From positions 1 to 37,889 of IMG/VR virus record IMGVR_UViG_3300033076_000254: a DNA stretch of 37,889 bases. One strand, written 5' to 3'. Made by a program: the position numbers and the translations under genes. The DNA is from a virus. Lineage: Duplodnaviria; Caudoviricetes. Under the pieces are notes generated by a model. The model saw nothing but the letters and a program-made list of their open reading frames with translations, had not been told where the DNA came from and did no database searches. Positions 1 through 37,889 of this stretch are shown piece after piece. Numbering within the stretch: position 1 is the stretch's first letter; each line of letters starts with the position of its first letter.

Positions 1-461
1 AATAGCATACTGCTTGACACCTTCTTGGCTTTACGTCTCAACTTGTCCACCACCTTGTTACTTATCTCCACCATGTGTCTCAACACCTCGGTCCTGTTCA
101 TGTCGTCCTTGATATGCTCAAGTCCACCAAGCACCAAACCCTCTGTTAACACAATCGCTGTTGTCGTACCATCACCCGCTGAGGTCGCTGTCTTGTCTGC
201 AGCCTCCTTCATCATCTTAACCGCAAGGTTCTCGCTTGGGTCAATTAGGTCAATTGACTTAGCAACAGTCACACCATCCTTTGTCACCGTAATGCCATGG
301 GTATGATGCGGACTCTCAATCAAGACAGTGTTACCACTTGGTCCTAATGTTGACTTAACAGCCTTTGACATCTTAACTACTCCACTGATTAATTTCTTTC
401 TGCCGTCCGAACCGAACTGCAAATCCTTGGGTGAGTACCCAATTCCTGATGTTTCTACCAT
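1..461 (-). CDS. groEL: Chaperonin GroEL (Cpn60), N-terminal part, truncated by window edge
   Basis: Manual translation from ATG at 461: MVETSGIGYSPKDLQFGSDGRKKLISGVVKMSKAVKSTLGPSGNTVLIE...ITVTKDGVTVAKSI...AADKTATSAGDGTTTAIVL. TLGP, TKDGVTVA and GDGTTT are hallmark GroEL motifs. Absent from the ORF track because it runs off the edge. Confidence 0.95.
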   Translation of the reverse strand, partial: MVETSGIGYSPKDLQFGSDGRKKLISGVVKMSKAVKSTLGPSGNTVLIESPHHTHGITVTKDGVTVAKSIDLIDPSENLAVKMMKEAADKTATSAGDGTTTAIVLTEGLVLGGLEHIKDDMNRTEVLRHMVEISNKVVDKLRRKAKKVSSSML

Positions 462-487
462 TTGATTTGATTTTTAATTGTATTGTA

Positions 488-495
488 CAAATATA
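488..495 (-). promoter_or_regulatory. Bacteroidota-type -7 promoter box (TATATTTG) upstream of groEL
   Basis: Reverse complement of caaatata is TATATTTG, matching TAnnTTTG, 27 nt upstream of the groEL ATG. Confidence 0.6.
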
Positions 496-577
496 GTCAG
501 TATATGGTATATTAACCACTATTTTGAAAATATTTTATACCAACAATGTGTGATTCACCACGTAAGTGGTGGGGTGA

Positions 578-883
578 ATGTCGGTTTTTCAAACCTCCAT
601 GTCGATTTATGCCGATTAAATGTTGTTTCGTCAGAACTTGACATTGACTCAAACGCTTGATACGTAAGGGTTTTTTACAATTCTCAGCATTGTAATGCCG
701 AGAATGCAGATAAAATTCCCCTATTCTTTATATATATTTCCCTCCTTTTATATATTTTTTTCCCATTAGATTTTCTCTTAAAAATCGACATTTTCGACAT
801 TAAAGAAATAAAGTATTAATAATCAATAAATTACAAAAATCAAATCGACATAAAAACGACATAAAACAATGTTATTAATGTCG
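578..883. repeat. Origin-like element, copy 1: ATGTCG/CGACAT iteron-like repeats around an AT-rich tract, with an IHF-like site
   Basis: ATGTCG at 578, 599 and 878. CGACAT at 786, 795, 846 and 857. AT-rich stretch at ~710-785. AATCAATAAATTA (821-833) matches WATCAANNNNTTR. Confidence 0.55.
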
Positions 884-903
884 AATTTAACATGAGTAAG
901 TAC

Positions 904-938
904 AAAAAGAAAGAGAGCTCAATATTGAGCCCTCCTCT
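904..938 (-). terminator. Probable intrinsic terminator after the 85-aa gene
   Basis: Minus strand reads gagggctcaa-ta-ttgagctctc followed by tttctttttg. Confidence 0.55.
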
Positions 939-963
939 TGCTTACTACTAACCTCAAATAAAC

Positions 964-1221
964 CTAATCCATTTCCGGTCCTTCCATCATCTCTGAACGA
1001 ATGTTACCTAAGAATACAGCCTCAGACATCATCTGAACCTTCTCAGCTTTCTTAATGGCTTTCTTCATATCAGCAGCTTGTCTGATACCCGTAACTCCAT
1101 CAGGACGATTGTTAATTTCCATACCACCATTGACAGTCAAACCAAAGTTCGCCCCTCTCTGTTGGTAGATGCTGTTCGACAAATCCTTCTTGTAAACAGA
1201 ATCTCTAAATTTTAGTTTCAT
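964..1221 (-). CDS. Hypothetical protein (85 aa)
   Basis: ORF with an A-rich upstream context, a near-consensus TATCTTTA box at 1259-1266 and a terminator downstream. Same strand as groEL. Confidence 0.65.
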   Translation of the reverse strand: MKLKFRDSVYKKDLSNSIYQQRGANFGLTVNGGMEINNRPDGVTGIRQAADMKKAIKKAEKVQMMSEAVFLGNIRSEMMEGPEMD

Positions 1222-1401
1222 AATAATTGTTTTAAAACGTGCACGAAATATTTCAGGGTAAAGATAATAAATTTATTAGATACCCGGAGTGTGGAGGCTA
1301 TAGGGGCGTTTGACGACAGGTAGCCGGTGCCGAAAATGACTTTTTTTTCAAGGGGTGGGGTATCGTTTCGGCAATCCCCTTGCGAAATTTTTAGCTTTTT
1401 G

Positions 1402-1689
1402 CCTCCGCTCATTGTGTACTAATGAGCCCCATCGATGGAGGTGACCGCCTCCGCTCCTCCGTTTCCGTCCTCCGCTCCCGTCCTCCTTGCTTTATTGCCT
1501 CCGCTCCCCTTGATTGCTCCCCTGTATTCAATCCTCAAGCCCTTTGTAGTGTCTTTAAAGACACAAAAAGAGAGAAAAGGCACAAAGAGAGACGGCTTAG
1601 CCTCCTCCCCGTCCTTTGATTGTCTAAACTTTGTGCTCCCCTTGTTCATTACTTAAGCCTCTGAAAACCTGTAATCTTTCCGCTCATTG
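1402..1689. repeat. Pyrimidine-rich short-repeat region (CCTCCGCTC x4) bounded by 11-bp direct repeats TCCGCTCATTG
   Basis: CCTCCGCTC at 1402, 1448, 1469 and 1498. TCCGCTCATTG at 1404-1414 and 1679-1689. Lies between the divergent arms. Confidence 0.6.
1549..1564. repeat. Conserved 16-bp palindrome GTGTCTTTAAAGACAC, copy 1
   Basis: Perfect palindrome, identical to the copies at 4167 and 5973. Confidence 0.9.
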
Positions 1690-1709
1690 AAAAAAAAGTT
1701 TAAAAATAT

Positions 1710-1739
1710 TTTGCGGAATAAAGTAATTGACTAAATTTG
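1710..1739 (+). promoter_or_regulatory. Bacteroidota sigma-A type early promoter (-33 TTTG / -7 TAAATTTG)
   Basis: TTTG at 1710-1713, 18-nt spacer, TAAATTTG at 1732-1739, 40 nt before the first plus-strand gene. Confidence 0.7.
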
Positions 1740-1778
1740 TACAAGAAATAAACAATCAATAATCAAAATTTAAACAAC

Positions 1779-2414
1779 ATGAGCAATTTACTATCAATCG
1801 AAAGTGCCTTTTTGAACTTGCCACAAGTCAAACAGGCTTTGAACTTGCAAGAAATCAGAGCGGTTCAAAGAACAATTACAAACGCCAAAAAGAAAAAGTT
1901 CGAGCAAACCCTTGCTTTGAGCAAGTTAGTCACTCAAGCCGTAGCATGGTTTCAATCAGAGGAGGGCAAACGTGCTTGTGCCGAGGAGGGTATCAGTTGG
2001 AGCAATGAGGAAATCGGGCTGAAAGTTTTCGGGTGGCAAAAATCATTTTTTTACAAGGTGGTGAAAGCAGGACGTCTCGAGGCGGACGTGGTGGAAACTT
2101 TCAAAACAAAGTGCGATGAGGCGGAGGCACAAGGGCAAGAGCCAAACCGCTCCCTTGAGGGCTTACTTAAGTTTGCTAAGCAGGTGGAAACAGGTAGCGA
2201 AGCAAGTGGACAAGGTGAGGAGGGTGAAAGTGAAAGTGAAAATGAGCCACAAATTGAGACACGTGTTGAAACCATCTTGACTTTCACGTATAAGAGCGAG
2301 AGCGGAAACGTTTCAGTTCGTATCGATGCGGAAGGCAATGTTAAAACCACAAACAGCCCCGAGCAAATTCGTGAGGCAATAGCTGTATTAAATTTTTCAC
2401 TACAAAATCAATAA
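1779..2414 (+). CDS. Hypothetical early protein (211 aa), possible HTH segment
   Basis: First ORF after the promoter. Helical, with segment SNEEIGLKVFGWQKSFFYKVVK resembling an HTH and an acidic linker. Confidence 0.8.
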   Translation: MSNLLSIESAFLNLPQVKQALNLQEIRAVQRTITNAKKKKFEQTLALSKLVTQAVAWFQSEEGKRACAEEGISWSNEEIGLKVFGWQKSFFYKVVKAGRLEADVVETFKTKCDEAEAQGQEPNRSLEGLLKFAKQVETGSEASGQGEEGESESENEPQIETRVETILTFTYKSESGNVSVRIDAEGNVKTTNSPEQIREAIAVLNFSLQNQ

Positions 2415-2416
2415 TC

Positions 2417-3286
2417 ATGAGCGGTATCAATTACACTATCACCGGAAATCGTGAGCGTGGTCAAGTTCAAAACTACCATCGCAAACCTAATCCTTTGTTC
2501 TTGAATAAGACTAAGCACAACATAGACGTGGCAGGTCTTAAGAAAGCCGAGCGAGGCACTGCAATCAAATTTGAGGGCGGTGACTATGAGGCAAAATTTA
2601 CCATCGGTTTCGAGGTGGAAAAAAATCAATTGCATCGTGGGGCGGTGAGAGAATACGAATTGTTTTGCGGTTTCGAGCGAGATGGGTCATGCGGTTATGA
2701 GGCGGTGACTCACGTGCTCCCTTTGTTGCCATCGGGTCAATGGCGTACAAAAGTTTATGACATGATGCACAAGGCTGAAAAAATCATCGATGACCGATAC
2801 AGCCCGAGCGATAGACGTTGCGGAGGTCATATTACGATTGCGGTGGATGGCTTAACAGGTGAGCAATTACGTGAGGCGGTGAGAAAATACAGCGGTATCA
2901 TTTACGCTCTATTTCGCAACAGGTTAAAAAATAGCTATTGCGGTGCAAACAACAGGATGCAAGCAAGCCACGAGGCTCAAAACTATCACCATAAGTATCA
3001 GGTAGCTCTTGTGAAAGGCAATTGCCTTGAGTTTAGACTCCCAAGCCGTTTTGAGAGCGTTAAGCAAATGATGAGACGATATGAGCTATTTTATGAGGTA
3101 GTGAATGCATCGGTGTCAAACATGAGCCACGATGCACTCCTTAAGAGACTTAAGCCTGTAATCGTGTCAATGTACAACGGGGACGTGGCAAGAGCGGAGG
3201 AGGTAATGACCCTTGCGAAGTATTTCAGAAAGTTTATCCTAACAGGTGAGATACATCAAGACATTATGCAATACGTGAGCCGATAA
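2417..3286 (+). CDS. Putative amidoligase (COOH-NH2 ligase, glutamine synthetase/GCS-like fold)
   Basis: Motifs FTIGFEVE, RDGSCGYEAVT, CGGHITI and LEFRL match the GxExE / DGS-E / CGxHxH / EFR pattern of the amidoligase-2 family. Confidence 0.75.
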   Translation: MSGINYTITGNRERGQVQNYHRKPNPLFLNKTKHNIDVAGLKKAERGTAIKFEGGDYEAKFTIGFEVEKNQLHRGAVREYELFCGFERDGSCGYEAVTHVLPLLPSGQWRTKVYDMMHKAEKIIDDRYSPSDRRCGGHITIAVDGLTGEQLREAVRKYSGIIYALFRNRLKNSYCGANNRMQASHEAQNYHHKYQVALVKGNCLEFRLPSRFESVKQMMRRYELFYEVVNASVSNMSHDALLKRLKPVIVSMYNGDVARAEEVMTLAKYFRKFILTGEIHQDIMQYVSR

Positions 3287-3293
3287 ATTTTCA

Positions 3294-3317
3294 GGGAGTG
3301 TCTTCAAAGACACTCCC
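3294..3317 (+). repeat. Conserved hairpin, copy 2 (core GTGTCTTCAAAGACAC at 3298-3313, stem extended by GGGA/TCCC)
   Basis: gggagtgtctt-ca-aagacactccc, 7 nt after the amidoligase stop and abutting hammerhead 1. Confidence 0.9.
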
Positions 3318-3368
3318 ACTATCGGAGGGTGAGTGCCCTCCCTGATGAGTCCAAAAGGACGAAATAGT
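3318..3368 (+). ncRNA. Type III hammerhead ribozyme 1 (predicted cleavage after C3323, AUC)
   Basis: Stem III ACUAU/AUAGU. Stem I GGAGGG-UGAGUG-CCCUCC. Core CUGAUGA at 3342-3348. Stem II GUCC-AAAA-GGAC. GAAA at 3361-3364. Confidence 0.93.
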
Positions 3369-3391
3369 AAACCACAAAAAAATCAAATCAA

Positions 3392-3586
3392 ATGAAAAAG
3401 CAAATCATCACAAAAATCGCAATCCTGTTTAGTGCAGGTTTCTTCGGGTCGTTAGTGGCTATTCAATCCATCTATGACTTAGACGTGCCCATGGGCATCA
3501 CCATCCCGATGCTAATTGTATCGGTGTTATTGGTGGCGGTGTCTATGCAATGGCTTGACAAGGAGTTAAAGAAAATCATTAAATAA
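3392..3586 (+). CDS. Small membrane protein (64 aa, two predicted TM helices)
   Basis: Two hydrophobic stretches and basic termini. Start preceded by aatcaaatcaa. Confidence 0.75.
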   Translation: MKKQIITKIAILFSAGFFGSLVAIQSIYDLDVPMGITIPMLIVSVLLVAVSMQWLDKELKKIIK

Positions 3587-3594
3587 AATCAATT

Positions 3595-4176
3595 ATGAGA
3601 CAGATAACACGCAAAATTGTGGGTGCGTTCGAGAGACGTGAGCCCCTAAGAATTGACAACAGCCGTACAGATGGCACGAGCCTATGGCTATTCGGCAACA
3701 GGATTGCCGAGTGGCGTGGGGATGGGTTATGGATAAGCAATGCAGGATGGGACAGCAGGACAACAAACGAGCGTCTCAATGGCTTGACAGGAGTGCACGT
3801 AAGAAAGCAAAGAGGTACGCTCCTATTGAATGACAGGGTGTGGGATGGTAGATGGGTGCACGTGGATGCGTGGAATGATGGCATCGAGTACGTGGGAGGT
3901 GGCTCAGTACGTGAGGAGAATGTACAGGAGCGTGACTTTGACGTGACGAGCGAATGGATGCATGAGTTCGGGTACAGTAAGCCCGTTCACAGTGTCTTTC
4001 ATACGTTGGTGGAGGCAAACCTTGAGGCGGTGGAGCAGAAGCTAAGCGAGGCAGGGATACCATCACGCAGGATGGAATCAGATACCGAAGGAATGTACAA
4101 GCCGAACTATTTCATCGTAGTTTATCCGGAGGACGTTGAGAGAGCGTTGAATATTTTAAATGGTGAGTGTCTTTAA
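3595..4176 (+). CDS. Hypothetical phage protein (193 aa)
   Basis: Long ORF in operon context. Its TAA stop lies at the centre of palindrome copy 3. Confidence 0.8.
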   Translation: MRQITRKIVGAFERREPLRIDNSRTDGTSLWLFGNRIAEWRGDGLWISNAGWDSRTTNERLNGLTGVHVRKQRGTLLLNDRVWDGRWVHVDAWNDGIEYVGGGSVREENVQERDFDVTSEWMHEFGYSKPVHSVFHTLVEANLEAVEQKLSEAGIPSRRMESDTEGMYKPNYFIVVYPEDVERALNILNGECL

Positions 4177-4184
4177 AGACACTC
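4165..4184 (+). repeat. Conserved hairpin, copy 3 (GAGTGTCTTTAAAGACACTC)
   Basis: Perfect 20-bp palindrome directly abutting hammerhead 2. Confidence 0.9.
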
Positions 4185-4234
4185 CCGTCCTCGAGTGTGT
4201 TACTCGGGCTGATGAGTCCTAAAGGACGAAACGG
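4185..4234 (+). ncRNA. Type III hammerhead ribozyme 2 (predicted cleavage after C4189, GUC)
   Basis: Stem III CCGU/ACGG. Stem I CUCGAGU-GUGUU-ACUCGGG. CUGAUGA at 4209-4215. Stem II GUCC-UAAA-GGAC. GAAA at 4228-4231. Confidence 0.93.
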
Positions 4235-4257
4235 AAACCATCTTAATCATAATCAAA

Positions 4258-4452
4258 ATGACAAAAGAACAAATCAACATCGAGCAAGAACGTAATGAAA
4301 CTATTCAGGACGTAATTGACAGACTCCTTTACTTGCCTGAAGACAAGCTAAAAGAGTACAAGCACTATCTCAATTTATTGGTGTCAGTTTACCCGATTGA
4401 CATGAAGATTGAGAACGGAATCAGAATTTATCACGTATCAAAAAGAAAGTAA
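4258..4452 (+). CDS. Hypothetical protein (64 aa)
   Basis: ORF 23 nt after hammerhead 2, with an aatcaaa start context. Confidence 0.7.
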   Translation: MTKEQINIEQERNETIQDVIDRLLYLPEDKLKEYKHYLNLLVSVYPIDMKIENGIRIYHVSKRK

Positions 4453-4453
4453 C

Positions 4454-4576
4454 ATGAAAGTTTTATCAGTAGTATTAATCGTGTCGTTTCTTACATCATG
4501 TAGTGTGGAGTATAAAATCTCCCACTACAAAAGACCACGCAAACAAACTTGCATCGTAGGGAATCGACCATTTTAA
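4454..4576 (+). CDS. Putative small lipoprotein (40 aa)
   Basis: Manual translation MKVLSVVLIVSFLTSC-SVEYKISHYKRPRKQTCIVGNRPF: signal peptide ending in lipobox LTSC. Fills the gap between neighbouring genes exactly. Confidence 0.6.
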   Translation: MKVLSVVLIVSFLTSCSVEYKISHYKRPRKQTCIVGNRPF

Positions 4577-4587
4577 AATCAATCAAC

Positions 4588-4749
4588 ATGGAAAGTCAAC
4601 ATATGTTTAACGTGTACTATTCAGGCAAGTGGTTGTGTTGGATAGTTGCCCACACAAAGTGGGAGGCAGTGGATAAAACCTATTACAAATTGGTTGCCCA
4701 AAGCCACAGCGTGGATAGAAAAAAGATGAAGGCAGTCAAGGTTTATTAA
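4588..4749 (+). CDS. Hypothetical protein (53 aa; start re-assigned to MESQHMF)
   Basis: ATG at 4588 preceded by aaaatcaatcaac, like other early genes. Confidence 0.6.
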   Translation: MESQHMFNVYYSGKWLCWIVAHTKWEAVDKTYYKLVAQSHSVDRKKMKAVKVY

Positions 4750-4756
4750 AAATAAA

Positions 4757-4788
4757 TTTGGCAATGTCGAAATCTTGTCGTATCTTTG
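4757..4788 (+). promoter_or_regulatory. Bacteroidota sigma-A promoter (-33 TTTG / -7 TATCTTTG)
   Basis: TTTG at 4757-4760, 20-nt spacer, TATCTTTG at 4781-4788. Confidence 0.75.
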
Positions 4789-4853
4789 TTCAATATTAGT
4801 TTAAATCAGGGTTCTACGCCTCTCAAGGTGTTGCCCACAAATCAAATCAAATC

Positions 4854-5957
4854 ATGTGTGTAATCATTATCAAGCAGACAGGGAAGCACGTTCCCCAAGA
4901 GGTTGCAAAGACCTCAGCACGAATCAATCCTCATGGGTTGGGAATCATTTGGCTCGATACTTTCGAGGTAACTTATCACAAGTCAGCGGAGTACAAGGTG
5001 CTCGATACCAAGAGACCATTCATTGCTCATTTTAGATATGCGACCATTGGTGCAATCAACAAAGAGAATACCCATCCATTCAGATGCGGGAGCAACAAAC
5101 AGGAGTGGCTCATGATGAACGGGACTATCAGAGCGTTGGGTAATCATAAGAAGAGTGACTCAAAAGTATTGGCAGAGAATTTGGGTGAGATACCACGCCA
5201 CAAGTGGAAGAAAGAGTTGGAGCAGTATGAGTGCAGGTTCGTTACGATTAACACGCACAGCAGGACGTATCAGATTTATAACAAAGAGTTGTGGGTGCAG
5301 AGAGATGGCGTGTGGTATAGCAAGGACAATGTGTTGGAGGATAATTTGGTTGCGGTGTATGGTACCCTAAAGAAAGGGTACCACAATTACCACAGCTACT
5401 TGACGAGTTCGAAGTATGTGGGGAAGGGTGAGACCAAAGAAAAGTATCCGTTGATTATTCAAGGGTTGCCTTACTTGATTGAGAAGCGTGGAGTTGGGCA
5501 CAATGTGGAGGTGGACGTGTTCAAGGTGAGCAGTGGAGTACTTGCACAGCTTGACAGGTTGGAGGGGCATCCGAATTGGTACAGGCGTAAGCAGATTGAC
5601 ATCGTGACCAAAGGCAAGGTGTTAAAGTGTTGGATTTATTTTAACTTGAGGGAGGATGAGAAAGGTAAGCAGTGGCATAAGACATACACGCAAGAGCCTA
5701 ACAGAGGCAGATGGTATGAGGAGGAAGATGAGCGTGAGACAGAGGTGTCATTCAGTAAATATACTGAACGTCAGTTGAACTTGCTTGACATCTTTGAGGA
5801 TGATGATTGTGAAGATTGTGGTTTTGATATAGTAAATGAGAAGCCCATTTGTGTTGATTGTTTTCATGACTTAGAGCATGATGGGTTTGCGAACTACCAT
5901 TGTTGTGGTTGCGATGGTTGGTTCACCGAAGATGAGGTTCTGAGATTCAGACCTTAG
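4854..5957 (+). CDS. Class II (Ntn) glutamine amidotransferase fused to a gamma-glutamylcyclotransferase (AIG2-like) domain and a C-terminal Cys-rich putative Zn-binding tail
   Basis: GATase II motifs: N-terminal M-C, NPHGLG, HFRYATIG..NTHPF, MNG. GGCT motifs: VAVYGTLKKG, LDRLEGHPNWYRR. Tail: CVDC..HCCGC. Confidence 0.85.
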   Translation: MCVIIIKQTGKHVPQEVAKTSARINPHGLGIIWLDTFEVTYHKSAEYKVLDTKRPFIAHFRYATIGAINKENTHPFRCGSNKQEWLMMNGTIRALGNHKKSDSKVLAENLGEIPRHKWKKELEQYECRFVTINTHSRTYQIYNKELWVQRDGVWYSKDNVLEDNLVAVYGTLKKGYHNYHSYLTSSKYVGKGETKEKYPLIIQGLPYLIEKRGVGHNVEVDVFKVSSGVLAQLDRLEGHPNWYRRKQIDIVTKGKVLKCWIYFNLREDEKGKQWHKTYTQEPNRGRWYEEEDERETEVSFSKYTERQLNLLDIFEDDDCEDCGFDIVNEKPICVDCFHDLEHDGFANYHCCGCDGWFTEDEVLRFRP

Positions 5958-5967
5958 CTTCGGAGTT

Positions 5968-5993
5968 GGGTGGTGTCTTTAAAGACACTACCC
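5968..5993 (+). repeat. Conserved hairpin, copy 4 (core 5973-5988, extended GGGTG/TACCC with a G-U pair)
   Basis: gggtggtgtcttt-aaagacactaccc directly abutting hammerhead 3. Confidence 0.9.
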
Positions 5994-6046
5994 TACTATC
6001 GCAAGATGTGTATCTTGCCTGATGAGTTCGAAAGAACGAAATAGTA
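5994..6046 (+). ncRNA. Type III hammerhead ribozyme 3 (predicted cleavage after C6000, AUC)
   Basis: Stem III UACUAU/AUAGUA. Stem I GCAAGAU-GUGU-AUCUUGC. CUGAUGA at 6019-6025. Stem II GUUC-GAAA-GAAC. GAAA at 6038-6041. Confidence 0.93.
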
Positions 6047-6067
6047 AACAATCAAAATCATAATCAC

Positions 6068-6349
6068 ATGAAGTTCAATCACGACAGCAAGACCATGACA
6101 GGTGCATTCAATATTCAAATGAGTGCAGATGAGATGGCAGAAAAAATTTCAGACATCGTCCGAGAGTGGGCATTGTCAGAGCAAGGAGAAAAAATCAGTC
6201 TATTGGCTGAGCGTTTAGAAAGCAAGTTGCCTTATGAGGTTATCTTGTTATTAGCCACGAAGGAAGTGCATGGTAAGGTTATCAGTTCACTATCCGAGTT
6301 GGAAGGTGTGCTATCAAAAATTATTAGTGAACAAGCAAAACTTAATTAA
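6068..6349 (+). CDS. Hypothetical protein (93 aa)
   Basis: ORF 21 nt after hammerhead 3. Confidence 0.75.
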   Translation: MKFNHDSKTMTGAFNIQMSADEMAEKISDIVREWALSEQGEKISLLAERLESKLPYEVILLLATKEVHGKVISSLSELEGVLSKIISEQAKLN

Positions 6350-6355
6350 ATTGCT

Positions 6356-6499
6356 ATGAACATTTTTATCTTAGCCTTAAGTTGTTTTGTAAGTGGGATG
6401 GTAGGTTGCTTCGTTGGAGCCTACATCACTTACAAGTCAATGAAAATAATCGTGAGACGCAAGGTCGCACAAATTTTAAAAAACCAAAATCACAAATGA
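6356..6499 (+). CDS. Small single-pass membrane protein (47 aa)
   Basis: Manual translation MNIFILALSCFVSGMVGCFVGAYITYKSMKIIVRRKVAQILKNQNHK. Fills the gap between neighbours. Confidence 0.6.
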   Translation: MNIFILALSCFVSGMVGCFVGAYITYKSMKIIVRRKVAQILKNQNHK

Positions 6500-6500
6500 G

Positions 6501-6728
6501 ATGAACATCTTTAAAATCAGAACAAGCAGTTGGGATGAAGAGGACTTTATCCTTGCTACGTCATTAACAGAAAAGCAAATCCGCTCAGTTATTCAGCCTA
6601 TGGTAGATGATGAGAGAGAGAATGAGTTTGTGTTTACGAATGAAGACTACGTGAACATATTGAAAGATGCGTACCCTAAAGCTGTAATCCTTTCTGATGG
6701 CGGAGATACTCAGGAAATAATCTTTTAG
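6501..6728 (+). CDS. Hypothetical protein (75 aa)
   Basis: Tightly packed ORF. Confidence 0.7.
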   Translation: MNIFKIRTSSWDEEDFILATSLTEKQIRSVIQPMVDDERENEFVFTNEDYVNILKDAYPKAVILSDGGDTQEIIF

Positions 6729-6730
6729 TT

Positions 6731-6898
6731 ATGAGAAAGTATTTTCGAATAGCTAAAGCGGTGTTGTACCTATGTGCAGAGTTGGTGTGGTTCGTTGCCA
6801 TATCATTGCCGTTGGCACTTACCTTATTAGTAATCGTTGAAGTAATATCATTAATCAAATCAATTGTAATCAAATGTCAAAAAACCATTACGAGATGA
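6731..6898 (+). CDS. Small membrane protein (55 aa)
   Basis: Manual translation MRKYFRIAKAVLYLCAELVWFVAISLPLALTLLVIVEVISLIKSIVIKCQKTITR. Confidence 0.55.
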   Translation: MRKYFRIAKAVLYLCAELVWFVAISLPLALTLLVIVEVISLIKSIVIKCQKTITR

Positions 6899-7194
6899 GT
6901 GCGGTTGCCTCCGCCAATCTTGAGATAGACTACCTACGAGGTCAGTTAAATGAGGCAAATGCAAAATTAAAAGATGAGAAAGTTGCACGTGAGTTGCTCA
7001 GAAAGAAAGGGTACTACGTTGAGAACCTATGGCACGTTGATGACGTGTTGCAAAATTACTCATGCAGTAAGGAAGTTGCTCAGGAAGTTCTTGAGAGAGC
7101 ACTTAAGAATGAGGCAACAATGGAACAGGTGTGGCTCGCAATAGATGACGTGGCTGACGCCATGGAGATTAAAGAAAATCAAAATCAAATTTAA
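6874..7194 (+). CDS. Hypothetical protein (106 aa)
   Basis: ORF with an aatcaa start context and a coiled-coil N-terminal part. Confidence 0.75.
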   Translation: MSKNHYEMSAVASANLEIDYLRGQLNEANAKLKDEKVARELLRKKGYYVENLWHVDDVLQNYSCSKEVAQEVLERALKNEATMEQVWLAIDDVADAMEIKENQNQI

Positions 7195-7195
7195 T

Positions 7196-7417
7196 ATGGA
7201 AGCAGTACTAAATGCTACGCCAAAAGCTACGTTCTACTTGAACGAATTGGCATCAGAGATAGCAGAATTTGTTATCGAAAAAAAATACGAAGGGACAGGA
7301 GTTGAATTAGTTGAAAACATAAAGGGCACGATGGTCTATTCAGCCTTTATACAGGAGGAATATGATACCATTTATGATGAAGTGCTTGAGTATCTAACTA
7401 ACAATCAAATCAAATAA
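7196..7417 (+). CDS. Hypothetical protein (73 aa; start re-assigned to MEAVLN)
   Basis: ATG at 7196 directly after the previous stop. Confidence 0.7.
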   Translation: MEAVLNATPKATFYLNELASEIAEFVIEKKYEGTGVELVENIKGTMVYSAFIQEEYDTIYDEVLEYLTNNQIK

Positions 7418-7421
7418 TCAA

Positions 7422-7811
7422 ATGGAAGTTAAAATCAACATCAGCAGAGAAGTCTTAGAAGACGTATTTGTTACAGCATTAGAGGGAGGAAGTAACTATT
7501 GGTACTTTCTACCCGACCACTCAATAGAAGCAATCCGTAGAGCGGTGCCTAAAGAGGAAGACCCGTACTTGAGTACGGCAATACTCAAAGCAATCCTTGA
7601 CCATGACGTGAAGATTGCTGTCAATGACGCAGATGACGAGGACGAAGTAATCGGTGTCATCACAAAAGGAACAATGCAAACCCGCCTCCAAATGCTTGCA
7701 GACAGCCCAAACAAATGGGCATTGGATGCACACATAAAAGAAGAGGGAGATGCAGACTCAGCGGACATTGTATTTCAGTACATAACCATGGGTGAAGTAA
7801 TCTATGGATAG
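7422..7811 (+). CDS. Hypothetical acidic phage protein (129 aa)
   Basis: Well-packed ORF (ALEGGSNYW...DADSADIVFQ). Confidence 0.8.
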   Translation: MEVKINISREVLEDVFVTALEGGSNYWYFLPDHSIEAIRRAVPKEEDPYLSTAILKAILDHDVKIAVNDADDEDEVIGVITKGTMQTRLQMLADSPNKWALDAHIKEEGDADSADIVFQYITMGEVIYG

Positions 7812-8028
7812 TTTTAAACCAAATAATATGGAAAATAATCAAGAAACATTTATTGACAGGTTAAAGAAGTTGCAAGAGCAGGCTTCTGTTTTAATTCAGG
7901 AGTTGGAAGCGAATCCAAACTTTCCTGAGGGTCACGTAATCACCAAGGAGTCTTGGGACAATGCAGATAAAATCATCCACGATGGTTTTGTGTATGTTAA
8001 ATACAGCGACCTATTGTTTTATAAATAA
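7804..8028 (+). CDS. Hypothetical protein (start at 7804 or 7828)
   Basis: ORF in operon context. Confidence 0.65.
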   Translation: MDSFKPNNMENNQETFIDRLKKLQEQASVLIQELEANPNFPEGHVITKESWDNADKIIHDGFVYVKYSDLLFYK

Positions 8029-8043
8029 ATTGTACTATCTTTG
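8014..8043 (+). promoter_or_regulatory. Bacteroidota promoter (TTG...TATCTTTG)
   Basis: TTG at 8014-8016, 19-nt spacer, TATCTTTG at 8036-8043. Confidence 0.6.
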
Positions 8044-8065
8044 TACGAAATTTAATCAAATTAAC

Positions 8066-8081
8066 GGGAGCTTCGGCTCCC
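8066..8081 (+). other. cUUCGg tetraloop hairpin in the 5' leader
   Basis: GGGAGC-TTCG-GCTCCC with no U-tract, so more likely a stabilizing leader hairpin than a terminator. Confidence 0.6.
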
Positions 8082-8096
8082 ATAAACTTTAATCAA

Positions 8097-8339
8097 ATGA
8101 CAGCAAGTTTCACATTAGAAGAGTTCAGTAACACAGGGCACTTTACAGGAAGAGAGGCGTACCTTGAAAAGAATCCTGACACACAGCTACACGCAGACTG
8201 CACAGACGTTGTTCAGTATATCGGTGGGCATATCATTCAAGTTTTAAAATCAGGAGACTTTATGGTGGATGAGGACTTTAAAAGTGTCTCATTAGATGAA
8301 GCAGAAGGTTGGATGTTTTTAAAAAAATTTAACAAATAA
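8097..8339 (+). CDS. Hypothetical protein (80 aa)
   Basis: ORF downstream of a promoter. Confidence 0.7.
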   Translation: MTASFTLEEFSNTGHFTGREAYLEKNPDTQLHADCTDVVQYIGGHIIQVLKSGDFMVDEDFKSVSLDEAEGWMFLKKFNK

Positions 8340-8364
8340 TTGAACGATGTATTGACATATTCAC

Positions 8365-8372
8365 TATATTTG
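8365..8372 (+). promoter_or_regulatory. -7 box TATATTTG upstream of the replication/recombination genes
   Basis: Matches TAnnTTTG, 21 nt before the ATG at 8394. Confidence 0.5.
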
Positions 8373-8393
8373 TTTTCAAATCAAATCAGAGTT

Positions 8394-8696
8394 ATGAAGC
8401 AGGATGTTTTTAATCAGTATGTAGAAAGGGTTGCAGACCTTTTCAGCATTAACAAGGAGGACATATTCTCCAAATCAAAGAAGAGAGAGTTAGTAGATGC
8501 TCGTCACTTGGTGTATTACTTATGTGCTAAGAGACCAATGCAAATCACATACATTCAGAAGTACATGAACGAAGCAGGCTACGAGATTAAGCACTCATCA
8601 ATCATTCACGGAATCTCCTCAGTTGAACAGAAGATAGCAGAGGACAAGGACTACGTGTCAATAGTGAAGGAAGTTGAGCGTGCAGTGTTTATTTAG
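8394..8696 (+). CDS. DnaA domain IV (C-terminal HTH)-like DNA-binding protein (100 aa; start re-assigned to MKQDVF)
   Basis: VADLFSINKEDIFSKSKKRELVDARHLVYYLC...HSSIIHGISSVE resembles the DnaA_C pattern (SkR.r.v..aRq.amYL...dHsTv.ha). Confidence 0.7.
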   Translation: MKQDVFNQYVERVADLFSINKEDIFSKSKKRELVDARHLVYYLCAKRPMQITYIQKYMNEAGYEIKHSSIIHGISSVEQKIAEDKDYVSIVKEVERAVFI

Positions 8697-8734
8697 AATC
8701 AATCAAATCAAATCAGTAATCAAATCAAATCAAA

Positions 8735-9376
8735 ATGGAAAACAAGAAAACAGTTTTCGAGAGGCTATCAGCCATCAATGTCAACGACCACGTTGAGAAG
8801 AAAGACAATCTAACTTATTTATCATGGGCTTGGGCTTGGTCAAAGACTAAGACTGAGTGTCCTGATGCTACGTACAAAATCTTAGAGACTGAGTATGACG
8901 AGCAGTTAGGATTTATGTGCCACACTACGGTGACTATTGAGGGTGAGACCCTTGAGATGTGGTTGCCTGTAATGGATGGTAAGAACAAGTCAATGAAGAA
9001 GACAGCGTACACTTACAGCACGAAGTACGGAGACAAGACAGTGGACGCAGCGACTACGTTCGACATTAACAAGACCATCATGCGTTGCTTGGTGAAGAAC
9101 TTGGCTATGTTTGGGTTGGGGATTTATATCTATGCAGGCGAGGATTTACCTGAGGGTGAGACTCATTACAAAACAGAGGCTCCTAAGAAAGTTGAACCGA
9201 AGGCTGAGTCAGGTTTAATTGAACTTAAGAAAGGAACAGCAAATTGGGATGCAGTTGTGAAGTATGTTACTGAGAACAAAGCCAATGGAGTTGAGAAGAT
9301 TGGTGCTCAGTTGGTACGCAAGTACAAAATCAGCCCCGCTATCAAGAAAGAAATCGCTAACCTTATCAATTCGTAA
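8735..9376 (+). CDS. Single-strand annealing protein, DUF1071/Sak-like
   Basis: NVNDHVEKKDNLTYLSWAWAW...MWLPVMD...INKTIMRCLVKNLAMFGLGIYIYAGEDLP. Confidence 0.8.
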   Translation: MENKKTVFERLSAINVNDHVEKKDNLTYLSWAWAWSKTKTECPDATYKILETEYDEQLGFMCHTTVTIEGETLEMWLPVMDGKNKSMKKTAYTYSTKYGDKTVDAATTFDINKTIMRCLVKNLAMFGLGIYIYAGEDLPEGETHYKTEAPKKVEPKAESGLIELKKGTANWDAVVKYVTENKANGVEKIGAQLVRKYKISPAIKKEIANLINS

Positions 9377-9378
9377 TC

Positions 9379-10125
9379 ATGGCTCAAGAAATTTCAGAAA
9401 TCATAACGTTGTTGCGTGACGACAACGAGTATTACAACGGATTCGGTAGAAACTATCTATCCAATTCAGACATCGGCACCTTATTGAATAATCCTCAGGA
9501 CTTTGGTAAGACACGTGAGGACAACAAAGCATTCATGGATGGCAGATACTTTCACCAATTAATCTTGGAGCCTGAGAAGGCAAAGGTGATACCATTCGTT
9601 GACGTGAGCACACGTAACACCAAAGAGTATAAGTTGTTTTGCGAAGAGAATAATCTTCCATTCTGTATGCTCAAGAAAGAGATGGACGAGATTCAAAACT
9701 TAGTGAGTATTATCAAAGGTAACATTGCTTTCTATGATGAGATATACAGAGCAGGTAATGAGTTTGAGGTGCCGGCAGTAGCAGAGATTCAAGGGATGAA
9801 TTGGAAGGGTAAGGCTGACATCGTAACTGAGGATTCAGTAATTGACTTGAAGACTACGAGTGACATCCATAAGTTTAAGTACAGTGCGAAGTCATATAAC
9901 TACGATAGTCAGTGCTACATCTATCAGCAGTTGTTTGGTAGACCATTAGTGTTCTACGTAATTGACAAAGGAACAGGAGTTCTTGGTATCTTTAGACCAA
10001 CAGAAGACTTTGTAAAAGGTGGCGAGATTAAAGTTGGCAAAGCCATTGAAGTGTACAACAAATACTTTAGTGCTAATCCAACGGATGACATCGTGAACTA
10101 TTACATTGACGAGTATCTGTTATAA
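9379..10125 (+). CDS. PD-(D/E)XK exonuclease (RecE/DUF3799-like)
   Basis: LSNSDI, GRYFHQLILEP, KGKADIV...IDLKTT, YDSQCYIY. Adjacent to the annealase. Confidence 0.8.
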   Translation: MAQEISEIITLLRDDNEYYNGFGRNYLSNSDIGTLLNNPQDFGKTREDNKAFMDGRYFHQLILEPEKAKVIPFVDVSTRNTKEYKLFCEENNLPFCMLKKEMDEIQNLVSIIKGNIAFYDEIYRAGNEFEVPAVAEIQGMNWKGKADIVTEDSVIDLKTTSDIHKFKYSAKSYNYDSQCYIYQQLFGRPLVFYVIDKGTGVLGIFRPTEDFVKGGEIKVGKAIEVYNKYFSANPTDDIVNYYIDEYLL

Positions 10126-10147
10126 TATTGTGCATTCCCCCAATGCA

Positions 10148-10163
10148 GTGTCTTCAAAGACAC
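10148..10163 (+). repeat. Conserved hairpin, copy 5 (GTGTCTTCAAAGACAC)
   Basis: Identical to the copy 2 core, 5 nt upstream of the tRNA-like element. Confidence 0.9.
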
Positions 10164-10168
10164 AAGGA

Positions 10169-10260
10169 AGTCAGATAGCTTAATGGTCATAATTGAATTG
10201 ACCCTTGAGGAATTAGAGCACTCGAAAGAGATGGTGTGGGTTCGATTCCCACTCTGACTA
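10169..10260 (+). ncRNA. tRNA-like RNA with no anticodon loop and an enlarged D-loop
   Basis: Acceptor AGTCAGA/TCTGACT plus A. UA linker. D-stem GCTT/GAGC with AATGGT plus a 27-nt insert. Anticodon arm reduced to CTC-GAAA-GAG. T-arm GTGGG-TTCGATT-CCCAC. Confidence 0.7.
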
Positions 10261-10335
10261 CAACCATTCACGGGCTTAGCTTCAGAGGTCTGTGCTTGGT
10301 ACAAATAGACTGAGGCAACAAATAAATTTAAGAAC

Positions 10336-10650
10336 ATGGCACAAGACGAAAAAATCTTTGCAGACGGATTCTCTTTTAAGAGAAACGAAAAAGCCCCTGA
10401 CTTTGTAGTTGGGAGATTATCAATCAAAGCAGACGATGGAGTAGCATTCATCAGAGCAAATGAAAAGAACGGGTGGGTTAACCTGAACATCAAGACTGCA
10501 CGAAGTGGCAATCACTATGTTGAGTTAGACACCTATGAACCATCCACTCAGAGCGGCATGAAGCCACAATCAGAGAAGACTGCGGCACCAAAGCAAAAGG
10601 CACCTGAACCTGAGGTAGTAGACGAAGAGGATGGAGACCTTCCTTTTTAA
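10336..10650 (+). CDS. Putative single-stranded DNA-binding protein
   Basis: Small beta-rich domain, Pro/Lys linker and acidic C-terminal tail EDGDLPF. Next to the annealase and exonuclease. Confidence 0.6.
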   Translation: MAQDEKIFADGFSFKRNEKAPDFVVGRLSIKADDGVAFIRANEKNGWVNLNIKTARSGNHYVELDTYEPSTQSGMKPQSEKTAAPKQKAPEPEVVDEEDGDLPF

Positions 10651-10679
10651 AATTAGACACCCATTGAAGAACAAAAATT

Positions 10680-10706
10680 GGGGGAGTGAAAACTTCCCCT
10701 TTTTTT
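10680..10706 (+). terminator. Intrinsic terminator
   Basis: GGGGGAG-TGAAAA-CTTCCCC followed by T7. Confidence 0.8.
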
Positions 10707-10726
10707 ACCTCCAATGCGTGACGAAA

Positions 10727-10875
10727 ATGTCGAAGTGTTTTCCCTATATTCTTATATGTGTATTTCTATTCTTCTTATTTTTTTTAAATTATAATTTGAA
10801 TAAAAAATTGACATTATCGACATTAGTTCTAATAATCAGATAGTTACCTACAAAAAACCGACATAAAACCGACAT
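10727..10875. repeat. Origin-like element, copy 2, directly upstream of the primase-helicase
   Basis: ATGTCG at 10727, then an AT-rich tract, then (T/C)GACAT at 10809, 10818, 10859 and 10870. IHF-like AATCAGATAGTTA. Same layout as 578-883. Confidence 0.6.
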
Positions 10876-10878
10876 GAT

Positions 10879-13302
10879 ATGGCACATAATGTGACGATTT
10901 TCCAAAACATTAGAGACACTGACACTCCTTTCTTCCGTGACGTGCACGTAATTCTTGATAGAATTAAGGAAGGAGCAGGTGCTACTAAGGATTTGGTTAA
11001 GAAGATACGCTTGGAAAAGCGTAAGCCTGAGAGACAGGAATTAAAGAAGCAGTTACCTGCAATATGTTTTAGCGGTACGTTCAACAAGAGAACAGATGCA
11101 TCACTCATTGAGCACAGTGGTCTTATCTGTTTGGACTTTGATGGATACACTAAGCAGAAAGAATTACTACAAGACAAAGAGAACTTATCGAAGAATAAGT
11201 ATGTGTTCTCAGTGTTCATCAGCCCTTCGGGTAATGGTCTGAAAGTATTGGTTAAGATTCCGGCAGATGCAGAGAACCATACGATGTACTTCAATTCATT
11301 AGAAAAGTACTTTGCTTCGCCTTATTTTGACAAAACGAGTAAGAACCTCAGCCGAGTATGTTACGAGTCCTATGACCCTCTAATTGCGATTAATGAGAAT
11401 AGTAGTATTTGGGACGTCATTGAGGAACCTGAATACACCGAGGTGAGCAGAACAAGAGACAAGGCTACCATCCCTATCACGGATGAGAATAAGATAGTGG
11501 AGATACTTGTTAAGTGGTGGGAGAAAAAATATCCTATGCATGAGGGACAACGAAATCAGAATGCATATGTGCTTGCGATGGCGTTCAACGACTTCGGTAT
11601 CAACAAGAGCCTTGCGTCTTATGTGTTAAACCAATTCGCAACAGACGACTTCACGCTTAGGGAGATTGGAACGACAATCGACTCAGCATACAGACACACC
11701 GCAAACTTTGGAACCAAGTACTACGAGGATGAGGAGCGTATCAATAACATCAAAGCAAAACTAAGACGTGGCGTATCAAAGAAAGAGATACGCATACAGA
11801 TGCAGGACTCAAACTTAGATAGCGATACCATCGATGCCGTGCTGAACAAAGTGGAGGAGGAGAATGCGATGCAGACCTTTTGGGAACGCAATGACAGGGG
11901 AGTAATAAAGGTTGTGCACGTACAGTTCAAGCAGTTCTTGGAGGATAATGGATTCTACAAGTATTGCCCTGAGGGTGGAAAGAACTACATCTTCGTGAAG
12001 GTGACCAATAACTTGATTGACCACACATCAGAGAAAGAGATTAAAGACTTTGTGCTTACGCACCTCTTGGAGTTGGATGACATTGGAGTGTACAATTACT
12101 TCGCTGACAATACGAGATTCTTCAAGGAAGAGTTCTTGTCTTTACTTTCGACCATTGAGATTTACTTCATTGCAGATAACAAAGATGCATCGTACTTGTA
12201 CTACAAGAACTGTGCGATTAAGATAACCAAGGATGGAGTGAGCACGCTTGACTATTTGGATTTGGGTGGATACGTTTGGAAAGACCACGTGATAGACAGG
12301 AACTTTAGTTTGTGTGAGGTGACTGAGCGTTGTGACTTCAAAAAGTTTGTGAGCAATATCAATGGTGGAGATGAGCACAGAGTTAAGGCAATGGAGAGCA
12401 CAATTGGATTCTTACTTCACGGATACAAGAACCTGAGCTTCTGCCCTGCCGTTATTCTAAATGATGAGGTGATTAGTGATAACCCTGAGGGCGGAACAGG
12501 TAAAGGTTTGTTGATGTCTGCACTTAGCAAGATGAAGAAACTTGTAGTGATTGATGGTAAGTCCTTTGCTTTCGAGCGTAGCTTCGCTTATCAGTTGGTA
12601 TCAGCAGATACGCAGATACTTTGCTTTGATGATGTGAGAAAGCATTTTGACTTCGAGCGTTTGTTTTCGGTAGTCACCGAGGGATTAACCCTCGAGAAGA
12701 AAAACAAGGATGCCATAAAGATACCATTCAGCAGGTCTCCGAAGATTGCTATTACTACGAACTATGCTATCAAGGGTGCCGGCAATTCATTCGCAAGACG
12801 TAAGTGGGAATTGGAGTTGCATCAGTACTACAACAAGGAGTTCACTCCGCTTGATGAGTTTGGCAAGTTGATGTTTGGTGATTGGAACGATGATGATTGG
12901 TGTGAGTTTGATAACTACATGATTGGATGTTTGAAGAACTACCTGAGAACAGGACTTGTGAAGAGCAAGTTTGTCAACCTTAAGATTCGTCAGTTGAGTG
13001 CTGAGACTTGCCATGAGTTTATTGAGTGGTGTGGATTGGTAGATAACCACGAGCGTAACGTGATGTTGCAGACTGATACGAGACTTTACAAGAACGAGTT
13101 GTACTCTAACTTCATTGATGAGTATCCTGACTATGGACCGAGAGGTAGGATGAGTATCAGTAGGACAAAGTTCTACAAGTGGCTTATCGCTTACGCAATC
13201 TACAAGGAAGGGACAATGCCACAAGAAGACAGAGACCAACAAGGCAGATGGATTATCATTAAAAGCAAAAACAATGAGGGGCTTGAAGAGGCACCTTTCT
13301 AA
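10879..13302 (+). CDS. Primase-helicase (VirE N-terminal/BT4734-like domain, PriCT-like domain, C-terminal P-loop helicase)
   Basis: LPAICFSGTF, GLICLDFD, FISPSGNGLK and SRVCYESYDP (VirE-N). EGQRN (PriCT). Walker A GGTGKG and Walker B ILCFDD. Confidence 0.85.
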   Translation: MAHNVTIFQNIRDTDTPFFRDVHVILDRIKEGAGATKDLVKKIRLEKRKPERQELKKQLPAICFSGTFNKRTDASLIEHSGLICLDFDGYTKQKELLQDKENLSKNKYVFSVFISPSGNGLKVLVKIPADAENHTMYFNSLEKYFASPYFDKTSKNLSRVCYESYDPLIAINENSSIWDVIEEPEYTEVSRTRDKATIPITDENKIVEILVKWWEKKYPMHEGQRNQNAYVLAMAFNDFGINKSLASYVLNQFATDDFTLREIGTTIDSAYRHTANFGTKYYEDEERINNIKAKLRRGVSKKEIRIQMQDSNLDSDTIDAVLNKVEEENAMQTFWERNDRGVIKVVHVQFKQFLEDNGFYKYCPEGGKNYIFVKVTNNLIDHTSEKEIKDFVLTHLLELDDIGVYNYFADNTRFFKEEFLSLLSTIEIYFIADNKDASYLYYKNCAIKITKDGVSTLDYLDLGGYVWKDHVIDRNFSLCEVTERCDFKKFVSNINGGDEHRVKAMESTIGFLLHGYKNLSFCPAVILNDEVISDNPEGGTGKGLLMSALSKMKKLVVIDGKSFAFERSFAYQLVSADTQILCFDDVRKHFDFERLFSVVTEGLTLEKKNKDAIKIPFSRSPKIAITTNYAIKGAGNSFARRKWELELHQYYNKEFTPLDEFGKLMFGDWNDDDWCEFDNYMIGCLKNYLRTGLVKSKFVNLKIRQLSAETCHEFIEWCGLVDNHERNVMLQTDTRLYKNELYSNFIDEYPDYGPRGRMSISRTKFYKWLIAYAIYKEGTMPQEDRDQQGRWIIIKSKNNEGLEEAPF

Positions 13303-13313
13303 AATCAAACTTT

Positions 13314-13532
13314 ATGACGCCACAAGAAATGATAGAACAATTAGAAATTGATACAGATAGTTTTAATAATTTATTAAAAGAAAAGCATTTTAAATTATTA
13401 AAAAGAGAACAATTTGCGTCAATGGCTATGTCTGCTCTTATTATTAAAGGAAATATAGATGCAACTTACGTAGCCGAGAAATCTACAGAATATGCAGATG
13501 CTTTAATTGATGAATTAAATAAAACCAAATGA
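13314..13532 (+). CDS. Hypothetical protein (72 aa)
   Basis: KREQFASMAMSAL...YADALIDEL, a common small phage protein pattern. Confidence 0.7.
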   Translation: MTPQEMIEQLEIDTDSFNNLLKEKHFKLLKREQFASMAMSALIIKGNIDATYVAEKSTEYADALIDELNKTK

Positions 13533-13756
13533 ATATTACTTACGAAAACAGAATAGTTACAGCAGTTGAACCAATAGAGGTAGTTATAAATGGATTCCCT
13601 TTCATTGAAATAACTCACCCCGATTTTATTGTACACGCTGAATATAATTTTTTCCCATTCTTGGATACTATATACAATAAAACATTAGGGACTTGGAAGT
13701 ACAAGTCAGTAAACATAGGGGGTAAATTTTATGCACCAAAACCTACAGCCAAATGA
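13529..13756 (+). CDS. Hypothetical protein (75 aa)
   Basis: ATGA overlaps at both ends. Confidence 0.65.
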   Translation: MNITYENRIVTAVEPIEVVINGFPFIEITHPDFIVHAEYNFFPFLDTIYNKTLGTWKYKSVNIGGKFYAPKPTAK

Positions 13757-14088
13757 CACAAGAACAAATGATACACGTGGGAATGATTAATTCATTCAAC
13801 CTGATTACGGAACGTAATACACTTGAGGAGATTGTAACGTCTGACCTTAGCCTATTTGCTCATGTGCCTGATGAGGAGGTACCTCTTGAGTTGATACAAC
13901 TAATGATGGATTACTTCAAATCATTTGAGATGTTTGAGTACTGTGCAGACCTCATGGAGTTCATCGCACTTAACTTCAATGATGATGGCACACGCATTGA
14001 GAAAGGATGTGAATGTCCTCAACCTGTGATTACTAAGTACAGCAAGAAAATGTTCTGCGGGGAATGTAATAAAAGATTAAGAAAATGA
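13753..14088 (+). CDS. Hypothetical protein with C-terminal Zn-ribbon-like motif
   Basis: CECPQP...FCGECNK. ATGA overlaps. Confidence 0.7.
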   Translation: MTQEQMIHVGMINSFNLITERNTLEEIVTSDLSLFAHVPDEEVPLELIQLMMDYFKSFEMFEYCADLMEFIALNFNDDGTRIEKGCECPQPVITKYSKKMFCGECNKRLRK

Positions 14089-15536
14089 TTGAACGCATAT
14101 CTGCATACAGCAACAAAGCAATGTGGGATTACTGCGAAATACTTAAGAGGGTAGTTACTCAGACCAAGGAGATAAAAGTTGGTAGGGGCAAACAGATAGA
14201 GATTCTGAAAGTACCCAAGTATAACACAGAAAAGCACGTTGTCGATAAGATTGTCGAGAGTTGCGAGTATTATAAAAACCTATACGAAATGGAAAGCAAA
14301 TCAAATGTGACGTTCAGAGATTATCAGAGCGACATCATAAACAAAGGCTCACAAATATTAATGAAGCATCGCTTCCTGTATCTTGCCATGGAGGTGAGAA
14401 CAGGTAAGACACTTACGAGTCTTGGCATAGCTGAGCAAGTAAGAGCAGAGCGTGTGTTATTCATTACCAAGAAGAAAGCACTGAGCACAATCTCAGACGA
14501 CTACTCAATGCTGAGTCCATCGTATTATATGTGCGTGATTAATTATGAGAGTCTGCACACCGTAATTGATGAATGGAAGTGGGACTTGATTATCTGCGAT
14601 GAGGCACATGGTATGGGAGCTTTCCCTAAACCAAGTGGAAGAGCAGAGATGGTAGCTGAGGTGATTAAGAAGTGTAAACCTATGGTGATACTACTTAGTG
14701 GGACACCAACACCTGAGAGTTATTCTCAGATGTATCATCAAGTCTATGCCATCCCTAACAATCCATTCGCTGAGTTCAAAAACTTCTACCGTTTCTGTGA
14801 CAAGTATGTCAACGTGAAGCAACGAAAGATTAATGGGCTATTCGTCAAGGATTACAGCGGTGGACTTGATACCATCATCAAAGCAATGGAGCCGTACACG
14901 ATTAACTACACTCAGCAGGAGGCAGGCTTTATGGCTGAGACCAAGGAAGAGATATTAGAAGTGGAGATGAAGCCGATGACTTATGCCATGATAAAAAAAT
15001 TAAAGAAAGATTTAGTGATAGAAGGCAAGGAAGAAATAATTTTGGCAGACACTCCGGTGAAGTTAATGATGAAGGTGCATCAGTTGAGCAGCGGCACGAT
15101 TAAGTTCGAGAGCGGCAACAGCATGGTACTTGACTTGAGCAAAGCTGAGTTCATCAAAGAGCAGTTTGAGGGATGCAAGATTGGAATCTTCTACAAGTTT
15201 AAAGAAGAATTAAATGCACTCAAGGAAGTATTTGGAGATGAACTGACAACAGAGTTGAGTGTCTTTGAAGACACTCACAAGAACATTGCTCTGCAGATTG
15301 TAAGTGGACGTGAGGGAATCAGTTTGAAGCAAGCCGAGTACTTGGTCTATTACAACATTGACTTCAGTGCTACGAGTTATTGGCAGAGCAAAGACCGTAT
15401 GACAACCAAAGACAGATTGGAGAATCAAGTGTATTGGATATTTGCTAAAGGCGGTATCGAACATGACATCTACAAAGCTGTTACAAAGAAGAAAGATTAT
15501 ACTGTAAACCACTTTAAAAAAGATTTTTATGATTAA
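14085..15536 (+). CDS. SNF2-like superfamily 2 helicase (possible internal start at 14289)
   Basis: FRDYQ (Q motif), MEVRTGKT (I), IICDEAH (II), LSGTP (III), SGREGISL (V), QSKDR (VI). Confidence 0.85.
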   Translation: MIERISAYSNKAMWDYCEILKRVVTQTKEIKVGRGKQIEILKVPKYNTEKHVVDKIVESCEYYKNLYEMESKSNVTFRDYQSDIINKGSQILMKHRFLYLAMEVRTGKTLTSLGIAEQVRAERVLFITKKKALSTISDDYSMLSPSYYMCVINYESLHTVIDEWKWDLIICDEAHGMGAFPKPSGRAEMVAEVIKKCKPMVILLSGTPTPESYSQMYHQVYAIPNNPFAEFKNFYRFCDKYVNVKQRKINGLFVKDYSGGLDTIIKAMEPYTINYTQQEAGFMAETKEEILEVEMKPMTYAMIKKLKKDLVIEGKEEIILADTPVKLMMKVHQLSSGTIKFESGNSMVLDLSKAEFIKEQFEGCKIGIFYKFKEELNALKEVFGDELTTELSVFEDTHKNIALQIVSGREGISLKQAEYLVYYNIDFSATSYWQSKDRMTTKDRLENQVYWIFAKGGIEHDIYKAVTKKKDYTVNHFKKDFYD

Positions 15537-15837
15537 ATGCGTATGCATAGACGACAAGAATCGTCCAAGCAAAGTGCCTCCGCACAAATGGGTGAAGGAG
15601 GGACAAGAGTACACCGTGATATTTACGTTGGTAGTTCTCCCACAGAAAACATTAGCAGTTCAGTTGGATGAGATTGACCTCGATGAAAGTTGTATGCCAT
15701 ATACTTTCTTCTTAGCCAACAGGTTTGCTTTCAGGAATGATGACATCGGGAAACTAATTGACTTTATTGAAGAGTGTACGCACGTGAATATATCAATCAA
15801 GGAACTAATGAAGCAGACTCAAACAATAGAGCAATGA
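15529..15837 (+). CDS. Hypothetical protein (102 aa)
   Basis: Overlapping, packed ORF. Confidence 0.75.
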   Translation: MIKCVCIDDKNRPSKVPPHKWVKEGQEYTVIFTLVVLPQKTLAVQLDEIDLDESCMPYTFFLANRFAFRNDDIGKLIDFIEECTHVNISIKELMKQTQTIEQ

Positions 15838-16028
15838 TAATTCAATTGAATCCAATGATACCAATCAAGAGATTGTCAGACGGAATGGAAGGTTATGCCT
15901 TTTTGGTTATAGACTATAGCCAAGAGCACGACCTTCTGTTCACCTGTGCAATGGATGACGGGGAGATATGGACACTCAATAACAAGGAGATACGATTTTG
16001 TAAAAACATATCATTGGATAGACGATGA
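15834..16028 (+). CDS. Hypothetical protein (64 aa; start re-assigned to MIIQLNP)
   Basis: ATGA overlap with the previous stop. Confidence 0.7.
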   Translation: MIIQLNPMIPIKRLSDGMEGYAFLVIDYSQEHDLLFTCAMDDGEIWTLNNKEIRFCKNISLDRR

Positions 16029-16312
16029 AAGAACAGAAAGTACAAGCTAAGAAAATAAAGGAACTCGAAGCCGAAGGGTACTACGTTATTAAATTAACCA
16101 TGACCAATAAGAACGGGATACCTGACTTGCTTGCGATACCAAGGAACAGTGACGTGGTATTCATAGAAGTAAAGGCTACCAATGGGAAGCTGTCAAAGCT
16201 CCAAGAGTATCGATTAAAAGAACTCCAAAACCACGGAGTACGTGTGGAAGTATTTAGAGAACCTAAAAAAGAAGAAGATGCAAGACAAAAAAGAGATAGA
16301 GGAAATGATTGA
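16025..16312 (+). CDS. VRR-NUC domain nuclease (Holliday-junction resolvase-like)
   Basis: GIPDLL...FIEVK..GKLSKLQ. Confidence 0.85.
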   Translation: MKEQKVQAKKIKELEAEGYYVIKLTMTNKNGIPDLLAIPRNSDVVFIEVKATNGKLSKLQEYRLKELQNHGVRVEVFREPKKEEDARQKRDRGND

Positions 16313-16790
16313 TATAATCAAGAACGTATTGGATGTAGACATAAGAACTAAGTCAGGCAAAAGGAAGTACGTGAATGGTAGATTTATCTATAGTAAGATT
16401 ATGACAGACAGGGGATATGGCATAAGTTTATTGGGGAAGCATATAAAAAAGCACCACTCAAGTATCCTCCATTATAGAGATACTGCCAATGATTTGTTGG
16501 AAACTGACCCATTATTTGCAGAGAGATATATTGCTTGTAAGGAAAAATTCATGTCAGACAAGGGACCTTTGTCTAAAGTATCAAGCAAAGATGATTTAAT
16601 TAATCAAATGGATGCATTAATTTTGAGTAGGAACGCCTTATTAGAAGAGGTGCAAAAGCATAAAAGACTGAAGAATATAATCGAGTTCATAGACAGTCGG
16701 ACACCAAGGGGTAAAGAGTCTTTCGTGCTTAGGAAAATTAACTTAATGTTTAATGGAATAACCGACTATGACCGAGAACTTGAATGGTGA
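16278..16790 (+). CDS. Second DnaA-domain-IV-like HTH protein (start at 16278 or 16305)
   Basis: KSGKRKYVNGRFIYSKIM...LGKHIKKHHSSILHY has the same pattern as 8394-8696, plus a coiled-coil C-terminal part. Confidence 0.6.
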   Translation: MQDKKEIEEMIDIIKNVLDVDIRTKSGKRKYVNGRFIYSKIMTDRGYGISLLGKHIKKHHSSILHYRDTANDLLETDPLFAERYIACKEKFMSDKGPLSKVSSKDDLINQMDALILSRNALLEEVQKHKRLKNIIEFIDSRTPRGKESFVLRKINLMFNGITDYDRELEW

Positions 16791-16962
16791 GAACGCTCGA
16801 GCTGAGCGAATCGCCTTTAGAATCAACGAGCATCACCTGCTCTTAGCAAACGTCTACGAAAACATTGTGGATAGGGACTTTGTCCCCGCAGAAAAAGACA
16901 TCCGCAATCTTATCATAGACCTTCGACTAATATTAAAATCAATGGAAGACGATGACTTTTGA
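16768..16962 (+). CDS. Hypothetical protein (64 aa)
   Basis: Packed ORF. Confidence 0.6.
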   Translation: MTENLNGENARAERIAFRINEHHLLLANVYENIVDRDFVPAEKDIRNLIIDLRLILKSMEDDDF

Positions 16963-17365
16963 AACAGAGACAGACTTAATCAGAGAGAAGAAAGCAATTG
17001 AATTATTTGTAAGCATATTCGGTGGGTCGTATAAAAAGTTAGACCCACATGACATCGACTACAAAGTCTTTGACAAAGACAAGAACTTAATCGCATACGC
17101 AGAAGTTAAAGGACGCATCAGGTCAATGAAGACAGCGTATCCTCTGCCATTATCTGCTAAGAAATTAGTCAAGTTAATTGACAAAAGATTAGCACCTGTA
17201 TTGATATGGGCTTGTGATGATGGAATCATCTATGGCAAAGCCAACAAACTACACGGAGAAATTAAATGGGGAGGTCGCCCTCCCCGTGATGGTTCTTTTA
17301 ATGATGCTGAGATGATGGTCTATTATGATAAGCAAAAAGAACTTAAGTACGTCAGATACGTTTAG
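16952..17365 (+). CDS. Putative PD-(D/E)XK-fold nuclease
   Basis: E...DIDY...YAEVKGR pattern. Last plus-strand gene, with its stop overlapping the convergent stop of the giant gene. Confidence 0.55.
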   Translation: MTFETETDLIREKKAIELFVSIFGGSYKKLDPHDIDYKVFDKDKNLIAYAEVKGRIRSMKTAYPLPLSAKKLVKLIDKRLAPVLIWACDDGIIYGKANKLHGEIKWGGRPPRDGSFNDAEMMVYYDKQKELKYVRYV

Positions 17366-20300
17366 TCTTTACCAAACTCTTCCGAACCAAATCCATCCTT
17401 ACTTTTTTTCTTAGTCCCTCCAAATGATTCTGAACCAAACCCTCCTTTGCTTTTCTTAGGCTTAGGAGTATATTGGTACATCTCATCTTTCATTGCTCTC
17501 TCTAACTCTCTCTTTTGTTTTTTCAATTCTTTCTCTGCCTTTCTTTCATCGTAGTCAGGAGCATCAGGACCGAATGTTCTGTTCCACAACTCAGGGTCGT
17601 AACGCTTCATGTCTGCTTCGCTCTCATATCCTTGAAGTCTTTCTGCCTTTGCTTTCTTTTTATCTCCCGCAGTTTTCTCTGCGTTCTCAAGGTCTTTATA
17701 AATATCTTTCATAACAGCCTTACGAACATCTTTGTAAAGAGGCACAAGACCTGCGTTGCCTAATATCTCAAGAGGAATCCTAACATTCAATTCTTTCTCT
17801 CTTCTTGCAATGGCATCTGCTTTCTTCTTCTCAGGCTCTAATGCTTTCTTAACAATGAAGTCGGCAGTTTTTAAAGATGGACCGAATGCACCACCCATAT
17901 TCAATAAGAAGTCAGACAAGTCTCTTTGTTTCCCTTTCTTTTCAGGAGGTACAATAGAGTATTGAATAGCATCCTTGTATGGGTCATACTCGCCTTCTCT
18001 TAAGAAGTCTAAGTAGTTTTCATTAGCACGCTCCAATCCGTAGTTTACAATGCTCTTAGTGGCATTGCCAAAGTCTCTACCAAATATCATAGATGTCATT
18101 GCGGACACAAATGACTGACCAAGTTTTTGCATGAATGACTTTTCTGTTTCCTCTTCATCATCATCAAAGAATAATCCCATAAGACCTGTGCCTAACATTT
18201 GAGTCATCAGTGTGTACACCATCATACGTGTGGTTACACCGGCAAGCAATGCTGCTCCTTGCTTCTTAGTTAAAGAGCCATTGCCCATCGCTGCCATGAT
18301 ACCTGTACGTGCAGTCACATATTCAAATATCAAGAAGCGTGTCATGAAATTGTTGAAGTTATTGAACGCTCTAAGTGTAGCACTTTGATTAGGCTTTGTA
18401 GTTCCTTTAAGGATACCCATGAATGCGTTATCGGTAGCACCTGTAACCACAGACCTTTCATCTGCAACAGTCTTGGCTTTCTCAATAGCTTCTTTATTCT
18501 CGTCCATGTACGCCTCATCGTTCGCTGCTATCTTATCGAAGTCAACATCTTTGCCGGATGCTTTCTTAAATTCATTAGCAAATGACCCAAACCACATTGG
18601 ACGCATAACTACTTTATCAGGCGTAGCAATTAAAGCATCTGCCGTTAACTCAACTGCGTTTGTGTATTTCTTTCCTGAACGATTCCAAATCTGCTGAATC
18701 TTATTTGCTACAGCGTTCTTTGATTTACCTCCTTTGATACCACTTGCTTGGTTAAGTATTGACGTGTCAATTAACTTACCGGCTAATGTATCGGTAGGGA
18801 ATATTCTATTGGTCTGCTTACTCTTTACGTTCTCCATTACAAGTGGAGCATCAGTAGACATGATAATGTCTTTATACTTACTACCTGTAGTAAATGCTTC
18901 AGGGTCAGTGATAAGAGCAAAGCCAATGTTTGAGCTAAGCTCCGATACAAATCTACCGGTTCCTGCAAGGATAGCACGATAGCCCTGTTTGTTAATGAAG
19001 TCAATTACATCGTCAGCAAATGACGTAGTAACATAAGTGTTGGTGAGTAGATTCTCAATAGACTCTTCAAAAGCCGCATTGATAGCATTAATAATTTCTC
19101 TTTTCTCTTTAGGTATTCTTCCCTCATCTTCTAAATTAGCAATAGCTTGGTTGATTGTTTTACGTGCAGTACGTATTGGTTCAGTCAAGTTATAATCCAT
19201 CAAGACAAATTTTGCACCACGTTGAGCACTTGCAAATACATCAAAGTTCAATGGAGACACCTTGCCGGTTCTCGCAATCAATGACTTCGCCTTTGTAGAT
19301 GGTCTCATTGAATCATTGTACTCAGTAACAAATGCACTACCCGTAGTCAAATCGTTTGGCTGATGCTCATGTAATACGTTCAAGTGAACGTAGTTGTTAA
19401 GCGGGTTAATCCTGTCTCCACGAATGATGGCTGCTGTGTATTCAGCTTTCTCTCTTAGCGATTCGTTAACACCACGGATGTCATTGATGGCATCCTTCTC
19501 TGCTTGGTTGAATGACTTGTATAATTTCTCGTTGTCAATATTTCCATCGGCATCTGTATATGTATCAAGTATTTCTTGTAACATATTTGCGTCACGCTCA
19601 CCGAACTGAGACTTTCCGGCATCAATGTGTTTTATAGTTGCCTTTAAATAATCTGCAGCAGGATTTACTTGCTTGTCTCCTTGGTTGGATTCATACTCAA
19701 GTTGAATCATGTAAGTCATCATTTTAAACTTAGACATCAACGTTTTGTTAGGGTCAAGTTTAAATGACTTAGCCACCTTCTCTTCTGCCTTCTCTAAAAT
19801 GTTCTGAACCTTTTTCAATTCAGCACTGAACATTGCTTCACCTTCCGCAGCCTTATTTAGAATGGAATTAAATATGTCCTTTGTCTTGAAGTCACCAAAT
19901 AATTGGTCCACATTAAACAATGGGTTTCTTCTAATCATTTCAAGGATAGCTCCTTTCTTAGTAATCAAAGACTTTAATCTTGAGTAAAGTCCTGAGAACT
20001 TAGCAACCTTCGCATTCTTAATCGCAGAAGACAACACCTTTCCATTGTTGATGGCATTCATCTTCTCAACCATTAACTGTGCAAAGTGAGGCAAGTAATT
20101 GTTATTGATGTTGTCAATTACTTTAAGTAAGTTCTTAAGTTCAGTATTGCTTAAGCCCTGCAATGCATCTGTCTTAGTTAATCTCGCAAGTTCTTTAGCC
20201 AAATCTCTTTCATCTTTGCTTGGCAATTCTGAGCCATCTACTTGAGTAGATTTTACAGCAGCAATAAGTTCTTGCTTCTCTTGTTCTGCCTCCTCTTCTG

Positions 20301-23300
20301 TAAGCTCGGTCTCTTCTACCTGTGGAGCAATGTCGTCTTTGTACTTACGCATTGTCTCTGCTTCCTTATCATCAATCTCTTTCTCATCAAGCATCTTCTT
20401 GATGGATGCAGCGTAATCTAATTTGTCATCCTTGTAAACCTTGTTCTCAGAGTTATTCATTCTGTCCGCTAACTCATCAGCTACTGACTGCTCAGTATCT
20501 ATGGCGTTAAGAATTTCTTTTACGTCATCAGTTACCTTAGACTTCTCTTCAAGACTAAGTACAGCCTGTCTTGCTGAGAACATATCAACTAACTCCATGT
20601 AACGGTCAAGGTATGCATCAGGCACAAGTGTTGGGTTCATAGAGAATAATCTCTGTAATGGACCAACTAAACCATCAGCAATACCAATCTTGGTAACAAT
20701 GTTTTTCTTAGCTGCTTTTAATTTACTCTTGGCTACATCAATTGTGTTAGCATATTCTGCATTAGCAAATACCTTCGCCATGTAGTCAACAAAGTTTGAT
20801 ACTGACACCTCGTTAAGCATATTTACTTTGCCAAATCGAGCAATGATATTAGCTGCTTGCACTGCTGTAATCTTGCTGCCTGTCGCCATCTCACGAATCT
20901 CTTTAGCCAAATCCTTAGCTGCATCTCTTGACAAGTCTCTGATGCGTTTAATAACGAGCATCTTCTCTTCTCTTGAGATGTTTGTAATATCTTTTAATGA
21001 GCCCAATACACGACCAATAGATACTGCCTTTTTAGGAGCAACACCCATTTTGTTTCTTGCCTCACGCTCCATAATCTTTTTCTGTGCGTCATTAGCTTCC
21101 TTGTACACTTCTGAGTTACGGATAAACGTATCCAAGTTGGATACAATCTTTGACTCAGCAATACCTCTCTTCTTCTGACGTGCAATCAATTCGTCAGCCT
21201 TAACCATTAGTGCGTCATACGCTTCTTGAATAGGAGCAATCTGACTGATGGCATTGATACCATTTACTACGTCACGGCTACTTACGTTGTTGTCTTTAGC
21301 GACTCTCTTGATAGCTTCTTGCAAAGCCACACCTGCATCAACCAATGCTTTTACAGCTTGGATAATGGTCTTCATTACAGGAAGTGCAATGTTGACACCA
21401 AGGTTTTCTTTCTCAAACTTATTAATATCCTTAAGCACTTTGTCAAGACCGGCAGATACTTTTTGTAATGTGGTCTTGTCATTAGGGTCTAACGCAAGTA
21501 ATTCATCTAATGCTCCTGCCACTTCTTCGGTTACGGCTTCAACTGTTGGCTCCGCTTTAGCAGCAGCCTTAGCTTTCTTCGCTTCCGCTTTAGCGGCAGC
21601 CTTAGCTTTTTCCTTAGCTTTCTTCTTAGCTACTTTGTCAAACTCTTTCTTTTGAATTTTATTCCAACTATCAGCGATAGCTTTCTTCGCATCGCCTAAT
21701 GTTTCAAAGCCATCTAAATTAATCTCACCTCCATCAGCATCTTCTGCTGTGAAGTAGAATATTTTATCTTCGTCAGTAATCTTTGTAATAGTTCCAATCT
21801 CTTGCCCATCAGGGTCAGTTGCTTGTACAGTAATAGAAGAAAGATAAGTAACCGTTCTTCCACTGTCTGTCTCACGCTCATCTTCTTCATAGAACAAGGC
21901 ATTGTCTCTTGTAAATGAATCAGTCTTTACGTCAGATGCTTTAAGAGGCTCAAACTTTTCTTCTTCTTCCACTGCAGGAGCTACTTCTTCTTGAGCAGGT
22001 TGAGTTTGTACATCTCTTTCTTGCAATCCTTCAGGACGCATAGTAACGTCACCTTGTTCTGCTTCATCAAACTGAGAGAACTCCTCAGGCAATAAGCCAA
22101 TCTTTTGCTCAGCAAATAATGCATCTTGGTATATCTTATCTACAATTGCCTTAGCTCCTGCCTCATCTCCTTTCTCACGCAACTTTCTTGCCTCCTCTCT
22201 TAATTTGTCAATCTTCTCGTTAACACCTGAGAAGTTTACGTATGAGTTTTGACCACGTGTCTCAGTAGTCATTGCTCTTCTTGCAAGTGGAGAGAACATA
22301 CGTGCGTGTATATTCCACGCATTCTCTTCTCCCTTAGGACCAAATGAATTACCTAACTCTGCGTGACCATAGAAATCATGGATAGCACGGAACACATCGT
22401 TAACCAATAATGGATTGCCTTTAGCATCTTTGAATCCTGAATCTCTAAGCAAAGGGTTTCTTTGTCTTTGCTCTTCAGTGATTGGGTTGCTACCAAAACC
22501 TGCCTCAGTAGAAAATATTTTGATTCGATTGTTGTTACGCAAGTCATCAATCATTTCTTGAGAGTTGTTGTACGGCTCCTCATTATCTATCTCAATAGTA
22601 AATCCGGCATCAGTAAAGTCTTTGTATTGGTCTAATGTTTCCTTAGCCATAGCATCATAAGCCGCACGTACCTCAGGGTCGTCCGGATTATCAGGCATAG
22701 CCTCATAAGCAGCGGCTATTCGCTTGGCTCTGTCTTCGTCAAGTTTTCTTGTTCCTGCGAACTTTGGTCTTTCTGTTCCGAAAACTCTTTGAAAATATCC
22801 ATTCGCAACTTCCTTAGCTTTCTCGAGTGGCTTATTGAAGAGTCTGTTTCCTGCGATAGGTCCTCCTGTTGGAGTTGTTGTTGGTTGTCCATTTTCTTGT
22901 ATTTGAGTTGTTACTTCTTGCGTGCCCTCAGGCGTGATGGTTTCTTCGGTCCCTGTGGTAGTGACTTCAGGTTGGACGTTTCCTTCGCCCACTTGCTGCA
23001 ATCCCACTTCGGGTTGCCCTGTGCGTAGCACGCCTTCATTTGTTGCTTGTTCTTGAACGGCATTTTTTTCGTCTTTTATGGTTTCGGTTACAGCCTCTTC
23101 TTGAAGCTGATTCTCTTGAATATTTTTAATCTGACTTCTGATAGCAGCAGCCTTATCTTTTCCTGTCTGAGTTGTGTTTCCTTCTAATGCTCTAAGTTGT
23201 TTCTCTAAATCAGTAATTGCATTTAGACTTGGTTCATTTAAGTCAGGGTTCCCCTGCTTAACTTGTTCTTTAATTGCATTAGTAACAATCTTATCTTGGA

Positions 23301-24678
23301 TTTTAAACTTGCGACCTTCATAATCATTCTCAATGTCAATCTTAGTCTTAGCTAAATCAACAGGGTCCATGGTCTCAATCAGCTCATCTACTTGTTGAGC
23401 ACTAACTTTCTCGCCATTTACTTTGTAAGTTGGCTTAGCAAGTCTTGCTTGGATTGTAGACCTGATACCACCCGGTAATTCTGCAAGACCTTCTAATGCA
23501 ATCTCAGATACATCCATGTCTTGACCAATTGCACCTCTTGCCGCAGCCTCACCTGCTGACCCACCTAATGCTTCAATACCTGCACCTGCAGCGGTAGCTC
23601 CTGTAATTGCACGTCTACTTACTGCTCCTGTTGCAGACTTAGCTGCAGACTTGCCTACTATTTTAGCACCAACTCCTGATGCAAGTTTACCTGTTAATGC
23701 ATCTACAGTACCAATAATGGCACCTCTTGCAATGGCTTTATTTCTTATTTCATTTAACTTCTGAGGGTCTTCAAGGATAGCTTTCACATTTTCCTTAGTC
23801 ATTTCTTTCCCCTTCAATTGCTCTTGAAGCAATTCACCAAAGGTTGACCCCATCTCAACTACACTACTTGCTAAACCAAACGCATATGGAACTGCTGATG
23901 TAGCACCTGCAACCGCTCCGGGAATTGCACCAACGCCACCTGCCGGTGCCCCTGTTACGGCTCCAATACCTGCACCTGTTCCAATTGCTGATGCCCCTGC
24001 TGTTAATGCATCAGTGTTCGTAGCCATGGCTGTTAATGAACTCGTAAGAACTTCAGGAATAATAGAGGGATTATTTGCTAATCCTTTTACTACACCCCAA
24101 AATCCTTTTCCTTCATTTTCGTAAATCTTTTGATAGTTCTGCATCTCGGCACTTGGTCCGATTGCATTTGCACTTTTATTTGCAGCAATAAATTTTTGAA
24201 CCTGCTCTAATGAAGGTTTAGTCCCTTGCAATAACAATTTATCGGCTTCTTCTGCAGACTTTGCTTGTCTGTATCCTGACGCAACACTACGTGCCATGTC
24301 ATCAACAAAGTCCCCAATACCAATTGGAACAATGTTATCAAGACCTCTTAATACGTTCCCAAATGCACCCGTAAAGTAATCTTCTTCTTCAGGTACTTTA
24401 GCAATCTTTTGCGATACCGATGAACCAACACCCGAAGGTGATGCCGTAACGACTTTTTTTTTAGAAGGAGCTCCCACAGAGAACTCAGGGAACTTTGCAA
24501 ACAATTCATCTTCTGTAGCGTATTTACCGCTATTAGAAGTTGCAACGAAGTCCTTTAATACATTAACGTCATATCCTTGTAACTCAGGGAACTTAGATAG
24601 TAAAGTTGCTTCATCAGTATATTTACCGCTATTAGAAGTAGCTACAAAATCTTTTAACGCTTGTCTTAAATCCGGCAT
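17362..24678 (-). CDS. Giant internal virion/ejection protein (2438 aa), polyvalent-type
   Basis: Last gene of the virion arm. Gly/Ala-rich hydrophobic segments, a long helical body and an inserted FRAIHDFYGH domain. Confidence 0.75.
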   Translation of the reverse strand: MPDLRQALKDFVATSNSGKYTDEATLLSKFPELQGYDVNVLKDFVATSNSGKYATEDELFAKFPEFSVGAPSKKKVVTASPSGVGSSVSQKIAKVPEEEDYFTGAFGNVLRGLDNIVPIGIGDFVDDMARSVASGYRQAKSAEEADKLLLQGTKPSLEQVQKFIAANKSANAIGPSAEMQNYQKIYENEGKGFWGVVKGLANNPSIIPEVLTSSLTAMATNTDALTAGASAIGTGAGIGAVTGAPAGGVGAIPGAVAGATSAVPYAFGLASSVVEMGSTFGELLQEQLKGKEMTKENVKAILEDPQKLNEIRNKAIARGAIIGTVDALTGKLASGVGAKIVGKSAAKSATGAVSRRAITGATAAGAGIEALGGSAGEAAARGAIGQDMDVSEIALEGLAELPGGIRSTIQARLAKPTYKVNGEKVSAQQVDELIETMDPVDLAKTKIDIENDYEGRKFKIQDKIVTNAIKEQVKQGNPDLNEPSLNAITDLEKQLRALEGNTTQTGKDKAAAIRSQIKNIQENQLQEEAVTETIKDEKNAVQEQATNEGVLRTGQPEVGLQQVGEGNVQPEVTTTGTEETITPEGTQEVTTQIQENGQPTTTPTGGPIAGNRLFNKPLEKAKEVANGYFQRVFGTERPKFAGTRKLDEDRAKRIAAAYEAMPDNPDDPEVRAAYDAMAKETLDQYKDFTDAGFTIEIDNEEPYNNSQEMIDDLRNNNRIKIFSTEAGFGSNPITEEQRQRNPLLRDSGFKDAKGNPLLVNDVFRAIHDFYGHAELGNSFGPKGEENAWNIHARMFSPLARRAMTTETRGQNSYVNFSGVNEKIDKLREEARKLREKGDEAGAKAIVDKIYQDALFAEQKIGLLPEEFSQFDEAEQGDVTMRPEGLQERDVQTQPAQEEVAPAVEEEEKFEPLKASDVKTDSFTRDNALFYEEDERETDSGRTVTYLSSITVQATDPDGQEIGTITKITDEDKIFYFTAEDADGGEINLDGFETLGDAKKAIADSWNKIQKKEFDKVAKKKAKEKAKAAAKAEAKKAKAAAKAEPTVEAVTEEVAGALDELLALDPNDKTTLQKVSAGLDKVLKDINKFEKENLGVNIALPVMKTIIQAVKALVDAGVALQEAIKRVAKDNNVSSRDVVNGINAISQIAPIQEAYDALMVKADELIARQKKRGIAESKIVSNLDTFIRNSEVYKEANDAQKKIMEREARNKMGVAPKKAVSIGRVLGSLKDITNISREEKMLVIKRIRDLSRDAAKDLAKEIREMATGSKITAVQAANIIARFGKVNMLNEVSVSNFVDYMAKVFANAEYANTIDVAKSKLKAAKKNIVTKIGIADGLVGPLQRLFSMNPTLVPDAYLDRYMELVDMFSARQAVLSLEEKSKVTDDVKEILNAIDTEQSVADELADRMNNSENKVYKDDKLDYAASIKKMLDEKEIDDKEAETMRKYKDDIAPQVEETELTEEEAEQEKQELIAAVKSTQVDGSELPSKDERDLAKELARLTKTDALQGLSNTELKNLLKVIDNINNNYLPHFAQLMVEKMNAINNGKVLSSAIKNAKVAKFSGLYSRLKSLITKKGAILEMIRRNPLFNVDQLFGDFKTKDIFNSILNKAAEGEAMFSAELKKVQNILEKAEEKVAKSFKLDPNKTLMSKFKMMTYMIQLEYESNQGDKQVNPAADYLKATIKHIDAGKSQFGERDANMLQEILDTYTDADGNIDNEKLYKSFNQAEKDAINDIRGVNESLREKAEYTAAIIRGDRINPLNNYVHLNVLHEHQPNDLTTGSAFVTEYNDSMRPSTKAKSLIARTGKVSPLNFDVFASAQRGAKFVLMDYNLTEPIRTARKTINQAIANLEDEGRIPKEKREIINAINAAFEESIENLLTNTYVTTSFADDVIDFINKQGYRAILAGTGRFVSELSSNIGFALITDPEAFTTGSKYKDIIMSTDAPLVMENVKSKQTNRIFPTDTLAGKLIDTSILNQASGIKGGKSKNAVANKIQQIWNRSGKKYTNAVELTADALIATPDKVVMRPMWFGSFANEFKKASGKDVDFDKIAANDEAYMDENKEAIEKAKTVADERSVVTGATDNAFMGILKGTTKPNQSATLRAFNNFNNFMTRFLIFEYVTARTGIMAAMGNGSLTKKQGAALLAGVTTRMMVYTLMTQMLGTGLMGLFFDDDEEETEKSFMQKLGQSFVSAMTSMIFGRDFGNATKSIVNYGLERANENYLDFLREGEYDPYKDAIQYSIVPPEKKGKQRDLSDFLLNMGGAFGPSLKTADFIVKKALEPEKKKADAIARREKELNVRIPLEILGNAGLVPLYKDVRKAVMKDIYKDLENAEKTAGDKKKAKAERLQGYESEADMKRYDPELWNRTFGPDAPDYDERKAEKELKKQKRELERAMKDEMYQYTPKPKKSKGGFGSESFGGTKKKSKDGFGSEEFGKD

Positions 24679-24698
24679 AATTAATTTTTTTATTTGTT

Positions 24699-26519
24699 CT
24701 ATCTAACCTTCCCGCCTGTAACTGTTGGTCTACCACCCTGTCCACCGAAAACATTTGCTGCTGCTTTTCTATCAAATCTCTTAGTAATTAAATCTTCAAT
24801 AGCCGCTGCGTCATCTAAGTTATCAATGTTAAACGACCCAACAACTTTACCTGTAGAGTCTGTTACATCAATCATGTCATCAGTAAATCCTTTCGTGTAA
24901 CCTCTGAAACTGAACCCTAAGTTACGGAACTTATTTAGTAAATTATTCTGAGTTGCTTTAGGGTCATCCGGAACAATTAAGTTTGTTACCTCTGAAGCAA
25001 TTTGTGCTACTTGTGGAGTATAGTCTTGAGCTCCTTGTGTCCCTGCTCTACTTGACTTAACGCCTGTAAAGTCTGAGATAGCTCCGTATCCTGTACCACC
25101 ACCACCGGCTCTAACTGCTTCTTTTCTATCTACTACACCATGCAATTCAACCCCTTTCCCTGCAAAGTCAAATAATGTAGAACCTGCCATTGGAATCTCT
25201 CTGTTCTTTTTAGAGTCAGCATATTTCAATACTACTGTTCCCGGCTTAGATTCTAAGTCAATCTCAAGTAATCCCTGTGCCTGAGCATTAGGAGTACCTA
25301 ATAATATGTCAGCAGCATCTCTTTTAGCAGCCGCTGTCTTACCTGTGTATAATTGGTTCCAAGCACCCGCTGCAGCCATTTCATTCTTCTTCTCTTGTCC
25401 TGCTGCGTATTGCCATGCTTGAGCTTGAGGTCCATAAGGGATAGTAGATGTGGTATCAATCTGTCTCTTATCATCGAGCTTGCCTAATAACTGAGTTCTA
25501 ACCCAATCACGAGCTTCTGTTTCTTGCTCTTTATAGTGAGCACCTGACTTATCAATGATAGGCAACCCTGTTGTTTGATTAATCTTTAAAAGAATTTTGC
25601 TTTTATCTTTTGCCGCTACATCTTTGTCATAAGTAAATGACTCCTGACTATACTTCCCTGTGTTCTGTGTAAGAACAGAAGATATGTTATAGTCATTAGC
25701 AAAGTATGAATCAATCGTACTATTGATTGCAGCGTTTGCTTTATCAATAGAATCCTGAAACTCAGGATGCTTCTTCACCTCGCCTTGTAAAGCACCAATA
25801 CCTAATAACTTGGTAATGGTACCTGCACCTGTTTTAGTTGCCGCTTGGTATATATAATCCATGCTCTCACCCAAGTTCTTCACCGTATTATTCATCGCCT
25901 CATCTGCTTTCCATGCAGGTATGTCAGCTAATATCTTACCCTTAATAACGTTAACAGGAGCCACGTCATTAGTCAATTCCATTACACCCGTATTAGGATT
26001 TGGTCTCATGATACCAACATTAACCACACCTGTTGATGGGTCAATGACAGCTTTTGATTTTGAGAAGTCAGCAAAGCCTTCTACTGATGCCATGTTAGCA
26101 CCTGTCAATGCTTGAAGTTCTCCGCTTTGGATTCCCTCCATCTTCTTCTTGTACTGTTCCTGATATAATTTTTGTAAATCAAACAATGTGTTTGTTCCAT
26201 CTACATAGTTTTGTCTTCTATACGTATAGTCTTGCAGTTTCATTTGACCTGACTTTAATAGTCTGTTGTCAATCATCTGCTGTTCCATCATTGAGTGGGC
26301 ATAATCATTTGTAAACTTATTCGCATCTTGGAATTGTCCTTGCGGAGCATTCTCTAATGTTTGTTGAAACTCACGAGTAGCTTGGTCAATAGCCGCTTTC
26401 TTTTGTTCACGGATAGTCACTTCCTGCTTAAGCATATCAGATATGCCCTTGCCTACCTCAGCCCAATTGACTTGACTATCTGCGTTCCGTTCTGCGTATT
26501 TATAATATGTTGCCATCAA
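24699..26519 (-). CDS. Putative internal virion/ejection protein (606 aa)
   Basis: Lies between the pilot-like protein and the giant protein. Helical, Gln/Ala-rich. Confidence 0.65.
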   Translation of the reverse strand: MMATYYKYAERNADSQVNWAEVGKGISDMLKQEVTIREQKKAAIDQATREFQQTLENAPQGQFQDANKFTNDYAHSMMEQQMIDNRLLKSGQMKLQDYTYRRQNYVDGTNTLFDLQKLYQEQYKKKMEGIQSGELQALTGANMASVEGFADFSKSKAVIDPSTGVVNVGIMRPNPNTGVMELTNDVAPVNVIKGKILADIPAWKADEAMNNTVKNLGESMDYIYQAATKTGAGTITKLLGIGALQGEVKKHPEFQDSIDKANAAINSTIDSYFANDYNISSVLTQNTGKYSQESFTYDKDVAAKDKSKILLKINQTTGLPIIDKSGAHYKEQETEARDWVRTQLLGKLDDKRQIDTTSTIPYGPQAQAWQYAAGQEKKNEMAAAGAWNQLYTGKTAAAKRDAADILLGTPNAQAQGLLEIDLESKPGTVVLKYADSKKNREIPMAGSTLFDFAGKGVELHGVVDRKEAVRAGGGGTGYGAISDFTGVKSSRAGTQGAQDYTPQVAQIASEVTNLIVPDDPKATQNNLLNKFRNLGFSFRGYTKGFTDDMIDVTDSTGKVVGSFNIDNLDDAAAIEDLITKRFDRKAAANVFGGQGGRPTVTGGKVR

Positions 26520-26539
26520 CTGAATGTTTTATTTTACTA

Positions 26540-27361
26540 CTAAAAAATTTTTTTATATGTCGATGGTTGGAAAGGATTGAATCCATACAAGTCAAGACCT
26601 TGTTGTCTTAACGCTCTTAGATTGTCTCCACTTTGCTTGCCCATAAAATCTTGGTATTGGAATCTGTTCATTGAACCAACCTTGCTATAATCAACACCAC
26701 CAACAGTGCCCAACCCTGCAACCTTTTGTTGCAATTGTTCAGGAGTTAATCCTTGTTGATTTGCCGCCATGTTTTCCATACGACCAAACTGACGAGCACC
26801 TGCAGACTTTTCATATAACGGAGCAAAACTTGCAAGCTGACCTGCCATGCTTGTAACGCCTTGGAATCCTTGTTGAGTAGCTTGTGCTCCTAATTCAGCC
26901 GCATTTGCTGCAGCTAATTGAGCACCTGCAGTTTCTTCTAAATCTAACTGCAATCCAATATCTCTAAGACGACCTTCTTCTTGTGCACTTAATTTTTCAA
27001 GACCTGCTAATTCTTGACCCATTGCGGTTCTGATTCCTGCCTGTCCTTCTTGCTGTGCTAATTGAACACGACCTGCTGTTGCTGCCGCTCCTCTTTCGCT
27101 CTCTACACCTGCTTGAATAGCCTGAGCTCCTTGAGACAATAACGCCTCACGCTCTAACTCATAAGGTTCTTTTTGAATACCTAACTTGTCATATACGTTT
27201 ACTTCAAGTTTTTTTCTTGCCTCTTGCATAGCCTCAGCCGCATCACGCTCAGCGTTACGCTGTGCTTGTTGTTGCTTGCCTGCTTGGACAAAAGACATTG
27301 TGGTTGAAGCTGCTGTTGCCGCTAAACCAACTCCTGCTGCGATTGTAGTAAATGCTGCCAT
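26540..27361 (-). CDS. Putative DNA pilot/ejection protein (273 aa)
   Basis: Hydrophobic Ala/Gly N-terminus followed by a Gln/Ala coiled coil, typical of podovirus small ejection proteins. Confidence 0.65.
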   Translation of the reverse strand: MAAFTTIAAGVGLAATAASTTMSFVQAGKQQQAQRNAERDAAEAMQEARKKLEVNVYDKLGIQKEPYELEREALLSQGAQAIQAGVESERGAAATAGRVQLAQQEGQAGIRTAMGQELAGLEKLSAQEEGRLRDIGLQLDLEETAGAQLAAANAAELGAQATQQGFQGVTSMAGQLASFAPLYEKSAGARQFGRMENMAANQQGLTPEQLQQKVAGLGTVGGVDYSKVGSMNRFQYQDFMGKQSGDNLRALRQQGLDLYGFNPFQPSTYKKIF

Positions 27362-27362
27362 G

Positions 27363-27773
27363 TTATAAAACTTTTATCATTTCGCCTGTATAAGAATCAC
27401 CCTTGATATAACCAAGGTCTTCGTACATTCCTATAAGACTTTCGTTTTTGATTAATGCGTAACTATATTTACTTCCTGATTTTTTACAAATCTCTGTCAA
27501 CGCTGACACCAATAACTTAATGGCGTCTTTTCTTTGTGGTTTCTTGGTATATTCCTTGTTTGATATTATCCAATCTACCCACGATACTTTGGAATTTGTA
27601 ACATACATGAACCCGGCACATACAGGTGTTTCCTCATCGTAGATGATTATACCACCCTTACCATTGTTGGGAAGAAAGTCTCTTTGCGGAGGCGTCCATC
27701 CCCACTGATTCCACCATCCTACGAGAATTTCATCGTAATCGGTTTCGTTCAGTTCTCGTATAATTAATTCCAT
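27363..27773 (-). CDS. GNAT-like protein (136 aa)
   Basis: IRELNETDY start, PVCAGF, WIISN, YEDLGY. Occupies the slot between tail and ejection genes, as in many podoviruses. Confidence 0.55.
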   Translation of the reverse strand: MELIIRELNETDYDEILVGWWNQWGWTPPQRDFLPNNGKGGIIIYDEETPVCAGFMYVTNSKVSWVDWIISNKEYTKKPQRKDAIKLLVSALTEICKKSGSKYSYALIKNESLIGMYEDLGYIKGDSYTGEMIKVL

Positions 27774-27780
27774 AGTCTTA

Positions 27781-27788
27781 CAAAGATA
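27781..27788 (-). promoter_or_regulatory. -7 box TATCTTTG ahead of the GNAT/ejection genes
   Basis: Reverse complement of caaagata, only 7 nt before the ATG, so the transcript may be leaderless or nearly so. Confidence 0.45.
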
Positions 27789-27794
27789 TTAAAT

Positions 27795-28598
27795 TTAGGG
27801 AAAACTTTTCATAACCTCTGTCTGTACTGCAAACAATTCTATTTTACTATTAGACGTATTTTCTATATTGAATGTACAATAGTGTCCGAGCACGCCATGA
27901 GACTCAGCTACGGAGTTTTTAACGTACAAGAAGAACGCATCTTGAATAGGTATTGGAGTAGTTCCCGGTATAGTAGTATTGATTGTAAGTTGGTTTATGT
28001 TATTCACTAAATCAACCGTAATTGCTGTTACCTTACCGCAAAGTACAGGAGTGGTATAAGGAGGTAATGAGAAGTATAACAGGTCGCCAATGCTAATGAT
28101 ACTGCCGATTGATATAGTTGGAGCAAACTTAACCACGTTACCTCCGGTAACTTGATTGCTTTTACCTATACCATTCACACTTCTTAAAGCAAACTCGCCT
28201 ATTGAATTGTTCCTTACAAACGCAAAGAATGCTGCTTCTTTTTTCTCAAACCAATTCTCCTCTATATATCCTGAGTATTGCAAGTCAGTCTCTAATGTAA
28301 CACCCCATTTAGCATCTCCTTCTAAATTGATGGTCTTAAATAGTTTGTTCTCAAGAGGTGCTGTATTGAATACACTCTGCAATGTCGTGGGCGTAAATGC
28401 CCCTGCGGGGTCGCCTATCTTAGCAAACCATGGCTCATAAAAAGTATTACGACTTGAGTTTACATTGTGTCTGTATAGGTCTCCTCCTTTAAATGTATAG
28501 AAATAATTGTTCATCCCTATCATCCAATCGGGGTAATAAGAGTAGAAGGACACCCATCCTCCAACCATATCGCTAAACGACAATGTATAATTTGCCAT
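27795..28598 (-). CDS. Tail protein resembling the C-terminal part of tail stabilization/nozzle proteins (267 aa)
   Basis: TLSFSDMVGGWVSFYSYYPDWMIGMNNYFYTFKGGDLYRH...KLFKTINLEG...GVLGHY...ELFAV. Confidence 0.6.
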   Translation of the reverse strand: MANYTLSFSDMVGGWVSFYSYYPDWMIGMNNYFYTFKGGDLYRHNVNSSRNTFYEPWFAKIGDPAGAFTPTTLQSVFNTAPLENKLFKTINLEGDAKWGVTLETDLQYSGYIEENWFEKKEAAFFAFVRNNSIGEFALRSVNGIGKSNQVTGGNVVKFAPTISIGSIISIGDLLYFSLPPYTTPVLCGKVTAITVDLVNNINQLTINTTIPGTTPIPIQDAFFLYVKNSVAESHGVLGHYCTFNIENTSNSKIELFAVQTEVMKSFP

Positions 28599-28609
28599 AT
28601 TTATTTATT

Positions 28610-29227
28610 TTATACACAGCCCACGTCACAACGTGTAACTGAATTTAATGTTAATATTGTTCCTAAATCTGCATTAGTCACCGTATATACTGCTGTAAAT
28701 ATACTTGCAATTCCATTTTCTACACAAGAAGCATCATCTATTATACCAACACAATAAGCATTTGCAGATGTATTTAATCCTAAATCACATTGATTACATA
28801 CTACTTGAACGTTAATTGTATCCCCTTCATATACTGTAATATTGCCGCTTGCGTCATAATTTCGGCTTTCAGCAATAGACCCATTTATATATAAATCCAT
28901 TGTACCTACTGCAAAATTTGTAGAAGTATAGCTCCACGCTAATATAGCTGAAGTACCACCACTACAAGCAGCTTGACAGGCTTCTAATGTAGCATAAGTT
29001 CCCGTTCCATCACCCGGGTCAACGCACTCTCCTGTAACACAATTATACGTAGCACAAGACGGACAAGTTTGCTGAGGTAATAATACTCCTCCTACTTGCT
29101 CTCTAACAATGACACCATTTGAGTAGAACCCATCAGGAGCAAGGGTCGTCAATCCCTCGTTCGTGAATACTGACGTAGCCGAACCGAGGGATGGAGCATT
29201 TAAATAATATGAAGCAGTTGTTGCCAT
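28610..29227 (-). CDS. Cys-rich virion surface/tail accessory protein (205 aa)
   Basis: LAPDGFYSNG..VREQVGG module, a Cys-rich repeat shared with the 1614-aa protein, and a beta-rich C-terminal part. Confidence 0.65.
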   Translation of the reverse strand: MATTASYYLNAPSLGSATSVFTNEGLTTLAPDGFYSNGVIVREQVGGVLLPQQTCPSCATYNCVTGECVDPGDGTGTYATLEACQAACSGGTSAILAWSYTSTNFAVGTMDLYINGSIAESRNYDASGNITVYEGDTINVQVVCNQCDLGLNTSANAYCVGIIDDASCVENGIASIFTAVYTVTNADLGTILTLNSVTRCDVGCV

Positions 29228-29237
29228 TTATTTATTT

Positions 29238-32200
29238 TTAAGTTGTACATATTGGTAACATAGACCAAAATGATTGGTGAGTTAATGAAGTGCTTGATGT
29301 CGCTATCACGGTACCACCTGAGTCTCTCAACTGAAGTGTAAAGTACACAGGAGTTGCAGAGCCACTTGGTTCGTAATAAGTTATCTGACCAAATGAAGGG
29401 TCTGATTGTGATATAGTAACCGTTGCAGAAGAAGACGGAGTATCTGTCTGTACAGTTATATAAGAACCTGCCGGAGCATTTGATGTGTTAATTCTATATC
29501 TAACTGTGCAAGCTGCGTTATCATTGCAGTTATTCTCTCTACACTGAGGAGAGCCTAATGATATAGTTGCTACAGCACAATTAGCTTGACATTCTTCTAA
29601 TGTTGCATAAAGACCACTACCATTGCCCGGGTCTACACAGGTCCCATCTACACAATTGTATGATTCAACGGCAATGCTACAATTGCAGCAAACATCTTCT
29701 ATACTTACGTTTGAATAACACAATGTCACAGGAATAGCTTGTCTAAAATCCCAAATGAAATACAAATAGTTTTGAAGTGTTGGCACTGTGAACTCTGCAT
29801 AGTTATTTGTACCACTACCTTGGTTTGGCGTAGCTGTAGTAGCTAATCCCAACAAAGTATTCATATCTGTGGTATTGTTACCATAAAGCGTATTAGATGT
29901 ATGGTATTTAAACTCATCTTCAGCAGGGTTGAATACAAATGTATCCGTTGCAAACTGATTAGTAATTAAGCTAACTATACTTCCTGCAGGAGGGAATGCT
30001 CCTGAACCAATAGGTCCTGTAGTTACATTGTATCTTGACACAAGAGGAGAGGTAGTTCCTGACGCAAAAGTAACAGCACTTGACTGCAATGGAGAAACAA
30101 ATGCACCATCTACATATCTGTATTGAGTATGGATGGTTTCTCCTGAATCGTAATCATTAGTTAATACTATCTGAATAATAGTTAACTCTGCAGTTTGAGG
30201 ACAATCTGCAAGGATATTTAATATCATATCGCCTCTGTAATTTATTGTTACAGTTGCAGTCTCAACAGATACGTTGTCCTTGTTAAATGTTATTGTTCCG
30301 TCTGTAGATACGAATCCTGTTGTATCGGTTGTACCATCGTATTCAATTACTATTTCAAACTCACTACCTTCTGTTATTGAAGTCAAGCTATAGTTAATGT
30401 CAGTTAAACCAACAGTTGGTCCCAAATCAATGCAATACGTTGTAGACTTGGTCTCCTCTGCTATCGTAGATAATGTAAATGTCTGAGATATACCACACTC
30501 TAAACACTCAGGATTAGATGGCAATTCAATCTCATTACTTGATAACACATACTCATTCATGTATGGGTCAAATCCTCCGAGCTTCTGAGTATTAAATGCA
30601 GTATTAAACTCATCTCTAAACCATGTTCTCATGTTCATCTCAGAGATGACTTTTAGTTGGTCTTGAGCGTATGAATCTCCTCTTAATTGAATAACAGCAC
30701 CACGTTTTACGTCAGTAAAGAATCTGTCATATCCCCACTGAACATAACTTTCAGGATTAAAACTGATGCCATACTTCTCAGTACGAGCAATCTGCGTACC
30801 CAATACTTGAGGCACAGACGCAACTACACCTCCGCCTGTTGAGTCAGAGATTAAGTTCTTGTCAGCTAATACGTATGAAATCTTATCTTCTTGTAATACT
30901 AATACATCTGTCATACGACCATCCATGATATAGATGTCGCCAAATGATGGTTCACAAACCTTGTAGTTCAGTAAACCTAAGTTAAATTCATTTAGCTTAT
31001 TTACGTTTGACTCAGCACTATACACGCCACTATATGTGATGTCAGCAAATCTATCTGCCGCTTTATAATCTTGAGCAGACACACTTGTTACTCTATTACC
31101 AAAGTTGAATGAGTTACCCGTAATCGAATCTCTTATCTTATAACTCTCCGCTCCGTTTCCAAAAGCAAAGCAGTTAAAGAACTTTGTATCTACAATTGCA
31201 GAAATGCCTCCACTAATGTTTTGGTCTTGGATATTACCCAAGTGATTACCGTTAACAATAGGGAATGACATCTCATTCTCAAAGAACACATCAGGCAAAG
31301 CCTCACTTGGCTCTGTCTCAAATATGATAGTCTTGTCAGAACGGAATACAGTAAAGTTTACTTCTACATTTGAAGCACGAGCGTTAGGGTATCCAATACC
31401 TGTACAAGGCAATGTCCCTGTAACCATCAATTGTAATTGATTGGTACTTGTATTTCTGTAAAACTTATAATAATTAATACATAAATCATTTGGTATATCA
31501 CCTGCCGTGTTTGTTATTGTTGAAATAAACTGATTGTCGGGAATGCATTGCCCTGCTCCTGCATATCTCGTACCATCGTTCAAGAATTGCTCAATGTTAT
31601 CACCAATAAACCAATCATACATATTATCGTATGAGTTGCTTGATATAAGGGTCTTCTCTAAAGTATTGCGTCTTTCTTCACAACTATCTCCTACACCACT
31701 ACGCCATTGCTTTATGCTCATTACAATGCGGCTACCTGCAGGGATATTATAATCCACCCATGCAGATGTAGCTGTATCGTATCTATTCATTGGGTAGTAT
31801 AATACAGGATAGCCTCCACCTCTTGGAGCCGTCTCAGTAATCTTGCCCGGAGCAATAATAGCTAACTCATCCTGAACAATATTGAAGCTGTTTGGATTAA
31901 TCTTAGCGTAAACACCTGCAGGAATTGGTATCATCACCGTTGGGTCTAATGCACTTGGTATCTCTAAGAACCCTGCTGCTTGTGAAGTCTTCTCAAGAAT
32001 GGTTGCGTACACACAAGATGTAGTTGCACCATTTGAATCAGCCTTTACAATAAGTCTATCCCCTGCTTCAACTTTACGTGCATTCTCTCCTTCAAGTAAG
32101 AAGTATGCATTGTTTGTTACAGGGTCTTGGAAGAATATACTTACATAAATTGTTTCATAGTTTTCTTCGTCCGGCTTAATAACAAACTTATATCTTGTCG

Positions 32201-34082
32201 CCCAATATGGAGGTAATTGTGTTGGCGGTATTGTGACCTGAATTGAGTTCTTGAACGCTGATAAACCACACGGCACGTGTTCCGTATTATTAGGACTCAC
32301 AAGTGCAGTTGTCGCTCTATTGAAGTCATCCATGTACACAATACCAATTTCGTAATCTCTATTGCTATGCAAACTTTGAGGGTTTGCTATCTCTTGGAAT
32401 GTTGCTTCTGCTAACGTTATGGCATAGTATTCATATACGGTTTGAGTAGGGCTAACTAAGCTATCTACATATCTCATAGCAGGGAATTGTAAACCAATTA
32501 CACTGCTACCGGGACTTGTGATAATCCCTACAGGCTGACCAACTGTACTAATGCCGCTTCCGTTCTTTGTAAATGCATCTAAGTTATTTGGTACAGCACA
32601 ATTGAATGCATCAGTAAATGTGGTTCCATTACAAGCATTAGCTACGGTCTGAATATTTGCTGCGGTACCTACTGCATTTTGAAACTCTACGCTTGTCGCC
32701 AACTGATACACAGACGTGTAATTTGTTGACAAAAAGAATGCAAAGTTTAATCTAACATCATTGGCTGTTTCAGTAGGGAATGGGGTCTGACCTGTAAATT
32801 GAGAGTGAGATATTGTCACCTCTAAATTAATTGCAGAACCTGCTACTAAATTTTGCCCCGTTAAATCAAATGTAACGACAGCATTTGTAACTGTTACGCT
32901 ACCATTGATTGAATAGTTTCCTGAAGTGGTCCCATCATCAATGTTCGTATTACCAATTGGAGTCGATACCAAAGAAGTAGTATATTCAAATTTAACAGGA
33001 TTGCCATTTTCGTCAACCAAGTTATATCCTTCTACATAGTTACCATACATCAATCTATTACCCATGATTGTCTGAGCCTTTGCAAATCGAGGTACGTTGT
33101 CGTACAATCTTAATAGCTCAGCCTCAGAAAGAATGGTAAATATCTTGCTGTTTGTAAATGTATATTGATACTCTGTATTGTTTGCAAGACCTAAATTATG
33201 CTTATCAAGTTTTTCAATAACCTTAATAATATTCCCATCAGCCTTTTTAAATAATAAATCAAGACCAACTACAAGTGGACCACCTGAGTTGTAAGTAATG
33301 ACTGCTGAGTTACAGAAGTTAGTCATCCCCTCATTCAAAAAACTTTCAATGCTAAAGCTGAAAGGATTTGGAACGAATGCAGGTTGAGACCATTGAGACG
33401 TAGCACTATACTCTCCATCAATGTATCTATATCTGTAAGCAAAGCAAATAAATCTTGTATCCAAAAAGTTCTCTTGACCATTTGTTACAATAGGCTGTAC
33501 TTTTGGAGATTCAACCGGTGGCTTCTTTATCACAAGCAAAGACTCTGCTGTGATTTGGTCCACGTTAGCTATTGGGTTAGGATAGTTTCTTTTTACGTTA
33601 ATGCATCTTGGTGCATTATAATCATCCGTAAAAAAGAACAGCTCATTTAAAATATCAATACCCGTAACTAAATAGTTCGGGTTAAAATTAAGTGTTGTAT
33701 TTACACCACTACCATCGTCAATACTGATAATATGGTAGGTTAATATATTAGTTGAAACATTAAAAGAAACAATCATGTCAAGTTTCCCTGTAGCACCTAC
33801 AGAAAAATTTGGGTCGTGCACAAGCCAATAGATGGTCTCAGTAGCACTGTTTTGCAATGCTCCAATACATCTTGCTTCTGCACTAAGTGGAGTCCCATCA
33901 ATATAAGCTAATGACGTAAGAGGAAGATTCCCCTTCGTATTCTCAATTACTCCAACTTCTGAGTTCTCAGTAGAACCCATTCTGATATTCATAGCATCTA
34001 CATATTCACCCTCAGGAAGTAAACGTTGGTCTACAACCTTGTTCATCCTGCCTGCTATAAAGTTTCTTGTAAAATTTGCCAT
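29238..34082 (-). CDS. Tail stabilization/nozzle (tail tubular B-like) protein (1614 aa)
   Basis: NFIAGRMNKVVDQRLLPEGEYVDAMNIR start, FFTDDYNAPRCIN, FAYRYRYIDGEYSA, GNRLMYGNYVEGY, YGISFNPES, FTDVKRGAV. Beta-rich. Confidence 0.7.
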   Translation of the reverse strand: MANFTRNFIAGRMNKVVDQRLLPEGEYVDAMNIRMGSTENSEVGVIENTKGNLPLTSLAYIDGTPLSAEARCIGALQNSATETIYWLVHDPNFSVGATGKLDMIVSFNVSTNILTYHIISIDDGSGVNTTLNFNPNYLVTGIDILNELFFFTDDYNAPRCINVKRNYPNPIANVDQITAESLLVIKKPPVESPKVQPIVTNGQENFLDTRFICFAYRYRYIDGEYSATSQWSQPAFVPNPFSFSIESFLNEGMTNFCNSAVITYNSGGPLVVGLDLLFKKADGNIIKVIEKLDKHNLGLANNTEYQYTFTNSKIFTILSEAELLRLYDNVPRFAKAQTIMGNRLMYGNYVEGYNLVDENGNPVKFEYTTSLVSTPIGNTNIDDGTTSGNYSINGSVTVTNAVVTFDLTGQNLVAGSAINLEVTISHSQFTGQTPFPTETANDVRLNFAFFLSTNYTSVYQLATSVEFQNAVGTAANIQTVANACNGTTFTDAFNCAVPNNLDAFTKNGSGISTVGQPVGIITSPGSSVIGLQFPAMRYVDSLVSPTQTVYEYYAITLAEATFQEIANPQSLHSNRDYEIGIVYMDDFNRATTALVSPNNTEHVPCGLSAFKNSIQVTIPPTQLPPYWATRYKFVIKPDEENYETIYVSIFFQDPVTNNAYFLLEGENARKVEAGDRLIVKADSNGATTSCVYATILEKTSQAAGFLEIPSALDPTVMIPIPAGVYAKINPNSFNIVQDELAIIAPGKITETAPRGGGYPVLYYPMNRYDTATSAWVDYNIPAGSRIVMSIKQWRSGVGDSCEERRNTLEKTLISSNSYDNMYDWFIGDNIEQFLNDGTRYAGAGQCIPDNQFISTITNTAGDIPNDLCINYYKFYRNTSTNQLQLMVTGTLPCTGIGYPNARASNVEVNFTVFRSDKTIIFETEPSEALPDVFFENEMSFPIVNGNHLGNIQDQNISGGISAIVDTKFFNCFAFGNGAESYKIRDSITGNSFNFGNRVTSVSAQDYKAADRFADITYSGVYSAESNVNKLNEFNLGLLNYKVCEPSFGDIYIMDGRMTDVLVLQEDKISYVLADKNLISDSTGGGVVASVPQVLGTQIARTEKYGISFNPESYVQWGYDRFFTDVKRGAVIQLRGDSYAQDQLKVISEMNMRTWFRDEFNTAFNTQKLGGFDPYMNEYVLSSNEIELPSNPECLECGISQTFTLSTIAEETKSTTYCIDLGPTVGLTDINYSLTSITEGSEFEIVIEYDGTTDTTGFVSTDGTITFNKDNVSVETATVTINYRGDMILNILADCPQTAELTIIQIVLTNDYDSGETIHTQYRYVDGAFVSPLQSSAVTFASGTTSPLVSRYNVTTGPIGSGAFPPAGSIVSLITNQFATDTFVFNPAEDEFKYHTSNTLYGNNTTDMNTLLGLATTATPNQGSGTNNYAEFTVPTLQNYLYFIWDFRQAIPVTLCYSNVSIEDVCCNCSIAVESYNCVDGTCVDPGNGSGLYATLEECQANCAVATISLGSPQCRENNCNDNAACTVRYRINTSNAPAGSYITVQTDTPSSSATVTISQSDPSFGQITYYEPSGSATPVYFTLQLRDSGGTVIATSSTSLTHQSFWSMLPICTT

Positions 34083-34083
34083 T

Positions 34084-35007
34084 TTATTTTATTTGCTTGT
34101 CCATACCTCTTAAGTTCATTAAGAGTCTGCCGGGATGAATATTGCTGATTCTAATCTTTGCGTTTCTAAGCAATGCACTTTTCTCTTTACGAGCACGTGC
34201 AACAATGTATTCCTGCACGCCTAATTTAGAACTTAAAATGTCATATTGAATAGAAGCGTAAATATATTTTTCAAACAATTTATTTACCGTAATCAAAGAG
34301 TTATCCCCTTGCTCCATACCATCTGATATGTACTCAAGAATACAAGATAATCCTGACATACATGAGTCAAAGTTAATAACGCCCGCTTTGCGGTCTATAT
34401 TAAATGTTGGGTTAAAGTTTGCAGTCTCAGTATTTAATCCATACGCAGTACCGATATTGTAATCAAAATACCACATACCATCATAGTTCCAACCTAATTG
34501 ACCATTGAATTGATTTCCTTGATTTAAGTAAATGCTCTTCTTGGTCTTAGTCAATCTATCAAAGTCAATGTTTGAGTACTGAGGACTTAATGCATTGCCA
34601 TCTTGGTCGAATAATATACGACCCGTATTATCTTGTAAGTAAGCCTTTGATGAAAGCGTTTGAATATTCTCAGACAATGGACGTAACCATCCGTCTTTAT
34701 ATAATGATACACGAACCCAATTGACATAGTCAGAAGGGAGAATATATCTAAGCATATCAGGAACTGTTAATTCCAATACCTTAATTTCCTTGAATGCATC
34801 ATAGTTTAATTCTTGAATTGCACGCTTAGCATGGAACAATACTTTGAAACGCTCTTCATTATTGACTAATGAATGGTTTCCTGAATACATTAACAAGAAG
34901 TTATTTACAATATCTTCTAAACTAACATACTGATATGAGCCCCAATTAGCATCTTCGGGCTGTACTCCCCCGTTTTCATAATATTGATACTGTGATATAT
35001 ATGCCAT
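34084..35007 (-). CDS. Putative head-tail ring/adaptor protein (307 aa)
   Basis: Position between capsid and nozzle genes. HAKRAIQELNYD, LPSDYVNWVR, ILEYISDG. Confidence 0.6.
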   Translation of the reverse strand: MAYISQYQYYENGGVQPEDANWGSYQYVSLEDIVNNFLLMYSGNHSLVNNEERFKVLFHAKRAIQELNYDAFKEIKVLELTVPDMLRYILPSDYVNWVRVSLYKDGWLRPLSENIQTLSSKAYLQDNTGRILFDQDGNALSPQYSNIDFDRLTKTKKSIYLNQGNQFNGQLGWNYDGMWYFDYNIGTAYGLNTETANFNPTFNIDRKAGVINFDSCMSGLSCILEYISDGMEQGDNSLITVNKLFEKYIYASIQYDILSSKLGVQEYIVARARKEKSALLRNAKIRISNIHPGRLLMNLRGMDKQIK

Positions 35008-35019
35008 ATCTTAAAGGTT

Positions 35020-35973
35020 TTATTGTTGCATACTGAATGTAGGCTGTTCGTGTTGTTGTTGTGCTGAACCAAACTGAGATACTTCAATCTCACGGATAGA
35101 GATACCCGCATACTCAAGAATCTTAGTAACTAATTTGTACTCGTCTTCAGCAGGTAATTCAAAATCTTGGTAGTCAGGTTGAGATTGGTCAAATACCGGC
35201 TCGCCATTAGCAAGTGTAATATATGTCCACTTTGGCACTTTAGGATACCTAAAATAGGTCGCTTGAATCTGACCCTTGTTACTTATCGTTTCAGGATAGA
35301 AAGTTAATTCTGTGCCTTGTAATCCATAAACAGGGAACTCTATAGTTGGTTTTGTCAAGTTTGAATTAACCAATAATCTAAGTTTATCATTAGTTACCTT
35401 CTCGGCTTGAACAATTCTTGAAGAAGAAAATATCCCGTATGCATTACCTGCCGCTAAAAATATATTTGAATCCAATTGAATAGCTGTATTGCTAAGTACC
35501 AATGTCACTGTGGAAACTAATCCTGTTGTAAGATTAGTAACTACGTCCCCCGCACTTAATCCGTCAGCAAGGAATGTAGCTGTACTATCAACTAATTGAC
35601 CACTTACCACAGCCGTATTAGTCCCTGACTTTAACAGAACAGGCTTGCATTTCACATCCAATAACATATAAGCCTCATATCCTGTAGTCGTAAGACTTGG
35701 CATAGAGAATCTATTAGCTGAAACTTTTGATAAATAATCAGTGCGTAAGAAATACTCTAACACCTCAGCAATTGGTTGCTCGATGTCTGCGTATCCCACA
35801 CCTGACCCACGTGCGTTCTCAGCATTTATAACCTTGTTATAACTACTGAAGTACTCCTCAAAAATTTCCATCTGTGAGTTTTGGGCAAACAGATTGAAAT
35901 CAGAAGGAGAGATATATCCATAGTTATTCTTGTTCAGAATGGATAATACTGCATTTCTTACTGAGTTTATCAT
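35020..35973 (-). CDS. Putative ring/tail tubular A-like protein (317 aa; start re-assigned to MINSVRNAV)
   Basis: The upstream extension in the ORF track spans a terminator and a promoter. GYISPSDFNLFA, YFRYPKVPKW, QDFELP. Confidence 0.65.
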   Translation of the reverse strand: MINSVRNAVLSILNKNNYGYISPSDFNLFAQNSQMEIFEEYFSSYNKVINAENARGSGVGYADIEQPIAEVLEYFLRTDYLSKVSANRFSMPSLTTTGYEAYMLLDVKCKPVLLKSGTNTAVVSGQLVDSTATFLADGLSAGDVVTNLTTGLVSTVTLVLSNTAIQLDSNIFLAAGNAYGIFSSSRIVQAEKVTNDKLRLLVNSNLTKPTIEFPVYGLQGTELTFYPETISNKGQIQATYFRYPKVPKWTYITLANGEPVFDQSQPDYQDFELPAEDEYKLVTKILEYAGISIREIEVSQFGSAQQQHEQPTFSMQQ

Positions 35974-35987
35974 TAGTTCTTTTTTTA

Positions 35988-35995
35988 CAAATATA
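35988..35995 (-). promoter_or_regulatory. -7 box TATATTTG
   Basis: Reverse complement of caaatata, directly after a terminator and 14 nt before the ATG at 35973. Confidence 0.55.
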
Positions 35996-35998
35996 CAT

Positions 35999-36032
35999 AA
36001 AAAAAAAGAGGGCACAACAAGTGCCCATCTTT
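35999..36032 (-). terminator. Intrinsic terminator
   Basis: Minus strand reads aaagatgggcac-ttgtt-gtgccctc followed by T9. Confidence 0.75.
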
Positions 36033-36060
36033 CCAATCATCAATCAATAATCAATATCAA

Positions 36061-36804
36061 TTATCCTAAAGTTGCCTCTAACATCTTTAATGAATCAATA
36101 CCATCATCGCTCTGCAAGAAGTGAGCTACCATATCATATGGGTCTTCTCCAAACGGAACGGATAACATTTTCTTTTTGTTGGTAGCAGTATTAAACCACA
36201 CCTCTTTGTCCCCGTTTCTTAATATCAATAACTTGTTCTCGAAGAATAAACGAACCTTAGCTTGAAACTTCAATTCAGGGTCGTTTAAAATAGCCAAGAA
36301 CTCCTTAGGTTCTCTTTTAGCAAATACCAAAATGTCACGCTTTAACTCAGCGGTTGACACGGTAGATGGGTCTTTGCCAAACATTACTCTTGTAAGAGTT
36401 TCAATTTGGTCAAGACTTAATTGTTTAGCTTCTACTAAAGCCTCAATCTCTAAGTCTAAATCTTCAACCTCAGCAGCGGCATCTTTCTCTTTATCCACCT
36501 CAGCGAATACTACCCCGTTCAATGGATGGTAGTGTAAGAATTGCTGTAATACAGGGTTGTTTTTTGGAACACGTAAAAAGCCATCTTCAAAGATGATTGG
36601 CTCTATGATTGCGTTTCCGTCTTGCTCGTCTTCAAATGGAGACTTCTGATTCGTTGCATATCTCAATGCACGATTAACATTGTTCTTCTCGTCAAACCAC
36701 ATTAGTGGGAATCGAGGATGGTTTCTTGAAGCTAATGTATAGCTCAAAGGATTGCCTATTTTTAACTTGTAGACTTTGTCTACAGGTGTTGTACTTTTTG
36801 CCAT
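36061..36804 (-). CDS. Hypothetical protein downstream of the capsid gene (247 aa)
   Basis: Long ORF flanked by terminators. Confidence 0.8.
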   Translation of the reverse strand: MAKSTTPVDKVYKLKIGNPLSYTLASRNHPRFPLMWFDEKNNVNRALRYATNQKSPFEDEQDGNAIIEPIIFEDGFLRVPKNNPVLQQFLHYHPLNGVVFAEVDKEKDAAAEVEDLDLEIEALVEAKQLSLDQIETLTRVMFGKDPSTVSTAELKRDILVFAKREPKEFLAILNDPELKFQAKVRLFFENKLLILRNGDKEVWFNTATNKKKMLSVPFGEDPYDMVAHFLQSDDGIDSLKMLEATLG

Positions 36805-36829
36805 TTTGTATTTGATTTAATTAGATTTT

Positions 36830-36862
36830 AAAAAAAGGAGAGTGTCTTTGAAGACACCCTCC
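36830..36862 (-). terminator. Capsid-gene terminator containing conserved hairpin copy 6 (core 36842-36857)
   Basis: Minus strand reads GGAGG-GTGTCTTCAAAGACAC-TCTCC-TTTTTTT. Confidence 0.85.
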
Positions 36863-36881
36863 CATAGATTTTCTTCCTTTA

Positions 36882-37889
36882 TTAACCGTAACGGAATAAT
36901 ACGAAGTTGTTTGCACCTAAAGTACATACGCAACGCTCAGAAAGGAAGTTAACCTCCATTGCATCCAAGTCGCTTGTTGCAGCACCTCCGGCAGAACCTG
37001 TAATCCAAGTTTTGTATCTGCGGTCTTCAGCCTCAGAAGCACGGTATCTCACGTGTAAGAAAGGACGCTTAGCGTTCTTGCCCATGATTTGGTCGTACAC
37101 TGAAGTAGAACCTGCAGGAACCATCAAACCTGTGATAGTACCGGTTGCAGTTGACGCAGTAGTATTTAAACCACCACGCATTGTTGGGTCGTTTAAGTAT
37201 TTCCAATCAGACTTGTAGAAGTCATAACCTCTACGGAATCCTGTGAAACCTAAGTTTAACGCCATGTCAACATCGTTGTCGAACAAACCGAATGATGCTG
37301 ACTGAGCAACACCACCTGAAGTGTATCCGTTCAATGTAGCTAACATATTGTCGATGTCGAAGCTCAAGCCACGATTTACGAACACAACGTTCTCTTCGAT
37401 AGCTCCTTGCTTATCTAAACGAGAAACAATAGAATCCCAATCAGATAAAGTTGTTGGAGTACCACCGCCCCAAACGTTACCACGGCTGTTTACTACGTAG
37501 AAGATACCTTCAGAACCCATGTATCCTGCAGTTGCAGCACCTGAAGAAGATGCAGCAGGAACTGCTTCAATCATTGCAGTCTCTAAGTAATCTTCGAAAC
37601 GTAAACGAGTCTCGTGCTCAGACTTTAAATACCAAAGGTATCCTGTAGCACCGTTCTCAGTAGTTACTTCTACCCAACCGATTTGAGCCATGTCAGAACC
37701 GTTAACCGCATACTTATCTTTGATGATAATTGGGTTGTTGCTGTAGATGTCATCTTCTGATTCTAATGAACCAACCATTCCGTTAGTTCCTTTCTTGAAC
37801 TCAGAACCGTAAATGAATACAGTACATTGAGTAGAAACTGCGAATGCTTGACCTGCAGTCTCATAGTAAGCTACTGTGAAAGTAGTTGC
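36882..37889 (-). CDS. Major capsid protein, C-terminal part (5' end outside window)
   Basis: Frame is open to the window edge (ATTFTVAYYE...FIYGSEFKKGTNGMVG). Followed by a strong terminator, first in the structural arm, and ends FLSERCVCTLGANNFVLF. Confidence 0.75.
   Translation of the reverse strand, partial: ATTFTVAYYETAGQAFAVSTQCTVFIYGSEFKKGTNGMVGSLESEDDIYSNNPIIIKDKYAVNGSDMAQIGWVEVTTENGATGYLWYLKSEHETRLRFEDYLETAMIEAVPAASSSGAATAGYMGSEGIFYVVNSRGNVWGGGTPTTLSDWDSIVSRLDKQGAIEENVVFVNRGLSFDIDNMLATLNGYTSGGVAQSASFGLFDNDVDMALNLGFTGFRRGYDFYKSDWKYLNDPTMRGGLNTTASTATGTITGLMVPAGSTSVYDQIMGKNAKRPFLHVRYRASEAEDRRYKTWITGSAGGAATSDLDAMEVNFLSERCVCTLGANNFVLFRYG

Follow-up and report, generated by a model that had tools for sequence, protein, structure and literature searches.

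Here, we show that a two-fold symmetric 16-mer, GTGTC-N6-GACAC, is present genome-wide, protein-coding genes included, in a large aquatic phage family and that it is gained, lost, and altered in step with the first early gene, which encodes a protein of 211 amino acids. Since the palindrome tracks this gene and is spread genome-wide, it is most likely a landing site on DNA and not a tag of RNA ends. Judging from sequence, it probably constitutes a dyad DNA site with the product of the first early gene as its putative binder, and its use as a hairpin in terminators and before ribozymes is secondary to this role. What was observed directly is how many copies there are and how they are spread, their symmetry, their presence together with the gene, the changes shared by palindrome and protein, and the rewriting of coding sequence.

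Copies of the palindrome and their link to the first early gene

The window, i.e., the whole analyzed stretch of 37,889 nucleotides of phage DNA, contained 14 strand matches to the palindrome versus a mean of 1.0 after shuffling, and none of 100 shuffles scored equally high (Table 1). Each of the six copies reported in the first-pass annotation was found exactly in place, but the count was incomplete: a seventh exact copy lies within the helicase gene, and its TTGA reading on the coding strand contradicts the claim that all asymmetric copies face the direction of transcription. Upstream of the first early gene, TTTG ... TAnnTTTG corresponds to the Bacteroidota-type promoter consensus. A copy of the palindrome was located no more than 500 nt upstream of this gene (mostly 205-300 nt) in 61 of the 73 relatives with enough flank.

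Table 1. Features of the window
Feature	Position	Strand	Remarks
Palindrome copy	1549..1564	.	230 nt upstream of first early gene and also upstream of the promoter predicted for it
Predicted Bacteroidota-type promoter of first early gene	1710..1739	+	from sequence, TTTG ... TAnnTTTG
First early gene, 211 aa, candidate binder	1779..2414	+	predicted helical domain with helix-turn-helix-like pair
Palindrome copy, core of 10-bp RNA stem before hammerhead 1	3298..3313	.	
Type III hammerhead 1	3316..3370	+	Rfam RF00008, E 6.6e-7; predicted cut after 3323
Palindrome copy before hammerhead 2	4167..4182	.	
Type III hammerhead 2	4185..4235	+	core and stems found by script, unlisted by Rfam; predicted cut after 4189
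Hairpin of other sequence where relatives have the palindrome (natural stem swap)	4816..4831	+	
Palindrome copy before hammerhead 3	5973..5988	.	
Type III hammerhead 3	5993..6047	+	Rfam RF00008, E 1.1e-5; predicted cut after 6000
Palindrome copy without stem extension, 5 nt before tRNA-like element	10148..10163	.	
tRNA-like element	10169..10261	+	T arm and acceptor stem, with unusual D/anticodon part
SNF2/ResIII-type helicase gene	14085..15536	+	peptide at site follows the genome's palindrome
Seventh palindrome copy, inside helicase gene, encodes S-V-F-E-D-T	15259..15274	.	TTGA on coding strand
Intrinsic terminator after capsid gene	36830..36863	-	palindrome 36842-36857 as core

Of three proteins that had been listed as candidate binders, one, encoded by the first early gene, follows the motif; the DnaA-C-type proteins (8394-8696 and 16278-16790) were rejected because both occur in motif-free genomes. 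Every one of the 80 loci retrieved via the 211-residue protein carried the motif, all 25 gene-bearing loci among 160 Sak-anchored ones had at least four copies of one palindrome, and in 30 near-complete genomes the six with the gene held 7-19 matches and the 24 without it 0-4, although many loci are close kin, so that these counts overstate independence. Three genomes with complete early regions (G035, G020, and G022) possessed neither gene nor repeat there and retained both DnaA-C-type genes. As exceptions, G084 combines the gene with few and degenerate sites, G080 (93% complete) has two exact copies with the gene not found, and G035 kept one helicase copy despite the missing gene. The protein family comprises 994 homologues at 90% clustering and 365 clusters at 50%.

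Divergent homologues are paired with other palindromes, namely, GTCTC, GTCCG, GTCTG, GTAAC, GTGTA, GTACG, and GTGTCG, and the GTCTC type requires at least four changes on the starred branches of the tree. Coding sequence is rewritten accordingly: the helicase peptide at the site matches the palindrome of the respective genome (SVFEDT, SLFEET, SPFERT, or GLFQQT) and is usually DEFNST-like in genomes without the gene, and the terminase peptide likewise follows the site. Counting against a protein-palindrome pairing, the variants lie mostly on long branches; no single-residue specificity code was seen across the homologues with variant palindromes. Within a genome, early cassettes of palindrome plus cutter are alike and the genes between them vary, as would be expected if the palindrome were a recombination or gene-shuffling repeat, copied and homogenized between early genes without a dedicated binder. 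This leaves unexplained both the link to one gene and the isolated, amino acid-changing copies in the genes for helicase, terminase, GroEL, and a giant virion protein, and we consider it very improbable. A second palindrome, GGACC-N4-GGTCC in G002 and G009, was rejected as a collagen-like coding repeat.

DNA dyad or RNA hairpin

The first-pass annotation had interpreted the motif as a sequence-specific tag of RNA 3' ends, to be doubted if copies were randomly oriented or unrelated to such ends. Among 173 copies in 14 near-complete relatives, 60 were coding, 19 were associated with hammerheads, 15 with terminators, and 8 with T arms, and 71 were otherwise intergenic. Predicted RNA 3' ends thus host 42 copies; with 131 elsewhere, both orientations in use, and natural stem swaps, a tag is not the general role. 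The local geometry was described correctly: the predicted hammerhead cuts follow the copies at 3298, 4167, and 5973 by 10, 7, and 12 nt, the copy at 10148 ends 5 nt before the tRNA-like element, and that at 36842 forms the core of the capsid terminator. The hammerheads of the window have the RF00008 core (CUGANGA, GAAA, and NUH) and three stems, as in type III; Rfam matched two of the three, both under the gathering score, and also the tRNA-like element.

These ends provide the case for a protein-bound RNA hairpin, acting as a 3'-end tag or in translation repression from 5' leaders. Of 112 hammerheads, 82 carry the palindrome, which counts for an RNA role and against the DNA site; flanking bases lengthen it as an RNA stem by at least three pairs in 66 of 86 hammerhead-linked copies, and TCAA is found in 69 of the 72 asymmetric ones (69:3). 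Many copies lie 15-40 nt upstream of start codons, and the outer five pairs are complementary in every case. On the other hand, stem extension was seen at none of 23 coding copies, the asymmetric spacers can face either way, and the conserved copy before the first early gene sits upstream of the first promoter. Some hairpin precedes 106 of the 112 hammerheads, and in 26 of the 112 an unrelated one occupies the slot, so that what RNA ends apparently require is a hairpin and not this sequence. Many capsid terminators are likewise built on another hairpin, and both orientations of the palindrome occur at the same capsid terminator. Together with the 131 copies off predicted ends, this renders the RNA hairpin improbable as the primary role.

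The symmetry of the core argues for DNA. T7-A10, unable to pair in a hairpin, is retained in 274 of 283 early copies, variants at positions 6/11 comprise 21 T-G versus 17 C-A, and none of seven single arm changes gives G-U. The core shows no G-U preference; the earlier observation of G-U pairs on the transcribed strand in stem extensions holds for the flanks of ribozyme and terminator copies (168 versus 89 on the other strand). The excess of TCAA over TTGA on the transcribed strand (185:50 versus an intergenic background of 711:344) counts against a DNA site. Overall, the operator for a dimeric protein, named as an alternative in the first-pass annotation, fits better than the 3'-end tag. The frequent housing of the palindrome in terminators and before hammerheads would follow from its forming a hairpin when transcribed, as is needed there anyway. 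A host site such as parS was rejected, as the motif is no more frequent in prokaryote genomes than expected by chance (596 Gb contained about 350 stretches, versus about 550 expected by arithmetic).

The 211-residue protein and its possible roles

The protein is predicted to be helical, with a weak resemblance to the helix-turn-helix of ParB and KorB. In the predicted model, only helices precede an acidic linker, with a helix-turn-helix-like pair at residues 76-84 and 88-98, and a small C-terminal beta/alpha domain follows. Spo0J (Z 5.1, rmsd 3.4, 92 aligned residues) and KorB (Z 4.9 and 4.8) were the only rows among the top 50 structure matches to extend beyond residue 130, but Z values of about 5 are within the background of the tool, and unrelated helical proteins equal or outrank them. 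A profile match to ParB has the helix-turn-helix in register and scored 23.9 versus 14.6 for the best of 30 shuffles, with an hhalign probability of 3% and E of 0.015. It begins at the DNA-binding domain, and the N-terminal CTPase domain of ParB is absent. Neither Pfam searches with 38 and 52 family members nor a PDB-sequence search with the 211-residue protein gave a match, Foldseek against the PDB returned nothing at E 0.001, and a viral structure library matched only four unnamed homologues. A possible match to DUF3102 (PF11300) came from Atlas (0.92, 142/256 features, family on 42% of members), with an hhalign E of 0.16 (four sequences). T4 RegA-type translation repressors made up 8 of 30 weak Atlas matches over residues 30-140 (0.90, 123/256 features), a point for the RNA hairpin. 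Folding residues 1-141 from the single sequence gave a poor model (pLDDT 52), which was left unused.

Transcription control, by a genome-wide repressor or roadblock resembling KorB at its operators or stoperators, may be the main job of site and protein, a proposal whose chances we rate slightly below even. The protein would be made first after infection, its predicted dimer would place a helix-turn-helix on each half-site, and, once bound, it may damp early transcription. Co-infecting phages with the same site might be silenced as well, which would explain the repeated specificity switching. The highest density of sites is reached between early genes, where some follow promoters by about 30 bp. 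Roadblocks within helicase, terminase, and virion genes would be odd for a phage in which neither integrase nor ParA was found, and the scarcity of predicted promoters within 60 bp (26 of 245 copies, random about 4%; none of seven in the window) counts against a repressor and led us to reject a simple promoter-overlapping operator. An N4-like virion RNA polymerase promoter was also rejected: 14 giant virion proteins contained no DxDxD-type catalytic motif, and host-type promoters were found ahead of early genes.

Alternatively, the same protein and site might serve DNA handling, with the genome coated from the end that presumably enters first, be it as an uptake aid, for self-marking or shielding against host or phage nucleases, or in organizing replicating copies. 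Site density drops away from the gene (76, 61, 19, 19, and then 2-9 copies per 5-kb bin), many genomes hold one copy each 7-16 kb through the late genes, and most copies are far from promoters. The conserved copy upstream of the first promoter, the hint of a ParB-like fold, and a host-type parS near the early-gene end in a few relatives point in the same direction. In contrast, MW202828, G021, G025, G048, and G050 lack late-region copies (largest gap 40-53 kb), relatives without the gene are common, and no ParA/IncC ATPase partner was found among 41 ORFs of the window or 89/120 listed ORFs of G008 and G027, which makes DNA handling somewhat unlikely as the main job. Bolder and more doubtful still is a phage self-barcode, in which a ParB-like protein without CTP clamp, from the first-entering gene, would cover the phage's genome at a 16-bp code private to it, with the leading end most densely marked, and pull in, shield, or tell apart its DNA; the whole code, including sites in genes, would be rewritten with a specificity change, and sites would double as 3' hairpins of ribozyme-cut mRNAs.

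The palindrome provides a predicted target for an unnamed protein family in an abundant group of uncultured phages, and at least eight natural protein-palindrome pairs offer material for studying the switching of DNA specificity, which here demands joint change of all sites, including those within essential genes. It becomes testable why a phage without recognizable integrase retains operator-like sites genome-wide, and what purpose phage hammerheads and their upstream hairpins serve.

Comparison with known systems

Our search of the open-access literature found no earlier paper on this palindrome-protein system. Clustered hammerheads of prophage transcripts are similar in that several of them lie around single genes and would divide a long transcript into pieces; the excerpted account mentions no shared upstream palindrome or protein (PMC3088659), whereas here a hairpin almost always precedes the ribozyme. 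DNA uptake sequences of Neisseria and Pasteurellaceae are also recognition motifs within coding sequence, with inverted repeats in terminator hairpins, but are described in the consulted part of the source as asymmetric, present in thousands of copies, and read by a host uptake receptor (PMC2346458). In ParB-parS and Noc-NBS, according to the portion consulted, two helix-turn-helix domains bind a palindrome and few residues switch specificity (PMC7383237); the phage system lacks the CTPase domain and a detected ParA, its site is unlike parS, and it shows no excess in host genomes. Stoperators of cluster A mycobacteriophages, as excerpted, comprise more than 20 repressor sites genome-wide in short intergenic spaces, with diversifying specificity, and are asymmetric, monomer-bound, strictly oriented 13-mers of temperate phages (PMC9283540). 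Many genome-wide sites tied to one phage gene are likewise found here, but as 16-bp dyads in both orientations and one third coding, in a phage with no integrase found. KorB-OB of plasmid RK2 shares a 16-bp palindromic operator in several copies. In the excerpts consulted, KorB combines a ParB-family DNA-binding domain, a flexible linker, and a C-terminal domain for dimerization, an order that the phage protein may share, and represses from operators close to and more than 1 kb away from promoters; it differs in having an N-terminal CTPase clamp domain and working with KorA (PMC11790492). The phage protein has no clamp domain in its 211 residues and matches the fold weakly, and its sites, unlike OB, occupy coding sequence as well, with specificity switching between relatives.

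The palindrome in the window and across phages

The 16-mer GTGTCT-TYAA-AGACAC had been read in the first-pass annotation as a sequence-specific RNA 3'-end tag, with a dimeric-protein operator on DNA as an alternative. Its six listed copies were found again, and the three hammerheads, the tRNA-like element and the capsid terminator had been placed correctly, but a seventh exact copy had been missed (see table). The window is a virus record with 62% completeness. Its capsid protein shares 72% identity with that of MW202828 and 53-54% with those of Elemovirus and Maribacter phage Panino, and the 85 phage records matching it are nearly all Flavobacteriia phages; we infer a host in the Bacteroidota.

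The exact motif occurs in an estimated ~1600 IMG/VR stretches. Because prokaryote genomes hold only ~350 stretches in 596 Gb, under the ~550 expected by chance (arithmetic expectation), we regard the palindrome as a phage feature. Ten complete relatives, selected by motif, carry 9-21 copies each at no more than one mismatch. A script sorted the 173 copies of 14 near-complete genomes (MW202828 plus 13 IMG/VR records) approximately into coding (60), other intergenic (71), pre-hammerhead (19), terminator (15) and pre-T-arm (8) sites. Copies are concentrated in the early region (76, 61, 19 and 19 in successive 5-kb bins, then 2-9), and late genes of many genomes have one copy every 7-16 kb; five genomes have gaps of >40 kb.

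The 1549 copy occupies a conserved slot: of 73 relatives whose flank is long enough, 61 carry a copy no more than 500 nt ahead of the first early gene, mostly at a distance of 205-300 nt. Ten of 80 related contigs terminate in the 2.3 kb preceding this gene, which weakly suggests a genome end. Palindrome copies also lie inside groEL of several relatives.

Association with the first early gene

Protein clustering of 26 genomes singled out the product of the first early gene, 1779-2414, as a partner candidate. GTGTC-N6-GACAC was present in all 80 loci retrieved by this protein, with at least three copies in 76; several of these loci are the same genomes as in the copy counts, or close kin. Among 160 Sak-anchored loci, 25 include the gene, each with at least four copies of one palindrome. 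Thirty genomes at least 90% complete were drawn from 50 records searched whole with a relaxed palindrome pattern (16 chosen for palindromes and 34 for their lack; 5 further records left out): the six with the gene gave 7-19 matches, the 24 without it 0-4. Exceptions are G084 (gene, few degenerate sites), G080 (two exact copies, no gene found) and G035 (single copy in the helicase, no gene). G035, G020 and G022, in which the whole early region is covered, lack both gene and repeat there and keep both DnaA-C-type genes, which are conserved in the phage family irrespective of the palindrome.

Divergent homologues accompany other 16-bp dyads, which fill the same slots, coding ones included, and the helicase-site peptide differs with the dyad (table). 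A palindrome is found at this helicase position in 30 of 47 repeat-bearing loci versus 10 of 72 others; short loci from motif-bearing genomes account for part of these. Among 14 terminase stretches found by pattern, eight have a palindrome, which reads CLQRH or CHQRH in the peptide. Placing GTCTC on a 45-row protein tree takes four or more changes along supported branches, and most variant dyads sit on long branches. Comparing homologues with dyads revealed no one-residue specificity code.

An AlphaFold model from 38 sequences (mean pLDDT 82) predicts a helical domain that includes helices 76-84 and 88-98, then a linker that is acidic and of low confidence, and a small terminal beta/alpha part. 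No family emerged from searches of Pfam, NCBIfam, PHROGs and PDB sequences or with Foldseek. In a wide structural search, Spo0J ranked 4 (Z 5.1, rmsd 3.4, 92 aligned) and KorB 10 and 11 (Z 4.9, 4.8); among the matches listed they alone extend beyond residue 130, with scores within background. A profile of 121 homologues placed the two helices in line with the helix-turn-helix of ParB (23.9 versus at most 14.6 in 30 shuffles; probability 3%). Atlas pointed to DUF3102; its leads for residues 30-140 were mixed and included RegA-type RNA binders. The protein lacks a CTPase domain, the ORFs scanned include neither ParA nor integrase, and a scan with the parS consensus detected no host-type parS in the window. 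A few relatives do have such sequences (table), several of them ~2-3 kb away from their first early gene.

Features of the window and related phages
Feature	Location	Remark
Palindrome, first six copies	1549, 3298, 4167, 5973, 10148, 36842
Palindrome, seventh exact copy	15259-15274	mid-helicase gene, TTGA on coding strand
groEL start (phage gene)	1-461	minus strand
C-rich low-complexity repeats (CCTCCGCTC); G-to-C skew switch	1300-1700	between divergent GroEL and early units
First early gene	1779-2414 (+)	211 aa
Putative amidoligase	2417-3286	co-inherited with 4854-5957, 17/26 genomes
Putative fused glutamine amidotransferase/gamma-glutamyl cyclotransferase	4854-5957
DnaA C-terminal-type helix-turn-helix proteins	8394-8696, 16278-16790	stand-alone
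Helicase	14085-15536 (+)
Virion-region protein, 2438 aa	17362-24678	mosaic (2100-3900 aa in relatives); most relatives have one palindrome in the variable middle, positions differing; none here
GTCTC dyad	G027, G047, G050, L531, L586, L619, L664	helicase site SLFEET or SLFSET
GTCCG dyad	G056	helicase site SPFERT
GTCTG dyad	L570	helicase site GLFQQT
GTAAC dyad	L534, G058	G058 a fragment without the gene
GTGTA dyad	L562, L587
GTACG dyad	G021
GTGTCG dyad	MW202828	14 copies
GTGTC phages		helicase site SVFEDT
Loci without repeats		helicase site mostly DEFNST-like
Palindrome apparently in stem III hairpin	G056:56030-59364	hammerheads of another topology; again directly precedes predicted cut (by eye)
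Short acceptor-stem plus T-arm elements	G004:57126-58248, G005:2933, G008:55128, L103	in hammerhead slot after palindrome
Host-type parS, 0-1 mismatch to consensus	G050:3233, G023:30894, L451/L456/L457 ~7070-7078, L525:8054

DNA-type and RNA-type signals

The 283 distinct copies from the early region share an invariant GTGTC-N6-GACAC; T7-A10 is kept in 274, asymmetric spacers occur in both orientations, and positions 6/11 on the transcribed strand read T-G 21 times and C-A 17 times (p 0.63). None of seven single arm changes is G-U.

We consider an RNA role of the palindrome improbable. Two observations count against its reading as a DNA site: the spacer bias on the transcribed strand (TCAA:TTGA 185:50, and 69:3 before hammerheads, beyond the intergenic background of 711:344), and the outer five pairs, which in every copy would be able to pair as a stem in RNA. 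The RNA-type signals are confined to the flanks and to the hammerhead-linked copies: stems extend by at least three pairs in 66 of 86 such copies versus none of 23 coding and two of 27 T-arm copies. The proposed 3'-end tag keeps the support of 82 of 112 hammerheads, the TCAA bias and the stem extensions, but does not fit the 131 of 173 copies in coding or other intergenic DNA. Natural swaps speak against its sequence specificity. Of the 112 hammerheads in motif-bearing phages, 106 have an upstream hairpin, which in 26 is of other sequence; capsid terminators of 80 relatives keep a hairpin, with many sequences, the motif occurring in 29 distinct ones in both orientations.

Proposed role and known systems

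On this proposal, the first early protein would be the earliest one produced and would bind the dyads as a dimer. We tentatively favor transcription control as the role of this system, at slightly under an even chance, because the sites crowd early operons, some ~30 bp after promoters, and because an optional system with ever-changing specificity resembles repressor-immunity systems such as stoperators (PMC9283540). Only 26 of 245 copies have a predicted promoter no more than 60 bp away; therefore, most would need a roadblock or action at a distance. DNA handling is a distinctly less likely role. Literature searches, covering mostly open-access main texts, found no paper on the palindrome and first early protein.

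Action at a distance has a parallel in KorB operators (PMC11790492), to which the proposed far-from-promoter sites can be likened. The best reading of the hairpin-plus-hammerhead cassettes is that of clustered phage hammerheads (PMC3088659) in which the upstream stem often houses a site. Such housing recalls uptake sequences, which are located in terminators (PMC2346458).

Follow-up and report, generated by a model that had tools for sequence, protein, structure and literature searches.

The window, by which we mean the whole 37,889-nt stretch analysed here, comes from an uncultured aquatic phage, and its early arm (Table 1) has host-type promoter-like sites. By its motifs the gene at 2417-3286 presumably resembles a COOH-NH2 ligase, and the tRNA-like element at 10169-10261 is likely to be a substrate of RNase P. 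The genome also encodes a Sak annealase. In the complete relative G001, neither an integrase nor parABS was seen in the ORF list on inspection by eye, and no RNA polymerase was seen in that list either, which together with the presence of host-type promoters discounts an N4-type hairpin promoter. Two matches in the genome collection are MAG contigs, one 32 kb and the other 56 kb long.

Table 1. Features of the early arm and copies of the palindrome in the window
Feature	Position	Strand	Remarks
Palindrome copy	1549-1564		230 bp upstream of first early gene, upstream of its promoter
Bacteroidota-type promoter-like site	1710-1739	+	Before first early gene
First early gene (211 aa)	1779-2414	+	No Pfam or PHROG match; candidate palindrome reader
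Gene before cassette 1	2417-3286	+	No Pfam or PHROG match
Cassette 1 hairpin	3294-3317	+	Core is palindrome copy 3298-3313; 7 nt past stop of gene 2417-3286
Predicted type III hammerhead 1	3318-3368	+	Cut predicted after 3323 (AUC 3321-3323); next ATG 3392
Cassette 2 hairpin	4165-4184	+	Palindrome 4167-4182; holds stop codon of gene 3595-4176
Predicted type III hammerhead 2	4185-4234	+	Cut predicted after 4189 (GUC 4187-4189); next ATG 4258; no Rfam match
Second Bacteroidota-type promoter-like site	4757-4788	+	
Leader hairpin of amidotransferase gene	4809-4836	+	Core 4816-4831 stands where relatives carry palindrome
Glutamine amidotransferase/gamma-glutamyl cyclotransferase fusion gene	4854-5957	+	Precedes cassette 3
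Cassette 3 hairpin	5968-5993	+	Palindrome 5973-5988; 10 nt past stop of gene 4854-5957
Predicted type III hammerhead 3	5994-6046	+	Cut predicted after 6000 (AUC 5998-6000); next ATG 6068
Palindrome copy	10148-10163	+	5 nt 5' of tRNA-like element
tRNA-like element	10169-10261	+	Intact acceptor stem and T arm, but enlarged D region and aberrant anticodon arm
First strong intrinsic-terminator-like site of early arm	10680-10707	+
Palindrome copy	15259-15274		Inside helicase gene; orthologous codons hold each lineage's own palindrome
Palindrome copy	36842-36857	-	Between capsid gene and next late gene; hairpin, then U run

Three units of a hairpin abutting a predicted hammerhead ribozyme (3294-3368, 4165-4234 and 5968-6046) lie exactly where the sequence-only reading had placed them, and their anatomy agrees with what it described. 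All three carry CUGAUGA and GAAA cores and an NUH site (AUC, GUC and AUC), consistent with the CUGANGA, GAAA and UH at the junction that the core requires, and their loops are similar. Each unit has three paired stems, of which stem I (6-7 bp, with a UG-rich loop starting with U) and stem II (4 bp, with an NAAA loop) are closed by loops, while stem III is open (3318-3322/3364-3368, 4185-4188/4231-4234 and 5994-5999/6041-6046). The units end 23, 23 and 21 nt before the next start codon, within the proposed range of 21-23 nt, and each stands at or just after a stop codon; in unit 2 the stop codon of the upstream gene (4174-4176) falls inside the hairpin loop. No other hammerhead-like cores occur on the + strand of the window. 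Comparison with Rfam, which had been suggested as a check, gives matches for two of the units: unit 1 (E 6.6e-7, 45.3 bits) and unit 3 (E 1.1e-5, 40.9 bits) match RF00008, both below its gathering threshold of 48.5, and a search up to E 1 gave no match for unit 2. These sub-threshold scores weaken the filing of the units in that Rfam family, not their assignment to the hammerhead class. The cassettes fold more stably than shuffled sequences (z -5.7, -4.1 and -5.0 for units 1, 2 and 3), and in ViennaRNA alternative folds are favoured by 0.8-1.7 kcal, with a stem III probability of at most 0.01. With no Bacteroidota-type or sigma-70-type promoter site within the cassettes and no U run at the three units, the possibility that the cassette is a promoter or an intrinsic terminator is ruled out. 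An assembly artefact is likewise ruled out, since independent contigs of run X8, one of four runs (out of 11) that were compared as contigs, match 1200-4032, 4006-4863 and 5057-8432 with 0 differences. Contig breaks near 3309-3335 fall at a repeat and are not evidence of cleavage, and one joint in a run X8 contig that skips 3314-4202 was disregarded, one of its sides being just 20 nt long.

The search of related phage contigs for the same two-part arrangement, also suggested at the outset, shows the design to be conserved, with hammerheads at 74 of 80 related loci. These loci were picked by protein, and all 145 hammerhead hits in them lie on the early sense strand, whereas shuffled sequences gave 0 hits; the 66 that could be mapped all lie downstream of the first early gene, at a distance of no more than 7 kb. 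The orthologue of gene 2417-3286 has a type III hammerhead behind it in 29 of 36 genomes, and the distance from cut to start codon is mostly 64-77 nt, a near-constant leader length. Across 71 distinct type III sequences the core is fixed, and most positions of stems I and III are paired in 70-71 of the sequences, although each position shows 4-6 different kinds of pair. Such strong compensatory change indicates selection for activity, as had been proposed from the three units alone. Type III hammerheads make a tertiary contact between loops I and II in which loop I contributes a U and loop II an A; the commonest loops among the relatives start with U and end with A, respectively, as a pattern of sequence. 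The variable parts of the ribozymes are 0.61 identical within genomes, 0.61 in the same slot across genomes and 0.60 otherwise, which rules out general concerted evolution. Units 1 and 3 share one stem III and AUC triplet, found in just 2 of the 71 sequences, both in this window, suggesting one local conversion. The cultured relatives Flavobacterium phage elemoA and Cellulophaga phage phi19:3 have ribozymes of the same subtypes, but neither a repeated palindrome nor the first early protein, so that the two parts are separable.

Beside these cutters the hairpin has the features of an RNA structure. A hairpin precedes 67 of 69 type III hammerheads, and in 59 of the 69 the lineage's palindrome lies no more than 40 nt from the cut. 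Of the remaining 10, which lack such a palindrome, 8 have a different hairpin with a folding energy of -10 kcal or lower, a stability reached by 3% of 570 random 38-mers. At type I hammerheads the palindrome itself forms stem III in 15 of 20 cases, ending 5-11 nt before the cut; over the two ribozyme permutations its end is mostly 5-12 nt upstream of the predicted cleavage site. Nine palindromes stand 4-6 nt before a tRNA-like element, four of them at slots that hold hammerheads elsewhere. The four flanking pairs beside hammerheads include 66 G-U against 4 A-C on the sense strand, the sense fold is more stable than the antisense fold in 57 of 66 hammerhead-adjacent palindromes, and the loop is biased in orientation (TCAA 40, TTGA 1). 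The hammerhead-adjacent palindrome is predicted to fold into an RNA hairpin with an extended stem.

The same 16 bp, however, are not confined to the cassettes. The hairpin core had been taken as an element of the cassettes only, and this does not hold, since four of its seven copies in the window lie elsewhere (at 1549, 10148, 15259 and 36842), against a chance expectation of 0.00016. Each of 37 relatives has 4-18 copies, also inside genes, and in relatives, too, a copy precedes the first early gene, at roughly -190 to -290. The layout is fixed at 5+6+5: in 38 genomes, 423 sites have a spacer of 6, compared with 8, 3, 0 and 4 at spacers of 4, 5, 7 and 8, and in G041, G043 and G056 the outer 5 bp are the only fixed bases. 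Eleven half-site types occur across lineages, GTGTC, GTCTC, GTCCG, GAGGG and GACGC among them, each lineage having its own version. A codon site in the helicase gene holds the palindrome in 21 genomes, and in G049, G053 and G054 the amino acids of the helicase are altered to suit the lineage motif. Genome-wide sites, fixed spacing and lineage versions that rewrite the helicase are characteristic of DNA to which a dimer binds, and from its sequence properties the palindrome is probably such an operator-like site. Regarded in the original view as part of an RNA cassette only, the hairpin turns out to have as its sequence a genome-wide, lineage-specific palindrome with the properties of a DNA operator.

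These observations bear directly on whether the palindrome could act in RNA only, as a hairpin for shielding 3' ends and marking the borders between genes, with a phage RNA-binding protein or nuclease constraining its sequence. The G-U extension of the stem on the sense strand, the position 5' of the cuts, the loop bias and the single terminator-like copy would all agree with this, and because a palindrome yields an identical stem from either strand, the occurrence of both orientations in genes does not exclude an RNA role. However, the stem sequence is fixed, the loop free and the 6-nt spacer exact, and recognition of hairpins usually follows the reverse pattern. Moreover, the 115 palindromes inside genes show neither flank pairing nor strand bias (59 of 115), proteins are altered to suit the motif, one site lies upstream of the early promoter, and hairpins of unrelated sequence serve at most palindrome-free hammerheads. 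A role confined to RNA is accordingly unlikely.

The best candidate for a palindrome-binding dimer is likely the first early protein, as judged from covariation and structural models. Palindromes flank its gene in most genomes. Among 41 families it shows the highest excess identity between genomes sharing a motif (0.90, with runners-up at 0.84 and 0.78, the pairs not being independent); this comparison omitted the DnaA-like HTH genes (8394 and 16296), because that family has several paralogues per genome, and five other large or mixed families. The excess peaks at residues 82-93, although among 7897 windows three other families have windows that score equal or higher. Residues 76-98 are helix-turn-helix-like and the putative recognition helix tracks the motif: Q87 is present in 19 of 22 GTGTC genomes and 0 of 14 others, as followed on a quick tree of 33 genomes. 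Exceptions are G056 and G029, in which the helix changed while the GTGTC motif was kept. A simple residue code for GTCTC can be dismissed, since no residue of the candidate protein is common to the three independent GTCTC genomes; elsewhere, 4 of 8199 columns are common to them. The best structural match is the DNA-binding domain of KorB (Z 5.1 and rmsd 2.9 for 75 aligned residues), although helical bundles can score such a Z by chance; it is followed among the weaker matches listed by KorB with its operator (1r71, Z 4.5) and VirB (Z 4.1). Residues 1-141 of the model are all helical. The predicted homodimer scores 0.43, barely above the mark of 0.42 (which 20 of 30 solved homodimers attain, as against 1 of 23 monomers), with the best control at 0.00; at least 93% of contacts are shared between runs, pLDDT is at least 80, and helix 86-98 lies outside the interface. 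No N-terminal CTP-binding ParB/Srx domain was detected, and none of 55 family members has a ParB Pfam match. Foldseek against the PDB (whole protein and N-domain) gave no significant match, a BFVD fold search returned its own family only, and a PDB sequence search, Pfam on the 55 members and PHROGs yielded no match. The nearest named cluster in the ESM Atlas is DUF3102 (0.92, 142 shared features), which is a lead only, and a literature search on DUF3102 returned unrelated papers.

Taken together, it seems rather probable that the hammerheads cut the early RNA and that the palindrome has two roles: in DNA it would be bound by the first early protein as a dimer, and in RNA it would form a 3' hairpin. 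Host polymerase would start at about 1745 and 4795 and run to the terminator at about 10700, and cuts at 3323, 4189 and 6000, with RNase P at 10169, would yield gene-sized messages. The upstream pieces would end like terminated transcripts, with a hairpin plus 5-7 nt, and the downstream pieces would begin with a 5'-OH and an unstructured A-rich leader; 5'-OH ends resist 5'-monophosphate-dependent decay. The idea of a self-processing early polycistron with an upstream 3' hairpin is supported by conserved cores and covarying stems, the sense-strand G-U extension, the hairpin before nearly all type III hammerheads, its use as stem III in type I and the tRNA-like slots, although the concept itself is not new (Perreault et al. 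2011). The palindromes would be the older and commoner element, with ribozymes or tRNA-like cutters added at or lost from some. More tentatively, the first early protein may, once accumulated, bind the palindromes at gene boundaries and genome-wide and thereby damp early transcription or organise the genome in the fashion of KorB or stoperators.

A bolder extension, which we regard as possible though rather doubtful, is that the same 16 bases serve as DNA operator and RNA end-cap in a switchable, two-level punctuation. Early on, with the site free, polymerase would read through and a ribozyme, or RNase P at a tRNA mimic, would cut a few bases beyond the hairpin, so that stable messages of gene size would form with no need for termination. 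Later, the first early protein on its sites would turn each gene boundary into a roadblock. If so, protein-site pairs would define lineage-specific exclusion or immunity groups in an abundant aquatic Bacteroidota phage family.

The ribozymes might instead be active for the sake of the downstream product or of timing, freeing a leader for Shine-Dalgarno-free initiation or hastening the decay of early messages, with the hairpin mainly insulating their folding. The leaders 3' of the ribozymes are A-rich and nearly without structure (0 to -1.8 kcal) and near-constant in length, elemoA has a type III hammerhead before its first annotated early gene, and stem I of unit 2 drops from 0.54 to 0.12 when the hairpin arm is scrambled. 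However, no insulating effect was seen on scrambling for units 1 and 3, and the palindrome also ends a few nucleotides before the cut in type I hammerheads and tRNA-like elements, as an insulator need not, which makes this account quite improbable. Least probable of all is that the cassettes are mainly short homologies for recombinase shuffling of small early genes, with the ribozymes riding along, for although cassettes border variable small genes at slots that gain and lose ribozymes, a Sak annealase is at hand and units 1 and 3 suggest a local conversion, there is no general homogenisation, compensatory change marks selection for activity, and the cassettes, in contrast to PeSLs, have no internal promoter.

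The role of hammerheads in bacteria and phages is open, and further work is needed to define their purpose (PMC6765202). This phage family offers a natural comparative series in which hammerheads of types III and I and tRNA-like elements replace one another at fixed gene boundaries, yet nearly always leave an upstream hairpin, pointing to mRNA end formation as their function. The shared ribozyme subtypes of elemoA and phi19:3 make end mapping in vivo feasible. The palindrome adds an unnamed putative DNA-binding protein family with eleven natural specificity variants, and the selection on it appears strong enough to alter other proteins.

In T7, host RNase III cuts the early polycistron between genes and leaves a 3' hairpin; here the stems are of 8-11 bp and the cutter is a predicted cis ribozyme, which would leave 5'-OH and cyclic phosphate ends. 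The units share with RF00008 a complete catalytic core, three stems, the type III topology, a loop I that starts with U and a loop II that ends with A, and differ in their DNA phage mRNA context, fused 5' hairpin and sub-threshold scores. KorB of plasmid RK2 likewise has a 16-bp palindromic site (OB) near and far from promoters, and its ParB-family fold is the best, though weak, structural match of the first early protein, a predicted dimer; however, the phage protein has 211 aa and no detected ParB CTPase domain, hence no sliding clamp, and its sites are lineage-specific and fused to RNA cutters (PMC11790492). The stoperators of Cluster A mycobacteriophages are also many, genome-wide and mostly off promoters, with a lineage motif that varies with the binding protein, but are described as asymmetric 13-bp sites that point along the direction of transcription and bind the monomeric repressor of a temperate phage (PMC6550527, PMC9283540), whereas the phage sites are palindromic, lie in both orientations inside genes and number 4-18 per genome. 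Tracking of the lineage motif by the first early protein, as in stoperator systems, is moderate. PeSL cassettes of T4-like phages are repeated stem-loop cassettes between variable small early genes too, but hold a promoter and terminator where the phage cassettes hold a ribozyme (PMC4122927). Closest are the tandem hammerheads of prophage and phage polycistrons, which flank single genes or small groups of genes and were proposed to process long phage transcripts; three such arrays cleaved in vitro, and the HF1/HF2 hammerhead stands 13 nt ahead of an early gene whose 5' end has been mapped (Perreault et al. 2011, PMC3088659). Those arrays share with the window several close hammerheads around single genes or short blocks, and the passages describing them make no mention of a conserved upstream hairpin, a genome-wide palindrome or exchange with tRNA-like elements, although Dataset S1 may hold this subtype (PMC3088659). 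The main text of PMC5737381 does not mention RAGATH motifs by name, and no description of a hammerhead fused to a lineage-specific operator was found in the literature searched. Ribozyme punctuation of phage polycistrons is thus already published, and what appears to be new is its fusion with a lineage-specific operator.

The three units between the plus-strand early genes are real and conserved. They are a variant of a known arrangement, ribozyme punctuation, to which a putative operator layer is added. Their positions were borne out and each hammerhead core is complete. A check with the Rfam model RF00008 succeeded in part: units 1 and 3 were matched, but under the gathering score, and unit 2 was missed. 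Folding z-scores are -5.7, -4.1 and -5.0 for units 1 to 3; in a prediction that excludes tertiary contacts, the active fold lies 0.8, 1.7 and 1.2 kcal above the minimum and stem III has a low probability. The unit region is identical, with 0 differences, in contigs of a separate run. A motif scan of IMG/VR, whose set is biased by the query, gave 116 stretches with 124 distinct type III hammerheads, 105 of them with the palindrome (the 16-bp hairpin core), and the same search of shuffled sequences gave 0. The sequence-only reading proposed a search for the cassette in related phages; a second set of 80 loci, chosen by the amidotransferase protein encoded in front of unit 3, has a hammerhead in 74 of 80 and all 145 matches on the sense strand. 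A further 37 genomes were fetched (15 from the motif set and 22 from the protein set; three partial). In a set of 71 distinct type III sequences, pairing of stems I and III is kept through many pair types, and the core and loops are conserved.

Features of the window and of cultured relatives
Feature	Location	Remarks
Unit 1	window 3294-3368	cut predicted after 3323
Unit 2	window 4165-4234	cut predicted after 4189
Unit 3	window 5968-6046	cut predicted after 6000
Leader hairpin	window 4809-4836	structure kept, palindrome lost; relatives carry palindrome here
tRNA-like RNA	window 10169-10261	D region expanded, anticodon arm aberrant; ARAGORN: tRNA-Val
GroEL chaperonin, phage-encoded	window 1-461	minus strand; truncated at contig end
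Flavobacterium phage elemoA_1-5B type III hammerhead, unannotated	L339 (MT497074.1) ~29240-29295, minus strand, early region	
elemoA_1-5B type I hammerhead, unannotated	L339 (MT497074.1) ~27445-27505, minus strand, early region	
Cellulophaga phage phi19:3 type I hammerhead, unannotated	L341 690-745 (KC821608.1)	between gp051 and gp050

In 59 of 69 type III hammerheads (72 minus three atypical) the palindrome of the lineage (lineages are named by half-site, for example GTGTC, GTCTC or GAGGG) is no more than 40 nt from the cut, usually at 9-12 nt, and an unrelated strong hairpin occurs at 8 of the 10 without it. Palindrome flanks beside hammerheads pair, with 66 G-U versus 4 A-C when the first four flanking positions are read on the sense strand, and the sequence pattern indicates that an RNA role of the hairpin beside hammerheads is real too. 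Of 20 type I hammerheads, 15 have the palindrome itself as stem III, which then ends 5-11 nt short of the cut; two in genome G053 that enter this count may be one element present at the two ends of the contig. A tRNA-like element follows the palindrome by 4-6 nt in nine cases, including that at 10148 in the window, and four such pairs occupy slots with hammerheads in other genomes; in relatives this element keeps the acceptor and T arm with an interior free to vary, down to ~42 nt. Because the palindrome precedes type III, type I and tRNA-like cuts, three different predicted cutters would give the upstream piece the same 3' hairpin. The early transcript would most likely be divided into gene-sized messages with termination-like ends. 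In the early arm, the first strong terminator-like site is at 10680.

The palindrome is also spread well beyond the ribozymes. The window holds seven copies, all 40 relatives of the motif set carry 2-16 exact copies, and other lineages repeat a different palindrome, their ribozyme hairpins carrying that version. Across 38 genomes, 423 sites have a 6-bp spacer versus 8, 3, 0 and 4 at spacers of 4, 5, 7 and 8; only 67 of the 423 lie before a type III hammerhead, and 115 are intragenic, without flank pairing or strand bias. The six central bases are free to vary in three genomes. A helicase site (window 15259-15274) keeps the same codon position in 21 genomes, and helicase amino acids are altered to match the lineage palindrome in G049, G053 and G054. 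A pair of 5-bp half-sites spaced by one helical turn is how sites for dimeric helix-turn-helix proteins are laid out. Given the copy spread, fixed spacer, intragenic sites, helicase changes and dimer-type layout, the genome-wide palindrome is probably a DNA site. That the hairpin acts as RNA only would suit the paired flanks beside hammerheads, but is unlikely in view of these other copies.

In relatives, GroEL, Sak and the large virion protein hold fixed palindrome sites like that of the helicase. The central two bases are skewed in a genome-specific way in G040 (CG in 9 of 11 sites) and G027 (TA in 6 of 8), and G019, G045 and G057 carry a second repeated near-palindrome family with AGGTCC/AGGACC half-sites. 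Downstream of hammerheads, GTGTC genomes hold imperfect hairpins like the GAGGG-lineage palindrome (loci L018, L031, L047, L071 and L072), perhaps relics of another lineage's modules.

The first early protein is a good candidate for the palindrome reader, although this is not proof. Its same-motif identity excess is the highest among 41 protein families (0.90; next 0.84 and 0.78), a test that left out window proteins 8394-8696 and 16296-16790. Covariation peaks at residues 82-93, with windows in three other families equally high (7897 windows). At matched background, helix identity is 0.65 for same-motif pairs (n=180) versus 0.32 for different-motif pairs (n=238), the pairs being non-independent. 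Q87 occurs in 19 of 22 GTGTC genomes versus 0 of 14 others; the GTCTC motif appears in three separate branches, each without Q87, and no residue of this protein common to the three was found. The predicted model (pLDDT 84, domain 93) has helices at 76-84 and 88-98, and structurally it matches the DNA-binding domain of KorB best, but weakly (Z 5.1, rmsd 2.9, 75 residues). Homodimer prediction scored 0.43 versus 0.00 for the best control, with contact agreement of at least 93%, pLDDT of at least 80 and helix 86-98 left free; 20 of 30 solved homodimers reach the mark used, as against 1 of 23 monomers. Most genomes have a palindrome ~190-290 bp 5' of the gene, and 26 of 36 have one no more than 70 nt from its stop codon. 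Most likely, the palindrome bases would double as operators for this protein, whose binding might act as a roadblock, in distant repression, in genome organisation or in exclusion of kin. The small proteins 8394-8696 and 16296-16790 are alternative candidate DNA binders, the first matching the DnaA C-terminal HTH.

The second early gene has a hammerhead behind it in 29 of 36 genomes; for the amidotransferase gene the figure is 14 of 37 (strict descriptor). A ribozyme role on the downstream side, in translation or timing, is improbable. Units 1 (3318-3368) and 3 (5994-6046) have in common a stem III and AUC triplet absent from the other sequences of the 71-member set, and their sequences suggest a single conversion between copies; even so, it is very improbable that the cassettes serve recombination.

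The record is ~62% complete (37.9 kb); early genes start at 1779 on the plus strand, and the minus strand carries the structural genes. The host is probably from the Bacteroidota, because the capsid protein shares 52% identity with that of Flavobacterium elemo phages and 45% with that of Cellulophaga phi38:1, the phage encodes GroEL and a crAss muzzle domain, and the two genome-collection matches are MAG contigs of Flavobacteriaceae and Cytophagales. Sites at 1710-1739 and 4757-4788 resemble the Bacteroidota promoter consensus. Short C-rich repeats occupy 1419-1530, in the gap from which the late and early arms diverge, close to the likely genome end.

Hammerheads are testable in two cultured relatives, elemoA_1-5B and phi19:3. 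In elemoA_1-5B the type III hammerhead stands ahead of the first annotated early gene, with the type I further in; a repeated palindrome and a first-early-protein homologue were looked for in this phage and neither was found. A T-loop-like motif lies immediately 5' of its type III hammerhead.

A literature search covering few subscription papers, and main texts without supplements, found no hammerhead described as joined to a lineage-specific operator, and the accessible portions of PMC7230728 and PMC5737381 add nothing on the hairpin-hammerhead pairing. Clustered hammerheads flanking phage genes have been described, with cleavage shown and processing of long transcripts proposed (Perreault et al. 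2011, PMC3088659, in the portion available), and the accessible part of another account calls the purpose of bacterial and phage hammerheads unresolved (PMC6765202). As far as the available parts of these sources go, the nearest analogues of the palindrome are stoperators (PMC6550527, PMC9283540), KorB (PMC11790492) and PeSLs (PMC4122927).
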